Of a DNA stretch of 64,000 nt, positions 1 to 64,000 are shown piece by piece. Numbering within the stretch: the first letter of the stretch is position 1; each line of letters opens with the position of its first letter. The translations under genes were made by a program, and so were the position numbers. Source of the DNA: Candidatus Spongiisociaceae bacterium (lineage in GTDB: Bacteria; Actinomycetota; Acidimicrobiia; Spongiisociales; Spongiisociaceae); NCBI GenBank assembly GCA_965262915.1, contig OZ253564.1:3328001-3392000 (forward strand), written 5' to 3'. The notes under the pieces were generated by a model. That model did no database searches, was not told the DNA's origin, and saw only the letters and a list, made by a program, of their open reading frames with translations.

Positions 1-777
1 CACGTCATGGCACACGATTTCGCCCGACATCTCGAAGGGGCCGCCACAGGCCAGGCCTATCCCGCAGTCCGACCCTCCGACATCAGCGCCTATCGCTTCG
101 CGCTTCCGCCCCCCGCCGAGCAACAGGCCATCGCCGAGATGCTGGACTCCATCGACGAGGCGATCGAGCGAACCGAGGCGGTGATCAGTGCCACCGAGCA
201 ATTCCGTGACTCTCTTCGCTGCGAACTGCTCTCTCGTGGCCTCCCTGGATGGCACACCGAGCGGCGCGATGTACCTGGCTTTGGCACCATCCCCGCTGCT
301 TGGAAGGTAGTTCGGCTTGGCGATGTGACCGCGGTCAATCGCCATGGTTGGAATCCGACTGACAGTTCTCCCATCCTGTATCTGGATCTGACCGCCGTTG
401 TCGCACCCGGAAAGCTCTCATCCCCAAGGGAGCTGGCGTCCAGCAATGCGCCCAGTAGAGCTCGGCGCCTCGTACGTTCTCATGACATCCTCGTCAGCAC
501 TGTTCGCCCCAATCTCAGGAGTTTCGCCCGCGTTCGCCAAGCTCCCGACAACCTGGTCGCCTCGACAGGCTTTACCGTACTGACCCCACTACCCACAACC
601 GATGCTTCCCTGATATTCCATCACGTCATGGCACACGATTTCGCCCGACATCTCGAAGGGGCCGCCACAGGCCAGGCCTATCCCGCAGTCCGACCCTCCG
701 ACATCAGCGCCTATCGCTTCGCGCTTCCGCCCCCCGCCGAGCAACAGGCCATCGCCGAGGTGCTGGACTCCATCGAC
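1..777 (+). repeat. 156-bp near-perfect direct repeat within hsdS (1-156 vs 622-777)
   Basis: Direct comparison shows identity except one A/G (139 vs 760, Met vs Val); the repeat runs to the window edge. Confidence 0.9.
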
Positions 778-903
778 AACGCCATTGAACATCACGAACG
801 AGACCGGGAGGCTTTGAACGAAGCGAAGGAGTCGACTGCTGAGGCATTGCTCGCAGGACGTCTGCGGATACCTGTCGCAGCCATGAGAGGTAACAGTGAC
901 TAG
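1..903 (+). CDS. hsdS: Type I restriction-modification specificity subunit HsdS (5' end outside the window)
   Basis: Two copies of the conserved LPPPAEQQAIAExLDSID motif, central GTIPAAWKVVRLGDV and TRD-type DILVSTVRP; overlaps the start of hsdR. Confidence 0.93.
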   Translation, partial: HVMAHDFARHLEGAATGQAYPAVRPSDISAYRFALPPPAEQQAIAEMLDSIDEAIERTEAVISATEQFRDSLRCELLSRGLPGWHTERRDVPGFGTIPAAWKVVRLGDVTAVNRHGWNPTDSSPILYLDLTAVVAPGKLSSPRELASSNAPSRARRLVRSHDILVSTVRPNLRSFARVRQAPDNLVASTGFTVLTPLPTTDASLIFHHVMAHDFARHLEGAATGQAYPAVRPSDISAYRFALPPPAEQQAIAEVLDSIDNAIEHHERDREALNEAKESTAEALLAGRLRIPVAAMRGNSD

Positions 904-3900
904 GAGATCCGATGATCTCACCGCTGCCGAGGAGCCGGCCCGGCAGTTGCTGGAGCGCATCGGATGGATCCATCTTCCCAGTGATGTCTTGGCAGGAGAG
1001 CGCCCCGGTGAACGGGCGGTCCTGCTGGAGCGACGGCTGACCAGGGCCCTGTTGAGAATCAATGAGTGGATGACCGGTGGCCACGCAGAGCGGGTCATTT
1101 TCGAGCTGGAGAACATCGATTCCACCGGGATGGCCCGCAACCAAGCCGTCCACGAATACCTCACGTACGGTATGCCGCTCGCCGTGGACGGTCCGGGCGG
1201 GCGGCGCACGCGCATCGTGCGCTTCTTCGACTTCGCGCATCCGACCGGCGGGCTCAACGAGTTCGTGTTCACCACAACGGGGTACCGGGTCCGCCGAGAT
1301 GCCACCCGCGTGATCAGGCCGGACCTGGTGCTATTCGTGAACGGGATCCCGCTGGTGGTGATCGAGGCCAGGGCGCCCCACCTGCTGTGGCAGCAGGAAG
1401 CGATACACCAACTGCGGCGGTACCAGGAGACCGGGACGAAGTGGCGTGGCGCGGGAGCGCCGCGGCTCTTCCACTACAACCTGTTGTGCGTAGCCCACTC
1501 GGTCGACGGGGCGGTCTTCGGCACGCTCGGGGCGCCGGAGAACGCCTACGTCGAATGGAAGTCGGCGCCGGCCCATTCCGACAACGAGGTTCGGGAGCCT
1601 TCCGGCGTGGAACCGCTCGGACAGCCACGGTTGATCGAGGGGTTGCTGGCGCCGGCCACCCTGGTGGACATCCTGCGCGACTACGTGGTCTTCGAACCGG
1701 ACGGGGGTCGCATCGTCAAGAAAGTCCCCCGCTACCAGCAGTACCGGGCCGTCAACAGGGCGCTCGAGCGCGTCCTGAGGGGTAGGAGACCGGAAGACCG
1801 GGGCGGGGTGGTCTGGCACACCCAGGGCTCCGGCAAGTCCCTGACCATGCTGTGGCTGGCCACCAAGCTACGCCGCGAGCCGCGACTGCGGTCGCCGATC
1901 ATCGTGGTGGTGACCGACCGCCGCCAGCTCGACCGCCAGATCTCGGCCACGTTCAGGCGGTGCGGGTTTCCCGCACCCGAGCAGGCCGGCAGCGGTCGCC
2001 ACCTGAGGCGTCTCCTGACCACCGGGGCAGGCCGCACGATCATGACCACCATCCAGAAGTTCGAAGAGGCTCTGGTCGCCCCGCGCGAAGGCCCTTACGT
2101 GCTGAACCCCTCGGAGCGGGTGGTGGTCATGGTGGACGAGGCACACCGTACCCAGTACGGGACGCTGGGAACAGCCATGTCCGGAGCACTCCCCAACGCG
2201 GTTCTCATAGGCTTCACGGGCACGCCCATCGACAAGGGTTTCCGCCGTAGCACGATGCGACGCTTCGGACCCCTCATCGATTCCTACACGATCCCGCAGT
2301 CGGTCGACGACGGGGCCACGGTACCGATCCTCTACGAGGCTCGGCTGCCGGACCTCTCCGTAGAGGGTCGCGAGCAGCTCGACCGGCTGTTCGCGGCCTT
2401 GTTCGGACACGAACCTGTCGAGACCCAGGCGCGGATACGGAGGCGCTACGCCAACAAGGAGACGGTCGCCGAGGCAGAACGCCGCATCGAGATGATCGCC
2501 CTCGACATCGCCGAGCACTTCACCCAGAAAGTGCGACCCAGCGGGTTCAAGGCCCTGGTGGCGGCGCCCAGTCGCAGGGCGGCCCTCCGCTACACGGAGC
2601 ACCTTCGCAGCCTCGGTCTGCGTACCTACCCGATCATCACCACCACCCCCAAGGACGGAGCGGAGTTCGACGAGGCTCGCCGTCTCGACCAGAGCCGGAT
2701 CGTCAGCGCGTTCAAAGACCCCGCGGGCTGCCCGGAGATCCTGGTGGTGGTCAACATGCTGCTCACCGGGTTCGACGCCCCCGTGGAACAGGTTCTCTAC
2801 CTGGACCGGTCACTGAAGGAGCACGCCCTCCTCCAGGCCATCGCCCGGGTGAACCGGCGCTTCTCCCACGTCAAGGACGGCGTACCGACCGAGAAGAGCC
2901 ACGGTCTGGTCGTCGACTACCACGGCGTGTCGCGACATCTACAGAGAGCGCTCTCGAGCTTCGAGTGGCCGGATGTCCGGGACTCGATGCAGGAGCTCGA
3001 AGAGGATCCAGCTCCGGTGATCGAGGCCGCGCTCACCCGGGCCGAAGCCCATTTCAAGGGTCTGGATCTCGACGACCACTGGGAATGCGTCCTCGCCTTC
3101 GGGCCCGAGACCACGAGCGATGCGCGAGTCAAGGCCGACCTCTATGCCCTCTTCGACACCGACTACCGCCACTGCTCGCGCCTACTGGACCGTTTCCTCC
3201 CGGACCCCCGCTCGCTGCAATACCTGGGACGTTTCACGCGCCTCACCAAGATACGTTCCTACGTGCGAGCCCAGTTTCTCCAGGAGGACGCCGCCACCGA
3301 CTGGACCGCGATCGGAGCCAAGGTCAAGAAGCTGATCGACCGGCGCATCGACGCCCAGGTCCGGTTGCTGATGAAGCCCGTGTCAGTACTGGACCGGGAC
3401 TTCGACCGGAAGATCGCCTCGCTGCCCCACGACAAGGCCCGCGCCTCGGTGATGGAACACGCCATCCGGGCCCAGATCATCAACCGCCTGGAGGAAAACC
3501 CCGTCTTCTTCGAGAAGCTCTCGGCGCGGCTCGGCAAGATCATCGAAGACCTCCGCCGGCGGGTGATAGACACCGCCGAAGCGGCTCGAGGGTTGGGGGA
3601 GCTGCAACAGATGCTGCTGAGCGAAGCCGACATCGCCACCGAGCACGGCTTCACCGCGGTCTCCTTCGCGATCTACGAGCTGCTCGCCGGCACACCCCAA
3701 GAGCCCCGGAATACCGGGGCCACGGGGGAGGAACCGCTCCGGTACCGCTTCGAGCCGGACGAAGCCACCAGGAACGCCGCGCTCTCGATCGAGAGCCTCC
3801 TCGACCATCACCGCACCGTCATCGACTGGCAATCGAACCTCGAAGTACGACGGGAGATGCGCCGGGACATCAAGCGCCACCTGCGTGGGACCGGCGACTA

Positions 3901-3991
3901 CACCGAGGAACGCCTCGACGATCTGGCCCACCGCATCGTGGCGGTGGCCGGACGGAGAACCGATCGTGACCCTCGACGCTCGCCCCTCTAG
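896..3991 (+). CDS. hsdR: Type I restriction endonuclease subunit HsdR
   Basis: RPDLVLFVNGIPLVVIEAR nuclease motif, QxxRY, WHTQGSGKS Walker A, DEAH, FTGTP, MLLTGFDAP, QAIARVNR. Confidence 0.96.
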   Translation: MTRRSDDLTAAEEPARQLLERIGWIHLPSDVLAGERPGERAVLLERRLTRALLRINEWMTGGHAERVIFELENIDSTGMARNQAVHEYLTYGMPLAVDGPGGRRTRIVRFFDFAHPTGGLNEFVFTTTGYRVRRDATRVIRPDLVLFVNGIPLVVIEARAPHLLWQQEAIHQLRRYQETGTKWRGAGAPRLFHYNLLCVAHSVDGAVFGTLGAPENAYVEWKSAPAHSDNEVREPSGVEPLGQPRLIEGLLAPATLVDILRDYVVFEPDGGRIVKKVPRYQQYRAVNRALERVLRGRRPEDRGGVVWHTQGSGKSLTMLWLATKLRREPRLRSPIIVVVTDRRQLDRQISATFRRCGFPAPEQAGSGRHLRRLLTTGAGRTIMTTIQKFEEALVAPREGPYVLNPSERVVVMVDEAHRTQYGTLGTAMSGALPNAVLIGFTGTPIDKGFRRSTMRRFGPLIDSYTIPQSVDDGATVPILYEARLPDLSVEGREQLDRLFAALFGHEPVETQARIRRRYANKETVAEAERRIEMIALDIAEHFTQKVRPSGFKALVAAPSRRAALRYTEHLRSLGLRTYPIITTTPKDGAEFDEARRLDQSRIVSAFKDPAGCPEILVVVNMLLTGFDAPVEQVLYLDRSLKEHALLQAIARVNRRFSHVKDGVPTEKSHGLVVDYHGVSRHLQRALSSFEWPDVRDSMQELEEDPAPVIEAALTRAEAHFKGLDLDDHWECVLAFGPETTSDARVKADLYALFDTDYRHCSRLLDRFLPDPRSLQYLGRFTRLTKIRSYVRAQFLQEDAATDWTAIGAKVKKLIDRRIDAQVRLLMKPVSVLDRDFDRKIASLPHDKARASVMEHAIRAQIINRLEENPVFFEKLSARLGKIIEDLRRRVIDTAEAARGLGELQQMLLSEADIATEHGFTAVSFAIYELLAGTPQEPRNTGATGEEPLRYRFEPDEATRNAALSIESLLDHHRTVIDWQSNLEVRREMRRDIKRHLRGTGDYTEERLDDLAHRIVAVAGRRTDRDPRRSPL

Positions 3992-5754
3992 GAGGGTGCT
4001 GAGCAATCCGTCTGAAGGGGTGCTGCTTGAACCCTGGGATGTGCTGTTGGCTGGTGTGGGTTGGTGGGAGGCTGCCGGTTGGGGGGTGGTGGTGCTGGTT
4101 GTCGGGGTGGAGTTGCCCCGGTTTTTGGGGTTGCCGGTGGGTTTGGTGGTTTAGGTGGGGTTGAGTGCCCAGCCGGTGGTTGTGTGGGTGAGTCCGAGGT
4201 TGATGAGGCGTTGTAGGTTGATGGCTGCTGTTGGGGTGGTGAGCCATTGCTGGTTGGGTTTGATTCCTCGGTGTGGGACACGTCTGGGGTTGCGGCGGGT
4301 GAGCCAGGCGATGGTCCGCTCGACGGACGGCCGGTGGTTCCGGTAGGTGTCCTGCGTTTCTTCTTTGGCCCACCGTGCTTTGTTCGCGGCGCGACGGTCG
4401 TGGTGTTTGTCGACTGCGATGGTCCGTCCACGCTTGGAGGTGGTGCATCGTGCCCGCAGGGGGCAGCCGTTGCACCGCTTGGCGAACGGGGCGGTACCAC
4501 CGGGGCGTATACGGGTGGTGTGCCCGGCGGGACACGTCACCGTCCGGGCTCCGGTGTCGACCTCGAAGTCGTCGCGGTGGAACCCGTCTTCGATGTGGGG
4601 TTTGCGTACGATTGGTTTGGTCACCGGGGTGTGACCAAGATCGTCGAACGTTTCAAGCGCCGCACCGGACGCGTACGCGGAGTCGGCGACGATTTCGGCA
4701 CCCGGGGGTGCTTCGGCAACGAGATCCGCAATGCTGTCGGCGTCTGGGGTGTTGGCAGCGGTTAGGTGGGCGGCGGTGACCAGCCCGGTTTCGGGTTCGG
4801 TAGTCACATGGGCCTTGTACCCGTCCCGTTTGCGGGTCCGGGTCTTGTGACCGTGCCTGGCTTCGGGGTCCACCGTCGATATGGTCCGATCCTTGGGCCA
4901 CACGCCGCGCTATCCGCCATCGGCCTTCCCGGTGGGGATCCGGTTCCACATCTTGGCCCGTAACCACTCCCAACAGACCTATTGCGTCGGCCTGTTCGGG
5001 GTTCAGCTTTATGTCCTCCACCCCTTCGATCAGCGCCAGCCCGTCGGTGACCAAACCGTTGATCAGTTCCGATCGGCTGTCGGGATCGGACCAGTCACAG
5101 GACGGTTTCGCCTTCGATTCGTAGTCATGGGCCACCAGCACCAGGTCGGCTGCCTGCGGGATCAGACGTCGGCAACGCCTTATCTGCGACGAGATCATCG
5201 TCACCGTGTCCCCGGTAGCAACCGCGTCGTGCAGAATGGTCGAGTCCAACGCACGGCGTCCCCTGTTCGCCAACACCCCACAGGCGGCGACCACCTCCCG
5301 CACCGCGTCGAAGATACGCTCAGGACGGTCACTCGCCCTAAGCCTCGCTCGCCACAACGTCAGCACCGTCGGGTGGAACCCCCCATCGGTCAACGACAGA
5401 CCAGCCGCCGCTTTCCAAGCTATGTCACGACGCAGCCGCTGGACCGCTTCCCGATCCGACAGGCCCTCCAACGCCTGGAGGACCATCACCGCCCCAATCA
5501 CCGAGCCCGGTATCGACGGGCGGCCCCGCGGGCCGAACAAATCCCCAAACATCTCAGCGGGAAACAGACGCCGGCGGTGCTCAGCCAAAAACTGATACAC
5601 CGAACCCTCCGGAACCAACTCCCCACACAGTTCCATAGCGTCCAGAAACTCACGATCACCACGTTCACTACCCTGCATACCACCTACAATAATCCCAACA
5701 AACCCAAAACGCGAACAAGCCAACACCCAACAGACCGACTAAATCAGCAGTCCC
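3992..5754 (-). mobile_element. IS1182-family insertion sequence
   Basis: Flanked by CTAG duplication (3988-3991, 5755-5758); imperfect terminal IRs GAGGGTGCTGAGCAATCC / GGGACTGCTGATTTAGTC; encodes a DDE transposase. Confidence 0.85.
4151..5678 (-). pseudogene. IS1182-family transposase, frameshifted near 4895
   Basis: N-part GRPSIP..LQALEGLSDREA..ALDST; C-part ISTVDPEARHGHK..GYKAH..VADSAY..CPAG..CxxCPLRARC..R..VER. One extra base in a GGG run joins RIARRVA to KDRTIST. Start approximate. Confidence 0.85.
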
Positions 5755-5758
5755 CTAG

Positions 5759-6004
5759 GAGGGTGGTGTAAAACCCCTACACGGCCCGTCGACCGATAAC
5801 ATAATGCCTGTTCAGAGAAAGACGGGCCGTTGCTCCCCAACGTTTTGGAGGGTGCGCGGATAGGCGGACACGACTGCTCCTATCCGTAGACCCAACCCGG
5901 TTTCCCGCCGGAGAACCCCTGGTCAGGGTCGTGGACTCGTCAACCGTCGCGGTCACTGTCTCCCCACGTGAGCACCTATCCGCGCACCCTCTTGGACCAC
6001 CCTC
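5759..6004. mobile_element. MITE-like element (99 bp once the nested insert is removed)
   Basis: Ends GAGGGTGGTGTAAAAC / GTTTTGGACCACCCTC; closely similar to the reverse complement of 53053-53150. Confidence 0.8.
5848..5991. mobile_element. Nested 144-bp MITE
   Basis: Perfect 17-bp terminal IR GAGGGTGCGCGGATAGG / CCTATCCGCGCACCCTC; TTG repeated on both sides. Confidence 0.8.
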
Positions 6005-6008
6005 CTAT

Positions 6009-6105
6009 TAAGGTGGTTAAAACCCCCGGTTGGCCCGGCGATAGATGGCAGAAGGCCACGTCAGCGCACGAAGAGCCAACCATTTACCCGTATTCGAGCA
6101 CCCGC
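6009..6105. mobile_element. Degenerate member of the ~99-bp MITE family
   Basis: Begins TAAGGTGGTTAAAACCCC, ends GAGCACCCGC; internal GGTTGGC/GCCAACC stem; loop AAGGCCACGTCAG. Confidence 0.5.
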
Positions 6106-6385
6106 CTGGTGTCATCGACTCCGACCCGGGATATGAGGCCCCACCGGACACTTCCAGCGACAGGGGTCTAGACGCGGCGGCTCGATCGGTGTACCAATTG
6201 GAGACAGGGGATGAGGCTCATCACACCCGATGAGGTACGCCAGGCGCGGACGTGTCGGACATACGGGAAGGGCTCTGGGTCAACGCCGAAGCGTGATCGA
6301 CTTCCGCCAGGGAGGGCATGAAGATGAGGTACCTCGGCGAGCCGGTCCAGGCCGGGTCGCCGGGATGCGCGGGAAGGGGCCCGGA

Positions 6386-7120
6386 GTGACCGATCGAGAC
6401 TCCATCAGGTACGGCGACACCACCATCCACTACGAGATCCGCCGCAGCGAGCGCCGCAAGAAGACCGTAGAGGTCAAGGTGAGCCGGGATGGGGTGCGCG
6501 TCTACGCGCCCAGTGCCATGGACGACGAGAGCCTGAGGAAGTTCGTCCGTGAGAAGGCACATTGGATACTCGACCACCTGGCCCGGCTGGAGGAAATCGA
6601 ACCGGTTCGGTTCGTCAACGGTGAGACCCTCCCCTACCTGGGCTATGACATCCCGATGGTCTTCGATACCTGTGACGTTCGCTCACCGGAGGTCAGTTTC
6701 GATCAACGGTCCTTCAGGGTGATGGAACCTCCAGGTCTGGTAGGCGAGTCTCGTCTCGAACTTGTCGGCCGCGCCTTCCTCGGCTGGTACTGCGCCCGCG
6801 GGACGGAGTGGATACCCGCCGCCGTCGACCGTTGGTGGCCGGTACTCGGCCGCGGACCCAGATCCAGGGTCCTGATCCGCAACCAGCGTACGAGGTGGGC
6901 AAGTTGCGGAGTCGATGGAACGCTCCGTTTCAACTGGCGGGTCATGATGCTCGAACCGGGGCTGATCGATTACGTGGTCGTGCATGAACTCGCCCACCTG
7001 ACAGTGCGGGGCCACTCACGCGACTTCTGGGACGTGGTGCGCAAGGCCATGCCCGACATGGCGCAACGGCGGAAACGTCTCAAGGAGGTAGCCGTCGGCA
7101 TTCACATGCGGTTCACTTGA
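6386..7120 (+). CDS. M48/SprT-like metallopeptidase (YgjP/DUF45 type) associated with type I RM
   Basis: YEIRRSERRKKT N-terminus, QRTRWASC, FNWR, DYVVVHELAH..H zinc motif; usual position after hsdR. Confidence 0.9.
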   Translation: MTDRDSIRYGDTTIHYEIRRSERRKKTVEVKVSRDGVRVYAPSAMDDESLRKFVREKAHWILDHLARLEEIEPVRFVNGETLPYLGYDIPMVFDTCDVRSPEVSFDQRSFRVMEPPGLVGESRLELVGRAFLGWYCARGTEWIPAAVDRWWPVLGRGPRSRVLIRNQRTRWASCGVDGTLRFNWRVMMLEPGLIDYVVVHELAHLTVRGHSRDFWDVVRKAMPDMAQRRKRLKEVAVGIHMRFT

Positions 7121-7137
7121 TGTATACTGTGCTGTAT

Positions 7138-7356
7138 ATGCCGGCAACTCGCACACAGATCTACCTGACGAGCGAACAGCGAGAGGGAATCGACGCCATG
7201 ACCCGGATGACCGGCCTGTCGATGGCGGAGATCATCCGGCGGGCTGTCGATCTCTTCCTGGATCGGTACCCCGACCCGGCTCCCGCCCTGGACGCCACCT
7301 TCGGTGCTGTTCCCGACGCGGTCGCGCCCGGCAGGGACGAGTGGGAACGTGGCTGA
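7138..7356 (+). CDS. RHH/CopG antitoxin (VapB-like)
   Basis: RTQIYLTSEQ..SMAEIIRRAVD; overlaps downstream PIN gene. Confidence 0.85.
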   Translation: MPATRTQIYLTSEQREGIDAMTRMTGLSMAEIIRRAVDLFLDRYPDPAPALDATFGAVPDAVAPGRDEWERG

Positions 7357-7711
7357 TCTTCTCCTCGATACCGACATCTTCATCGACCACCTGAGAGGAG
7401 CCATGAGGCTCGAGCCCCTTCACCACAGGGTCCACTACTCGGTGATCACCAGGGCTGAGCTGTTTGCGGGCGCGGGCCGGAACGAGTCGCCGGTTCGAAT
7501 CCTGCTGGATCCGTTCCGGGAGTTGGGCATCGACCGGGCTGTGGCCCAACGGGCCGGCCGTATCCGACGTGAGTCGCGGATCAGGCTGCCCGATGCTCTG
7601 ATCGCAGCCACGGCCATGGAGCAAGGTCTCAACCTGGTGAGCCGCAATCGACGTGACTTCGGTCGAGTGAAGGATCTCGTGACCTACCCGGCCATACCGA
7701 ACCGGGGTTAG
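7349..7711 (+). CDS. vapC: PIN-domain toxin (VapC family)
   Basis: LLDTDIFID..ITRAEL..PDALIAATA..LVSRNRRDF. Confidence 0.9.
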   Translation: MADLLLDTDIFIDHLRGAMRLEPLHHRVHYSVITRAELFAGAGRNESPVRILLDPFRELGIDRAVAQRAGRIRRESRIRLPDALIAATAMEQGLNLVSRNRRDFGRVKDLVTYPAIPNRG

Positions 7712-8517
7712 CCGGAGACCAGTACCCGGTCGGACGGGTAGGCGGCCATGAAGGTCTGCACGGAGTCGGGTGACCAAGCGGGACCGAGGGGCAGTACCAG
7801 TTCCACCCGGGCTCTCCCCTCGCATGGCCGGCCCCGGCTCACCAGCAGCGTGGTGGTTCCTGCCGTGTGACGCAGCACGTAGCTGTACACGGTCGCGTAC
7901 AGGGCATGGTTGCAGACGCCGGTATCGCCCTGGTCGTGGCTGCCGAGCAGCGCGAAGATGTCTTCGGGCGACTCCGCTCGGTCGAGGCGGCGCTGGGCGG
8001 ATGCCATCCGGTCCTCCGTGGTCACCGTATCGTCGTTGCGGGGATGGATGCCCAACTCGGTGTGGTGGTTGGCTCGGGCGGTGGGCCGCCCGAGCCATAG
8101 CGCGGCCGTCCGCCGGCTCCGTACCTCAACCGCCGCCTGGCTGTCACCGTCGATGAGCACCAGGTTCCCCCACAGATACGGGCGGGCCGCCACCGCCTCC
8201 TGTACCGCCGCCACCCCCGACACCACATCGGTGCCCTCCCGCAGAGCGATCTCCACCAGGTCGTCGTAGTTGGCGTGGTCCGGGAGGGTGCGCACGTTGG
8301 AGTCACACGCCAGCAGCCCCGAGGAGTTGGCCCCGATCGAGAAACCCGAGAACCGGTCCAGCGCCGGGTCGGTACCCGCCCAGGTGGTGATGCCCTCCAC
8401 ACCGAACACATCCCGTTCCAGGACGATGCGGTCGTCGAAACTGGTGCGACCGAAGTCCTTGTTCTTGAACAGCATGAAGTCGTCCGGCCCGAGCCTGAGG
8501 AAACCGGTCGTGCACAT
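7708..8517 (-). CDS. Ntn-hydrolase (C45/choloylglycine-hydrolase-like) with N-terminal Cys
   Basis: Starts MCTTG..FKNKD; GANSSGL and RANH motifs. Confidence 0.7.
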   Translation of the reverse strand: MCTTGFLRLGPDDFMLFKNKDFGRTSFDDRIVLERDVFGVEGITTWAGTDPALDRFSGFSIGANSSGLLACDSNVRTLPDHANYDDLVEIALREGTDVVSGVAAVQEAVAARPYLWGNLVLIDGDSQAAVEVRSRRTAALWLGRPTARANHHTELGIHPRNDDTVTTEDRMASAQRRLDRAESPEDIFALLGSHDQGDTGVCNHALYATVYSYVLRHTAGTTTLLVSRGRPCEGRARVELVLPLGPAWSPDSVQTFMAAYPSDRVLVSG

Positions 8518-8590
8518 CAGGATCCTCCCGCACCGCGTGGCCGCCCCCGATACTACGCGGTCCTCGCCGGGTTCGGTAAGGTTGCCCCCC

Positions 8591-9814
8591 ATGACATCCC
8601 GTTTCCTCGGTCGTGCCGACCGCGCCAGGGTCGAGCGGCTTCTCCTGAGATATGTCGGCACCCATTCCGTCAACCCGGCCTTCGACCGCGGTCCCGGAGA
8701 GTCGGCGCTGGCCGGCCTCCTCCTCGCCGACCTGCGGGCCGACGGCTTCGCGGCGGTCCGCGAGGCGGTTCACCCGGGCGGGCGTGACAACATCGTGGTC
8801 ACCCTGCCGGGCCGCGACGGGGCGCCGGTCGTGATGTTCCACGCCCATCTCGACACGGTGGGCCTGTCAGGCAAGGCCACCACCGAATCCCTCTCATCGG
8901 GGGGCAACGTCTACGGACGAGGGGCGTGCGACACCAAAGGCTCGCTGGTGGCCATGGTCGAGTCGCTCCGCCTGCTCCGGGCGATCGACCCGGCCGAACG
9001 GGCCACCGTGGTGATGGTCGGGGGGATCGACGAGGAGGTGAGCGGCACCGGCGCCCAGGCCCTGGTGGACGCCCATCCCGAGATCGAGATGGCCGTGGTG
9101 GGCGAACCGACCGGTCTGGAGGTCGCCACGGCGCACAAAGGGGTGATCCGCTTCGAGATCGCCACCGTCGGCGTACCGGCTCACTCGTCCAAGCCCCACC
9201 TGGGACGCAACGCCATCCTCGCCATGTCCCGCGTGCTGGACACGCTCGAAACCGAGTACATACCGGCGCTGGATCCCGAGGGCCATCACCTGGCCGGTCC
9301 GGCCACCCTAACCGTCGCGACCATCAGAGGGGGGACCGGTCTCAACGTCGTCCCGGCAGAGTGTGTCATCGGAGTGGACCGCAGGGTCATTCCCGGGGAG
9401 GTCCACGACGATCTCCTCTCGGAGTTAGACGAGCTGCTGGGACGCGTCGACGACGTGCACATGGAACGTCGGGATCCCTTCCTGATCACTTCCGCCCTGG
9501 ACACTCCACCCGATGCTCCGGTGGTCCAAGCCCTCATAGACGCCCGGGAACAGGTGACCGGACACCGCGCCGAACCGATCGGGGTCACCTACGGCACCGA
9601 CGCCTCCTGTTTCGATCCGGCCGGCATCAGATGCGTCATCTTCGGACCCGGGAGCATCGACCAGGCCCATTCCGACGAGGAGTGGGTCGGCATCGAGGAG
9701 ACAGCCCTGGCCGCGGAGATCCTGGCCCAGACCGCCGTGGAGCTGGCCTGCCCGACAACCCGGTTACGGACCGCCACCTCCTCCAACCGCTGCTTGAGTT
9801 CCTCCGGAAAATAG
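8591..9814 (+). CDS. M20 family metallohydrolase (ArgE/DapE-like)
   Basis: HAHLDTV, GRGACDTKG, DEE, GEPT, HKG, AHSS, GTDAS, GPG..QAH; the last ~20 aa appear to be read-through into a remnant. Confidence 0.9.
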   Translation: MTSRFLGRADRARVERLLLRYVGTHSVNPAFDRGPGESALAGLLLADLRADGFAAVREAVHPGGRDNIVVTLPGRDGAPVVMFHAHLDTVGLSGKATTESLSSGGNVYGRGACDTKGSLVAMVESLRLLRAIDPAERATVVMVGGIDEEVSGTGAQALVDAHPEIEMAVVGEPTGLEVATAHKGVIRFEIATVGVPAHSSKPHLGRNAILAMSRVLDTLETEYIPALDPEGHHLAGPATLTVATIRGGTGLNVVPAECVIGVDRRVIPGEVHDDLLSELDELLGRVDDVHMERRDPFLITSALDTPPDAPVVQALIDAREQVTGHRAEPIGVTYGTDASCFDPAGIRCVIFGPGSIDQAHSDEEWVGIEETALAAEILAQTAVELACPTTRLRTATSSNRCLSSSGK

Positions 9815-9831
9815 ACTGCCGTCCGCTTCAT
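9755..9831 (-). pseudogene. Truncated RHH/CopG antitoxin N-terminus
   Basis: MKRTAVYFPEELKQRLEEVAVRNR then runs into the antisense of the M20 gene; upstream TGCCATATC direct repeat may be an operator. Confidence 0.6.
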
Positions 9832-9897
9832 GCCATATCGTCTGCCATATCTCTGTATGGTTGCGAAACGGCCGTCGTACAGCCTCCTCCGCAGGTC

Positions 9898-10683
9898 TCA
9901 ACTCTCCGGGACGTCGTAGGTTTGGGCTGTGAGCGCCCCGTCGACGATCAGGTTGACCCCGCTGACGTACTTGGCGGCGTCGGATGCCAGATACAGGAAG
10001 GCTTCGGCTATGTCATCGTCGCCCGCAAGCCGGTTGGCAGGCACCACGGGGAAACCGTGCATGCGCCACTTCTCCATGAGTTCCTCACCGACCAGGTCGA
10101 CCGACTGCTGGGTGTCGGCGGGACCGGGGCTGACGCAATTGGCCCGGATCCCGTAAGGGGCGCATTCGACCGCTATCGCCCTCGCCAGTGACACCAGCGC
10201 CGCCTTGGACACGCAGTATGCGGTGAAACCCCGGCCGTGACCCAGCGCCACGATCGACGCGGTGAAGAGGATCACTCCCCCGCCCGTCTTCTTCATGGCC
10301 TGGGCAGCTTCGCGCGCCAGCACGAAATATGCATCGAGGTTGACCGACAGGATCCGTCTCCAATCGGAGGTTGTCATGTCGATGAAGGGCGCGTCGACCC
10401 ACGCCCCGGCGTTGGAGACCAGCACATCGAGTTTGGGATCGATGGCCAGGGCCTGCGCCATGGCCTCGGCGCAGTTGTCCATGTCCCCCATGTCCAGGCA
10501 GATCTTGTGGGGGACCGCTCCACGCGCCTCGATCGACGGGGCGGCGCCATCGAGGCGTTCCTGGTTGTAGTCGACCATGTACACGTGGTGGGCGCCCTCC
10601 TCGGCGAACCGCTGGGCGGTACGCCTCCCGAAGCCGCTCCCGGCACCGGTCACGAACACGTTCTTGCCTTCGAACCGCCTCAT
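9898..10683 (-). CDS. SDR family oxidoreductase
   Basis: TGAGSGFG, SNAG, YCVSK, GIRANCVSPG, VDG. Confidence 0.93.
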   Translation of the reverse strand: MRRFEGKNVFVTGAGSGFGRRTAQRFAEEGAHHVYMVDYNQERLDGAAPSIEARGAVPHKICLDMGDMDNCAEAMAQALAIDPKLDVLVSNAGAWVDAPFIDMTTSDWRRILSVNLDAYFVLAREAAQAMKKTGGGVILFTASIVALGHGRGFTAYCVSKAALVSLARAIAVECAPYGIRANCVSPGPADTQQSVDLVGEELMEKWRMHGFPVVPANRLAGDDDIAEAFLYLASDAAKYVSGVNLIVDGALTAQTYDVPES

Positions 10684-10685
10684 GT

Positions 10686-11045
10686 TCACTCCTTCCAGGT
10701 GGCCACAAGCCCCGGGCCACGGTCGGGCGGGGGCACGATGACATGCTCCTTGACCACCCAGAACGTTCCGGTCGTCTTGGCATAGTTGCCCACATCCTCC
10801 CAGGCCGCGGCGGCCTGGGGCGTCGCCGAAGCACGGTCCCATGCCTCGTCGTCGTCGTACCACTGCTCTACGAAAGCCTCGGTCTCCAACTCGCCGCCGA
10901 GCTTGCGGACGACTTCGGATACCACGTAACCCCGCAGTCCGGGCAGGGTGGCCGAGATGGGCGCGTGCACATCGAACCAGTAGTCGAAGAACTCCTTCGT
11001 CGTGAAGTCGTCCCGCTTGTACGCCGTCCCGATCAACTTGATCAC
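10686..11045 (-). CDS. EthD-domain protein
   Basis: MIKLI..KRDDFTTKEFFDYWFDVHAP..LPGLRGY; GGAGG RBS. Confidence 0.85.
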   Translation of the reverse strand: MIKLIGTAYKRDDFTTKEFFDYWFDVHAPISATLPGLRGYVVSEVVRKLGGELETEAFVEQWYDDDEAWDRASATPQAAAAWEDVGNYAKTTGTFWVVKEHVIVPPPDRGPGLVATWKE

Positions 11046-11204
11046 CCTCACCTCCGGGTCGCTCCGCCCGGAATCTATCAAACACAGTGCCGGCGGATCG
11101 CGCTCATGCCCAAGCCGAGAGCATTGCCCGCCGGATCCGGTGGCGAATGTCGGAGGTACGGGGTAGTTTCTTTCCACCAAGCCCTCGATCGCACGGAGAC
11201 AGCA

Positions 11205-11837
11205 GTGCCTGCACAGATCCATGCTCGGAAGTCGGAGCCGTTGCTCGGACGCGGCATCTACGACATCGCCGAGGCAGCGCGCATCGTCCGTAGACACCCC
11301 GAGACGGTTGCACGCTGGACGCGCAGCGAACATCCCCTACATCCGATTGACCATGACCGGATCATCTCTTTCCTGGACTTGATCAGCCTCTGGGTGATTT
11401 CCCAGTTGATCAGGCGCGGAGTATCTCGACGGGAGGTCAGGGCAGGAGGCGCCTACATTGCCCGTAAGGTGGGTACCGACTATCCCTATGCCCACCGGGA
11501 CCTGGCAACCGTAGGCGCCGGGTTCTTCGGTAATCTCGAGGCTTGGGTCGATGTAGGCAAAGGGGGCCAGGGTTCCTTCCCGCTGGTGATCGAAGGGCTA
11601 CTCGATCCGATCGAGTTCGGTGCAGACCGCCACGCTTCGATCTGGCGGCCCAGGAACGGGGTGTGGCTCAACCCCGACGTCCAGGCGGGCGCGCCATGTA
11701 TCGATGGGACCCGCGTTCCCACGAAGGTAGTGGCCGACCTCGAAGCTGCAGGTGAGCACCTCGATAACATCGCGAACGATCTGAATCTGGACGTCACGCA
11801 GGTAAGCGCTGCGTTGGAGTATGAACTCGCCGCGTGA
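11205..11837 (+). CDS. HTH + DUF433 protein (VapB45-like antitoxin)
   Basis: YDIAEAARIV..ETVARW N-terminus; NPDVQAGAPCIDGTRVPT..QVSAALEYE; start approximate. Confidence 0.85.
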   Translation: MPAQIHARKSEPLLGRGIYDIAEAARIVRRHPETVARWTRSEHPLHPIDHDRIISFLDLISLWVISQLIRRGVSRREVRAGGAYIARKVGTDYPYAHRDLATVGAGFFGNLEAWVDVGKGGQGSFPLVIEGLLDPIEFGADRHASIWRPRNGVWLNPDVQAGAPCIDGTRVPTKVVADLEAAGEHLDNIANDLNLDVTQVSAALEYELAA

Positions 11838-12351
11838 GCATCGGCGGCACCGGCGTGGGCGTCCTCGCGTTCGTCTCCTGTTCGATGAGAATCTTCCGTG
11901 GAGAGTGGCCAGCGCGCTGAGGGAACTCGGATACCGGGCGAGCTATGTCGGGCATCAAAGCGATGGTGCTCCCATAAGGGGCTCCTCCGACCGATTGATA
12001 CTCGACCATGCCCGCGCTACGAACCAGGTAGTGGTCACATCGAATCACGACATGATTCTGCTCTGCCTGGAGGGGGGAAGGTCGGTGGTATGGCTGGATC
12101 CCCGCGGGCGCCAGATCACGTGGGAAGAAATGGTCGTTCTGGTGTTTCGAGCAGCGCGCGAGTGGGACCGCATGTTAGCGAGCGCAACCGAACCGGTTTG
12201 CATCCGTACTCTACGAACCAAAAACGAAGCGTTGGGGACCGAACGCGCCATCCACATGGCGCAACAGCGAATGGGGCGGATAGCAGCGCGGGAACGCCGT
12301 AAGCCGAAGCCCAAACCACTCGGAACCTTGCTCGAAACCCCTGCCGACTGA
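11821..12351 (+). CDS. DUF5615 PIN-like protein (VapC45-like)
   Basis: RLLFDENLP..SDRLIL..VVVTSNHD; coupled to the DUF433 gene. Confidence 0.8.
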   Translation: MNSPREHRRHRRGRPRVRLLFDENLPWRVASALRELGYRASYVGHQSDGAPIRGSSDRLILDHARATNQVVVTSNHDMILLCLEGGRSVVWLDPRGRQITWEEMVVLVFRAAREWDRMLASATEPVCIRTLRTKNEALGTERAIHMAQQRMGRIAARERRKPKPKPLGTLLETPAD

Positions 12352-12556
12352 TCCCCGACAGCGAAGTCTATTCCAGGAACCGAGTTCTCGCGCTCGTACG
12401 CCCATAAGGACTCGCGTCCCCGTGTCTGCTCGGCGTGACCACTCAGGGAAGTCTGAGAACATGGACCAAGCCATCTCACCGTCTCGCTCCTGCAAATCCT
12501 ATGCGACGGCTCGCTCGTTTCGCTCAGCCCGTACACTCCGCACCGGGAGGATGACT

Positions 12557-14302
12557 ATGTTCGTCTGGACACCGGCCGCCCTTATCGAGAAGCTCCTGGC
12601 AGACCATCCCGACGCGCCCCTCACGGTGGCGGCCGGACAAGGCACCACCAACGGCCTCGCTTGGCTGGCTCGACGAAGCGGGAACCGCAGGATCAGGTTG
12701 TTGATCGGCAGTTGCCGGCCCGATCAATTCGAGGTTCCGAGACCGGAGGATCACGATGACGTGGTCGCCTTCCTGGACCGGTACGGCGTGGAGGTCCGGT
12801 GTTGGGACAGCGGGGACGGCACACACCCGCACGAAGAGCCGCCCCGGATTCCTGTCGAGGCGTGGATCGTGCATGCCCAACCCCGGCCCGTCGCCCTGGA
12901 CGGCCCCGCCAACCTGACCATTGCCAGCCTCTACGACAACCTTCGGCAGGTGACCCCCGTCGCGGAGAGCGGACTGGACGGGGTTCTCGACTCGATCCGA
13001 CGGATGGAGGAAGAGTCCCTGGAGGTGACGGACCGGGTCCGGGGCTACATCACGCCCACCAGAAGTCCCCGTCGCCGCTCGAGCGTGGCGACGGAGCCAC
13101 AGGGTCCGACGACAGGACGGGGACGGGGGTATGCCCGCATTGCCAGATGGACCGCTTACATCGCGGGTGCGGCTGCCGTCGCCACGATCCTCGTCATCGT
13201 CCTGAGGGGCGGGTTCGGCGACAGCCCCGATCAAGCCGAGCCGGTGACCACCGCGCCCTCCGCCGCCGCGGTCACGACCCTCACCTCCGGCACTGCGACA
13301 ACCCGATCCGTGACCACCACAGCGGCCGTCGCGGCGCCCTCCACGGCAGCTCCCCAGGATCCGCCGGTGACGTTGACGCCACTCGCCACCGCCTACCTCG
13401 AAGATCTGGCCGGGTTCAGGAAGACACTCGACGATCTGGTGGGCGAGATCAACAGGGTCAACCGTGCCTGGGACGATCGCGACGAGACCGGCGTCACATT
13501 CTCGGCTACCCAGTCGGCTCTCGTCGCCATCGCGGAGGAGGCTCGGGCCTTGAGTGACCAGGTGGAGAGCCAGAGCGTCCCCCCTTCGGTACGCGGAATC
13601 CACGGGGAACCGGGAGGACCTAACGAGCAGGCCACCAGGCTGGCCGCCCTCGCGGAGCAGGTCCTGGCAGGACTACGGATCCCGGCCCCCGACGACGGTT
13701 CGCGGAGGCAGGCCGCTCTCGAGGACTTCAACGCCGCCGCCGCCGACTTCGGCAGCAGCGTGGACCGTATGGTCCGCTACGTGGACGAGAACGCCGAGGC
13801 GCTCGGTCTCGCCGTGATCGACCAGAGCCCGACCGGCGCCGCTCCACCGGATGCCGACCTGCCGGACGAGGCCGCCGCCTACGTCGATGCTCTCACCCGG
13901 TTCAAGGAGGTCCTGGCCGGGCTGGCGGGCGAGATGAACGCCGTCAACGCCGCATGGGACGACCGCACCGACACGGGTGTCACCTATACCGAGACCGCAT
14001 CCTCACTGGTCGACATCACCGAACGTGCGGAAACCTTCCGGGACCAGGTACGGGATCACCCCGCCGCGGGCATTCTCACGACGCTCGCGCAAGGACCGCC
14101 CCGGGAAGCGGCGCTCATCGCGCGGAGCGCAGCCGAAGTACTGGCGGGACTACGCATCCCGGCCCCCGACACAGGCTCCGAACGTCGCGCGGCCCTTGAC
14201 GACTTCAATGCTGCCGCCGAAGCGTTCAACGCGAGCGTCGACCTCGTCGTCTCCGACGTCTACGCAGAGGCCTCTTCGAGCAGTCTCGCCGGGGACGGCT
14301 AG
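12557..14302 (+). CDS. Membrane protein: degenerate PLD-like domain, TM helix, Thr/Ala linker, two copies of an unknown helical domain
   Basis: PRIPVEAWIV..ALDGPANLT..LYDN; TM IAGAAAVATILVIVL; repeats containing WDDRxxTGVT and GLRIPAPD. Confidence 0.75.
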   Translation: MFVWTPAALIEKLLADHPDAPLTVAAGQGTTNGLAWLARRSGNRRIRLLIGSCRPDQFEVPRPEDHDDVVAFLDRYGVEVRCWDSGDGTHPHEEPPRIPVEAWIVHAQPRPVALDGPANLTIASLYDNLRQVTPVAESGLDGVLDSIRRMEEESLEVTDRVRGYITPTRSPRRRSSVATEPQGPTTGRGRGYARIARWTAYIAGAAAVATILVIVLRGGFGDSPDQAEPVTTAPSAAAVTTLTSGTATTRSVTTTAAVAAPSTAAPQDPPVTLTPLATAYLEDLAGFRKTLDDLVGEINRVNRAWDDRDETGVTFSATQSALVAIAEEARALSDQVESQSVPPSVRGIHGEPGGPNEQATRLAALAEQVLAGLRIPAPDDGSRRQAALEDFNAAAADFGSSVDRMVRYVDENAEALGLAVIDQSPTGAAPPDADLPDEAAAYVDALTRFKEVLAGLAGEMNAVNAAWDDRTDTGVTYTETASSLVDITERAETFRDQVRDHPAAGILTTLAQGPPREAALIARSAAEVLAGLRIPAPDTGSERRAALDDFNAAAEAFNASVDLVVSDVYAEASSSSLAGDG

Positions 14303-14529
14303 GCCCGAGTCCCGGTCCGGTGTGCTCGCCGGGGGCCTGCCGGGCACCGGCACGTCAAGGGTCTTGGCGCCTCTCCGCAATCGGCAAAGCCGGTTGGAGG
14401 ACCGACCAGGAACTCCGCCGACCATATATATAGGGAAGCGCCCTGTCGCGCCTCAGGCTCCCGTCGGAACGAGTGATTGGCGCGGCTGCCGGCCACATCC
14501 GGGATATGATCACGGCGTCGCAACGATGA

Positions 14530-14545
14530 GGTTGATCAATCAACC
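14530..14545. promoter_or_regulatory. Possible operator, inverted repeat GGTTGAT-CA-ATCAACC
   Basis: Perfect 7-bp arms in the intergenic region upstream of the second repeat protein. Confidence 0.3.
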
Positions 14546-14684
14546 GGAAGGTCGAGAACCTCATGAGAGAGTCTCCGCATGTCGAAGATCAGATTCGCCA
14601 CGCATCCCCCCAATCGAACCCCGCAACCCGGACAGGCCGTAAGTGACGCCGTCCGGAGGCGGAGGCCGGCCGGGTCGCAGCCGT

Positions 14685-15905
14685 ATGGGGATAGGCAGAG
14701 GTCGCAGGAAACCGGGCCCCAAATCGCCCCGCAAGAAGGGCCTCTGGAAGACCTATTACGCCCACATCGTCTTCGCGCTGGTCGTGGTGGGGGTGCTCGT
14801 GTTCATCTTCACCAGGGAGGACTCCGAGCCGACCGAACCGAGCCCCACTACGACCACCGCCACGGTGGCGACCACCGGAGCCACCCAGACTCCGGACACA
14901 ACGGTCCCCCCGACGACGACCACCGTGTCGAGTGCGGCCGTCGCCACAACGGTGACCACCGCACCTCCCGAGCCTCCCCGAGCGGTCGACCAACCCACCA
15001 TGTCCTACATGGAAGGACTGGCCGGGTTCAAGCAGACGCTGGCAGGGTTGGTAGAGGAGAGCACCGCCGCCAGCCAGGCGTGGGACAACCGCACCGAGAC
15101 CGGCGCCACCTACAGGGAAACGTCATCGATTCTCGTCGATGTCGTGGAGAGGACCCGGGCCTTCGCGGAAGCGGTGAGAGACCACCCGGTCCCGTCTTCG
15201 CTCGTGACGGCCCACGAAGGGTCGGACGGACCCGTCGAGCAAGCCGCCCGGCTGGTTCCGTTGGCAGAGGCGGTATTGGCCGGACTCCGCCTACCCTCCC
15301 CCGACGACGGGTCGACGAGGCGGGCTGCGGTCGCCGACTTCAGCGCCGCCGCCGATGACTTCGACGCGAGCGTCGACAGGGTCACCGCCCCTATGGACGA
15401 CCGCGCCGAGGACCGCGAGGTCACCGGCGACGAGCAAGCCGCCCCGACGACCGTACCCGAACCGTCGGAGGAAGCAACCACCTACATCGAAGGGCTGTCC
15501 GGGTTCAAGGACACCCTGGCGGAGTTGGTAGCGGCGGCCAACGCGGCCAACCAGGATTGGGACAACCGGACCGAATCCGGTGTCACGTACCGGGAGACCG
15601 CCACCGCCCTGATCGGGATCACCCAGCAGGCCCGGTCCTTCCGCGAGCAGGTACGGGACCATCCGGTTCCCGGCCCTGTCGCAACACTCGGCCGCGGACC
15701 GGTAGACCAGGCCGCCAGACTGGTGTCCCTGGCGGACGCGGTGCTCGAAGGGCTTCGGATACCCGCCCCCGAGGACGGGTCGGTCCGGCGGGCCGCGCTG
15801 GCCGACTTCAACACCGCCGCCGATGACTTCGCCGCCGGAGTGGACGGGGTGATCCGCCACATCGAGGAGAACTTCGAGGCACTGGGGCTGGTGCAGGACG
15901 GCTAG
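14685..15905 (+). CDS. Membrane-anchored protein with two copies of the same helical domain
   Basis: Basic N-terminus, TM IVFALVVVGVLVFIF, Thr/Pro linker, repeats WDNRTExGxTYRET..GLRxPxPxDGS. Confidence 0.8.
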   Translation: MGIGRGRRKPGPKSPRKKGLWKTYYAHIVFALVVVGVLVFIFTREDSEPTEPSPTTTTATVATTGATQTPDTTVPPTTTTVSSAAVATTVTTAPPEPPRAVDQPTMSYMEGLAGFKQTLAGLVEESTAASQAWDNRTETGATYRETSSILVDVVERTRAFAEAVRDHPVPSSLVTAHEGSDGPVEQAARLVPLAEAVLAGLRLPSPDDGSTRRAAVADFSAAADDFDASVDRVTAPMDDRAEDREVTGDEQAAPTTVPEPSEEATTYIEGLSGFKDTLAELVAAANAANQDWDNRTESGVTYRETATALIGITQQARSFREQVRDHPVPGPVATLGRGPVDQAARLVSLADAVLEGLRIPAPEDGSVRRAALADFNTAADDFAAGVDGVIRHIEENFEALGLVQDG

Positions 15906-16106
15906 CGGTCAGTACGCGAGACAACCTGCGGTGCGCTGCTTGTTACGGAGCCATTCCGCGAAAAGCACGCCGAGGTCACCCCTACCATCACCTCCCTCCC
16001 CGCCGGGTGACGGCCGCACCATCCCTCCCGAACGCGCTCCGGCGAGCCCCGCCCTCCGCAGAGCCGGCCCGCCCCGATAACCTGATCGAGAGGAAAGGTG
16101 TGCGCA

Positions 16107-17462
16107 ATGGTTGACCGGATGGTTGTCATAGGTGGGGACGCCGCCGGAATGTCCGCGGCGAGCCAGGCCCGACGGCGCAGGCCGGCGGACGACCTCGAGA
16201 TCATCGCCCTGGAACGTTCGAGTTGGGTGAGCTACTCGGCGTGCGGTGAGCCGTACTACGTGGCCGGTTACGTCGAGCCGCTCCAGCGGTTGGTGGCGAG
16301 GACACCCGAGAGGTTCGCCCAGATGGACATCGAAGTGCGAACCCGCCACGAGGCAACCGCCATCGACCTGGACCGGCGGAGAGTCTCGGTCACCGCGCTC
16401 GACTCGGGTGAGCGGAGCGAGCTCGGCTTCGACACTCTGATGATCGGGACCGGTGCACGGCCGCTCCGGCCGCCCATAGGTGGGGCGCATCTCCCCGGGG
16501 TGTTCGGACTCCACACCCTCGACGACGCCGTCGCGCTCCGGACCGCCGCCGATGCCGGACCTGGAAACGCGGTGGTGGTGGGCGGCGGGTATGTCGGGCT
16601 GGAGGCGGCCGAGGCATTTCACAGCCGGGGATGGAAGGTGACCATCCTGACCTCCGGCAAGGCAGTGCTCGACCGTACCCTCGATCCCGACCTCGGATCG
16701 CAGGTGGTGTCGGCGATCGAGAAGATGGGTATCCGGGTGGTCACCGGAACCCGGGTGGAGTGCATCAACGGCGCCGACCGGGTGGAGAGCGTCGGATGCG
16801 ATGACGAGACCCATCCGGCGGAGGTGGTGGTGCTCGGACTGGGTTTCCGCCCCGAGTCGAGCCTGGCCGCGCAAGCCGGTATCGGACTCGGCCCTACCGG
16901 CGCCATATCGGTGGACGACCGCCAGCGAACCGACGCCGACGGTGTCTGGGCGGGCGGCGACTGCGCCGAGGCCGCTCATCGGTTGACCCGACGGCCGGTC
17001 AACTTCCATCTGGGCACGGTCGCCAACAAGGCGGGACGGGTGGCGGGTATCAACATCGGGGGGGGAGACGCCCGCTTCCCCGGCGTGCTCGGAACCGCTA
17101 TCACAAAGGTCTGCGACCTCGAGATATCCTCCACCGGCCTCCGGCTGCCCGACGCGGCCGCCGCCGGATACGACGCTGTGGTCGGCGACGCCCACGGATC
17201 CACCACGGCCGGATACTGGCCCACGGCGTCTCCGATGACCATCAGGGTGGTGGCAGAGCGAATCGGCGGTCGCATCCTGGGCGCCCAGGTGGTCGGCGGG
17301 CCGGGCGCCGGCAAGCGGATCGACGTGTTCGCCACCGCCATCTGGAACGGGATGACCGCCGAGGACCTCGCCTGGGCCGACCTGGCCTACGCTCCGCCCT
17401 TCTCGGGGGTCTGGGACCTCATCCACATCGCCGCCCGCCGCGCCGCCCTCCGGACCTCCTGA
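16107..17462 (+). CDS. FAD-dependent CoA-disulfide reductase / NADH oxidase family protein
   Basis: IGGDAAGMSAA, SYSACG redox Cys, GGGYVGLE, AGGDC, DLAYAPPFS. Confidence 0.92.
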   Translation: MVDRMVVIGGDAAGMSAASQARRRRPADDLEIIALERSSWVSYSACGEPYYVAGYVEPLQRLVARTPERFAQMDIEVRTRHEATAIDLDRRRVSVTALDSGERSELGFDTLMIGTGARPLRPPIGGAHLPGVFGLHTLDDAVALRTAADAGPGNAVVVGGGYVGLEAAEAFHSRGWKVTILTSGKAVLDRTLDPDLGSQVVSAIEKMGIRVVTGTRVECINGADRVESVGCDDETHPAEVVVLGLGFRPESSLAAQAGIGLGPTGAISVDDRQRTDADGVWAGGDCAEAAHRLTRRPVNFHLGTVANKAGRVAGINIGGGDARFPGVLGTAITKVCDLEISSTGLRLPDAAAAGYDAVVGDAHGSTTAGYWPTASPMTIRVVAERIGGRILGAQVVGGPGAGKRIDVFATAIWNGMTAEDLAWADLAYAPPFSGVWDLIHIAARRAALRTS

Positions 17463-17701
17463 AGCTCCTATCCGGATCCGGACGCGCACGCGGCCGACCT
17501 CGACCCTCTCGCCCTGCCTGCATCACCGCAGGATTGCGCGCCGATGAAGCTCGGTCCTGCCCCGATCGGCTGGTCACCGGTGCGCATATGGCCGCCTCCA
17601 TGCACCGGGCCCTCACGACACCCGGAACACTGACCCACACGACACCCCGCAACACCACCCGCCTCGTCCCGTCCGGTCCTGGCAGCGGCGTCTCTTGAAT
17701 G

Positions 17702-19450
17702 TCACCTACGAGGGAGCAGGGAGAAGACGACCGACACCCGGGTATACCCGTTGTCGGTGGTGGAACCGACCGCGACGGCGCCGAGACCCTCCGACAGTAC
17801 CCCGTGCAAGTCGTCGTCTAAGTGGGCGGGGTTCAACTCGCCGATGATGCGCGGGCTGTTCACGTAGGCGAGGAAGAAGAGGCTGTCCGGCAGGTGCTCA
17901 ACGGTGCGCCGGTACTCGTCGGTGTCGGAGAGCCGGTCCCCGCGGCGTTCCTGGAGCGCGACGGAGATCTCGAGGGCCTTCTCGCTGGTCGCCAGCGTCA
18001 GGTAGCCGTCGTGCAGGACGTAGCCCGGCGAGAGGCTCCAACCGGTCTGCCTGAGAATGTGGGCATCGTTGTCGGCGCCCACTTCGATCCGTTCCGGGGA
18101 CTCCCCGGTCGGCGAGACGACCAACTCGAACAGGTCGCCGACCGTCGTAGCGAGTTCCTCCTCCCGTCCGGGTCGGTAGGACAGGATCGCCACACCGTCC
18201 ACCGGATTCGCGGACCGGTCGCTGTCGAGGTCGACATCGTGGACAGCGACCACTACGTCACCCCGCAGATGGTCGAGCAGATCCTCTTCCGGGTCGAAAC
18301 CGGCCATCTGCTCCACAGCCCACAGACCCAGGTCCAGGAGATCCGCCAGGGTCGCACCGGCGCCTGGCTCCGGAGCATCATCCGCCGACCACAGGTCGAA
18401 CCACCCGGACCGATCGTTCCGACCAGGAACCAAGTCCGCTACAGAGCAGCGGCCCAGGGAGTCGCGCCAGTTGTCGACATCGGGATCGAAGATCGCCGCC
18501 ACGAACCCGAGGCTGTCGGCCGGGAGCAGGTCAGCACTATCGCCGAGATCAGTCGGGTCCACCCACCAATCGATCACGGTCGGGGTCATCACGTCCACGA
18601 CCAGGCCGCGGTCCACCCATCCCGCCGAGCCCATGACCCGGTCAGGCGTCTCGAACAAGCCTCCACCGCACACATCACCGCCCCGGCCATCGCCACCCCA
18701 CCCATTGCCGATGATGTCGACCACCCGTCCGTAATCGACGTAGAACGACGCGAAGCGCCCGTCCGGAAGGGCGGCCCGCGCCCGGGCGAAGTCCGCATCC
18801 GAGTCGAGGGTGCGGGGATGGTCGCCCGAAGCACGCTCAAGGACCTGCTCGAGGGATCGCCTCGTCGACGCCGCCACGAGGAGGTCCTCGGTCAGCGCAT
18901 AGAATTGTTCACCGTCCTCCCCCATCCAGGCCTCATACCCGTTGACAGCTTCCCGGACGAACGACGTCGAATGTTCGGCCCTCAGGTACTCCAGCCATCC
19001 CGCCAGGAACCCGCCAGCCGCAACCCGGTCGCGTACCGCAACGGTGATAGCGCCTTCGACCCTTCCGCCATCGACGTTCACGTCGAAGAGGGCCGCCGAG
19101 ACCTCGCCTCCGAACCAGTCACCGACCTGTGAGACGTCGATCCGCGTCTCGCGGTTGATCTGTTCCTCGAAACGGTCCAGCCATCGCCCGAACCCGGGCA
19201 TCTGGTCGAATTGCTCCCAGGTCTCGGTCATATACGTACGCTGGTTCCCCGACGGCGACAGGGTCAGCCAGAGGTAGGCCACGACATCGGGGGGGTAGTA
19301 CCGAGCCGAATGTTCCGGTGGCGTGGTGCCCCAGGGAGCGACCCGGCTAGCGACGTATAGTGCCGAGCCGACCACAAGCGCGGTGACGATCGATACGAAG
19401 ATGACCGCCCCACGACGGGAGGCGCTCTCTGAGGTCGAGTCATCGGCCAT
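17702..19450 (-). CDS. DUF3352-like secreted/membrane protein
   Basis: N-terminal TM, SARYYPPDVVAY, WFGGEVSAAL, two-lobed repeat pattern. Confidence 0.65.
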   Translation of the reverse strand: MADDSTSESASRRGAVIFVSIVTALVVGSALYVASRVAPWGTTPPEHSARYYPPDVVAYLWLTLSPSGNQRTYMTETWEQFDQMPGFGRWLDRFEEQINRETRIDVSQVGDWFGGEVSAALFDVNVDGGRVEGAITVAVRDRVAAGGFLAGWLEYLRAEHSTSFVREAVNGYEAWMGEDGEQFYALTEDLLVAASTRRSLEQVLERASGDHPRTLDSDADFARARAALPDGRFASFYVDYGRVVDIIGNGWGGDGRGGDVCGGGLFETPDRVMGSAGWVDRGLVVDVMTPTVIDWWVDPTDLGDSADLLPADSLGFVAAIFDPDVDNWRDSLGRCSVADLVPGRNDRSGWFDLWSADDAPEPGAGATLADLLDLGLWAVEQMAGFDPEEDLLDHLRGDVVVAVHDVDLDSDRSANPVDGVAILSYRPGREEELATTVGDLFELVVSPTGESPERIEVGADNDAHILRQTGWSLSPGYVLHDGYLTLATSEKALEISVALQERRGDRLSDTDEYRRTVEHLPDSLFFLAYVNSPRIIGELNPAHLDDDLHGVLSEGLGAVAVGSTTDNGYTRVSVVFSLLPRR

Positions 19451-19544
19451 GAACCACTCAGTTTACCCGGACAAGTCCCGTACCACCGATGACGCCCTAC
19501 CACGAGAGGTAACGCCGGCTGCCGCTGCCATGCTCGCGCATACC

Positions 19545-19680
19545 CGCCGGCTGCCGGCCCACCGCGTCGCCGATGACCATCCAGTCGTGGCCGAACTGGT
19601 CTGCGGACACATCCCCGGCGCCCGGGGCCTCCGCGGACCGGGCGCCGGAAAACGGATCGACGTGTTCGCCACCGCCATCC
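19545..19680 (+). pseudogene. Degenerate duplicated fragment of the CoA-disulfide reductase 3' region
   Basis: GPGAGKRIDVFATAI identical in protein to ~17300-17345; the upstream CCGATGACCATC segment also aligns with ~17232. Confidence 0.75.
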
Positions 19681-19910
19681 AGACCTGTTGACGTACCGCG
19701 TCCACGGCTGCACCGCCAGGCCGGCAAGCCTGCTCCCCAACTTCGGAGACCCCTTCCCGGGAACACGCCCCGTGTCCCCGTCGTTCGACTCTCCGGTTGT
19801 CGATAGACGGACGACGGGTCGAATAACACGTGTGTAAATACCACTGGTGTGACTATCGGCGGTGTATCCTTGCGGTGTCTGGTACCGAAGGATCGTCGGC
19901 GAGAAGTGAC

Positions 19911-22900
19911 ATGAGGAAAAGCGTTGCTCCGCGGGGGGCAACCCCAGCGTGGGGTTCCGGCAGAGTACATGCTCGCTGCGCCGCGATGTCTTTCATAGCG
20001 GTCGTCTTGACCTTCGTCATGGTATGGAGCCAGCCGGCAGCGGCGCTGCTACCGTCGTCCGGCGAGTCTCCGGCGTCGACAAGCCAGGCAACCATGCCGG
20101 ACACGGATTCCGTGATCTGGTCAGGTTCCCTCTCGCCCTCCATCAGCCCGAGTCCGGTCGCGGTGCTCGCCGGTGGCCACCAGAGGCTGCTCTCGTTCAC
20201 GGCGACAGTGCCTCCCGTGGCCACCTCGCATCCGCCTCGGCCGGACTGGATCATTGTTATGAGCATCACCGGCACCTCGGCAACGCCGAACGTGGGTCTT
20301 GCCGGCGGAAGCGGGGGTTCCCACACCATATACCTCCGCTACAAAGAGGTGGGTGATACAAACTGGAACTCAACCATATTTCAAGCTGACACCAGACAAA
20401 GCCATGCCACCGTACCCATCGTAATGACGGGACTGACCCCCAACACGAACTACGAGATACAGGTGTCCTTCGACAGCACCGATTGGAGCCCCTTCGAGAA
20501 GGAAAGGTTTACAACCAAGAGTGCCTCCGCCACCCTACCAATAGTTAGCTCTGTATGGGGTGACGAGATGAGCGCCTGCTCGGCGAGGATATATATCACG
20601 TTTTCCAATCCCGACCGTGACAGCTTGTTGGTCTACTTCCGGTGGAAGCAGAATGTGATGGGGGCTACTTGGAGCGCCATAGGAAATTATCCCAGCGGCG
20701 GCTCTGGCGCCAACTCCCAGGTAGGTCTTTCCCCCTCTACTACCTATGTGGCCCAAGCAACCATGGATCATAACTTCGTGAACGGCATCGTAACATCTGA
20801 ACCCTTCACCACCACCGCTGCCCCGTTTGTGAGCAAAGTAGTGGCCGACCCTGTAGGGAACACCACGGCCACGTTGACTGCGACACGGGAAAACTTCTGT
20901 ATTTCCTTCCCGACATATCACTTTCGTTACAGAGTCAAGGGAACAGAGACGTGGATCACGGGGGTGGCTAATGATAATAATCGTACCCATCTCACCGGAC
21001 TGACCCCCCTCACTACATATGAAGTCGAAGTGTCATTCCACAAGAACTTTGCTCACCCATTCAAGATCGAATTCAGAACGGGAACTCCTGACCCTCCAGT
21101 TCCAAGCCTGGCCGCAATCAACCTGGTGGATGCCCAACGTACGGAACTGACCGTGGTCGTGAAAGTAGCCGATGCGGAGAATGCGGAGGTGGATCAGAAG
21201 GTGCACCTTCTCTACCAGAATCTGAGGGCGAATACGTTCAGCACCCTGCAAAGTACGCCGATAACGGATTCAGAGGCCGAGTTCCCACTCTCTGGCCTTA
21301 TATCGGGTACCAGATACGGAATCTGGGCATCTCTGGATGACTCCCTTCTCACCGACACATTGACCCCGGAAACCAAACCGGACGAGGTGCTGTCCGCCGA
21401 GTTCCCCACGATCCCACCCGGCGTGATAGGTGTATCCCCACAGACGACGGGTCAGACGACTGCGCGGCTTACGGTGACGATCGCTGAGCCGAACGGTCAG
21501 GATCAGACAGTCTACGCGCAGTACCGCACGACAAGCCCGGAGGGCAACTGGGTGGACGCCTACAAGACTCCTGACGAGCCTCCTACTACCAAGACTGACA
21601 CCGCTATCCTAAACCTGACGGGTCTCATGTCTGACACGGAGTACGAGGCGCGGGCGTCGCTTGACAGTTCTTTTCCGGATGACGAGACGGTTGTGTCCGG
21701 CACGTTCCGTACTTTGCCGCCCGGTGTGACCGGGTTGCGTGTACATGATGTCAAACAGACGAGCGCCAAGGTCACCGTCGAGTTGAGTGCTGCGAATGAG
21801 AGTACTCTCTATCTGATCTATGCACCTATCTGTGGTGTATGGGGTTCTCTTGAAGAGCCCGTTTCCACGGGTCAGGGATCCGTCGAGTTCACGTTGGAGA
21901 ACCTCATGTCCGGGACGGAGTATGAGGTTCGTATTTCCTATGATTCTCGATTGAAGGACGTAGTCGGCCAGCAGCTAGTCCCGCCGGATGGTTGTGGGAG
22001 CGGGGAAGGAAAGTCGACTAAGGGGTCCGTGGTCAAGGGCGATGGCCAAGGGTCTGTGCAAAAGGATGATCCGGTAGACTTCAACGAGCTTACCTTCTCT
22101 ACGCTTCCGCCCAGCGTCGTCAGTGTCGCAGTCGATGATCAGACTGTCAGCCAGACCGAGGCAACCGTCACGGTAACGGTCAAGGAACCCAACGGCACCG
22201 CCCAAGTACATATCCGTTACAGCACAGCCAGCAACTTCCCGAGCGGGTCCACCGAGACCGAGTCCAAGGTGGTCCCGACCACCACCAACACCAACGGCGA
22301 GGACACGATCGACTTTGTCCTAACCGGGCTCAGTGCAAGCAGCTTCTACTACGTCGAGGCATCCTATGAATCCGCCTTCCCGGATTCCGACGCCACCGAA
22401 AGCACCGACTTCACCACCAAACCACCAAGCCCGGCGGTCTCTTCGGTCGAGGTTCTCGACAGCGGTAGCAATGAGATCACCAAGACGAGTGCAAAGGCGC
22501 GAGTTCACGTCACCAACCCCGACGGCGCCGCAGAGGTGCATATCCGTTACAGCACCGATTCGAGCTTCGGGCAGGGCTCCACGATCGTCACGGGCTCCGC
22601 CACTCCTGGGACCGGTGCCACCTACGCTGATTTCACGTTCTCCAGCCTGACTTCGGGTACGACCTACTACGTGCAGGCTTCGTACGACAACACCTTCCCG
22701 GCGACCGACGCCACCAAGACCACCCACTTCATTACCGATCCCCCCGCCCTCACCGACGTGACAGCCAGCGACCTCACCCAGACCGGCGCTACGGTCACCG
22801 TCACGGTTGACAAACCCAACGACACGTCCGTCCGGCTCCACTACATGTCCGCAGGCGGAAGCTGGAGCACGACCGATCTCAACAACGCCGTGTTCGACGC

Positions 22901-25900
22901 GAACGCAGACACCTACACCTTCGATCTCACAGGACTCATCTCCGGAACCGAATACACGGTGTACGCGTCCTACGACAGCACCCCACCATCCACCGAAGCC
23001 ACGCTCGCGGCAGCCCAAAGCGACACCTTCACCACTGTCGATCCGAATATCACCGATGTCGAAATCGACGACCAGAGCATCACCCAGACGGCGGCAACTG
23101 TCTCGGTGACCGTCGACGAACCCAACAGCACCCCTGTACAACTGCACTACAAGAAGACCTCGGAGTCGACCTGGAGCGGTCCCATGTCCGCGACTGCCGA
23201 TCCGAACACCAAGAAGGCGACGTTCGCCCTTGACGATCTCACCTCCGGGACCGGGTACACGGTGTTCGCGTCCTACGACCGCACCCCGCCGTCGGCCGGG
23301 GCCACGTTGGCTGATGAGCAGACCGACACGTTCATGACTGATCCTCCGACTGTTGAGAAGGTCGAGGCGACGGACAAGACTGACACCACGGCGGAGATCA
23401 CGGTCACCATCGCCGAACCGAATGGGGCGATCCAGACGGTGAGTGTCCGTTATCAGACGACCCCGTCGGGTAACTGGGTCACTATCCAGCCGGATCCCAC
23501 GACTGACCCCACCACTGACCACGCCACAGCCGTCGTAAACCTGGGCAGCCTCACGGCCAATACCCAGTACAGGGTGGAGGCGACCCTTTCCGGGAGCTTT
23601 GCCCAGGGGGTCAAGTCGACCACGTTCACGACTAACTCGTCTGGTCCTGGCGTCTCGAAGGTGGTGATGTCCGGCGAGACGCAGACGGGCGCCACTGCCA
23701 CCATCACCATCGCCAACGTGACCGCCGCGACCGCCGTTTACCTGCAATACCGGGAACCCGGATCGAATACTTGGAGTGACCCGCCCCAGGAGGGAGCCAG
23801 TACCACCGCTACTCCTGGCACTGCGGTGATCAAGCTGACCGGACTCACATCCGGAACCCAATACGAGGTGCAAGCGTCCCTCGACAACACCTTCGAGGCC
23901 GGCGTCCAGTCCGCCACCTTCACCACCGAACCCCCCAGTGCGTCCGCCGTGGACGTGATCGAGAAGAGCGCCAGATCGGCCAAGGTGCGAGTGGCGGTGA
24001 GTGAACCCAACGGTAAGACGACACTGTTCCTGCGTTATGGCTCCGGCGGTAACTGGAAAAGGGATTTCGCTTCGAATGTGAGTACCGAAGACGTTGAATT
24101 CAATCTCATCGGGCTCGAACCCGACAGCACGTATCAGGTGGAGGCGTCGTTCGACAGCACTTTCCCTCAAGACGCAACCGCTACAGGTACTGTCCATACT
24201 CCGCATCTCGATGCGCCGACGGTCGACGTGCCTGGCAAGGGCCAGACCACGGCCACGGTAGGCATCACGGTCTCGTCGCCGGATGATCAGGATGGGGTGG
24301 TCTTCTACCGCCATCGGGAAACCCCCGCGGGTTCGTGGAGCAGTATCCGGGCGGCTGTGGTCACCGGTGGATCGGCCACCGCGACCCTGTCGGGCCTTAC
24401 GTCCGATACGGAGCACACGGTGGAAGCCTCGCTGAGCCGAAGCTTCCCGCCCAACGCCACCGGGTCGTTCACCTTCACCACCGAGCCCCCGGGTGTCGAC
24501 GAGGTGGAGGTAACGGACAAGACAGAGACAACGGCGGAGGTTACCGTCACGATTTCGGCGCCCAACGGTGAGTCCCAGACCGTGTCTTTGGAGTACGACA
24601 CCAGCGTCAATACCGATCAGGGCACCTGGGGCAACAGCGAGCCGGGCTCGAGTAGCGACGACGAGGCGACCATCAACCTCAACGGGCTGTTGTCGGGTAT
24701 CCAGTACACGGTGCGGGCGTCTCTGACTGACGATTTCAGCGGAGAGACCCGTACGGCCACGTTCACGACCTCGTCCACCAGCCCGCACGTCGCCCGTGTC
24801 GAGGTTCTCGACGAGGATATCGAACAGACCGAGGCTACCGCAACCATCAGCATCGCCAACGTGACCGCAGCGACCAACGTTTACCTGCGTTACCGGACCA
24901 GCCCGTCGGGAGCCTGGAGCGACCCCATATTGGACGGCGCCAGCACCGCCACCGATCCCGGGACGGCCACCATCAAGATGACCGGACTCACCTCCGGCAC
25001 CCAATATCAGGTGCAAGCCTCCCTCAACAACAGTTTCACAGAGGGAGTCCAGTCGGCGACTTTCCGCACCCTGAGTCCCGTCGTCTCCGGGGTCAGCGTT
25101 ACAGACGTGACCCGAAGCGAGGCGACCGTCACGGTGGACGTCACCGCCCCCAACGGCGACCCGGTGTTCCTGCAGTACCGGACCGGCAGCAATGAATGGA
25201 TCGGCCACTTCGCCAATGTCGGCACCGAGGATTCCTCGGTCGACTTCAGTCTCCGAGGGCTCACCTCCGGCACGACCTACACCGTGCAGGCATCCTACGA
25301 CAGCGCCTTCATCACGGGCGTCGAGCCCGCCACCTTCACCACCCAGTCGGCCCCGCGTCCTCGTCCGACCGGTGGCGGCGGCAACACGGGCGGCGGCAAC
25401 ACGGGCGGGGGAGGCAACGGAGGGAACAAGAATCAACCGCCCGAGTTCATGGAAGGCACCAGGACAGTCCGTTCAGTGATTGAGAACACCCCGTCCGGCG
25501 AGGACGTCGGTAAACCGATCCCGGCCGACGATCCCGAGAACGACGACCTGACCTATTCCCTGGTCGGCCCGGACGCCGGCGATTTCGACGTTGAGGACGA
25601 CTCGGGCCAGTTGCTGACCAGATCCCCCCTCGACTTCGAGACCAAGACCCACTTCTTAGTGACCGTCTCCGTGCGGGACGGCGTGGACAGCGAAGGCGAG
25701 GACGACACCCGGCGCGACGACCAGATCCTGGTCGCGATCCTCGTGACCGACGAGGACGAAACGCCCAACCAGCCGCCCGCACTCACCGAGACCCCGCGAA
25801 CTGTTCGCATGGTGGCGGAGAACACCCGGTCAGGTGTCGCGGTGGGTGATCCCATCGAAGCGACCGATCCCGAAGGCGACGCCTTGACCTACTCACTCAA

Positions 25901-27233
25901 CCACCGGGACGGTCAGCACTTCGATATCGTCGAGACCTCCGGCCAACTGCTGACCAGATCCCCCCTCGATTTCGAAACCAAGGCCGGCTACATGGTGAGC
26001 GTGTCGGTACGGGACGGCAAGGACACGCGAGGCAGCGAGGACAGCGCCAACGACGACACGATCATGGTGACGGTGGTGGTGACAGACCGGGAGGAGCCCG
26101 GCACGGTGACCCTGTCGGCGCTGAGACCCCGCGTGGGCATCCCGCTCACCGCCGTTCTGACCGACCCGGACGGTGGCGTCACCGACGTCGGCTGGGTGTG
26201 GGAGCGTTCCGAGGACCGGGCCGGCTGGACGGCCATCAGCGACGCTACCTCGACTGCCTACACACCGACCACCGAGGACGAGGGCCACTACCTGCGGATC
26301 ACCGCATCCTACGCGGACCGACGCGGCGGCTCGAAGACCGCCTACGCGGAGCCCGACGCACCGGTGACCGAGGGCATCGACGAGGAGTTCACGGACGTGG
26401 ACGATACGAATGTCCACAAGCCGGCCATCGAAGCCCTCGCCTCCCAGGGTGTTTTCGTCGATACCGAGTGCGGTGACCAGCTGTTCTGTCCCGACCTTCC
26501 CATGACGCGGTGGGCGATGGCGGTATGGATTCTCCGGATCCTCGCCGACGAACCCGACACGGTCATCGGCGTTTCCCGGTTCGCCGACATAGCCCCCGGT
26601 CACTGGTGGATTCGGTACGTGGAGCGGCTCGCCGACCGCAAGATCACCATCGGATGCAAACTCGAGCCGTTCCGGTACTGCCCCGACCGCCCCGTCACCA
26701 GGGCCCAGATGGCCAGCTTCCTGGTCCGGGCTCTCGACCTCGAACCGGCGCCCTCGGCCGGCTTCACGGACACCGAGCGCACCGTGCACGCCGCCAACAT
26801 CGACGCGCTGTTCGCTGTCGGGATAACGATCGGATGCACCACCGAACCGCTCCGTTACTGCCCCTACGAGCCGGTCACCAGAGCCCAGATGGCCACCTTC
26901 CTGTACCGGATGGCGCCGCGGCTGGACAGGCAGGCGCTGGTGGCGATCTTCAACGCTACCGGAGGGCCCAACTGGAAGAAGAGCACCAACTGGGTCACCG
27001 ACGAACCGATCAGTGAATGGTACGGCGTCGAGACCGACTCAGGCGGACGCGTCAGCAGCCTCGACTTGGTCGACAACGGGCTCAACGGGGCGATACCCCC
27101 CGAGATCGTCATCCTCACCAAACTCGAGAACCTGAAACTGGCCGACAACGTCCTTCTCGGGTGTATCCCGGAGGGTGCGCGAGACATCCCCCGAAGCGAC
27201 CTCGACGGGTACGACCTCCCGTACTGCGAATAG
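19911..27233 (+). CDS. Giant surface protein: signal peptide, ~17 FN3-like repeats, Gly-rich linker, 2 cadherin-like domains, Ig-like domain, SLH domains, short C-terminal LRR module
   Basis: LxxLxSGTxYxVxAS(Y/L)D..FxT repeats; NQPPEF..DPEND.LTYSL..LDFETK; TRAQMA; DRQALVAIFNATGGPNW..WYGV..LNGAIPPE; start approximate. Confidence 0.88.
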   Translation: MRKSVAPRGATPAWGSGRVHARCAAMSFIAVVLTFVMVWSQPAAALLPSSGESPASTSQATMPDTDSVIWSGSLSPSISPSPVAVLAGGHQRLLSFTATVPPVATSHPPRPDWIIVMSITGTSATPNVGLAGGSGGSHTIYLRYKEVGDTNWNSTIFQADTRQSHATVPIVMTGLTPNTNYEIQVSFDSTDWSPFEKERFTTKSASATLPIVSSVWGDEMSACSARIYITFSNPDRDSLLVYFRWKQNVMGATWSAIGNYPSGGSGANSQVGLSPSTTYVAQATMDHNFVNGIVTSEPFTTTAAPFVSKVVADPVGNTTATLTATRENFCISFPTYHFRYRVKGTETWITGVANDNNRTHLTGLTPLTTYEVEVSFHKNFAHPFKIEFRTGTPDPPVPSLAAINLVDAQRTELTVVVKVADAENAEVDQKVHLLYQNLRANTFSTLQSTPITDSEAEFPLSGLISGTRYGIWASLDDSLLTDTLTPETKPDEVLSAEFPTIPPGVIGVSPQTTGQTTARLTVTIAEPNGQDQTVYAQYRTTSPEGNWVDAYKTPDEPPTTKTDTAILNLTGLMSDTEYEARASLDSSFPDDETVVSGTFRTLPPGVTGLRVHDVKQTSAKVTVELSAANESTLYLIYAPICGVWGSLEEPVSTGQGSVEFTLENLMSGTEYEVRISYDSRLKDVVGQQLVPPDGCGSGEGKSTKGSVVKGDGQGSVQKDDPVDFNELTFSTLPPSVVSVAVDDQTVSQTEATVTVTVKEPNGTAQVHIRYSTASNFPSGSTETESKVVPTTTNTNGEDTIDFVLTGLSASSFYYVEASYESAFPDSDATESTDFTTKPPSPAVSSVEVLDSGSNEITKTSAKARVHVTNPDGAAEVHIRYSTDSSFGQGSTIVTGSATPGTGATYADFTFSSLTSGTTYYVQASYDNTFPATDATKTTHFITDPPALTDVTASDLTQTGATVTVTVDKPNDTSVRLHYMSAGGSWSTTDLNNAVFDANADTYTFDLTGLISGTEYTVYASYDSTPPSTEATLAAAQSDTFTTVDPNITDVEIDDQSITQTAATVSVTVDEPNSTPVQLHYKKTSESTWSGPMSATADPNTKKATFALDDLTSGTGYTVFASYDRTPPSAGATLADEQTDTFMTDPPTVEKVEATDKTDTTAEITVTIAEPNGAIQTVSVRYQTTPSGNWVTIQPDPTTDPTTDHATAVVNLGSLTANTQYRVEATLSGSFAQGVKSTTFTTNSSGPGVSKVVMSGETQTGATATITIANVTAATAVYLQYREPGSNTWSDPPQEGASTTATPGTAVIKLTGLTSGTQYEVQASLDNTFEAGVQSATFTTEPPSASAVDVIEKSARSAKVRVAVSEPNGKTTLFLRYGSGGNWKRDFASNVSTEDVEFNLIGLEPDSTYQVEASFDSTFPQDATATGTVHTPHLDAPTVDVPGKGQTTATVGITVSSPDDQDGVVFYRHRETPAGSWSSIRAAVVTGGSATATLSGLTSDTEHTVEASLSRSFPPNATGSFTFTTEPPGVDEVEVTDKTETTAEVTVTISAPNGESQTVSLEYDTSVNTDQGTWGNSEPGSSSDDEATINLNGLLSGIQYTVRASLTDDFSGETRTATFTTSSTSPHVARVEVLDEDIEQTEATATISIANVTAATNVYLRYRTSPSGAWSDPILDGASTATDPGTATIKMTGLTSGTQYQVQASLNNSFTEGVQSATFRTLSPVVSGVSVTDVTRSEATVTVDVTAPNGDPVFLQYRTGSNEWIGHFANVGTEDSSVDFSLRGLTSGTTYTVQASYDSAFITGVEPATFTTQSAPRPRPTGGGGNTGGGNTGGGGNGGNKNQPPEFMEGTRTVRSVIENTPSGEDVGKPIPADDPENDDLTYSLVGPDAGDFDVEDDSGQLLTRSPLDFETKTHFLVTVSVRDGVDSEGEDDTRRDDQILVAILVTDEDETPNQPPALTETPRTVRMVAENTRSGVAVGDPIEATDPEGDALTYSLNHRDGQHFDIVETSGQLLTRSPLDFETKAGYMVSVSVRDGKDTRGSEDSANDDTIMVTVVVTDREEPGTVTLSALRPRVGIPLTAVLTDPDGGVTDVGWVWERSEDRAGWTAISDATSTAYTPTTEDEGHYLRITASYADRRGGSKTAYAEPDAPVTEGIDEEFTDVDDTNVHKPAIEALASQGVFVDTECGDQLFCPDLPMTRWAMAVWILRILADEPDTVIGVSRFADIAPGHWWIRYVERLADRKITIGCKLEPFRYCPDRPVTRAQMASFLVRALDLEPAPSAGFTDTERTVHAANIDALFAVGITIGCTTEPLRYCPYEPVTRAQMATFLYRMAPRLDRQALVAIFNATGGPNWKKSTNWVTDEPISEWYGVETDSGGRVSSLDLVDNGLNGAIPPEIVILTKLENLKLADNVLLGCIPEGARDIPRSDLDGYDLPYCE

Positions 27234-27293
27234 CCATGCCGCGCCGGTAGGCGGGATGCCGGTTCGGATCCGGGCTCTGGAAGCTATGGACTA

Positions 27294-27470
27294 GCCCCAA
27301 TTCTTCAGGATTTGGAGGGCCACCTCCCTTGAAGCTGGTGGGGCAGGAGCCTCTGACCTGGGATTTGTGAGTGTTGACGAACCCGGGTGCCCCGCACAGG
27401 AGTCTCACCCACAGGGTGAGCGGCGACAGGACGCACTTGTCGATTCACCTGGCCGGTGGTGGAACCAGGC
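27294..27470. mobile_element. Possible non-autonomous IS remnant (IS1380-like ends)
   Basis: Starts GCCCCAATTCTTCA after CTA, ends GGTGGAACCAGGC; non-coding; family assignment tentative. Confidence 0.3.
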
Positions 27471-27663
27471 TTGACTACTGACTATCAACATCGACCGCCA
27501 ACACTGACCAGTGACCACTGGCCCTGGCACCTGGCACCTGGCACCTCGCACCGACCCCCCAACAAACGGGGCACCCCCCAGTATGAGTGAATCAGGGCTA
27601 GGTTGCCCGCACCACCCCCGTCCCACCAGAATGCGCCCGGAGCGCGAGAATCCGAGGAGTGCC

Positions 27664-29415
27664 ATGACTGTTGGTGAAAGATCCACCCCCCTCATTGAGG
27701 AGCTGCCCGGACTCGATGTCACCGTCGAGCGCGATGTAGCGGCCACCATGCGAGACGGGACCGTGCTGCGATCCGACGTATACCGGCCCCGGACCCGGAC
27801 CGACCTGCCGGTGCTTCTCATCCGGAGCATCTACGACAAGCGGTCCGGTACGCCCACGTTCGGTAGCGCCCATCCCGCATGGTGGGCGGCGCAGGGCTAC
27901 GTGGTGGTGTCCCAGGATTGCCGCGGCCGCTATGCCTCCGAGGGAGAGTTCTACCCCTACCTCCACGAGATGAACGACGGCTACGACTCGGTGGAGTGGG
28001 CGGCGCGCCTACCCGGCAGCGACGGGCAGGTCGGGATGATGGGCTTCTCGTACGTCGGGGCCACCCAGTTGCTGGCAGCCGTGACCGCGCCCCCCTCGCT
28101 GGCCTCGATCACTCCCGCTTTCACCGCTTCCCAGTACTACGACGGGTGGACCTACAACGGAGGAGCCTTCGCACTCGCCTTCATCGGCTACTGGGCCAAC
28201 CTGCTGGCGCTGGAGACCGCCCAGAGAGCCGGCGATCTGGACGCCCACATCCAGCTGGGAGCGGGTCTCGGCAATGCTCCGGCCTGGTACTGGTCACTTC
28301 CGGTGGCCGCCTACCCGCCCCTCCAGGTGCCCTACGCCCCGTACTTCAAGGACTGGGTGGATCACTGCTCCTACGACGACTACTGGAAGCGGTGGAGCAT
28401 CGACGAGGACTACAGCCGCATCGACGTGCCGGCGCTGCACGTGGCCGGCTGGTACGACGTATTCCTGACCGGGACCGTCAGGAACTTCGTTGGGCTGTCG
28501 GGTTCCGGCCACGACGAACACACGAGACGGAACCAGAAGCTGGTGATGGGACCGTGGGCGCACATGCCGTGGACCCCGGTCAGCCGCCTCGGATCGGACG
28601 GTCCGTCCACGATGGAGATCGACTCGTGGCTGGTGCGGTGGTTCGACCAGACCCTCAAAGGTGAGGATACGGGGGTCTTCGACAGCCGGGTGACGGCGTT
28701 CACCCTCGACGGGGGATGGCGCGACTTCGATTCCTGGCCTCCCCGGGAGGCGGTGGTCGAGGACTGGTTCGTCCACTCGCAGGGATGTGCCAACTCCAAG
28801 TTCGGGGACGGAACCCTGGATCGGACTCCCCCGGGGGACGAGCCTCCGGACCTGTACATCCACGAGCCCGGCGTGCCGATCCCGTCGATGGGAGGGCACT
28901 CGTGCTGCTTCGACACCATCACCCCGATGGGACCGGCCGATCAACATTCCGCAGAGGTATCCCGCATGATGCTGGTCTACACATCGGAACCCCTCACCGA
29001 GGACATCGAGTTGGTGGGCGACGCCGAAGTGACCCTGTACGCGGCCAGCACGACCGCCGACACCGACTTCACGGCCCGGCTCTGCGTCGTCGACGAGTCC
29101 GGCAAGTCGGTGAACCTCCAGGAGGGGATCCTGCGAGCGCGCTATCGGGACTCCCTGGTCGATCCAGCACTCCTGAGTCCGGGGAAGGTCTACGAGTTCA
29201 AGATCGAACTCGGACCGGTGGGTGCCCGGGTCGGGGCCGGTTCCCGCCTGCGTCTCGACATCGCCAGTTCGGACTTCCCGCAGTGGGACCGCAACCTCAA
29301 CACCGGCGCCAAGCCCCTGACCGACGGCCCGCTCGACTCGACCCCTGCCACCCAGACCGTCCTGCACAACCGTTCCCACCCCACGCGGGTAAGCCTGCCC
29401 GTACTCAGGAGGTGA
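27664..29415 (+). CDS. CocE/NonD family serine hydrolase
   Basis: MRDGTVLRSDVYRP, QDCRGRYASEG, GFSYVG nucleophile, GWYD, GPWAH, DRNLNTG. Confidence 0.93.
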   Translation: MTVGERSTPLIEELPGLDVTVERDVAATMRDGTVLRSDVYRPRTRTDLPVLLIRSIYDKRSGTPTFGSAHPAWWAAQGYVVVSQDCRGRYASEGEFYPYLHEMNDGYDSVEWAARLPGSDGQVGMMGFSYVGATQLLAAVTAPPSLASITPAFTASQYYDGWTYNGGAFALAFIGYWANLLALETAQRAGDLDAHIQLGAGLGNAPAWYWSLPVAAYPPLQVPYAPYFKDWVDHCSYDDYWKRWSIDEDYSRIDVPALHVAGWYDVFLTGTVRNFVGLSGSGHDEHTRRNQKLVMGPWAHMPWTPVSRLGSDGPSTMEIDSWLVRWFDQTLKGEDTGVFDSRVTAFTLDGGWRDFDSWPPREAVVEDWFVHSQGCANSKFGDGTLDRTPPGDEPPDLYIHEPGVPIPSMGGHSCCFDTITPMGPADQHSAEVSRMMLVYTSEPLTEDIELVGDAEVTLYAASTTADTDFTARLCVVDESGKSVNLQEGILRARYRDSLVDPALLSPGKVYEFKIELGPVGARVGAGSRLRLDIASSDFPQWDRNLNTGAKPLTDGPLDSTPATQTVLHNRSHPTRVSLPVLRR

Positions 29416-29574
29416 GGGGTTTCCAGCACTTTGTGGAACGTGGCGCGTAGGCCGGATGAACCAATGGGCGGTCAAGGATCGCCGACCTCTTCGTTGTAGA
29501 ATGGTCATAGGTTTCCTATTTCGCCGGCGATACCAGCGTGTACGATCCCGATTAGTTGTGGACAGGCAGAGGCG

Positions 29575-29943
29575 ATGACCACGCACAACCTTCAAGAGTT
29601 CGACTACGCGCTTCCTTCTGAGGACTAAGTTGAGGAGGCTATCGCTCTGAAGGTTGCAGGCTTCAAGCAAGCGTTCGGAGATCGGCTGGCACAAGTGTGG
29701 CTGCATGGTTCGCGAGCCAGGGGAACTCACCGTCCCGATTCCGACGTGGACCTGGTTATAGCGATTCGCGAACACCCGCCCCATCATGACGTATTCGATC
29801 TCATTGCTTCCGTTCAAGTCCCGATATGGCTTTCACACCGTGTGTTGATCGAAAGCCACCCGACCACGTTGGAGAGGCTAGAGGACAGCGACGACGACTT
29901 TCACCATTCTGTCAGGGCTGAAGGGCGTCGCGTCGATGGATGA
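29575..29943 (+). pseudogene. Minimal nucleotidyltransferase (MNT) antitoxin with internal TAA at 29626
   Basis: VWLHGSRARG..DSDVDLV; the frame extends upstream through one stop codon to ATG 29575 with RBS. Confidence 0.75.
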
Positions 29944-30090
29944 CCGTCATATCGAAGGGCTGATGGCAGATAGTCGAACGGAGCTAAGTTCGGCACGTGC
30001 CAGACTTCTGGAAGGGCTATATCGTCAGAGTGTGCGGAATAGTTATTTCGGCCGTTTTCTATGCCATCAAGGCGGGTCTGGGGAATAGTG
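29936..30090 (+). pseudogene. HEPN-domain toxin N-terminal remnant, frameshifted and truncated
   Basis: ELSSARARLLEGLYRQSVRNSYF / AVFYAIKAGL across a frameshift; overlaps the MNT stop. Confidence 0.6.
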
Positions 30091-30295
30091 ACTCACCGAG
30101 GCACTGGCCGACGATTCCCACCTCTGGTCGATCCGGTGAGCAGAAGACGCGGTTCCTGCTGCACCTCGTCCACGGTCACCGGCTGAGTCCCACGCAAGAC
30201 TTAGGTAGCATTCCGCCGGGACCGAGGCGGAGCAAGCAACCTCGGGTTCCGGAACAGGTTCACCCACCGACCCCCGGCGGAGGGAGGGAGGCAAC

Positions 30296-30868
30296 ATGAG
30301 CGAGTTCAGAGATCAAACTCTCTACGAGGAGGGATCGGACGCCGGTGGGATGCCGGAGGACCACATCGAAACATTCCTCGGCAGCCCCGACAGCACGTGG
30401 CTGCTCAAGCTGGCGTTCACGAAGGAGGACGGCTGGCCGATGGTGGTCCCTCTCTGGTACCAGTGGGACGGCGAGGTCTTCTACCTGGTGGGGCGCAAGC
30501 GCTCTAAGTGGGTGGCGGATCTGAAACGGAACCCGCAGTGTGCCGTCTGCATCGAGGAACTGGCCCATCCCCGGATCCGAAAGGTGCTGGCGCAGTGCAC
30601 CGCCGAGGTCGTCGAGGGTCCCGCCAAGGGGGAAGGATCGCAGTGGGTGCCGATCGCCGAGGAGATGGCGGCCCGCTATATGGGGCCGACCGGACCGGAG
30701 CAGTTGAAGGCCTCTTGGGACTGGGATCGCTACCTGGTGAAGCTGGTCCCCCGAGACGGGAAGCTCACCTCCTGGCAGGGCGCCGACTGGGCCTCTCGCT
30801 ACTTCGATCCCGGACAGCGGCCCGATCTCGAAGCCAGGGCAGGGCAGCGGCAGACGGCCGGGGAGTGA
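30296..30868 (+). CDS. Pyridoxamine 5'-phosphate oxidase family (split-barrel flavin/F420-binding) protein
   Basis: DGWPMVVPLWY.WDG..FY..KRSKWVADLKRNPQCAVCI. Confidence 0.85.
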   Translation: MSEFRDQTLYEEGSDAGGMPEDHIETFLGSPDSTWLLKLAFTKEDGWPMVVPLWYQWDGEVFYLVGRKRSKWVADLKRNPQCAVCIEELAHPRIRKVLAQCTAEVVEGPAKGEGSQWVPIAEEMAARYMGPTGPEQLKASWDWDRYLVKLVPRDGKLTSWQGADWASRYFDPGQRPDLEARAGQRQTAGE

Positions 30869-32034
30869 AACACCTGGCCGGTCGGGCCACCGCCCTACCG
30901 CGCTCCGAGATCCGGGTCCTCTTCGACCGGGCTGCGGAGCGACCGGACACCATCCGGCTCGAAGTCGGCGAACCCAGCTTCAACACGCCGGATCACATAA
31001 TCGCCGCCGCCTACGACGCAGCCCGGGCCGGCCATACCGGCTACGGGCCCAACGGCGGCTTGTCAAGCCTGCGAGAACTGCTCTCCCACAAGATCGGACA
31101 CGTCGACCGCTTCGAGGCCCCTCCCGGCAACATCGTCGTCACCCCCGGCGGGATGAACGCCCTGTTCTCCACTTACCTGGCGCTACTCGATCCCGGTGAC
31201 GAGGTGCTCCTCCCCACCCCGGGCTTCCCCAACATGGATGCGCTGGTACGGATGCTGGGTGGGACACCGGTGTTCTACCCCCTCCACGCCGCCGACGGGT
31301 ACCTGCCCGACCCGGAACGTATCGAAGCCCTCACATCCGACCGCACCACCATCCTGTTCATCAACACCCCGGCCAACCCCACCGGCGCCGTCTTCCCGCC
31401 CGGACTGATGAGAAGCCTGGTCGAGTTGTGTGACCGTCACGATCTGTGGCTGCTGTCCGACGAGGTGTACGACGAGCTGATACTCGACGAAGGCTCGGAG
31501 CACACCTCCGCCGCCCGGTTCGACACCCAGGACCGGGTCGTCACCGTGTTCAGCTTTTCGAAGGTGTATGCCATGACCGGCTGGCGAGTCGGCTACGCCG
31601 CCGCGCCGGCCCCGGTAGCGGACCTGATGCGCAAGCTGCAGGAACCCCAGGTGTCATGTCCGAGCACCATCTCCCAGAAAGCCGCGGAGGCGGCGCTGCT
31701 CGGACCCCGAGAACCGATCAGAGCCATGCTGGACGCCTACCGCCGACGTCGCGGGGTCGCCTTGGAGGCTGCGGCGGAGGCCGGGCTTGCTTGCGTGGCC
31801 CCGGCCGGGACCATGTACATGATGCTGGAAGTCCGCACGGGAGGTCGCTCGATGCTCCGGTTCGCTCTTGACCTGCTCGACCACTACGGAGTCAGCGTCG
31901 CCCCCGGATCGGTGTTCGGACCGAGCGGCGAGGGATACGTGCGCATCTCGCTGGCCGCCGAGGACGGGGATATCGACGAAGGTCTCCGACGGCTGGGAGC
32001 CGCCAACCGCTCCCGTATCCTGGTGCGCGCATGA
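30865..32034 (+). CDS. PLP-dependent aminotransferase class I/II
   Basis: VGEP, NTPANPTG, SDEVY, SFSKVYAMTGWRVG, YVRISL. Confidence 0.94.
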   Translation: MKHLAGRATALPRSEIRVLFDRAAERPDTIRLEVGEPSFNTPDHIIAAAYDAARAGHTGYGPNGGLSSLRELLSHKIGHVDRFEAPPGNIVVTPGGMNALFSTYLALLDPGDEVLLPTPGFPNMDALVRMLGGTPVFYPLHAADGYLPDPERIEALTSDRTTILFINTPANPTGAVFPPGLMRSLVELCDRHDLWLLSDEVYDELILDEGSEHTSAARFDTQDRVVTVFSFSKVYAMTGWRVGYAAAPAPVADLMRKLQEPQVSCPSTISQKAAEAALLGPREPIRAMLDAYRRRRGVALEAAAEAGLACVAPAGTMYMMLEVRTGGRSMLRFALDLLDHYGVSVAPGSVFGPSGEGYVRISLAAEDGDIDEGLRRLGAANRSRILVRA

Positions 32035-33272
32035 GCCTCGAGAAGACCGAGGCCGGCCTGCTCGCCTACCTGGGTGAACGCAAGGACGAGATCCTCCAGT
32101 TCGCCAGAGAGCTGATACGTACCCCGTCTCCCAACCCGCCGGGTGACGAGCGAGCCGTGGCCGACCTGGTCACGGCCCGGCTGGCAGCACTGGGCATCAC
32201 CGAAGTCGAGCGTCTGGGAGCGTCTCCTGAGCGACCGAACCTGGTCGTCCGCATCGACGGTACCGGCGACGGTCCCACCCTGATGCTGTCGGGACACCTG
32301 GACACCAAACCGGCCGGCGATCTCGACGCCTGGGAAACCGATCCGTGGGATCCGGTGTTGAGAGATGGAGATCTCGTCGGCCTGGGTTCGGGGGATATGA
32401 AGGCCGCGGTGGCCGCGATGGTGTACGCACTGGGAGCGATAAGGGCATCGGGGTCCTTCGCAGGCAAGCTGGTGGCCGTCTTCACCGCCGACGAGGAAGC
32501 CGGATCGGCACTCGGCTCCAAGTGGCTGGCCGACAGTGGTCTACTCGAAGCCGACGTGGCGGTGATCGGCGAGCCGAGCGGGATCGAGCGAGAGTGGGAG
32601 TCGCTTCACCTGGTATCCCGGGGAGCGGCCCTGTTCAAGGTCAAGATCAGCGGAACCCAGATGCACTCCTCGATCTCGGACCGGATCAAGGGGATCAACG
32701 CCACCGTCAAAATGGCCCGGCTCATCGACCGGATGGACCGTGATCTGGGCGCCTACCTCACCTACGAGCCCCACCCCTTGAGCCCCACCGGTCCCACCAT
32801 CAACGTGGGCGTCATGGCCGAGGCCGGGGTGTTCTACGGGGTGTACCCGGGCAACGCCGAGTTCGCCTGCGATCTGCGCACCCTGCCCGGGATGGAGGAG
32901 AAGCAGCTGATAGACGACATCAACCGGTTCCTGATGGCCGCCATGGCCGAAGATCCCGACCTGGCGGCCGAGTTGGTCTGGGAGTTGATGGTCCCGGCAA
33001 CCGAGATATCCGCCGACGAGCCGATCGTCGGGATCCTTCAGGAGACCGCCGGGGAGGTCCTCGGTCGAACGCCAAAGCTGGATGCCTTCCCCGGCGCCAC
33101 CGACGCGCCTCACTTCCAGTTGACGGCCGGGATCCCCTGCGTGGCCGCTTTCGGACCGGGGATGCTGCCTCTCGCCCACAGCCCGAACGAGTCCATGGCT
33201 GCGGAGAGCGTGTCGCAGGCCGCCGAGATCTACGCTCTCTCCTCCATCCGATACCTGGGAGTACCCGAATGA
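32031..33272 (+). CDS. M20 family metallohydrolase (ArgE/DapE-like)
   Basis: SPNPPGDE, GHLDT, DMK, DEE, GEPS, HSS, GATDA, AHSPNE. Confidence 0.92.
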   Translation: MSLEKTEAGLLAYLGERKDEILQFARELIRTPSPNPPGDERAVADLVTARLAALGITEVERLGASPERPNLVVRIDGTGDGPTLMLSGHLDTKPAGDLDAWETDPWDPVLRDGDLVGLGSGDMKAAVAAMVYALGAIRASGSFAGKLVAVFTADEEAGSALGSKWLADSGLLEADVAVIGEPSGIEREWESLHLVSRGAALFKVKISGTQMHSSISDRIKGINATVKMARLIDRMDRDLGAYLTYEPHPLSPTGPTINVGVMAEAGVFYGVYPGNAEFACDLRTLPGMEEKQLIDDINRFLMAAMAEDPDLAAELVWELMVPATEISADEPIVGILQETAGEVLGRTPKLDAFPGATDAPHFQLTAGIPCVAAFGPGMLPLAHSPNESMAAESVSQAAEIYALSSIRYLGVPE

Positions 33273-33940
33273 GCATTCCGCCCGCCGAACTATGCGTCCG
33301 CTATCGCCGCCTGTACGTGCCCGCGGTGTGCGACGCTCTCTACTGGATGGGTCTGCCCGAACAGGTCCTCCCCACCTATCTGAGGCCGCTGTTCCCCGAA
33401 GCCCGCATCGCCGGCATCGCCTACACGATCCAGGGAGCGCCCATCGATCCTCGCATCGGGCGCGAACCAGGAATCGAGCGGATCACCTCATACCTGGAGA
33501 TGTTCAAGGACCTGTCACCCGACAACGTGCTCATCTCGGTGAATCCGGACCGCCACGTGGGGCACTTCGGGGAGCTCACCGGCACCTCGGCCGAGCGCCA
33601 CGGCTGCGTGGGAGTCATCCTCGACGGGAATCTGAGGGACATCGAAGGCCTGCGGGAGATCGGCCTCCAGGTCTTCTACCGGGACCTGTCACCCCTCAAC
33701 GCCATCGGCCGGTGGGAGATGGTCGCCTCCCAGGTACCGGTCACGATCGGCGACGTGACGATCCACCCCGGCGACGTGGTGCTGGCCGAGTTCGATGGCA
33801 TCCTGGTGATCCCGGCCTCCGACGCCGAGCGTGTGCTGATCCGGGCGGAGGAGATCGTCGACGCCGAGGAACTGGTCCGCGAGGAGATGCAAGCCGGCGA
33901 GTCTCCCCTGTCGAGCCTGGACCGCCACGGATACATCTGA
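33269..33940 (+). CDS. RraA/HMG-aldolase family protein
   Basis: AVCDAL, FGEL, DGNLRD, VPVTIGDVTIHPGDVVLAEFDG. Confidence 0.9.
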   Translation: MSIPPAELCVRYRRLYVPAVCDALYWMGLPEQVLPTYLRPLFPEARIAGIAYTIQGAPIDPRIGREPGIERITSYLEMFKDLSPDNVLISVNPDRHVGHFGELTGTSAERHGCVGVILDGNLRDIEGLREIGLQVFYRDLSPLNAIGRWEMVASQVPVTIGDVTIHPGDVVLAEFDGILVIPASDAERVLIRAEEIVDAEELVREEMQAGESPLSSLDRHGYI

Positions 33941-34010
33941 GCCGGTGGCCGGTGGTCAGTGGTGGGGTCCGGATACTCGATGGTGCTGATCGTCCTGCCC
34001 GGCTGATGCC

Positions 34011-35153
34011 ATGAGGAGAACCGGCAAGGAAGCCGCCCACATCCGGCCGATCCCGCCAGGCGCCCGCAACACCTACCTGGACATGATCCGGGGAGTCGCG
34101 ATACTGGTGATACCGGTGATGAACGTTGTCTCCTTCGGTCTCGGTACGGGTCCGTACTTCAACCTCTCGGCGGGCGGATCGGAGACCTGGTTGGACTGGC
34201 TCGTAGGCGGATTCGGCGAGATATTCGTCGACCAGAAGTTCATGGGGCTCTTCTCGCTGCTGTTCGGCGCGGGTATCGCTCTGTTCTGCGACCGGGCCGC
34301 GGAGAAGAAGCACCGACCGGCAGTGCTGAGCCTGTGGCGCAACCTGCTGCTGCTGGGCATCGGACTCCTCCACATGCAGTTGTGGGAGGGGGACATCCTC
34401 CTCGGTTATGCACTGGTATCCCCGGTGATCATCCTGCTGCGCAACCGGCGCCCGCGAACCCTGCTGATCCTGGGCGGGGCGATGCTGGTTCTGTCGCCGC
34501 TGGGCGCCATCCTGTTCCAGTCCGCCCTGCCGGGGGACGGGACCGGACTCGGAGGGTTCTGGAAGGCCGGTGCGGAAGTGACCCGTGCAGCTGGCGGCTT
34601 CCTCGTCGTGGACTTCCTGTCACGCTCGGTCGGGATGATGCTGATCGGCGTGGCCCTCTACCGGAACGGCGTGATAACCGGCACCCGCTCGGCCGCTTTC
34701 TACCGGCGGATGGCGATGGTGGGGCTGGGTGTCGGGCTTCCGCCCGCTGCCATCGGGCTGGCATGGGTGGCGGCGCGTGACTTCTCCCCCGGAGTCGCTC
34801 TGGTCGGGACCATCCCGAACACGCTGGGGACCGCCCCCGCCGTGCTGGGCTACGCCGGCCTTGTCATCCTATGGAATCGCCGATCCGAGACCTCACTGCA
34901 CGAGCGGTTGCGCTCCGTCGGCCGGATGGCACTCACCAACTACCTGACCCAGACTCTTCTGGGCATTGCGGTCCTGCGGCTCCTTCTCGCCCATGTAGAT
35001 CTGACCCGGACGATGCTGGTGGTGTTCATCGGTGCGGTCTGGGCAGCGCAGCTCTGGTGGTCGAAGGCCTGGCTGGACCGGTTCCGGTACGGCCCGGCCG
35101 AGTGGCTGTGGAGAATCGCCACGTACCGCCGCGCCCAACCGTTGATGCGATAG
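34011..35153 (+). CDS. DUF418 family membrane protein
   Basis: LDMIRGVAIL, KFMGLFSLLFGAG, WEGDIL, GRMALTNYLTQ, GPAEWLWR. Confidence 0.92.
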   Translation: MRRTGKEAAHIRPIPPGARNTYLDMIRGVAILVIPVMNVVSFGLGTGPYFNLSAGGSETWLDWLVGGFGEIFVDQKFMGLFSLLFGAGIALFCDRAAEKKHRPAVLSLWRNLLLLGIGLLHMQLWEGDILLGYALVSPVIILLRNRRPRTLLILGGAMLVLSPLGAILFQSALPGDGTGLGGFWKAGAEVTRAAGGFLVVDFLSRSVGMMLIGVALYRNGVITGTRSAAFYRRMAMVGLGVGLPPAAIGLAWVAARDFSPGVALVGTIPNTLGTAPAVLGYAGLVILWNRRSETSLHERLRSVGRMALTNYLTQTLLGIAVLRLLLAHVDLTRTMLVVFIGAVWAAQLWWSKAWLDRFRYGPAEWLWRIATYRRAQPLMR

Positions 35154-35303
35154 CCTCGATATCTCTTGGGGGCGGGCTCACCGTTGCCAGTCCCACCGAT
35201 CGGAAGCCCATGCCCCGCGGACCGTGTGATCCGGCTCGGAGATCGCCTTGTTCGTGGAGGTTCTGTGACCCTCCTCCGGTCGCCTTGTAACGGGGTCTCT
35301 CCA

Positions 35304-35936
35304 TCAAACGATTCGGCCGGCGATGTCGAGTGCGGCTACCAGGTCGGCGGCGGTAGCCACTCGGCTCCCGAAGCGGGATGCACCCGCAGCCGTAGCGGCC
35401 ACGCCCACGAAGCCGCACCCGGCATCAGCGACGGCCTCGGAATCCCACGTGGAGTCGCCGATCATCACGGAGTCGGAAGGAGCCACCCCAAGCAACCGGC
35501 ATGCATCGATGATCTGGTCGCCGGCCGGCTTGGGCCGGAGGTCCGGACGGCGGGCAACCAGCACCGAGATGTCCACCCCGTGGCGGCGGAGCACCGCCCG
35601 TGCCGCCTCCTCGGATACGAGCGTCACCACCGCCGCCGGCCGGTGCCGGACAAGTGGGAGAGCCCCGGCGAGGCGCGGCATGGGTCGTGAACTCGGAACC
35701 CCAGCAACCTCGTGGCCGGCCATGAGGTCGGAGACCTCTGACCAGCGGGGATCACCGCTCAGGGCCACCAGGATCGACATGCAGCGCCGTGTGGGCGCAT
35801 CCCAATCGGTCGCGGGGGCCGCAGCGTCGTCCCAGAACCCGATCGAAACCTCCACATCCGCCAGCGCTGCCGCGTAGTCGGTGTAGGTCTGGAGATCCAC
35901 CAGGGTACGGTCCGGGTCGAACAGCACCGGTCTCAT
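35304..35936 (-). CDS. HAD family hydrolase
   Basis: LFDPDRTLVD (variant motif I), KP, MIGDSTWD. Confidence 0.8.
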   Translation of the reverse strand: MRPVLFDPDRTLVDLQTYTDYAAALADVEVSIGFWDDAAAPATDWDAPTRRCMSILVALSGDPRWSEVSDLMAGHEVAGVPSSRPMPRLAGALPLVRHRPAAVVTLVSEEAARAVLRRHGVDISVLVARRPDLRPKPAGDQIIDACRLLGVAPSDSVMIGDSTWDSEAVADAGCGFVGVAATAAGASRFGSRVATAADLVAALDIAGRIV

Positions 35937-36054
35937 CAGGTCACCGTCTCGGCGGTCACCCCACGACCCAGCCGGCGGCGCGGTCCGCCCGTGAACGCAG
36001 TCGCTCCTATCCTGGTGGATTCACGTTCGCTAGACGAGGAAGGTGATCCGGACC

Positions 36055-36252
36055 ATGGCACGCCTCAGCATCTACCTTCCCGATGACCTGGCGAGAGAGG
36101 CTCAGGCGGCGGCTCTCGACATATCGGAAGTCACTCGCGAGGCGGTGGAGCGTGCCCTCGCCGCACCCTGGGCCGATGCCTGGCTGGAGGACCTGGAAGC
36201 GGCGCCGCCCGCCATACATCGCCCGGCAGGCCCGGGTTCGTCCATCACCTAA
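36055..36252 (+). CDS. CcdA-like type II antitoxin, orphan
   Basis: MARLSIYLPDDLAREAQAAALDISEVTREAVERAL; no toxin ORF follows. Confidence 0.7.
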   Translation: MARLSIYLPDDLAREAQAAALDISEVTREAVERALAAPWADAWLEDLEAAPPAIHRPAGPGSSIT

Positions 36253-36304
36253 CTTCCCCGAGCCGCGTCACCGGCCAACCTCACGGCCGGGCGACGGGTA
36301 CAGC

Positions 36305-36700
36305 TCAACTCGGTGGAAACTTGACCACCCGCCTGGGTACGATCTTGCAGATCACCCGCTCGGAGATGATGGGCTGCGGGTACTCGTCCACCCCCAGGTA
36401 CTTGTGAGCCAACGCATCGATATGCGACCGTGCCACGGGACCCGTGACGGTGTCGGTGACCTCGCCCCGCACCTCCACGTAGGACCACGGATCGTCCCGA
36501 TGGACGATCAGCACGGTGACGGTGGGGTTGGCCACCATGTTCTTGAACTTGCGCCGGTGAACCTCCGTGTTGATCAATATGTGGTCCTCGTCTGCATCCA
36601 CCCACATCACATGCACCTGGAGCGTCCCATCGGGCATGACAGTGGCCAGGGATGCGAAGTTAGGGCCACGCGCCAACCGCAGCGTCTGGTCGTCGAGCAT
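36305..36700 (-). CDS. PPOX class F420-dependent oxidoreductase
   Basis: NFASLATVMPDG..VMWVD..INTEVHRRKFKNM..NP..YVEVRG..HIDALAHKYLG. Confidence 0.9.
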   Translation of the reverse strand: MLDDQTLRLARGPNFASLATVMPDGTLQVHVMWVDADEDHILINTEVHRRKFKNMVANPTVTVLIVHRDDPWSYVEVRGEVTDTVTGPVARSHIDALAHKYLGVDEYPQPIISERVICKIVPRRVVKFPPS

Positions 36701-36804
36701 CACCACCTCCATCAGGCTGAGTTTCCTGGCACCGACCACCCGCAATATCGCAACGGACAGTCGGCCAACCACCGCCTGATCCTTGTACGAACCCCTTTCG
36801 AGAG

Positions 36805-37016
36805 CAAACCGAACCCAGCACCGCCAACACCCGGGCCATCCGGTCGATCGAGGCGTCGCGGCGGTCGGCCGTGGCGGTCCCGATGGGAACACCGGCCAGG
36901 GCAACCAAGCAGAACCGCGTAGAAGGCCAGTTCCAGGGACGTCGGCAACCGTCGAAGCAACTCCTCGGTCACTTCCCCACCCGTACGGATCGAGGTTCCC
37001 AAGGAAGCCGATCGGT
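36805..37016 (-). pseudogene. Internal fragment of a DppB/OppB-type ABC permease
   Basis: LGTSIRTGGEVTEELLRRLPTSLELA / GVPIGTATA..IDRMARVLAVLGS across a frameshift; abuts the IS630 end. Confidence 0.75.
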
Positions 37017-38111
37017 CTAGTGTCCTGATTCGGGGATTCGTTGTAGATAGTTGGTGAGGTTGTCGAAGATTTGGTCGGCGGTTTTGTGCCAGATGAAGGG
37101 TTTGGGGTTTTGGTTCCAGTGTTGGGTCCATTGGTTGATGGCGTCGGTGAGTTCGGCTACGGATCGGTGGGTGCCTCGGCGTATCTGTTTGGTGGTGAGT
37201 TCGGAGAACCATCGCTCGACGAGGTTCATCCACGACGCGTAGGTGGGTGTGAAATGGAACGTGAACCGTGGATGGCGTTGCAGCCAGCGCCCTATGGGTT
37301 CGGTTTTGTGGGGCGACGCGTTGTCCAACACGACATGGACGTCGAGTTCTGATGGGACTTCGCGGTTGATGAGGTTTAGGAACGTCTGGAATTTGTGGGT
37401 GCGGTTGCGTCGTGTCATGGAGGTGATGACCCGGCCGGTGGCCGTGTCGAGCGCGGCCCCGAGGTTGGTGGTCCCATACCGGCGGTAGTCGTGGGTGCGC
37501 CGCTGGGGGGTTCCGGGCAACAGGGGCAGGATCGGCGCGGTGCGGTCGAGGGCCTGTATCTGGGATTTGTGGTCCACACACAGCACCACCGCCGCGTCGG
37601 GCGGGTTCAGGTACAAACCCGCCAGGTCGCGGACCTTTTCCACGAACTGGGGGTCGGGAGATATCTTGAAATGCTCGGTCCGGTGCGGCTTGAGACCGAA
37701 CGCCCGCCATATTCTTAGGATCGACGACTGGGACAGGCCCACGGCCCTCGCCATGGACCGGGTCGACCAGTGCGTCGCGTCTCTCGGTGTTTCCTCCAGC
37801 GTCTTGACCACCACTTCTTCTACCTTGGCGTCGTCGATGCGGCGGGGCGGCCCGGGGCGGGGATTGTCGTAGAGGCCGTCGAGACGGCGCCGGGCGAAAC
37901 GGTTCCGCCACTTCGAGACCGTAACCCCGCTGCAGCCCACCTCCGCTGCGATGTCCACATTGGTGCGGCCTTCGGCCGCTCCCAGCACGATACGAGACCG
38001 CATCGCTAACCCTTGTGCGGTGCTACGCCGCCGTATCCACCGCTCCAGCGTCTGCCGTTCCTCTTCATCCAGCTCGATAACCACTGCTTTACGACCCCGC
38101 TGCTTCTCCAT
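37017..38111 (-). CDS. IS630-family transposase
   Basis: RSRIVL..WRNRF..PRPGPP; ATHWSTR; CVDHK (usually DEK), VVLDN, WMNLVERWF, WNQNPKPF.W. Confidence 0.92.
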   Translation of the reverse strand: MEKQRGRKAVVIELDEEERQTLERWIRRRSTAQGLAMRSRIVLGAAEGRTNVDIAAEVGCSGVTVSKWRNRFARRRLDGLYDNPRPGPPRRIDDAKVEEVVVKTLEETPRDATHWSTRSMARAVGLSQSSILRIWRAFGLKPHRTEHFKISPDPQFVEKVRDLAGLYLNPPDAAVVLCVDHKSQIQALDRTAPILPLLPGTPQRRTHDYRRYGTTNLGAALDTATGRVITSMTRRNRTHKFQTFLNLINREVPSELDVHVVLDNASPHKTEPIGRWLQRHPRFTFHFTPTYASWMNLVERWFSELTTKQIRRGTHRSVAELTDAINQWTQHWNQNPKPFIWHKTADQIFDNLTNYLQRIPESGH

Positions 38112-38189
38112 ACGCTGCTCCAACCACTGACTGACACTGACCTGCATATTCTAGCAGAATATGGCAAAGAAACTAAGGAATCAGGACAC
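37020..38189 (-). mobile_element. IS630-family insertion sequence
   Basis: Terminal IR GTGTCCTGATTC / GAATCAGGACAC flanked by TA (within CTAG) on both sides. Confidence 0.92.
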
Positions 38190-38192
38190 TAG

Positions 38193-38291
38193 GAGAGTGC
38201 TGAGCAATCCACCCGCGGCCCGCCACTCAACCGTAAAATGCCTGGTCGGTGAGTGGCGAGCCTTCAGCAATCGTCATTGGTCAGCATTCTC
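38193..38291. mobile_element. 99-bp MITE-family element
   Basis: CTAG on both sides; IR GAGAGTGCTGAGCAAT / ATTGGTCAGCATTCTC; first 18 nt match the IS end at 3992 in 17 positions. Confidence 0.85.
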
Positions 38292-38410
38292 CTAGGACGC
38301 CGGTCCTCTGATCTTTGATCCGAACTCTGAACTGCTAACAGTTTATAACTTATAGACACCACTAGTCTATTTCGTCATATATCTATCAAAGCGTTACTAG
38401 CATCCTACCG

Positions 38411-38821
38411 ATGAACATCGACGAAGCCCAGGGATTCATCGCAGGCAATCACCGGGGGATCCTGCTCACATACCGTTCCGATGGAACCGCCCAGATGTCC
38501 CCGATCATCGCCGGGGTAGACGCAGACGGCCACGTCATCGTTTCGAGCAGGGAAACGGCATACAAAGTTAAGAACCTGGCTCGTGATCCACGTACCTCTA
38601 TGTGCATGTTCACCGACGGTTTCTTCGGAGGGTGGGTCCAGGTAGACGGCAGCGCCGAGATAGTCACTCTTCCCGATGCCATGGAACCCCTGGTCGACTA
38701 CTACCGAAGCCTTTCGGGGGAGCATTCGAACTGGGATGAGTACCGGGATGCTATGCGCAAGGAGCGTCGGGTCCTCATCCGGATCTCAATCGAGCGGGCG
38801 GGGCCGACCAAATTCGGATGA
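38411..38821 (+). CDS. PPOX class F420-dependent oxidoreductase
   Basis: NHRGILLTYRSDG..QMSPI..SSRETAYKVKNLARDPR..GEHSNWDEYRDAM..ERRV. Confidence 0.92.
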   Translation: MNIDEAQGFIAGNHRGILLTYRSDGTAQMSPIIAGVDADGHVIVSSRETAYKVKNLARDPRTSMCMFTDGFFGGWVQVDGSAEIVTLPDAMEPLVDYYRSLSGEHSNWDEYRDAMRKERRVLIRISIERAGPTKFG

Positions 38822-39261
38822 ACTCCCCTCCTGTCGAGGATCTACGATCCGAAGACGGAGGGCTCGGCTGTCGTGCCTCTACCCCCTTCGGGTTTCCCTC
38901 CCACCCGCCGCCTCCTGTCCAAGCCGGAGAGGCGAGCGGGCACAGGCCCGCCCGAACCCCGGTTTTGCGGTAGTCGGCTCGACGCTCGTCCGTGGGAAGC
39001 GTTATCCGAATGGACCCCTTCCCAGAAGCGAGACTTGGTGATGGTCGCTGCGGTCCGGACCGCACCGATACTTGTGTGGTGTCAAATATGCGTGTTTCGC
39101 GGTGGGTATTCAAGCCCCGCGATCCGGTTCCGCACGACAAGTTTTCGGGTCTTGTACCTTGTCGTGAATGGAGATGCACTTCGCCTGCCCCGACGAATCG
39201 AGCCTGCCTGAGAGCGATAGGAGCCGAAAGCCTCCGTCAGATGCCTGGCCGGACGGTCCGT

Positions 39262-40140
39262 TCAGAGACCGCTCGACTCTCGGACCAGGTTGTAGATGGC
39301 GGTCCAGTCCATACGGCCCATGCCTTGGTGGTGCGCCGAGTCGTAGAACGGAAGGGCGGCCACTCCCATGGCTCGGGAGGCGTTGGCACCGGCGCTCATC
39401 TGCAGGGCGAGGCCGAGGTCCTTGCGGGCCAGGTCGACCGCAAAACCGGGCTCGAGGTCGCCGGCCAGTACCTTGGCGGGGTATGTGGTGGCGAGGTGGC
39501 CCCGCCCGGCGGTGGTTCCCATGAGAACCTCGATGGCGATGTCCCGGTCGAGGCCCGCGCCCTCGGCTATGGCGAGCGCCTCGGCCACCACGACATTGGA
39601 CACGATGGACAGGTAGTTGTTGACCAGCTTGGTTCTGATTCCGGCCCCTCGGGGACCGCAGTGGACGATCGTGTCCCCCATGCACTCCAGGACGGGACGG
39701 GCCCGATCCACGTCGTGCGGGTCGCCGCCCACCATGATCAGCAGGGTTCCATCCTCCGCCTCTTTCGATGTCCGGCCAACCGGCGCGTCGATCATCCTGC
39801 GGCCCTCCGACTCCAGACGCTCGGCGGTCGCATCGAAGTGGGCAGGCAGGCCGGTGCTCATGTCGATGAGAAGCGAATCCCGGGCGAGGGTGCCGGCGAT
39901 CCCCCCCGCGCCGAACACGGCCTCTGCCACGTGTTCACCGGTGGGCAGCATCGTGATCACGAACTCGGCGCCTGCGGCGACGTGCTCGGCGGAGTCGGCC
40001 ACCCCGGCGCCGTCCCGCCCGACGGTCTCGACCGCGGCCCGGTTAAGGTCGAAGGCCCGTACCTGGTGACCTGCTCCTACCAGGTTGCGGGCCATAGGAA
40101 GGCCCATGACACCCACGCCGACGAAACCGACCTTGCTCAT
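39262..40140 (-). CDS. Beta-hydroxyacid dehydrogenase, sulfolactaldehyde reductase (YihU)-like
   Basis: GVGVMG, DAPVGRTS, KLVNNYLS, GTTAGRGH..KVLAGDL.PGF.VDLARKDLG. Confidence 0.8.
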   Translation of the reverse strand: MSKVGFVGVGVMGLPMARNLVGAGHQVRAFDLNRAAVETVGRDGAGVADSAEHVAAGAEFVITMLPTGEHVAEAVFGAGGIAGTLARDSLLIDMSTGLPAHFDATAERLESEGRRMIDAPVGRTSKEAEDGTLLIMVGGDPHDVDRARPVLECMGDTIVHCGPRGAGIRTKLVNNYLSIVSNVVVAEALAIAEGAGLDRDIAIEVLMGTTAGRGHLATTYPAKVLAGDLEPGFAVDLARKDLGLALQMSAGANASRAMGVAALPFYDSAHHQGMGRMDWTAIYNLVRESSGL

Positions 40141-40252
40141 CCCTGTTCCTCCCTGCCGAGTTGCGGCCACCGCCTGCCCGGGCGGCGGGATCGACGGCCC
40201 CATGTCACCGGGTTGGCGCACCGCCTCCGTCACCGTGTAGTTTCATCGGTCC

Positions 40253-41179
40253 ATGACAGCATCGCCAGATCACGAACAGATCCGGATCCCGGGAGGGGAG
40301 TTCCTCATGGGATCCGACGACCACTACCACGAGGAGCGTCCGGCTCGGATGGTAAAGGTGGACTCGTTCCGGATGGACACCTATCCGGTGACCAACCGCC
40401 GGTTCCGGGACTTCGTGGACGCCACCGGCTACGTGACCATCGCCGAGCGGCCTCTCGACCCCGTCCTCTACGCGGGCGCGCGGCTCCAGGACCTGGTTCC
40501 GGGCTCGCTCGTGTTCGTGATGACGGACGGACCCGTGGACCTGGGGGACTTCCGGAACTGGTGGGCGTGGGTACCCGGGGCTAAATGGGCCCGACCGTTC
40601 GGACCGGGCTCCTCGCTGGACGGACTCGAGGACCATCCCGTAGTGCATGCCGCCTACCCCGACGCGGTCGCCTATGCCCGGTGGGCGGGCATGCGCCTCC
40701 CGTCGGAGGCCGAGTGGGAGTACGCCGCCCGGGGCGGGTTGGTTGGCGTCGAGTTCGCGTGGGGTGACGAGGATCTCCAGGAGACCGCGCCTCTCGCCAA
40801 CACCTGGCAGGGACGCTTCCCGTACGAGAACACCGAAGTCGACGGATGGACCCGCACCAGCCCGGTCGGTTACTACCAACCCAACGGGTACGGGCTCCAC
40901 GACATGACGGGCAACGTATGGGAGTGGACCTCCACCCCTTACTACGAGCCTCCCTCCCGGACACCCGGGCGACGACGCTGCTGCGGGCCCCCGAAGGCCG
41001 GCGCCCTCTCCGCGGCGGACGACCCCGGACCCTTCCCGTCCCGGACCATCAAAGGCGGGTCGCACCTGTGCACCACCCAGTACTGCTTCCGCTACCGGCC
41101 CGCGGCCCGCCAGCCCCAGACGATCGACACCTCGACCAGCCATCTCGGGTTTCGCTGCGTGGCCCGGGGCCGTTCGTGA
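40253..41179 (+). CDS. Formylglycine-generating enzyme family protein (SUMF1-like)
   Basis: FLMGSD..EERP, HPVVH, RLPSEAEWEYAARGG, DMTGNVWEW, KGGSHLC..YCFRYRPAAR, GFRC. Confidence 0.93.
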   Translation: MTASPDHEQIRIPGGEFLMGSDDHYHEERPARMVKVDSFRMDTYPVTNRRFRDFVDATGYVTIAERPLDPVLYAGARLQDLVPGSLVFVMTDGPVDLGDFRNWWAWVPGAKWARPFGPGSSLDGLEDHPVVHAAYPDAVAYARWAGMRLPSEAEWEYAARGGLVGVEFAWGDEDLQETAPLANTWQGRFPYENTEVDGWTRTSPVGYYQPNGYGLHDMTGNVWEWTSTPYYEPPSRTPGRRRCCGPPKAGALSAADDPGPFPSRTIKGGSHLCTTQYCFRYRPAARQPQTIDTSTSHLGFRCVARGRS

Positions 41180-41234
41180 GCCCCCCGGCCGGATGGGAGA
41201 ACCCCGCCCGGCAGGCCGGTAGAATCCGGCGTTC

Positions 41235-42865
41235 ATGAGGTTGTTCGAGACCGACCTGCTGGAATTCGGAAGCTACGAGGCGCTGGTCGAAGGCTTCGCG
41301 TGGGACATCCCCGAGCGCGTGAACATCGCCTCGGAGATCTTCGATCGCTGGAGCCAGGACCGCAGACGGATCGCTCTGTACGTGGAGCGAACCGACGGCC
41401 GCCGGGATGTCTGGTCCTACTGGGAGTTGATCCGGCTGGCCAAGCGGTACGCCAACTTCCTCGTGTCGCTCGGGGTCAGGAAAGGCGACCGGGTCTCGTT
41501 GGTCATGCCGCAGAGTGCCGAAGTGGCCGCTCTCCACCTGCTGTCTACGCGGTTGGAGCCACCGTTCTGCCGATGTCCAGCCTGTACGGCCCGGACTCCT
41601 ACCGCCACATCCTATCCGATTCCGGTACCGGCACCATCGTCGTGGCGGAGGACTACGCAGACCGTATCAGGATGGTCACCGGCGACCTTCCCGAACTCGA
41701 GACGGTTGTCATCTTCGGGCAGCCGCGCGACGGTGAGCGGTCGCTGGCCGAAGCAGGAGCCTTTCCGCCCGAGTTCGATCCGGTGGACACCTCTTCGATG
41801 GATCCGGCCATGCTCCTCTACACCTCGGGCAGCACCGGCCATCCCAAAGGCGCCCTCCACGGCCACCGCATCATCAAAGGCTACCTCCTCACATTCAAGC
41901 TCTTCTTCAACGTGGCATTCGACGAATCGACCGTGTTCTACACCCCGTCCGACTGGGCCTGGGTGGGCGGCCTGCTCGACATCCTCCTCCCTGCGCTCGT
42001 CTTCGGACATCCGGTGGTGGCCGACCAGAAGCGCTTCTCGGCGGAGCGCGCCTTCGAGGTAATAGCTCGCAACGGGGTGACCCACGCGTTCCTCACCCCG
42101 ACCGCCCTCAAGATGATGGCCCAGGTCCCCGAACCGGCTGCCGGGTTCGACCTCGACTTGAGGGTAATAGCGAGCGGTGGCGAGTCGGTCGCCGACGAGC
42201 TTCACAAGTGGAGCGAACGTGAACTGGGCGCGGTGATCAACGAGTTCTACGGTCTCACGGAGGTCAACCACCTCGTGAGAGGGTGCGAAGCCCTCTGGGC
42301 GGGGATTCCGGGTTGGATGGGCCTCCCCTACCCCGGTCGCACCGTGGCGGTGCTGGACGGAAGCGGAGAGCCGATCGACCCCGGCGAGATCGGCGAGATC
42401 GCGGTCCGTCCCGGTGATCCCACCCAGATGATCGAGTACTGGGGCAACCCGGCAGCAACCGCAGGCCAGTACCGCAACGGCTGGAACATGACCGGTGACC
42501 AGGGCATCGGCGACGCAGACGGCTACGTACGGTTCCTGGGACGCGACGACGACATGATCTCGAGTGCCGGTTACCGGATCGGACCGGCCGAGGTGGAGGA
42601 ATCGCTGGTGCGCCATCCTCGGGTGGCGGAGGTGGCGGTCATACCCTCACCCGACCCGATAAGGGGTCAGATCGTGAAAGCGGCGGTGGTTCTCGCCGAC
42701 GGCTACACGGGCAGCGACGAGCTGACCGCCGAGTTGCAGGCCCAGGTCAAGACGCAGCTGGCGGCTTACAAGTACCCGCGTATCGTGCAGTACGTCGACG
42801 GCCTGCCCAAGACCACTACCGGCAAGCTCAACCGGAAACTGCTAGCGGCCCGGGAACGGGGCTGA
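41235..42865 (+). pseudogene. AMP-binding acyl-CoA synthetase, frameshifted near 41540
   Basis: WDIPERVNIA N-part; YTSGSTGHPKG, YGLTE, TGD, GRDDD, PKTTTGK C-part; one missing base joins ALHL to AVYAVG. Confidence 0.85.
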
Positions 42866-44825
42866 GACCGGCGACACCCGAAGCAAGACCGATCCGCTCC
42901 GCGACTTCCGCCGCCTCCTGACCGGCGGCGTACAGGTCCCTGGCCCGCACCGCGTCGCCGATGCAGTACACCGTCGCCCGGAGCCCGGCCCTTTCTAGCT
43001 CGTCGAAGAGTTCGTTGTTGGGTACCCGCCCTCCGACCACCACAGCGCCGACTTCGATGTGGGCCTCGACCCCTCTGGTCTGGATGGCCACCCGGTTGCC
43101 CGATATTGCCTCGGCAGTGGTTTCGCGGTGGATGTGAACTCCCGCGTCGGCTTCCAGGTCCATCTCCACCAGCAGTCCGTTGAATGCCCCGTCGGCAGCC
43201 ACGGAGGCGCTCCCCTCGGTGAGATGAATCACGACACCGGCGCGGCGCAGGTGCTGCACGACCGCGCAGGCCGCGAAGTCACCGCCCAAGACCGCAACCT
43301 CCGCCTCCCACTCGTCGATCGGCCTCTCCAGCGCGGAGAGCACATCGAAGAGGGGCACGGTCCGGTCCTCTTCATCGGCCCACAGGTAGCCACCGCGTGC
43401 ACCGGTGGCCACCACCACCACATCGGGGTCCATCTCTCGAATGTCCTCGACGCGAATGCGGCGGTCCATCTCGACTGCGACGCCGAGTTCTTCCATCTCG
43501 CGGGCCAGCCAATCCACGAGCGTCCCGTACTCGGGCAGGGCCTGCCGCAGGTAGTGGAGCTGGCCGCCCAGCCGCCCAGTCGCCTCGCAGAGCGTCACGT
43601 CATGACCCTGGAGACCGAGGAAACGGGCCGCGTGCATCCCCGCAACCCCGCCCCCGACCACCAGCACCCGCAGCCGGACCGCAGCCGGACTCCAGGTGGT
43701 CCGTGACAGTTCGTAGGCAGTGGCGGGGTTGGACGCGCATCCGGCGGGCGTACGGGCAACTGTGAGGTTGACACAGCTGTTGCACCCGGTACAGGGCAGT
43801 ATCTCGTCGGCCCGATCCTCGGCCAGCTTGCGTACGTAGTCGGGATCCGCGTGGAAGGCGCGGGCCAGGGTGACGTACTCGAACCCCTCCCGCTCCATGA
43901 CCATGCTGGAGAACACCGGGTCGTTCATCCGCTGCGCCACGCTCACCGGCACCCGGTCACCCACCGCCCGTCGGATCAGCGCCGCCGCCTCGACGAATCC
44001 GCCCTTCGGTGTCTCGGGTCCCTGGAATATCTTGGACATGGACTCGTACGTGCCGCCGGCCACGTCGATCAGGTCGATGCCGGCGTCGGCCAGCATCACC
44101 GCGAAGCAGGCCGACTCCCCAGCCTCCAGACCCCCCTCGACGTACTCGGCGGCCGAGATGCGGTACCCGATCGGGTAGTCCGGACCGACCATCTCCCGGA
44201 CAGCCGCCAGAACCTCGAGCGGGAACCGCGCCCGGTTCTCGAGAGAGCCTCCGTACCCGTCGGTCCGCCGGTTGGACCGGGGCGACAGGAATTGGCCGAG
44301 CAGGTAACCGTGCGCCCCGTGCAGGTGGATCATGTCGACCCCGGCCTCCAGACACCGCCGAGCCGCCTGAACGAAATCGTCGATAACCCGACGGATGTCT
44401 GCACGGCTCATCGCCCGCGGAACCGATCCGGGGTCCATGAAGGTCGAAGGAATCGCCGACGGAGCGATCGGACGACGATGGTGGGCAGCAATCGAGGACT
44501 GGCGGCCCCCGTGGTGGAGTTCCATGGCCAGCTTGCCACCGTGCCGGTGGATCTCGTCCGCCATCCTTGTGAAGGCCGGTACGACGTGATCGCCGTGACA
44601 TCCCACCTGGTAAGGGTTTCCCCGACCCTCGGGTGATACGTAGGTCGACTCGAGCTGGATCAGCGCCGCGCCGCCCATCGCCCGCCGCCGTGCGTAGGCG
44701 ATGTAACGCTCACCGACGCTCCCGTCGAGGTTGGCGAGCGACTTCTCCATCGGCCCCACGATGAGGCGGTTGCGCATGTACATCGTGTTGATGTACCCGG
44801 GGCGTAACAGGTTCTCGAAGGCCAT
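42828..44825 (-). CDS. NADH:flavin oxidoreductase (OYE + Fe-S + FAD; FadH/TMADH-like)
   Basis: HHGGRQ, HGAHGYLL.QFLSP..NRRTDGYGGS.ENR, CTGCNSC, VVGGGVAG. Confidence 0.92.
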   Translation of the reverse strand: MAFENLLRPGYINTMYMRNRLIVGPMEKSLANLDGSVGERYIAYARRRAMGGAALIQLESTYVSPEGRGNPYQVGCHGDHVVPAFTRMADEIHRHGGKLAMELHHGGRQSSIAAHHRRPIAPSAIPSTFMDPGSVPRAMSRADIRRVIDDFVQAARRCLEAGVDMIHLHGAHGYLLGQFLSPRSNRRTDGYGGSLENRARFPLEVLAAVREMVGPDYPIGYRISAAEYVEGGLEAGESACFAVMLADAGIDLIDVAGGTYESMSKIFQGPETPKGGFVEAAALIRRAVGDRVPVSVAQRMNDPVFSSMVMEREGFEYVTLARAFHADPDYVRKLAEDRADEILPCTGCNSCVNLTVARTPAGCASNPATAYELSRTTWSPAAVRLRVLVVGGGVAGMHAARFLGLQGHDVTLCEATGRLGGQLHYLRQALPEYGTLVDWLAREMEELGVAVEMDRRIRVEDIREMDPDVVVVATGARGGYLWADEEDRTVPLFDVLSALERPIDEWEAEVAVLGGDFAACAVVQHLRRAGVVIHLTEGSASVAADGAFNGLLVEMDLEADAGVHIHRETTAEAISGNRVAIQTRGVEAHIEVGAVVVGGRVPNNELFDELERAGLRATVYCIGDAVRARDLYAAGQEAAEVAERIGLASGVAGLSPVPGPLAVSG

Positions 44826-44835
44826 GCGGTTGCTC

Positions 44836-46046
44836 CTAACGTTCCAGCGGCGTGATAGCGGATGCGACCAGCGCCTCGGCAAACTCGCGGTCGTTGATGT
44901 GATGGTCCAGCTTCACGATCGATACCGGCGAATCGGGAGACAACCCCGACTGTACGCCCTCCGCGAAGGCATCGACCGAGTCGGGGTCGTAGAACGGACC
45001 TCCCTCGACGTCGAGTTGGGAGACTCCCTTCATGGGCACGAGCAAGGTCGCAGCCGCGCTCGGGCTCCCGAGGCGTTCCGCCACCGTCCCGCCCAGCCGG
45101 TAGTTCTCCTCCGGCGTGGTGCGGACGAGGGTGACCAGGTCGTTGTGGGCCCGGAAGGTCCGCTCACGGAAATGGTCCGGCAGGCTCGCCAGGGGCCCAG
45201 GCAGATCATGTCGACCGCTCCGGGAGCGATAGCTTGGGGAACTCCGGACTGCGACGCTGCGGTCAGGCGGTCGGATCCCGCCGGCCACAGGCCCCCGAAC
45301 AGCTCGTCGGTCATCTCGCTGATGGTTACAGCGATTGCCGACGAGACCAGGCCTTGGGTGATGAAGGACTCGAACGACCGGCCTCCGGTCTCGTTGGCAT
45401 GGAAGACCAGCGGCTCCTTGCCTTGCGCGACGAGCAGGTTCCGGCAGTGGGTCACGCAGGTGTTGGTCACCCCGTACATGGTGAGGCCGACCGAGTTCTC
45501 CGGTCCGCTCCCCTGCTGCAGGCGGCCGGAGCGCAGCAGGGCCACCGCCACCTGCGCCAGCCGGTTGATCATGCCCCGCAGGATGCTGTTGTCGCCCTCG
45601 ATGTCGAGTATCGGGTAGAGCATGGTGACATCGCTGCCACCCACCAGCGCCCTGGTCTCCCCGGCGACCGAGGTCGCCATCAGGATCTTGGGGATACCGA
45701 TGGGGAGTAGCGGCGCGAGCCGCGTGAAGACCGCCGCGGCGTTGGAGCCCCCCATGCAGACGAGGGCTCCCACTTCACCTTCCTCGAGGAGCCGGGTCAG
45801 GATGCGGGACGCACCCCGGGTCATGACCGACACTCCACCGGCCCTTCCCATAGGCGGAAGGTCTGCCAGCGAGTAACCGGCGGCCTCGGCTACTTCCTCT
45901 GCCGGGTGATCGCACCCGTGGTCACCACCGAAGACGCCCGTGTCGATCATAACGGGAACCGCTCCCAAGGCTCTGAGGGTGCTCGCCAAGAACTCCAGTG
46001 GTTCTGCCTTCGTGTCGAAAGCACCCGCAATGACTACGCGGCTCAC
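44836..46046 (-). pseudogene. Tm-1-like ATP-binding (UPF0261) protein, frameshifted near 45195
   Basis: FDTKAE, LPIGIPK, TMYGVT..CV, VFHA..GG, PGAVDM / HN..VTLVRTT.EEN, P.KGVS, HHINDREFA. Confidence 0.85.
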
Positions 46047-46100
46047 GGCCCGCACCCGACTCGGGGCGTTGACCCTGTCGCCATCATCACTCGAGATCCT

Positions 46101-46868
46101 CTAGATGGTTACGCTCTTGAAGGATCGCACTGTATTCTCGATGGCTACTTCGGTCGGGAGGCGCTCCATCGTGGAGGCGCCGACGAACCCGTAGCAACCG
46201 GAGCCGCGCATCACCGTCGCGACCTCCTCGGGACCCTCAAGCGGTCCTCCATGTAGTACCACCAGGATGTCGGGGTTTATGGCTGTCGAGATCTCCCTGG
46301 TCTCGACAGCCTGGCTGATGCAGGCATTGAGCGACATCGTGAAGGAGTCGGTCGCGCCGATGCTGCCTCCCGTGGTGAGACCGAGGTGGGCCACCATCAC
46401 GTCGACCCCGGCCTCGGCAAAAGCGGCCGCCTCGTGGGACTCGTAGCAGTAGGACATTGTGAACATGCCCCGTTCCGAAGCCTTCCTGAGCATCTCGACC
46501 TCCCGGTACAGACCGAACCCGGTGGCTTCCAGGCTCTCTCTCCAGCGCCCGTCCGTGTACCCGATGGACGGGAAATTGATCACCCCGGAGAAGCCCATCG
46601 CCTCTACTTGTCCGAGGAACCTGTCCATCACCCGGGTGGGGTCGGTGCCGTTCACCCCTGCGATGACCGGCGTGTTCCTCACCACCGGCAGCACCTCCCT
46701 CTCCCCCATCTCCATGACGATGGCGTTGGCGTCGCCGATAGGCAGAAGTCCTGCGTTGGAGCCGTGGCCGGCCATGCGGTATTTGCCGGAGTTGTAGATG
46801 AGGATCAGGTCGGTGCCGCTCGCCAAAGTTGCCCGGAGTCTCTCCAGTACCTGATCCCTGGTAAACAT
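46101..46868 (-). CDS. PEP-hydrolase-like TIM-barrel protein (Tm-1 C-terminal homolog), apparently with an internal in-frame deletion
   Basis: DLILIYNSGKYRMAG..GLLP.GDAN, GTDP, NFP, AHLGLT.GG.IG, HGGP, GASTMERLP.E. Confidence 0.85.
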   Translation of the reverse strand: MFTRDQVLERLRATLASGTDLILIYNSGKYRMAGHGSNAGLLPIGDANAIVMEMGEREVLPVVRNTPVIAGVNGTDPTRVMDRFLGQVEAMGFSGVINFPSIGYTDGRWRESLEATGFGLYREVEMLRKASERGMFTMSYCYESHEAAAFAEAGVDVMVAHLGLTTGGSIGATDSFTMSLNACISQAVETREISTAINPDILVVLHGGPLEGPEEVATVMRGSGCYGFVGASTMERLPTEVAIENTVRSFKSVTI

Positions 46869-46902
46869 CGCTGTTCCTACTCCCTCCCGTCGATCGGTGT
46901 GC

Positions 46903-47680
46903 TCAGTCGACCATTATCAGGCCGCCGTTGACATGGATGGTCTAGCCGGTCACGTAGGCCCCGGCGTCCGACGCCAGGAAGATGGCCGGCCCCACCAGGT
47001 CTTCGGCCACCTCCATGCGGCCGAGCGGGATGTACTTCTCGTACTCGAACAGGTAGTCCCGGTGGTGGGCGTGCATGGGTGTATCCACAGCCCCGGGTGC
47101 GATGGCGTTGACTCTCACGCCATGCGGGCCACGTCCTGGGCGGCGGCCCTGCTCAGGGACTGCAGCGCCGCCTTTGCGGAGCAGTAGTCGATCCCGCCAC
47201 CGTCCTGGTTGAACACCGACGCCCGGGACGACCACGAACTGCCGATGTTGATGACGCTGCCCCTTCCGGCGGCGACCATCTCCTTGAGAACCTCCCGCAT
47301 GATCCGCATCGGCGCCTTGAGGTTGATCCCGTACATCCGGTCCCACTGCTCGTCGGTGATCCCGATGATGTCGGCGTATCCCATGATGCCGGCGTTGTTG
47401 GTCAGGACATCGATCCGGCCGCTGAGATCCTTGGCCGCGGTGACGATTCGCTCCGGCGCGTCAGGGTCGGTCACGTCGGCCACCACGGTCGCCACACCGT
47501 GCCCGATCTCCAGGGTCCCGGCTGCGGTCTCATGCAGTAGCGAGCCGTTGAGATCCACCAGAACCGTGTCGCTACCGGAGTGGGCCAACCCGGTGGCCAA
47601 GGCCTTGCCGATACCCTGGCCCGCGCCCGTGACGATGCTGCAGTAGCTGCTCAGATCGAACAGGTTTCGTGATATGTCCG
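46903..47680 (-). pseudogene. SDR oxidoreductase with frameshift (~47128) and in-frame TAG (46942)
   Basis: TGAGQGIG, NNAG, YCSAK / GVRVNAIAPG..YVTG*TIHVNGG; start approximate. Confidence 0.85.
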
Positions 47681-48016
47681 GAAACGGGAGACTCAACTTT
47701 CGGGCCCTTCTGCCGGCGGATCGGGGTTCGGGGGTCGATGCGGCGGCCATGTTAGTGAGAGGGAGCGCGGATGGGGAGAATCACCCGGAGGGCTTCTTCA
47801 TACCCGAGTTGCACCCATCGCGGGAGCGCGTCGGGTGTGGATATCGAGCCTCCGTGAGCCACCCGTGATGCCCACCGGCGGACCCGAACCTATCCGTGCA
47901 CGCTCCACCGTTCGATTGCGGGAAACGGGTTCGTCGCCCACGGATCGAGACCGTCCGATCAGCCCCCGTCCTCCCGACCTCATCGGACGGGCCTGTCATA
48001 CGACGACCGGGGTAGC

Positions 48017-48748
48017 ATGCCTCCTGTGAGGACACACGGAACACCGGGGCGACTTTCGGGCCTCCCGATCTCCCTTGTCTTGCTCCTGCTCGTACTCGCA
48101 TCGGCCTGTGGGGATCCGGACACCCCTGCCGCAGAACAAACGACCGTACCCGCGACCACCACCTCTGACGCGCCTCCTCCGAGCACAGCCACCACCATGA
48201 CCACCACTATCGGGACCACCACTACCGCTGCCCCCACCACTACCGCCGCCCCCACCACTACCGCTGCTCCCGTCCCGGCGATCGATCCCCCTCCGGTGCT
48301 GCGTGAGGACACCCCCCCGCTGGTGGACATCGACGGCTGGCTGGCCTCGGATGTCACCTCGTTGGAGGAGCTGAGAGGCTCGGTGGTGGTGGTCGAGTTC
48401 TGGACCTTCGGTTGCTACAACTGCAAGAACCGCATCCCCTACACCCAGGACCTGTACGCCAACTACAAGGACCACGGTCTGGAGATAGTCGGCATCCACT
48501 CCCCCGAGTTCGCGTACGAACGTGAGGTGGCCAACATCGAGGAAGCGATGGTCGATCTCGGCGTTACGTGGCCGGTCGTGCTGGACACCGACCGGCAGAC
48601 CTTCCGTGAGTGGCAGGGACGCCCCGCCTACTGGCCTCGCACCTATGTCCTGGACCGTCAGGGCCGGATCCGGTTCGACCACATCGGCGAGGGCGCCTAC
48701 GACGAACTGTTCGAGGTAGTCGACTACCTGCTGACCGAAAGCGCGTGA
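48017..48748 (+). CDS. Thioredoxin-like (redoxin, DipZ-type) lipoprotein
   Basis: Lipobox LASAC, Thr-rich linker, EFWTFGCYNC, GIHSPEF.YER, YWP, HIGEGAY. Confidence 0.9.
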   Translation: MPPVRTHGTPGRLSGLPISLVLLLLVLASACGDPDTPAAEQTTVPATTTSDAPPPSTATTMTTTIGTTTTAAPTTTAAPTTTAAPVPAIDPPPVLREDTPPLVDIDGWLASDVTSLEELRGSVVVVEFWTFGCYNCKNRIPYTQDLYANYKDHGLEIVGIHSPEFAYEREVANIEEAMVDLGVTWPVVLDTDRQTFREWQGRPAYWPRTYVLDRQGRIRFDHIGEGAYDELFEVVDYLLTESA

Positions 48749-49344
48749 GCCTGGTCGGCGAGGCCATCCGCGCCGGTCTTCAACCCTGTTCCTACTCGCT
48801 CCTCATCCTTGCTCTGGTCGTCCTCGGTCTGCGGGGCCGGAGAGCCCGGCTCCCAGGTCTCGGGGTTTACTACGCGGCTACCACCCTCTTCGCGTGGATA
48901 CCCTTCGTCGGCGTCAACCCGCTGCTGGACGGTAGGATCGCCGGAACCATCGCCCTGCCGGCCGGACTGCTGCTTGCCGGCTGGAGAGCGACCGGGAGGG
49001 ACAACTCCCCCGCCGTTGGACTTGCCGGGGTGGCTGTGGTCGGCGCATTCGCCGGGGCTACATGGCTTCCGTGCGTCGGCCGGGAACTGGGTGCGGTCCT
49101 GACCGCCGCCACCACCGACCCCTGGCCGGGCCTGGTGGGTCTGGCCGTGTACCTGTTGGGAGCCATGTGGATAGCGCTGGTTGCGACCGTCATCGGTGAC
49201 TACGTTCCCCCGATCCGCCGGGCTTTGGAGAAGCAATCGGTGATCAACGGCTTCAGGGTCGTGGGAGGAGCCATCGTTCTCACAGTCGCCGTCGACCTGT
49301 ATCCCCTCCTGCTGAGCCACCTGGCGCGCCTGTCATCCCTATGA
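48745..49344 (+). CDS. CcdA/DsbD-beta-like membrane electron transporter
   Basis: Hydrophobic; two PC motifs (QPCS, WLPCVG); GTGA-coupled to the redoxin. Confidence 0.7.
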   Translation: MSLVGEAIRAGLQPCSYSLLILALVVLGLRGRRARLPGLGVYYAATTLFAWIPFVGVNPLLDGRIAGTIALPAGLLLAGWRATGRDNSPAVGLAGVAVVGAFAGATWLPCVGRELGAVLTAATTDPWPGLVGLAVYLLGAMWIALVATVIGDYVPPIRRALEKQSVINGFRVVGGAIVLTVAVDLYPLLLSHLARLSSL

Positions 49345-49361
49345 CCGCGAGGGCCGTCCAG

Positions 49362-49460
49362 GAGGGTGCCAAGAAACGGTGATATCGGTTGGCCCGCCGT
49401 CCGCTGACCTGGCATTCTGTCATCGACCGTCGGGCCAACGGGGGGTTTCTCAGCACCCTC
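49362..49460. mobile_element. 99-bp MITE-family element
   Basis: IR GAGGGTGCCAAGAAAC / GTTTCTCAGCACCCTC; internal GTTGGCCCG/CGGGCCAAC stem. Confidence 0.75.
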
Positions 49461-49643
49461 CATGAGGTCGCGGCGCCCGAAGCCGTCTCGTATCGTTCCC
49501 GATCCTGAACGCGTGGCCCTGTCTCGCCTCGCATCCCATCCGAAGGAACAACCTGCGTTCCGTGTCGGGGGACCTCGGTAAACTCACCGAGGCGGTGAGT
49601 GGACCGCGCCGCCTCGTCGGCCAAGAGCGGAGCAAGACGCGAC

Positions 49644-50036
49644 ATGGACGTGACAATCACCGCCAACGCGCTGGCCAGATATGTGCCGGTGCTACGAGCT
49701 TCGGATGACGACTTTCGTCTGCGGGTGGTTCTGCACGATTTCGGGATGGTCTTCCAGCACGCCACAACCCTGGACCGCTCGTTTCTCGTCTCGGAGGAAC
49801 CTGAGCTGTTCGATCCCCGATGGGACGCTTTCCTCGCCGCCTATACCGAGCATCTGTGCTACCACGCCGCCATCCCCACCCCGGCCTGGGTCTTCACAGC
49901 CGACCGTCACCTCCCCCGCTTCTGGTACCCGGGGCGACGTTTCCCCCGCGAGCGGGCGGCGACGATCCTCACGACGCCCGCGGCGTTCGAGGTCCACGGG
50001 ATATGGTTTCCGGAGCGGGAACTCGAGGTTGTCTAG
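49644..50036 (+). CDS. Hypothetical protein, putative partner of the downstream nucleotidyltransferase
   Basis: EEP..DPRWDAFLAA..EHL..PAWV..TP.AF..HG; stop overlaps the next start. Confidence 0.7.
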   Translation: MDVTITANALARYVPVLRASDDDFRLRVVLHDFGMVFQHATTLDRSFLVSEEPELFDPRWDAFLAAYTEHLCYHAAIPTPAWVFTADRHLPRFWYPGRRFPRERAATILTTPAAFEVHGIWFPERELEVV

Positions 50037-50626
50037 TGGAGCCGCTGACCGAGGCTGAGATCCGTGCCGCTCTGGAAGAACTCGCCGAACGGCTATCCGC
50101 AAGGCGTGCGCAAGGACGGCTCTACGTCGCCGGCGGGGCCGCCATGGCCTTGGCGTACGACAGTGACAAGCTGACGCGTGACATAGACGCGGCGATCATC
50201 GAGGGTCATGGCGCTGTCATCGAGGCCGCACGCGAGATTGCCCTCTCCCGGCAATGGCCGAGCACGTGGATCAACGAGCAGGCAACTCCCTACATGCCGA
50301 CCGTCCCGGACCGGCGTGGTCTGGTCGTATTCGACCATCCGGCGCTGAAAGTGGTCGTCGCCTCCCGGGAACACATGCTGGCCATGAAAGTGAGGGCGGC
50401 ACGATCTTCGGACGTCGCCGATACGCGGCGCCTCCTCCAGGAGACAGGCCTATCCGGGGCGGACGAGGTCGAGGCCCTCGTAGAGTCGGTCTTCCCCGGA
50501 GAATGCCTCGGCGGACGGCAGCGACGATGGCTCGAAGATCTTCTGAATGCCTCGGCGGACGGCAGCGACGGACATACCAACCCACCCGTACGAGGGTGCT
50601 CTAGGGGAATGCCCGTCGTCCGCTGA
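50036..50626 (+). CDS. DUF6036/AbiEii-like nucleotidyltransferase
   Basis: LYVAGGAAMALAY..TRDID, WINE, MLAMKV.AAR..DVAD; C-terminus runs into a MITE. Confidence 0.8.
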   Translation: MEPLTEAEIRAALEELAERLSARRAQGRLYVAGGAAMALAYDSDKLTRDIDAAIIEGHGAVIEAAREIALSRQWPSTWINEQATPYMPTVPDRRGLVVFDHPALKVVVASREHMLAMKVRAARSSDVADTRRLLQETGLSGADEVEALVESVFPGECLGGRQRRWLEDLLNASADGSDGHTNPPVRGCSRGMPVVR

Positions 50627-50679
50627 CATGACGTACTGTCCTTGACCGTCGCTCCCCCCGGGGGGTGTTGACCACCCTC
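50592..50679. mobile_element. Degenerate 88-bp MITE-family element
   Basis: Begins GAGGGTGCT, ends ACCACCCTC followed by CTAG. Confidence 0.5.
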
Positions 50680-50769
50680 CTAGAAACGATCTCGCCGCTG
50701 GTCGGCCATTGACCCGCCCGGCACCGGATGTCGACCGGGCAACGACCAAAGGAGCGGGACCCGCCTCGT

Positions 50770-50902
50770 CGCCCAGGCGCGGCACCGCCACCGAGAAGTT
50801 GACCCTACCGAGGTAGTAGACCGCGTAGACCGACCATGCCGACGCGATCAGACCCCACCGGGTGCGCGATTCGGATGAGTCCGGTGGAGTGGCGGAGGTC
50901 AA
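50770..50902 (-). pseudogene. N-terminal fragment of an MFS transporter
   Basis: RWGLIASAWSVYAVYYLGRVNFSVAVPRL, then homology stops. Confidence 0.7.
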
Positions 50903-51440
50903 CCGCCGTCCTGGTGGTCCGTAGAAGGGGCGCCGATGACCCAGATCTTGGCAGGGTCGAACCGCACCGATATCTCGTCCCCTTCGTTGAACTCCTTGAC
51001 CTGTCCCGGATCGGTTGTGACTTCGATCTCGGCATCCCCGATAGTGAGCCGGAAGCGGGCGTAGCGTCCCACGTACACGTGTGAGCGGACCGTTCCCATG
51101 ACGCTGTTGTCGCCTCCGACACCCAGGTCGAGCGCCTCCGGGCGGATGCTGAGCACCGCTTCTCCATAGGCAACCGAGGAGTGCGGGGCCCGGAACCGGC
51201 CGATCGAGGTGGTCATCGCACCGTCCTCGTAGCGGCCGGGAATGAAGTTCGTGCCACCGAAGAACTTGGCTATCGGGATGCTCCCGGGCGTCTCGAAGAA
51301 AGCGTCCGGAACGTCGAACTGCTGGAGGCGGTCGTGGAACAGCAGGGCGATCCTGTCGGCGAGGACCACCGCCTCTTCCTGGTCATGGGTCACGAAGACA
51401 GTGATGATTCCCATTTCGGTCTGGATACGGCGGATCATGC
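50899..51440 (-). pseudogene. C-terminal half of an ABC transporter ATPase (PotA/MalK type, TOBE domain)
   Basis: TVFVTHDQEEA..ADRIAL..LQQ..P..FFGGTN..IRPE; Walker A and signature motif absent. Confidence 0.85.
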
Positions 51441-51655
51441 GTCTCCACTTCTGCCCCGTAGCAACCCAGACCGGCGAACCCCACATCGTCCAGAACCACC
51501 AGCACGACATCGGGCTTGCCGCGGGCGTCACTCGCCATGGGAGGCCACCAAGGGACCGACTCCCGGAAATCGGGGCCGATCACACCCTGGAAGCCGGGCT
51601 CGGGATCGCTCGGCGCCGCCTGCCCCCCGCCCTCGGGGGCTTCTCTCGAGACATT
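51441..51655 (-). pseudogene. N-terminal fragment of an arylsulfatase
   Basis: FQGVIG..ESVPWWP..KPDVVLVVLDDVGFAGLGCYGAEVET, then stops. Confidence 0.8.
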
Positions 51656-51870
51656 GCTGGAACCCACGACGTGCCTGGCCTTTCTCGGTAACGGGGCTCC
51701 GGTCCCGCTAAGAACCCGACACGGTCGAAGCCCCGCCTGGTGGTCTGTCTGGAAAACAACTTGCCGTGCTCTGCTTGCCAGCGACGGCCCCTCGCTGCCG
51801 GCGCGTACCACGCCGCCATTTCACGGCAAAGACCACTACTTTGCTGACGGCGGTAACCATACTCGCGGCC

Positions 51871-53049
51871 ATGACAGTCATCGGCATTGCGGTCGGCCCC
51901 CATCCCCGCCTCCCCACTACCGACCCCTTCACCATCGAGTCGTTGACGGTCGACGTCTACAGAGCCCCCGTCGCCCGACCGGTACGCACCGCGTTCGGGA
52001 CGATGACGGACCGGCCCGCCGTCGTCGTCACGGTGCTGGGCGGGGACGGAACCCGCGGCTACGGGGAGGTGTGGTGCAACTTCCCGGCGCCCGCCGCCGG
52101 ATACCGCGCTCGCCTGATCACGTCCGTCCTGGCGCCCGAGACCGTAGGACGGTCGTGGCCCGATCCAAGAACGGTGTTCGACCATCTGACGGCGCGAACC
52201 GGCACCCTGGCGCTCCAGGCCGGGGAACCGGGACCGTTCTCCCAGTCCATCGCCGGGATCGATATCGCGCTCTGGGACATGGTGGCCCGCCGGGCCGGGC
52301 AACCGCTCTGGCGCATGCTGGGAGGGCAGGGCGACGGACGCGTACCGGCTTACGCCAGCGGGATCGGGCCGGACCGCGCGCCGGCCCAGGCCCTCGAAGC
52401 GGAGGCGGCGGGTCACCGGGCCTTCAAACTCAAGGTCGGTTCCGACGAGGAGCGCGACCTGGCCAGCCTCGAGGCGTTACGCTGGGATCTCGACCCCGAC
52501 GCGATGATCGCCGTCGACGCGAACCAGGCATGGTCCCCCGAGGAGGCGGGTCGGAGAAGCCGAGCACTCGCTCCATACGGCCCGGCGTGGCTGGAGGAGC
52601 CGATCCGGGCCGACCGTGACGCCGGCGGCTGGGAGCGGCTCTCGGACATCTCCCCCATCCCTCTGGCGGCCGGCGAGAACATGTACGGGGAGGCAGCCTT
52701 CGACCGGGCGATCAGGCAGCGAGCGCTGGAGGTGATCCAGCCCGACGCCGCCAAGTGGGGCGGTATCTCAGGCTGCCTGCCCGTAGCCAGGCGGATCGTC
52801 GACTCCGGCAAGCGCTACTGCCCCCACTACCTGGGCGGAGGCATCGGACTGCTGGCGTCCGCCCACCTGCTGGCCGCCGCCGGGGGCGACGGGTTGCTCG
52901 AGGTCGACTGCAACCCCAACCCGCTGCGCGAGGGGTTGTCCCAGCCCTTCCCCCGCCTCGTCGACGGACACTTCATTCTGAGCGATGCTCCTGGACTGGG
53001 GGCAGCACCCGACGATGCGGTATCCCTGCTGAAGGTCGACTCGGCATAG
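51871..53049 (+). CDS. Mandelate racemase/muconate-lactonizing enzyme family protein
   Basis: GYGEVWCNFP, IDIALWD, FKLKVG, VDANQ, WLEEP, GEN, QPD..KWGG. Confidence 0.92.
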   Translation: MTVIGIAVGPHPRLPTTDPFTIESLTVDVYRAPVARPVRTAFGTMTDRPAVVVTVLGGDGTRGYGEVWCNFPAPAAGYRARLITSVLAPETVGRSWPDPRTVFDHLTARTGTLALQAGEPGPFSQSIAGIDIALWDMVARRAGQPLWRMLGGQGDGRVPAYASGIGPDRAPAQALEAEAAGHRAFKLKVGSDEERDLASLEALRWDLDPDAMIAVDANQAWSPEEAGRRSRALAPYGPAWLEEPIRADRDAGGWERLSDISPIPLAAGENMYGEAAFDRAIRQRALEVIQPDAAKWGGISGCLPVARRIVDSGKRYCPHYLGGGIGLLASAHLLAAAGGDGLLEVDCNPNPLREGLSQPFPRLVDGHFILSDAPGLGAAPDDAVSLLKVDSA

Positions 53050-53052
53050 TAG

Positions 53053-53150
53053 GAGGGTGCTGCAAAACGGTGGGTAGCAACGGCCCGTCTTCCTCTGAAC
53101 AGGCATTATGTCATCGGGCGACGGGCCGTGAAGGGTTTTGCCCCACCCTC
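53053..53150. mobile_element. 98-bp MITE-family element
   Basis: IR GAGGGTGCTGCAAAAC / GTTTTGCCCCACCCTC; internal ACGGCCCGTC/GACGGGCCGT stem; inverted sibling of 5759-6004. Confidence 0.85.
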
Positions 53151-53227
53151 CTAGGAACCATCTCCCCCACCTCGACGGATCGAGGGTCCGGCGCGCACCC
53201 ATGGCGGCGGCCGGATGAGGAAACGCG

Positions 53228-54454
53228 TCACCTTGTGGCGCTATCACCCCCGCCGGCAGGACGGAGTTGGGTCCAGATCGAAGCGTAGGTCTCCTCACGC
53301 CCCTTGTTCAGCGCGAAAAGCGGGCCACTGGGGAGATCGTGCTCGGACGACAGCCGGAGGGCGGCTTCGGCGAATTCTCTGCCTCCGGCACCGCCGGACT
53401 CGGCGCGAGCCCGGCGTACCAGGGCTTCGTACTGCTCGATCCGTCGGGCAGCGGCGGTCCGGTAGTCGTCGGTGACCGCGTCGTACCAGGGCCAGAACTC
53501 CTCGGGCAGATCGGCTCGCACGCTGCCGATAGGGTCCGGGCCCCGTTTCGCCAACGCCTCAACCGTTTCCGGGTTCATCCTGAGCCGGGCCGCCGCCGTC
53601 CTCACATCGAGTCCCCGGCTCAAGGCATCGGCGACGGCAGCCACCTCCCACACCCGGAGCGAGGTCAACCCGGTCACGATCCGGTGGGCAGCGATGTACT
53701 CGGGGAACTTGAACTTGAAGCGGAGGTGGGAACGGTCGGGGCCCATGTCGAAACGCACCACGTAGCCTTCTCTCCCCGACTCCCCGCCTCCGGCGACGTG
53801 GTCCGCCAACTCGGCGAAGGAGCCGAACTCGTGCATGTCCGCGACCGGACCGGGCCAGTCGAGACACCCCAGCGGCAGGTCGGCGCCGGTTCGGATGTCG
53901 ATGACCGCCAGCAGAACCAGATCGCGCGTGTCGCCGTAGTCGACCACCACCCGGTTGCCCGGGTAGATGATCTCGAACAGCGGCGTCACCCCGTGGCCGA
54001 AGCGGACGCTGCTGTATTTCTCGTGCCAGACCCTGGTGGCTTCCACCGCCTGTTCCGACGACAACGAGCCGCGGGTGGCCAGCCGAACCCCGCCGTCCGG
54101 ATGGTGGTACGCGATTCCCAGCGAGCCGTCGAGCTTCTCGGTGACCACCATGGGCGCCCGCTCCGGTACCGGCGGGGCGTCGGGCTCCCCGGCACCGAAG
54201 AACTTCGGGAACGGTCGGGCCACAACGCGGTCCTCGTCGTCCACGACCAACCCCCGGCACAGCAGCGTCGCCCGGTTCCACCCGCGCGAGTAGGTTGCCC
54301 GGGGTGTGTAGTTGAGGATGCGAAGATCGCCGTCGCTCCGAACCGACACCAAGCCCCCTGCTATCGCATCCGAGAGGAGCGAATCATCGATCAGACGGCC
54401 AAGGCCCGGCCGCCCTAGCGCCAGGGCGGGCTCTCTCCGTGTCACATCGACCAT
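53228..54454 (-). CDS. T4 Rnl1 (RnlA)-family RNA ligase
   Basis: ILNY..CRGLV..ARPFPKFF, motif I EKLDGS, ATRG, FEIIY, EGYVV, KFKFPEY; start approximate. Confidence 0.85.
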   Translation of the reverse strand: MVDVTRREPALALGRPGLGRLIDDSLLSDAIAGGLVSVRSDGDLRILNYTPRATYSRGWNRATLLCRGLVVDDEDRVVARPFPKFFGAGEPDAPPVPERAPMVVTEKLDGSLGIAYHHPDGGVRLATRGSLSSEQAVEATRVWHEKYSSVRFGHGVTPLFEIIYPGNRVVVDYGDTRDLVLLAVIDIRTGADLPLGCLDWPGPVADMHEFGSFAELADHVAGGGESGREGYVVRFDMGPDRSHLRFKFKFPEYIAAHRIVTGLTSLRVWEVAAVADALSRGLDVRTAAARLRMNPETVEALAKRGPDPIGSVRADLPEEFWPWYDAVTDDYRTAAARRIEQYEALVRRARAESGGAGGREFAEAALRLSSEHDLPSGPLFALNKGREETYASIWTQLRPAGGGDSATR

Positions 54455-54688
54455 CGCGCTGCACGACCTCCCGTTGCCCGATCGTCCGGGAGGCCCGGCA
54501 TCGGCCATGTTGACCACCTGCGATCCGACGGTACTCTCTGACGGGAACTATGGCCCGGCCCAGCCGGACCCATCCTCCCCGACTATCCCTGACAGCGGAT
54601 ACCCGTCCGGACCAATCGAGCCAGCGGAGACACAGACATCGACAAACCCCCCGACTCAGACCTCGCAGGGTCCCGCCGCGTCGGGCGG

Positions 54689-55894
54689 GTGGGCCTGACG
54701 ATCGTGCTTGCATCCGGGATGGCCCTGTCGATGGCTCCCGGTCCGATAATCGGGATCCTCTCCCGTTTCTTCATCGACGACCTCGGCCTGACCAGAACCG
54801 AGTTGGGAGTTGTCGCCACCGGTCACGCTTTCGTGATCATGGCTTCCAGCGTGCCCTTGGGCTATCTGGCCGACCGGGTCGGCGGTCGCCGCATGCTGGT
54901 ACTGATGCTCGGTTTCGTGTTTCTCGGCCTCGGAACCATGTCCTTGTCGTGGGGCTTGTGGTCGCTGCTGGTGTTCGCCGGCATCGCGGGTGTGCCGGCC
55001 GGCGGTGGCAACTCGGCTACCAACAACATCATCGTGGAGAACGCCAGGGCCGGATCGCGGGGATGGATCACAGGGATCAAGCAATCGGGTGTTCCGATCG
55101 GGATCTTCGCGGCGGGGGTGGGGCTGCCGGTCGCCGCCGAACGTCTCGGGTGGCGTCAGGCTCTGGCGATGGCCGGCCTGGTCGCTCTGGCGGGAATCGC
55201 CGTGACTTTGGCGGTGGTTCCGGCCGGATCGCAGAGCGACCCCGTGAGGGAGATGAGAGAACCCCAGAGCCGGATGCCTCGGGCGGTATGGTGGCTGTCC
55301 GCCTACGGGGTAACCATGGGCGTCGGGGTGTCGGTCTACTACGCCTTCCTGCCGCTCTACGCGCAGGAGGAAATCGGCACGACCGTGGGGGTGGCGGGTA
55401 CGGTGGTCGCAGTGTCGGGGGCCGCCGGGGCGGTGGCGAGGATGGTGTGGGGACGGATCGCGGAGCGGGCCGGGGACCCCGCGATCCCGCTCATGTGTAT
55501 GGGCGTCCTCGGCATGGGGGCGATTGCCCTGACCTGGGCGGCCTCCCCCACCGCGCCCCTCCTGGTGTGGGCCGGAGCGGTGCTGATGGGTGTGGGGGCC
55601 GGATCGTGGACGTCCGTGGGCATGCTGGCCGCCATCACCCTGGTGGGGCCCGCACGAACAGGGCGGGGCACGGCGTTCATCATGTTCGGATTCGGCTTGG
55701 GACTCACTGTGGGACCGGTCCTGTTCGGATGGGGGGTTGACTCGTCCGGCAGCTACGACCTCTCTCTCGGCGGTACGATTCTCAACTTCGTCGCCTCGGT
55801 GGTGCTCATGGTCGTGTGGAGAGCGGTCAGGAGTCGCCCGGACCCCTCCCGGACCGGAAGGACGACGATCCGCGGGGCGGACCTGCCACAATGA
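54689..55894 (+). CDS. MFS transporter
   Basis: GYLADRVGGRR motif A, ~12 hydrophobic segments, GIKQSGVP. Confidence 0.9.
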   Translation: MGLTIVLASGMALSMAPGPIIGILSRFFIDDLGLTRTELGVVATGHAFVIMASSVPLGYLADRVGGRRMLVLMLGFVFLGLGTMSLSWGLWSLLVFAGIAGVPAGGGNSATNNIIVENARAGSRGWITGIKQSGVPIGIFAAGVGLPVAAERLGWRQALAMAGLVALAGIAVTLAVVPAGSQSDPVREMREPQSRMPRAVWWLSAYGVTMGVGVSVYYAFLPLYAQEEIGTTVGVAGTVVAVSGAAGAVARMVWGRIAERAGDPAIPLMCMGVLGMGAIALTWAASPTAPLLVWAGAVLMGVGAGSWTSVGMLAAITLVGPARTGRGTAFIMFGFGLGLTVGPVLFGWGVDSSGSYDLSLGGTILNFVASVVLMVVWRAVRSRPDPSRTGRTTIRGADLPQ

Positions 55895-55928
55895 GCCCCC
55901 TGTAGCACGCTCCCGGTGGCCTGATCAG

Positions 55929-56186
55929 ATGGAGAGATCCGAGGAGACAACCCAACGAGTTCCCCTGACCGTCCCGCACATGGGCGTGGTCGAGGAGGTG
56001 ATCGTCGTCGAGTGGCTGGTCGATTCCGGTGGGCGGGTCTCCGCCGGCCAGGAGGTGGTGGTCGTCGAGACCGAGAAGGCGGAGGTCACCTTGGAGTCCC
56101 CCGCCGGGGGAACCATCGAGATCACCGTCGCCGCATCGGACTTTGAGATTCCCGTAGGCAGCACCCTGGCCTTCATCACTCCGTGA
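55929..56186 (+). CDS. Stand-alone lipoyl/biotinyl carrier domain
   Basis: VPHMG..EWLV..G..V..G..VETEKA..ESPAGG; about 85 aa. Confidence 0.88.
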   Translation: MERSEETTQRVPLTVPHMGVVEEVIVVEWLVDSGGRVSAGQEVVVVETEKAEVTLESPAGGTIEITVAASDFEIPVGSTLAFITP

Positions 56187-56935
56187 CCCCTCCCCCATTC
56201 CACCTCGACGGGAAGGTGGCCCTGGTAACCGGAGCGGCGAGCGGCCTCGGCAAGGCTATAGCCTTCGCGCTTGGTGCGGCCGGGGCAGAGGTGGTGTGCA
56301 CCGACATATCGGTTGAGTCCAACAGGCGGGTGGCCAACCGCATCGGGGGAACCGCCGTGGCCCTCGACGTGACCGACGCTGTCGCTGTCGATACCGCCGT
56401 AGCCGGCGCGGTGAACCGGGCCGGCCGCATCGACATCCTGGTCAACAGCGCGGGTATCGGGGGCCGGGGTCCAGCGGCCGAGTACCCCGACGGGCTGTTG
56501 GAGCGGGTCATCGATGTAAACCTGAAGGGCACGTTCTTCATGTGCAGATCGGTCGGCACGCGGATGATCGAGGCCGGCGGAGGTTCGATCGTCAACATTG
56601 CTTCGATCGGCGGGTTGGTGGCCTTTCCGGGAAGCGCGGGCTACCAGGCAAGCAAGGGTGGGGTCGTACAGTTGACCCGGACTCTGGCGGTTGAGTGGGC
56701 CGCCGCGGGTGTGAGGGTCAACGCGGTGGCCCCCGGGCACATAGCGACCGATCTGGTGCGGCGCCAGTGGGAGACGGAGCCCGAACTCAGGGAGTACTTC
56801 CTGTCCCGTACCCCGATGAACCGGCTGGGGACACCGGAAGACGTGGCGGGACCGGTGGTGTTTCTGGCCGGGGACGCCGCAGCCATGGTCACCGGGCAGA
56901 TCATCGCCATCGACGGCGGATACACCGCCCAATGA
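56183..56935 (+). CDS. SDR family oxidoreductase
   Basis: TGAASGLG, NSAG, YQASK, VRVNAVAPG, DGG. Confidence 0.94.
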   Translation: MTPPPFHLDGKVALVTGAASGLGKAIAFALGAAGAEVVCTDISVESNRRVANRIGGTAVALDVTDAVAVDTAVAGAVNRAGRIDILVNSAGIGGRGPAAEYPDGLLERVIDVNLKGTFFMCRSVGTRMIEAGGGSIVNIASIGGLVAFPGSAGYQASKGGVVQLTRTLAVEWAAAGVRVNAVAPGHIATDLVRRQWETEPELREYFLSRTPMNRLGTPEDVAGPVVFLAGDAAAMVTGQIIAIDGGYTAQ

Positions 56936-57912
56936 GCCTCCCGGAGAACATGACCCCCGCCATGGCCCTGGGGATCCTCCGAACGATGGTGCGCATCCGG
57001 GTGTTCGAGACGCGGATCGAGGAACTGTTCAAGATCGGGAAACTTCCCGGCTTCGTCCACACCTATCTCGGCCAGGAGGCGATCGCAGCCGGCGTCTGCG
57101 CGGTCCTGCGTCGCGACGACTACATCACCTCCACCCACCGGGGCCACGGGCACGCCATCGCCAAGGGTATCGACCTCGGCCCGATCATGGCGGAGCTCTA
57201 CGGAAAGGAAACCGGGACGTGCCGGGGCCGGGGAGGTTCGATGCACGTGGCCGACTTCTCGATCGGGATGCTGGGCGCCAACGGCATCGTCGGCGGTGGC
57301 CTCGGTATCGCGGCGGGGGCGGCCCTCTCGGCCCGCTACAGGGGGACCGACCAGGTGGCGGTGGCGTTCTTCGGGGACGGCGGCATCAACAAGGGCACGT
57401 TCCACGAGGCTCTCAACTTCGCGGCGGTGCATCGCCTCGCGGTGGTCTACGTGTGCGAGAACAACCAGTACGCACAGTTCACCTCCCGCCTGCTTACCAC
57501 TTCGGTGCAGGACCTGTCGGTGCGGGCGGCCGCCTACGGCATCCCCGGGCACACTCTGGACGGCAACGACGCCGCTGCCATCTACCAGGCCACCGCGGAG
57601 GCGGTCGAGCGGGCGCGGCAAGGAAGCGGGCCGACCCTCCTCAACCTGGAGACCTACCGCTTGGGCGGTCACTACGTGGGGGATGCCGAGGTCTACCGGG
57701 ATGCTTCGGAGGTGGAGCAGCGCCGCCGCTCCGCTCCCATCGCCCGCTGGGAGCGGAAACTGGCTGAGGAAAGGTTGATGACCGAGGAAATGCGCACCGA
57801 GGTATGGGACCGGGCGGGGGAAGCGGTGTCCGCCGCGGTCCGCTTCGCCGAGGAGAGCCCTCTGCCCGGAGGGGAGACGGCTCTCGACGCGGTGTTCACC
57901 GGACACCTCTGA
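56932..57912 (+). CDS. TPP-dependent dehydrogenase E1 alpha subunit (acetoin/2-oxoacid type)
   Basis: GQEA, THRGHGH, GRGGSMH, FFGDG..ENNQY, TYR..GH..GD. Confidence 0.93.
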   Translation: MSLPENMTPAMALGILRTMVRIRVFETRIEELFKIGKLPGFVHTYLGQEAIAAGVCAVLRRDDYITSTHRGHGHAIAKGIDLGPIMAELYGKETGTCRGRGGSMHVADFSIGMLGANGIVGGGLGIAAGAALSARYRGTDQVAVAFFGDGGINKGTFHEALNFAAVHRLAVVYVCENNQYAQFTSRLLTTSVQDLSVRAAAYGIPGHTLDGNDAAAIYQATAEAVERARQGSGPTLLNLETYRLGGHYVGDAEVYRDASEVEQRRRSAPIARWERKLAEERLMTEEMRTEVWDRAGEAVSAAVRFAEESPLPGGETALDAVFTGHL

Positions 57913-58907
57913 TGGCCGGGCAGATGGCGGCCATGCGGAGGATGACCTTCGGACAGGCCACCGTCGACGCCATGCGGTTCGCGATGCGTGAGGACGAACG
58001 GGTCATAGTCCTCGGCGAGGACATCAGCTGGGGAGGCAACTTCGGGCAGTTCAGAGGCCTGGTCGACGAGTTCGGACCGGACCGGGTGATCGATATGCCC
58101 ATCTCGGAGGCGATCATCATGGCGGTCAGCCTGGGCGCCGCGGTGACCGGGCTCCGTCCCGTGGCATCGATGAGCTTCGTCGAGTTCACCCTCGGCGCCA
58201 TGGACGAGATCGTCAACCAGACTTCGAAGTTCCGTTACATGTTCGGAGGCCAGGTCTCCGTTCCCCTGGTGTTGCGGGCGTCGGACGGGATCCTCCGATC
58301 CTCGGCCGGACAGCACTCCTCCAGCCTGGAAGGCCTGTTCACCCACCTGCCCGGCCTCAAAGTCGTCGCACCTTCCAACCCGGCCGATGCCAAGGGCCTG
58401 CTTCGGGCCGCCATCGCCGACGACGACCCGGTCATCTACCTGGAGAACAAGCGGATCACCGCCAAGCGGGGACCGACCCCCGTGGGAGACCATGTGGTGC
58501 CGCTCGGCTCGGCCGCACTCCGCCGTCGAGGGTCCGACCTCACGATCGTCACCTACTCGGTGATGGCCCTCCATGCCGGGGCAGCCTGCGCCCGACTGGC
58601 CGAGGAGGGTATCGAGGCCGAACTGATCGACCTGCGGTCGCTGGTCCCGCTGGATCTCGAACCGGTGCTGGAGTCGGTGCGCAAGACCGGCCGGGTGGTG
58701 GTGGCGCATGAGGCCTGGGAGTTCGGAGGCTTCGGCGCCGAGCTGGCGGCCTCCATCACCGCAGAGGCCTTCGATGATCTGGTTGCGGCGCCGGTGCGGG
58801 TGGGAGCGGCTTCGGCACCCATTCCCTTCAGTCCCCCGCTCGAACGGGCGGTGGTACCCGGGCCGGAGGAAATCGTCGACGCGGCCCGGAAGCTGATGAC
58901 GGCCTGA
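57912..58907 (+). CDS. TPP-dependent dehydrogenase E1 beta subunit
   Basis: GEDI, DMPISE, GLRPV, QHS, PGLKVV, IDLRSL.PLD, KTGR. Confidence 0.93.
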   Translation: MAGQMAAMRRMTFGQATVDAMRFAMREDERVIVLGEDISWGGNFGQFRGLVDEFGPDRVIDMPISEAIIMAVSLGAAVTGLRPVASMSFVEFTLGAMDEIVNQTSKFRYMFGGQVSVPLVLRASDGILRSSAGQHSSSLEGLFTHLPGLKVVAPSNPADAKGLLRAAIADDDPVIYLENKRITAKRGPTPVGDHVVPLGSAALRRRGSDLTIVTYSVMALHAGAACARLAEEGIEAELIDLRSLVPLDLEPVLESVRKTGRVVVAHEAWEFGGFGAELAASITAEAFDDLVAAPVRVGAASAPIPFSPPLERAVVPGPEEIVDAARKLMTA

Positions 58908-59726
58908 TCACTCCTCAGGCGGGTCGCTCTCCAACCACTCGACGGAACGAGGCCCGTGCATGCGGTGGAAAGCGATGGCCAGGTCCGACGAGCCCGAGCC
59001 CGGTCCGCTGTGAGGCCGACCGGGGAGCCGGAAGGTGTAGGTACCGGGCCTGCACCGGTACGCCTCCTCCCCGTGTGTCCCGTCCTCGTGGGCCTCTCCG
59101 GGAAGGTCGAGACGCTCGGTGACCGTGAACTCTCCTTCGAGCACTAAGGACTCCTCCGCCGATTCGTGCACATGCCACGGCCCGTCCTCGTTGGACCAGT
59201 CCCGGGCGCCCGACAGCCAGATGTCTCCGCTCGGGCCGGTGGCCAAAGGACGGACGAAGCGGCCCGGGAGTTCGGGCACCGCAGCCCAGGGCGCACCGGT
59301 GGCGAGGCCCACCAGAGGCTGGGAGAGCATCCCCCCGGCGGATGTGTCGTAACGGATCGGGGCCGATGTCATCACCAACGCAAGGGTCGGGACCCGGGCC
59401 CGCACTCCGCTTATCACCTGCCCGGCCCGCACAGCCACGTAGTCGTACTGCCCGATCCGCTCCCCCGCCACCGCCAACTCCCCCCTGATCACGAACAGTT
59501 CCAGATCGGCGGTGAAGGCGCCGACGACACCGGATCCCCATCCGGCGTGCATCCGGGCCAGCCTGGTGGCCGGTCCCGAAAGGTCCTTCGACAGGATGCG
59601 CGCTTCGATCCGGCCCTCGCAGCCGGCAATGGTCATGGTCCGGCTCGGTAGGTCGCCCTCTGCTATTGCCCGCAGAGATTGGCGACGGCGGTCGATAAGG
59701 GCCGGATCGGTGATCGGGCGGCTCAC
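58908..59726 (-). CDS. Tandem cupin-like (DUF4437/ChrR-like) protein
   Basis: ELFVIRGEL and WHVHE..EE..VLEG..G.YTFR.PG.PH segments. Confidence 0.6.
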   Translation of the reverse strand: MSRPITDPALIDRRRQSLRAIAEGDLPSRTMTIAGCEGRIEARILSKDLSGPATRLARMHAGWGSGVVGAFTADLELFVIRGELAVAGERIGQYDYVAVRAGQVISGVRARVPTLALVMTSAPIRYDTSAGGMLSQPLVGLATGAPWAAVPELPGRFVRPLATGPSGDIWLSGARDWSNEDGPWHVHESAEESLVLEGEFTVTERLDLPGEAHEDGTHGEEAYRCRPGTYTFRLPGRPHSGPGSGSSDLAIAFHRMHGPRSVEWLESDPPEE

Positions 59727-60147
59727 CGGGCTCGACCCCCGCTACCCGCTCCCTGACCAGCGCCCATATGGTGCGTTCCTTCCCGTCGTGTTCCAGGACC
59801 CTGCCCGAAGTGTCCGGTCCGCAAAGGTAGCCGCCGATTCGCCTGTCCCGGTGGCCGGTCTACCACAACCGCCCTGGGCTGGTATCGGGCCACCACCACG
59901 ATTCCCGTCACGGCCTCCGAGCGGCCCGAGTGCCTCCCGTAATGGATGTCCAACCTCAGCGTCCGGACCCTCTGCCAGACCCGCCGGGGAAGATCCAGGC
60001 CCGCTCGCCGGTGAGAATGAGCGGCCGCAGGTCGAGAAGGCGGGGATTCCATGTCCGCAAGAGCCGCGCCCCGATGACTCAGAACGGGAACGGGTCCACG
60101 TGCGGCCTTTGATATCACGGGGTATCCTAAGACTCAAGGGGTAACCG

Positions 60148-60369
60148 TTGACCGACATCCTGATTCGCGACGTTCCCGACGATGTACTCGCAGCCATAGA
60201 AGCCAACGCGATGCGAGCCGGCCTCTCCCGGGCCGAGTACCTGCGGCGGACGCTCGAACGAGAACGCACGGGCACAGCCGGCGACATCACCGTGGAGTCT
60301 CTCCGCCGCTTCGGTGAAACATTCGCCGACCTCGCTGAACCTAGCGTGATGCGGTCGGCGTGGTCGTGA
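60148..60369 (+). CDS. vapB: VapB/FitA-like RHH antitoxin
   Basis: [43 protein letters not shown]. Confidence 0.88.
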
Positions 60370-60782
60370 CCGCCTGGCTGATTGACAAATCGGCACTCGT
60401 CCGGCTCGGTTCGAGTCCCGAGGCGGCGGAGTGGGTGTTGAGAATACGGCGCGGGCTCGTCCGGATCTCGACGCTGACCCGGCTGGAGATCGGGTTTTCG
60501 GCCCGCTCAGCCCAAGACCTCCGACGGAGCTTCGCCGAGCCGCCCCTCAGCGCTATGCCGGTCGAGTATCTCACCCCCGCCGTCGAGGACCGCGCGGTTG
60601 CGGTGCAGCATGTTCTAGCGAGAGCAGGCCATCATCGGGCCCCTTCGATCCCGGACCTGCTGATCTCTGCGACCGCCGAACTCTCCTAGCTCACCGTCCT
60701 GCACGTCGACAAGGACTTCGAGCTCATCGCGGATATCACCGGCCAACCCGTCGAGCGCCTGAGGCTCCCGGGAGGGTGCTGA
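60366..60782 (+). pseudogene. vapC: VapC PIN toxin with in-frame TAG at 60687
   Basis: [54 protein letters not shown]. Confidence 0.88.
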
Positions 60783-60880
60783 AAACCGAATCCTGCGGGG
60801 TTCGCCGGTTGGCGAACTACCTGGTCTGAGAGCGTCGGCTACCGTGCGAAGCCCTTTGTACGGGGTTTTTCAGCAGCCTC
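60772..60880. mobile_element. 109-bp MITE-family element
   Basis: CCGG on both sides; IR GAGGGTGCTGAAAA / TTTTCAGCAGCCTC. Confidence 0.82.
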
Positions 60881-61136
60881 CCGGAACACCGGTGAACCGG
60901 ACGTCGCGAGGAGGGCGCATTGCCGCTCGAGGCTGTCAACGTTGGCGAGGGAATCGCGCCGCGCGTCGACACCTACCTACGGCTATGGCACACTATTCCC
61001 CGTTCCACCGCCTATCCGCACCCTCTTATTGCGATGTTTTGCAGTTACATCTCGCCGTGGCGGTCGGTGCAGTGTTCGTGTGGCTCGGATTCGGGGATGC
61101 CGATCAGGTCCGGATCAGGACGGGGCCCCACACATG

Positions 61137-61646
61137 TCAACCGGAGTGATCGGCCCCCTTGCCGCTGCGGGAAACATGGGGGTAGGGATGATCGGATGCG
61201 GGCTCGCAATCCATGCAGGAACCGAGAAACGCGAAGTGATGGGGATTGGGTCGGAAGCCGTACTTGGTACGCAGCAGATCGTAGAGGGCGGAGAAGTCCG
61301 ATTTGGGTACTTCGATGGTCTTGCGGCAGGTCTCGCACACGAGGTGCTCATGATCGTGGTTGATCGTCAGGTGCCACATTCCGGCCTGACCGATACCGAG
61401 GTGAATGAGATGAACGAGCCCGATACGGGTCAGTTCGTCGAGGGTGCGGTACACGGTCGAGGCGTCGACGTGGCCGGCGGTCCTCGCCACACGATCCACG
61501 ATCATGGAGGCGCTCAGGAACGACTCCTCGCTCTCGGCCAGGACACGGCAGATCGCCCGCCTCGGAAGCGTGAGACGCAATCCGGCCCCGTGGATACGCT
61601 CCGTCAGGAACTCTTCGGAAATCATGTGCTTGGCCATCCCGCCCAA
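61137..61646 (-). CDS. Fur family transcriptional regulator
   Basis: GLRLT.PRRAI, STVYRTL..L..IGLV, HEHLVCETC, C-terminal CxxC. Confidence 0.92.
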   Translation of the reverse strand: MGGMAKHMISEEFLTERIHGAGLRLTLPRRAICRVLAESEESFLSASMIVDRVARTAGHVDASTVYRTLDELTRIGLVHLIHLGIGQAGMWHLTINHDHEHLVCETCRKTIEVPKSDFSALYDLLRTKYGFRPNPHHFAFLGSCMDCEPASDHPYPHVSRSGKGADHSG

Positions 61647-61760
61647 TGCTACTTCTCGGGTGCCTTAGTCGCGCACGGGTAGACCTGGACGATGTACCGA
61701 TGGATGCCGGGGAGCACGTGCTCGATTGCATGTTCGACGATCATCGGCGAGCAATGGTTC

Positions 61761-61990
61761 ATGGCGGAGTTCCGTCACTATCGGGCATTCGTGGAGATCG
61801 CCGTCCGGGGCAGCTTCACCGCTGGTGCGCAGGCGCCCCACGTCACCCAATCCACGATCAGCGAGCAGACCGCCGGCCTCGAGAAGGAACTGGGCACCCG
61901 CCTCTTCGATCGGGGCAGGCACGGGGCCCGCCTCACCAAGTCAGGGCAACGGCTGCTCGAACCCGCCCAGCAACTGCTCCGGATGGCCGC
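61761..61990 (+). pseudogene. LysR regulator HTH fragment
   Basis: F..IA..GSFT..A...HVTQSTISEQ...LEKELG.RLFDR..LT..G; no effector domain. Confidence 0.85.
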
Positions 61991-62230
61991 TTCGGATGTG
62001 CAGGCCGAGACCACCACGTCGAATCCGTCCCTTTCGGCATCCACCACCGCGCCGAAGAAATCGTCCCGCCACAGCTCTGCTTCCGTGACGAAGGGGGTAG
62101 CGGGCAGACCGGGTAGATGGCGTACCGCGATCTCGGTGTACGGCCCTGCGGCAGGCGTGAGAACTTCGATGGTCCACTCGTTATACATATCGGTGCCCAT
62201 CGGGTGTACGAACAGGATTCGGGCCGACAT
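61985..62230 (-). pseudogene. Asp/Glu/hydantoin racemase family N-terminal fragment
   Basis: RILFVHP.GT..AERDGFDVVVSAC.S; GAGG RBS; truncated by the LysR fragment. Confidence 0.75.
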
Positions 62231-62957
62231 TTCACTCCTCGATGTCGGACGCCGATCCGAGCTCAGGGGAGCTCCGGATAGCGAAGATTGCGGCGTGCTT
62301 TCGCTCCGCGACATGTGTCTGCCTCCAGCCGCGGGAGCGCCGGTCGACTGCGCTGCATCCTCCCTGAACCGGGCGTCTCCGGCACTTCTGCTCTGCCGTC
62401 GGCATCGATGCCGCGCCTCAAACGGTCTATTCGATACAGGCCAACACCCTCAACTGCCTTGCAGACGCGAAACGCCACAGGGATGTGGACAGGGCTCGAA
62501 GCAGGCCCCGATCAGTCAGGTGCTCCGCGCCCCGAACTTCGATCTGGTGGCCGAGGATCTCTTGGATCCGCCTGGGGCAGGACCCTTTGGAGGCGGCTTC
62601 AGGAGCGTCCAATGCTTGGAGGAACTGTATCCCCCCGGTTCCCCTCGCGCCATGCTCCTACGACCCTGGGATGCCTTCTTCGCCATATTCAGTCTCCTAA
62701 CATCAGTATCGTTTCGACATGTTCAAGATACTTCATATGATTTCAAGGTATTCAATCTCCTCCCATCTTAGCAACAGCCCACCCTCTCCATGGATGGGCT
62801 GTCCATGTTCATTCAGAACGAACTCACCCGTATCCTCATCCAGTTCGACTGCTATGGCCAGGAAGAGATCCTGTGGCTCAGGGTATCCGGCAGCATAGGA
62901 ACGGCGACCATACGCGTCAGCGTATGCCCCTCCTACCCCCGGCGATGTGACGGGCGG

Positions 62958-63701
62958 TCAGGGTCCGCCTGTGACGTACAGGACCTGGCCGGTGATGTAG
63001 CTGCTGGCGGGACCGACCAGGAAGTCCACCACCGACGCCACTTCCTCGGGGCGACCGATCCGCCCGAGCGCAGACTCGGCCGCCGCGGCGCCCGCGAAGT
63101 CCTCCCAGCGGAGGCCGTGCTGCTCGGCGTGGGTTCGGGTCATGCGGGTGTCGATGAAGCCGGGGGCGACGGCATTGACCCGGATGCCCTCCGGACCGAG
63201 TTCGAGGGCGAGGGAACGGGTCAGGCCGATGATTCCCGCCTTGGCGGCGCCGTAGTTGGCGTTTCCGGCTATTCCCCGGGCGGCGATCGAAGAGGTGAGG
63301 ACCACGCTCGCGGCCGGGGATTCCCGCAATCCGGGTAGCGACGCCTTGACCAGAGCGAACGACCCGGTCAGGTGGGCTTCGAGGACCGACGACCAGGACG
63401 CCACTGTCATGTCCGCCAAGCGGGTTCCCTCGATATGACCGGCTGCGGCCACTACGGCGTCGAGACCTCCCAGCACCGACACCAGGCTGTCCACAGTGTC
63501 CCGGACCGCCTCGACATCGGTCACATCGACGATCCCGACCTCGGCGGAAACACCCATGCGGTCCAGTTCAGCCGCTACCTCGACAGCCGGCGCCCGGTCC
63601 CGATCGATCACCCCGATCCCCCGGAAGGTCCTGCCGAGGGTGCGGCACACCGCCGCCCCTATCCCCCGCCCTCCCCCGGACACGATCGCCACCTTGCTCA
63701 C
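62958..63701 (-). CDS. SDR family oxidoreductase (FabG-like)
   Basis: SGGGRGIG, NYGAAKAG, GIRVNAVAPGFIDT, YITGQVLYV.GG. Confidence 0.92.
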   Translation of the reverse strand: MSKVAIVSGGGRGIGAAVCRTLGRTFRGIGVIDRDRAPAVEVAAELDRMGVSAEVGIVDVTDVEAVRDTVDSLVSVLGGLDAVVAAAGHIEGTRLADMTVASWSSVLEAHLTGSFALVKASLPGLRESPAASVVLTSSIAARGIAGNANYGAAKAGIIGLTRSLALELGPEGIRVNAVAPGFIDTRMTRTHAEQHGLRWEDFAGAAAAESALGRIGRPEEVASVVDFLVGPASSYITGQVLYVTGGP

Positions 63702-64000
63702 TTCAGAGACCACCCGCCGTCCACCACCAGCGTCCGGCCCGCTATCCACCGGGCTCTGCCCGAAGCGACAAACACGATCGCATCGACCACGTCGTCCACC
63801 GTGCCATGGCCGAGCGGCATCGGCACGTCGGGCTGCTCGGGCGGCGTTCCGTACAGGTTGGTGGGCGCCGGTCCCGCGGCCACCGCGTTGACCCGGATCC
63901 CGAGAGGAGCCAGTTCGCGGGCGGCAGATCTGGTCATCCACCCTCCCTCCGTTGTAGTGGCGCGAGCTACCGGGAGGGTACCGAACAACGGCGATCCCAC
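63698..64000 (-). CDS. SDR oxidoreductase C-terminal part (cut by window edge; possibly degraded)
   Basis: TRSAARELAPLGIRVNAVA.G..DDVVDAIVF..VVDGG; the YxxxK motif is not in frame upstream. Confidence 0.7.
   Translation of the reverse strand: MGSPLFGTLPVARATTTEGGWMTRSAARELAPLGIRVNAVAAGPAPTNLYGTPPEQPDVPMPLGHGTVDDVVDAIVFVASGRARWIAGRTLVVDGGWSLK

Follow-up and report, generated by a model that had tools for sequence, protein, structure and literature searches.

Short elements in the window

The window, a 64-kb stretch of DNA that was analysed as a whole, carries eight short sequences which the initial annotation described as one dispersed family with IS1182-like ends, a stem and a fixed loop, raising the question of what these elements are, what moves them and what the hairpin between their ends is for. 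All eight are present where they had been placed, with true termini GGAGGGTG...CACCCTCC lying one base beyond the first-stated coordinates:

5758..6005, plus strand: copy A, subfamily 1, 99 bp (GAGGGTG to CACCCTC) without the nested element B; TA/TA flanks
5848..5991, plus strand: element B, 144 bp, with identical 7-nt termini and CCTGGTCAG exactly in the middle
6009..6105, plus strand: copy C, subfamily 2a, with degenerate ends TAAGGTG...CACCCGC
38192..38292, plus strand: copy D, subfamily 3, with TA/TA flanks in CTAG, adjoining an IS630 element
49361..49461, minus strand: copy E, subfamily 2a, 17 nt past the ORF 48610-49344
50592..50679, minus strand: copy F, subfamily 2a, 88 bp, degenerate, with the ORF 49820-50626 extending 35 nt inside
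53052..53151, minus strand: copy G, subfamily 1, TA/TA flanks
60771..60881, plus strand: element H, of a 107-110-bp sister family with the same terminal repeats; CG/CG flanks

Searches of the window with nhmmer and with a covariance model run without filters assign exactly six copies to the ~99-bp family (A, C, D, E, F, and G) and give weak matches only for element H. The proposed family of eight therefore stands for six copies, while H, at 109 bp, and the nested B, at 144 bp, each represent a sister family that has the ends GGAGGGTG...CACCCTCC and the central motif CCTGGTC(A/T)G in common with it. Element H shares longer inverted repeats with the ~99-bp family in addition to this motif, which is represented by CCTGGTCTG 49 nt from its left end, and element B shares only the 7-8-nt termini and the motif. 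The interiors had been described as differing in sequence; instead, they can be aligned from end to end and fall into three subfamilies of a single family.

A single genome scan raises the ~99-bp family by 19 copies to 25 and the H family by eight to nine, with every added copy lying in one of five sponge-associated Acidimicrobiia-type MAGs. The 19 copies are spread over 13 loci; the search pattern selected 12 of them, and seven are independent of it. The resulting three size classes measure 88 to 102 nt (n = 25), 107 to 110 nt (n = 9), and 144 nt (n = 1), none with coding capacity, and the near-constant length noted earlier is borne out by the 24 of 25 copies of the ~99-bp family that fall between 95 and 102 nt. 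The G+C content of the elements is 0.50 to 0.69. Their terminal inverted repeats form a 16-nt outer helix with 86 to 88% of cells paired, and the inverted-repeat arms found are 17 to 25 nt long. The window contains three occurrences of the pattern GAGGGTG-N60-90-CACCCTC, where 0.03 are expected, and 0 of 100 shuffles reach this number.

Insertion is directly shown by element B, which is nested in copy A with a TT/TTG duplication. After removal of B and one copy of TTG, copy A measures 99 bp, as had been claimed, and aligns end to end with an uninterrupted homologue (L013). Non-coding sequences below ~300 bp with terminal inverted repeats, a target duplication, and multiple dispersed copies are MITEs, and the elements are thus short, non-coding, non-autonomous mobile MITEs carrying IS1182-type insertion sequence (IS) ends. 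They form a new superfamily: as far as comparison is possible, they have no sequence kinship to named families in Rfam, a plasmid collection, or the literature.

A presumed IS1182-type partner

Copy A adjoins a candidate partner:

3991..5755, minus strand: IS1182-family insertion sequence, 1765 bp (Pfam DUF772, DDE_Tnp_1, and DDE_Tnp_1_6; NCBIfam NF033551 IS1182)
4653..5726, minus strand: N-terminal piece of the transposase, a 357-aa ORF whose residues 30-224 match positions 11-208 of the IS1182 model at 118.8 bits
4151..4903, minus strand: C-terminal DDE piece of the transposase, a 250-aa ORF in another frame matching model positions 244-487 at 188.8 bits

The cut-off of the NF033551 model is 270. 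In relatives, the transposase is a single ORF of 1548 to 1590 nt, indicating that the gene in the window is frameshifted; the search for an intact transposase of this type, by tblastn over 0.74 Mb of MAG loci, found none. The window IS represents the type of the presumed autonomous partner. Its low-coordinate end is GGAGGGTGCTGAGCAATCC and its other end, read inward, GGGGACTGCTGATTTAGTC; TA flanks it at 3989-3990 and 5756-5757. The latter TA also forms the left flank of copy A, and the IS, copy A, and copy C make up a tandem cluster.

The subfamily 3 end is identical to the IS end at 18 of 18 positions in two copies from other genomes (L030:11978 and L016:217), and copy D matches the end at 3992 in 17 of 18 nt, exactly as reported before. 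The nearest annotated transposase relatives share 41 to 49% identity among the 15 matches listed. Two of the relatives' elements, ISMgi3 and an IS of Rhodococcus plasmid pDF02, have the ends CTAG|GAGACTGCTGAA...TTCAGCAGTCTC|CTAG, belong to the same transposase family as the window IS, and share GGAG-NN-TGCTGA and the CTAG flanks with the elements described here. The interior of the elements has only the first 18 nt in common with the window IS copy, in agreement with the suggestion that they are not simple deletion derivatives of it, so that the partnership is drawn from end similarity and target only. From these similarities, we infer that an IS1182-family transposase presumably moves the elements in trans.

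The second transposable element beside a MITE copy offers another candidate:

37019-38190: IS630-family element at TA in CTAG, directly adjoining copy D

IS630-type elements also target TA in CTAG, and a transposase of this family could mobilise the MITEs in place of the IS1182-type enzyme, much as similar ends and a TA target have led to the pneumococcal RUP MITE being assigned to IS630-Spn1, according to the available part of the review by Delihas (PMC2229807). However, the terminal repeat of the IS630 element, GTGTCCTGATTC, is unrelated to the element end GGAGGGTGCTGA, and the IS630 element has no second copy within the window, whereas the MITE ends match the window IS1182-family IS at 17 to 18 of 18 positions and resemble those of the two actinobacterial relatives examined, whose own flanks are CTAG. 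An IS630-family source of the transposase is accordingly highly improbable.

Target site and stop codons

The dinucleotides on the two sides agree in 20 of 36 elements, 18 of these being TA, whereas equal flanking 4-mers are found in just eight of 36, all of them palindromes. The 12 non-palindromic cases fit a duplication of TA with the adjoining G or C as part of the element. The target duplication is therefore TA and not CTAG or CCGG as the initial annotation had it. The window IS and the two relatives examined are flanked by CTAG, i.e., by TA, a context that fits a TA duplication or a 4-bp repeat equally.

The position of the elements at gene ends follows from this target. All 25 copies of the ~99-bp family are intergenic; copy G, for example, begins 3 nt past the TAG stop of an enolase-superfamily gene (51766-53049). 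If ORFs of 80 codons or more and a GC3 above 0.7 are counted, the TAG or TAA made of the duplication and the terminal base is the stop of an ORF in 11 of 35 elements. In the ~99-bp family, hairpins lie 0 to 3 nt past stop codons in nine of 25 copies, and seven of 25 sit exactly on the stop. As TA plus the terminal G rebuilds TAG, elements are often found exactly on a stop codon, so that the earlier observation of elements at gene 3' ends and stop codons holds, with the TA/TAG target and not a function as its cause.

The hairpin and its covariation

Between the terminal repeats, the elements fold into an imperfect inner stem of 15 to 19 bp whose loop holds (A)CCTGGTC(A/T)G. The stems described for the window copies do fold, with DNA folding z-scores of -6.3 for copy E (the best of the window copies), -5.4 for copy D, and -3.7 for copy G, and more weakly in the degenerate copies C (-1.6) and F (-1.3).

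Covariation of this stem, which the initial annotation had proposed, is significant. In the MAFFT alignment, 79.7% of cells are paired, and both sides have changed in 20 of 35 pairs compared to 12.7±2.0 in shuffles (0 of 500 as high). The covariation score reaches 0.243, compared to a maximum of 0.094 with the partners slid, for a structure drawn by hand from single-sequence folds, which favours it over the slid controls. Within the inner helix, 14 of 19 pairs are compensated against 4.97±1.68 in a tree-aware simulation, and 38 cells against 9.9±4.8 (0 of 1000 for both), where tree and parsimony counts come from the same 106 columns. An alignment fitted to the model gives the same covariation picture. 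A measure of further pair types is marginal on the MAFFT alignment, its value being reached by 26 of 500 shuffles, and RNAalifold finds no consensus structure on that alignment. Some mismatches are inherited, with G·G at pair 28-74 in L043, L004, and L040 and A·G at 32-68 across subfamily 2, indicating that perfect pairing is not required.

The loop and the ends are the best conserved parts. Between clade consensus sequences, the terminal repeats have identities of 0.80 and 0.78, the loop 0.74, the arms 0.57 and 0.68, and the spacers 0.48 and 0.43, in line with the fixed loop described earlier, whose motif was found at the positions reported. With one mismatch allowed, the motif is central in 17 of 25 copies of the ~99-bp family, in five of nine H elements, and in B, and it lies 46 to 51 nt from the left end in the ~99-bp and H families alike. 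By our reading of the alignments, it includes CCWGG in most copies, which we take to be a putative Dcm/EcoRII-type site.

The central hairpin is thus genuinely conserved, and the question is what preserved it. Within clades, the rates of change are 0.106 for the terminal repeats, 0.103 for the loop, 0.127 for the arms, and 0.165 for the spacers; single arm changes break 48 pairs and keep 18, and double arm changes number nine against 5.1 expected. Copies evidently decay after insertion without compensation, which suggests that the constraint acted on a few active master copies. The hairpin and its loop therefore probably serve mobilisation in cis, under selection in active masters and not in each inserted copy.

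The covariation might also have arisen with no function, the founders of the subfamilies having been near-perfect palindromes produced, e.g., by fold-back or template switch; in a variant of this explanation, quasi-palindrome correction during replication restored complementarity. In either case, the loop motif would merely have been inherited from a common ancestor. Such an origin would agree with compensatory differences that lie mostly between clades and not within them, with the free decay of inserted copies, with the tolerance of inherited stem mismatches, and with the absence of a strand or orientation signal. Plain descent, however, would erode loop and spacers alike, and across clades the loop is conserved almost like the terminal repeats and far above the spacers; in H elements, the motif is equally far from the left end, and in B it is again central, although the arms differ. 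Ongoing template-switch repair predicts compensated changes within clades, where five kept doubles stand against 48 broken singles. We regard a functionless origin as unlikely, though it is the alternative that deserves most weight.

A different function was suggested by the initial annotation, namely, that of a regulatory RNA. The elements could be, or could have become, structured RNAs serving the host as 3'-end stabilisers, terminators, or RNase targets past stop codons. The strong hairpins close behind stop codons would suit this role, the hairpin forms whichever way the element is oriented, and transcripts of bacterial MITEs are reported to affect adjoining mRNAs in the available portions of two papers (PMC2229807; PMC2649163). 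The placement at gene ends is, however, already accounted for by the TA/TAG target. With respect to the adjoining gene, five elements lie in sense and five in antisense; the inner helix contains roughly as many G·U as A·C cells (36 versus 31); no T run follows the stems; and single copies are unprotected, with arm changes that mostly break pairs. An Rfam search over the window, one of the checks proposed at the outset, gives no match at the gathering score, and the sub-threshold matches on the elements are to miRNA hairpins only, with 18.7 to 24.2 bits compared to cut-offs of 72 to 90. Nothing suggests that the hairpin works as a regulatory RNA, and a host-serving role is quite improbable.

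A proposed model of mobilisation

The reading that the elements are IS1182-ended MITEs with a TA/TAG target, in which hairpin and loop are a cis aid to mobilisation, appears likely to us as a whole. The 16-nt terminal inverted repeats, GGAGGGTGNNNNRAAAC, are of the IS1182-family type and would be acted on in trans by a transposase of that family. Insertion would take place at TA, preferably in CTAG, and duplicate the TA. Landing in a TAG stop codon would be harmless, with the first G of the element and TA rebuilding TAG, which explains why many copies lie exactly at gene ends and new copies adjoin old ones. In the stem between the repeats, subfamilies differ by compensatory changes, and each of the three size classes retains the loop motif. 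Inserted copies decay uncompensated, and the constraint would therefore have acted on a few active masters. We infer that hairpin and loop act in cis during mobilisation and not for the host at each site, possibly by bending the DNA, or through contact with a host factor or the transposase, to join ends only ~100 bp apart.

Relation to known elements

REP/BIME elements, which are mobilised by RAYT transposases, are likewise G+C-rich palindromes dispersed outside genes, with stems that vary through compensatory changes. REPs, however, lack terminal inverted repeats and a TA duplication, both present here, and go with a Y1 transposase. Among 60 ORFs scanned against Pfam, all but six of at least 200 aa so that a short RAYT could escape, none has a Y1_Tnp domain, and a REP/RAYT identity was rejected.

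Bacterial MITEs as reviewed by Delihas (2008) are, in the available part of that text, non-coding sequences below 200 bp that have terminal inverted repeats, carry TA at their termini, duplicate their target, and fold into a long stem-loop; some hold an internal DNA motif, and they occupy intergenic regions, often just past genes (PMC2229807). The elements agree in size, lack of coding capacity, repeats, TA duplication, stem-loop, intergenic site, and internal motif, and differ in composition, the MITEs of that text being A+T-rich. Since these hallmarks, including TA target, long stem-loop, and internal motif, are already listed there, the supposedly undescribed system is a new family of a known kind.

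IS1182-derived MITEs of 160 to 169 bp are likewise listed already, in the accessible part of PMC3852290; the interior of the elements described here is not derived from the window IS copy. A 4-bp direct repeat is given for ISPse1 and for an ISMac2-derived MITE of Methanosarcina acetivorans in the portions available of PMC3281130 and PMC3852290, in contrast to the TA found here.

The Correia/NEMIS elements of Neisseria are described, in the sections available of PMC2229807 and PMC2649163, as ~100-155 bp long in two size classes, with a terminal TA, long repeats at the ends, and a core that is conserved; an IHF site in the middle of the longer class may help transposition, and a dedicated transposase is not known. 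As far as these descriptions allow, the likeness is one of architecture only, and sequence, host, and composition set the two apart.

A parallel to the loop is seen in the CIR repeats of Caulobacter and Brucella, which in the available part of PMC2229807 form a long hairpin with a GANTC methyltransferase site in its terminal loop. Like the elements described here, they display a short conserved DNA motif in a hairpin loop, but they do so without the terminal inverted repeats that the elements have.

The 99-bp family and its relatives

The initial annotation had described eight dispersed elements, and a direct reading of the window finds all eight present as described. Six of them (A, C, D, E, F, and G) are copies of a MITE family of about 99 bp, B is a 144-bp element nested in copy A, and H (60771..60881) is a member of a sister family of 107 to 110 bp. 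In the window, which has a G+C content of 65%, the pattern GAGGGTG-N60-90-CACCCTC occurs three times compared with 0.03 expected, a count that none of 100 dinucleotide-preserving shuffles reaches. A profile made from the six copies recovers exactly A, C, D, E, F, and G (E-values 9e-26 to 2.5e-16), while H (E = 0.012) and 20 nt at the start of an IS1182-family insertion sequence, here called the IS, match only weakly. Copy A, after removal of B and one TTG, is 99 nt long and aligns end to end with the other copies. With filters off, a covariance-model search of the entire window yields nothing beyond the six 99-bp copies, and profile searches find no second copy of B (144 bp) or H (109 bp) in the window.

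Relatives were sought by a pattern scan of genome contigs conditioned on the terminal repeats only (GGAGGGTGNNNNRAAAC-N55-85-CACCCTCC, with 10-kb flanks), which returned 43 loci with a total of 744,589 nt. The nhmmer search of these loci gives 20 matches (19 distinct) to the 99-bp family, in loci of five MAGs: RHO1_bin_3 and APA_bin_98, both labelled only "bacterium", two Acidimicrobiia, and one Candidatus Spongiisociaceae. The pattern had selected 12 of the 19 locus copies, and the other 7 lie unselected in the flanks. Neither a repeat nhmmer round nor the covariance model adds to these copies, whether in the 43 loci or in the window. The fetched loci also hold eight additional copies of the H family, and 23 of the 43, from Marinobacter, Bacteroidales, and others, were rejected as relatives, being unrelated palindromes that only fit the pattern. 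The window shows no megablast overlap with the 43 loci, and tblastn with 36 window proteins gives only distant, paralogue-level matches (28 to 48% identity), so the likely source lineage is taken solely from the set of genomes that carry these elements. Nothing matching copy E is found in the plasmid collection, and the literature search found no account of this particular MITE family.

The earlier observation is confirmed, with corrections. The claimed near-constant length stands, 24 of the 25 copies being 95 to 102 nt long and F 88 nt. The interiors had been taken to differ in sequence; the 25 copies can be aligned throughout, indicating that the interiors are homologous. They fall into three subfamilies, and the 17/18 match of D to the IS end agrees with what had been reported.

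Subfamilies of the 99-bp family
Subfamily 1: A, G, and 7 locus copies
Subfamily 2, with several branches: E, C, F, and 9 locus copies
Subfamily 3: D and 3 locus copies; ends equal to the IS end, 18/18 in two copies and 17/18 in D

Single-sequence folds give most copies one shared fold, whether computed as DNA or as RNA.

Shared fold, from the outside inward
Outer stem: 16 bp, formed by the terminal repeats
Next: asymmetric internal loop
Centre: imperfect inner stem of 15 to 19 bp, closed by a terminal loop of about 10 nt

With one mismatch allowed, 17 of the 25 99-bp copies, five of the nine H elements, and B contain the motif CCTGGTC(A/T)G; its distance from the left end is 46 to 51 nt in the 99-bp and H families, and in B it is exactly central. 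The H elements have in addition a long-range stem, GGGGTTCGC/GCGAACCCC. With their common ends and central motif, the three size classes thus make up one superfamily. By inspection, most of the 35 elements contain CCWGG inside the loop motif, a candidate Dcm/EcoRII-type site.

Two other small elements were seen in the fetched loci. In four Marinobacter genomes (L025, L026, L039, and L041; approximately 10001-10089 or 7803-7891), an 89-nt palindromic element has the termini GGAGGGTG...CACCCTCC and an unrelated interior, with flanks that look alike among the four; this is possibly a separate kind of small element that shares the end type. Another Acidimicrobiia MAG (L024, 10001-10100) carries a 100-nt fold-back element with TA before it and 20-nt terminal repeats starting GGAGGGTG, which lacks the CCTGGTC motif and may represent a further family using the same ends.

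Probable partner insertion sequence and target site

The following window features bear on the ends and on the insertion sites:
7-903: hsdS-like ORF, preceding hsdR
896-3991: hsdR gene, type I restriction
3991-5755, minus strand: the IS, 1765 bp, with two overlapping ORFs
6230-7120: YgjP-like metallopeptidase gene, after the repeat cluster
37019-38190: IS630-family element

The two ORFs of the IS carry DUF772, DDE_Tnp_1, and DDE_Tnp_1_6 and match positions 11-208 (118.8 bits) and 244-487 (188.8 bits) of the NCBIfam IS1182 model. Its relatives have one ORF of 1548 to 1590 nt, indicating that the transposase gene of the IS is frameshifted. Annotated transposase relatives show 41 to 49% identity in the best 15 of 190 plasmid records with a match. 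Two of the relatives, the Rhodococcus pDF02 IS and ISMgi3, have the ends CTAG|GAGACTGCTGAA...TTCAGCAGTCTC|CTAG, so that the MITEs fit the IS1182 family in end type and in target. By sequence comparison, the MITE ends are accordingly assigned to the IS1182 type, as first proposed, on the 17-18/18 match to the IS, the ends of the relatives, and their CTAG.

Beyond the terminal repeat, nothing in the MITE interior is derived from the IS or the two relatives, which bears out the view that the MITEs did not arise by simple deletion within a known IS. The ends of these three also have no common subterminal motif that could be a source of the loop motif. The IS630-family element, which adjoins copy D, looks complete (376-aa transposase ORF, 264 bits against NF033545), with TA within CTAG and with terminal repeats, GTGTCCTGATTC, that are perfect over 12-13 nt; the window holds no second copy and no small elements derived from it, and it was rejected as a MITE partner since its ends are unrelated.

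With the ends set as GGAGGGTG...CACCCTCC, the flanking dinucleotides are equal in 20 of 36 elements (18 TA and 2 CG). The initial annotation had proposed CTAG or CCGG duplications; with the ends set as GAGGGTG...CACCCTC, the flanking 4-mers are equal in only 8 of 36, all palindromes (CTAG or CCGG) and all compatible with both boundary readings. The TA reading alone works in 12 cases, for example GTAG...CTAG or CTAG...CTAA, and at L027:8127 a terminal A and T replace G and C, complementary still, with TA/TA outside. These flanks show that TA is duplicated at insertion, preferably within CTAG. At CTAG sites, the TA and 4-bp readings cannot be distinguished; published tables list a 4-bp repeat for the IS1182-family ISPse1 and for ISMac2-derived MITEs (PMC3281130, PMC3852290).

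The flanks of three elements were noted separately: at L036:10002 (TG...CA) and L019:3371 (CA...TG), the flanking dinucleotides are complementary rather than direct repeats, making the palindrome two bases longer, and copy E (49362; CA...AT) has neither a direct repeat nor complementary flanks.

The proposed position at gene 3' ends, with stop codons supplied by the element, is borne out. When ORFs of at least 80 codons with GC3 >0.7 are counted, 11 of 35 elements have an ORF that ends at the TAG (TAA in one case) formed at the element start, namely seven of the 99-bp family, three of the H family, and the IS. A cruder gene map places all 25 copies between genes, 9 of them 0 to 3 nt from a stop codon. 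The first base of the element is G, so that TA plus this G makes TAG, a rule that accounts for the pile-up of elements exactly on stop codons and side by side, and insertion into a TAG stop preserves the stop. The IS itself sits on the TAG stop of hsdR (junction 3989-3998), which is restored by the duplicated TA and the first G of the IS. Each inserted end remakes C-TA-G, which fits the observed clusters: in the window, the IS is directly followed by A, with B nested inside it, and then by C, while L030 has three copies in 2.3 kb (9752-12076) and L027 has two (8127-10100), both clusters mixing copies of different subfamilies.

Covariation of the central hairpin

RNAalifold returned no structure for the MAFFT alignment of the 25 copies, and for the nine H copies it chose a local hairpin over the long-range stem, with 0 compensated pairs. 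The structure counted here was therefore drawn by hand from the single-sequence folds and applied to the MAFFT alignment. On this alignment, 79.7% of cells are paired, compared with 73.6±0.7 in shuffles, and 20 of 35 pairs are changed on both sides, compared with 12.7±2.0, with 63 both-side-changed cells compared with 27.0±4.4; neither count is reached in 500 shuffles. The covariation score is 0.243 (0.150±0.010 in shuffles) and falls to 0.035-0.094 when partners are slid by one to three columns. The number of further pair types is marginal (51 compared with 46.5, reached in 26 of 500 shuffles). A model-fitted alignment, which includes one H copy and leaves out F, gives 22 of 35 both-side-changed pairs and a pair-types value reached by 3 of 500 shuffles.

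Kinship alone lets sequences beat shuffles without any structure, so we added a tree-aware simulation, in which columns evolve independently on the FastTree tree with the parsimony change number per column (1000 runs). The inner helix has 14 of 19 pairs compensated (4.97±1.68 in simulations) and 38 compensated cells (9.9±4.8), values that 0 of 1000 simulations reach; its paired share of 74.4% is unexceptional (69.9±3.9, reached in 13% of runs). Covariation of the outer helix is expected in any transposon, as both ends must fit one transposase. Identity between clade consensuses is 0.80/0.78 in the terminal repeats, 0.74 in the loop, 0.57/0.68 in the arms, and 0.48/0.43 in the spacers. The stem thus covaries around a conserved loop, and the core inference of the initial annotation holds.

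Level at which the constraint acts

A mobile or regulatory RNA system had been suggested as a reading of these elements. That interpretation holds in part: the structural covariation is real, and no sign of a regulatory RNA was seen. Relative to the gene whose stop is abutted, five elements lie in sense and five in antisense orientation, and in the window A, C, and D are oriented opposite to E, F, and G. The inner helix has 36 G·U and 31 A·C cells, the latter being G·U on the other strand. No Rfam family is matched. Within clades, change rates are 0.106 in the terminal repeats, 0.103 in the loop, 0.127 in the arms, and 0.165 in the spacers (chi-square p = 0.04), and single-copy changes from the clade consensus are spread almost evenly across the element. 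Single arm changes break the pair in 48 cases and keep it in 18; double arm changes number 9 compared with 5.1 expected, with the pair kept in 5 of the 9. These four results, on orientation, strand, decay, and Rfam, argue against an RNA made from one strand and against a host function of each copy.

Comparison of the patterns between and within clades indicates that compensation arose mainly between subfamily founders, and that inserted copies decay. Seen in selfish DNA, this suggests a requirement for transposition that acts on the active masters. The requirement is loose, since inherited mismatches are tolerated: three copies, each from a different genome, have G·G at pair 28-74, and A·G at 32-68 runs across subfamily 2.

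Two transcriptional roles were considered and rejected. The loop resembles an extended -10 promoter element (TGn-NANNNT, columns 42-50); by our reading of the neighbouring genes, however, about as many elements point towards a gene as away from one (approximately 10 and 11), and the hexamer is absent from the H family. For a terminator, no T run follows the stems.

Possible role of the hairpin and relation to known MITEs

The elements are a new MITE superfamily of an already known sort, with real structural covariation. They match the hallmarks listed for bacterial MITEs in a review by Delihas (PMC2229807): a length of <200 bp, terminal repeats, terminal TA, a duplication at the target, long stem-loops, and, in some cases, an internal motif. 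Among the internal motifs covered by that review are an IHF site that "might facilitate transposition", in the 155-bp Correia element, and, in CIR, a GANTC site carried by the terminal loop. For Methanosarcina, a published table already lists MITEs derived from an IS1182-family IS (PMC3852290).

An IS1182-family transposase would presumably act on the MITEs in trans. The window copy is broken, and tblastn finds no transposase in the fetched loci. The central hairpin and loop may bring the ends of the roughly 100-bp element together, candidate ways being a protein-induced bend, cruciform extrusion, or direct contact. A more specific proposal, which we put forward tentatively and consider rather unlikely, is that the hairpin with its (A)CCTGGTC(A/T)G loop is a dedicated cis-acting mobilisation module, i.e., a transposition enhancer of very short IS1182-type MITEs. 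At such a module, the DNA would be bent or extruded by a nucleoid protein of the host, by a methyltransferase-type reader, or by the transposase, so that ends separated by only about 100 bp could pair; three size classes would have kept the module while their arms co-evolved. If the central module does aid transposition, it bears on how DDE transposases pair ends that are closer than the DNA persistence length.

The results add an unnamed MITE superfamily and its likely IS partner family from uncultured, sponge-associated Acidimicrobiia-type genomes. Comparing change between and within clades separates constraint on active master copies from function of each insertion, and can be used on other repeat families that resemble structured RNAs.

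Other features of the window

A giant ORF of 2467 aa at 19830-27233 carries fn3, cadherin, and S-layer-homology domains, and the G+C content falls to 0.57 at 20-22 kb, compared with about 0.65 elsewhere in the window. An AMP-binding (acyl-CoA synthetase-like) gene at 41235-42865 lies in two reading frames, with Pfam AMP-binding positions 6-62 in one ORF and 65-384 in the other; the split near 41535-41540 reflects a frameshift, a pseudogene, or an error in sequencing.
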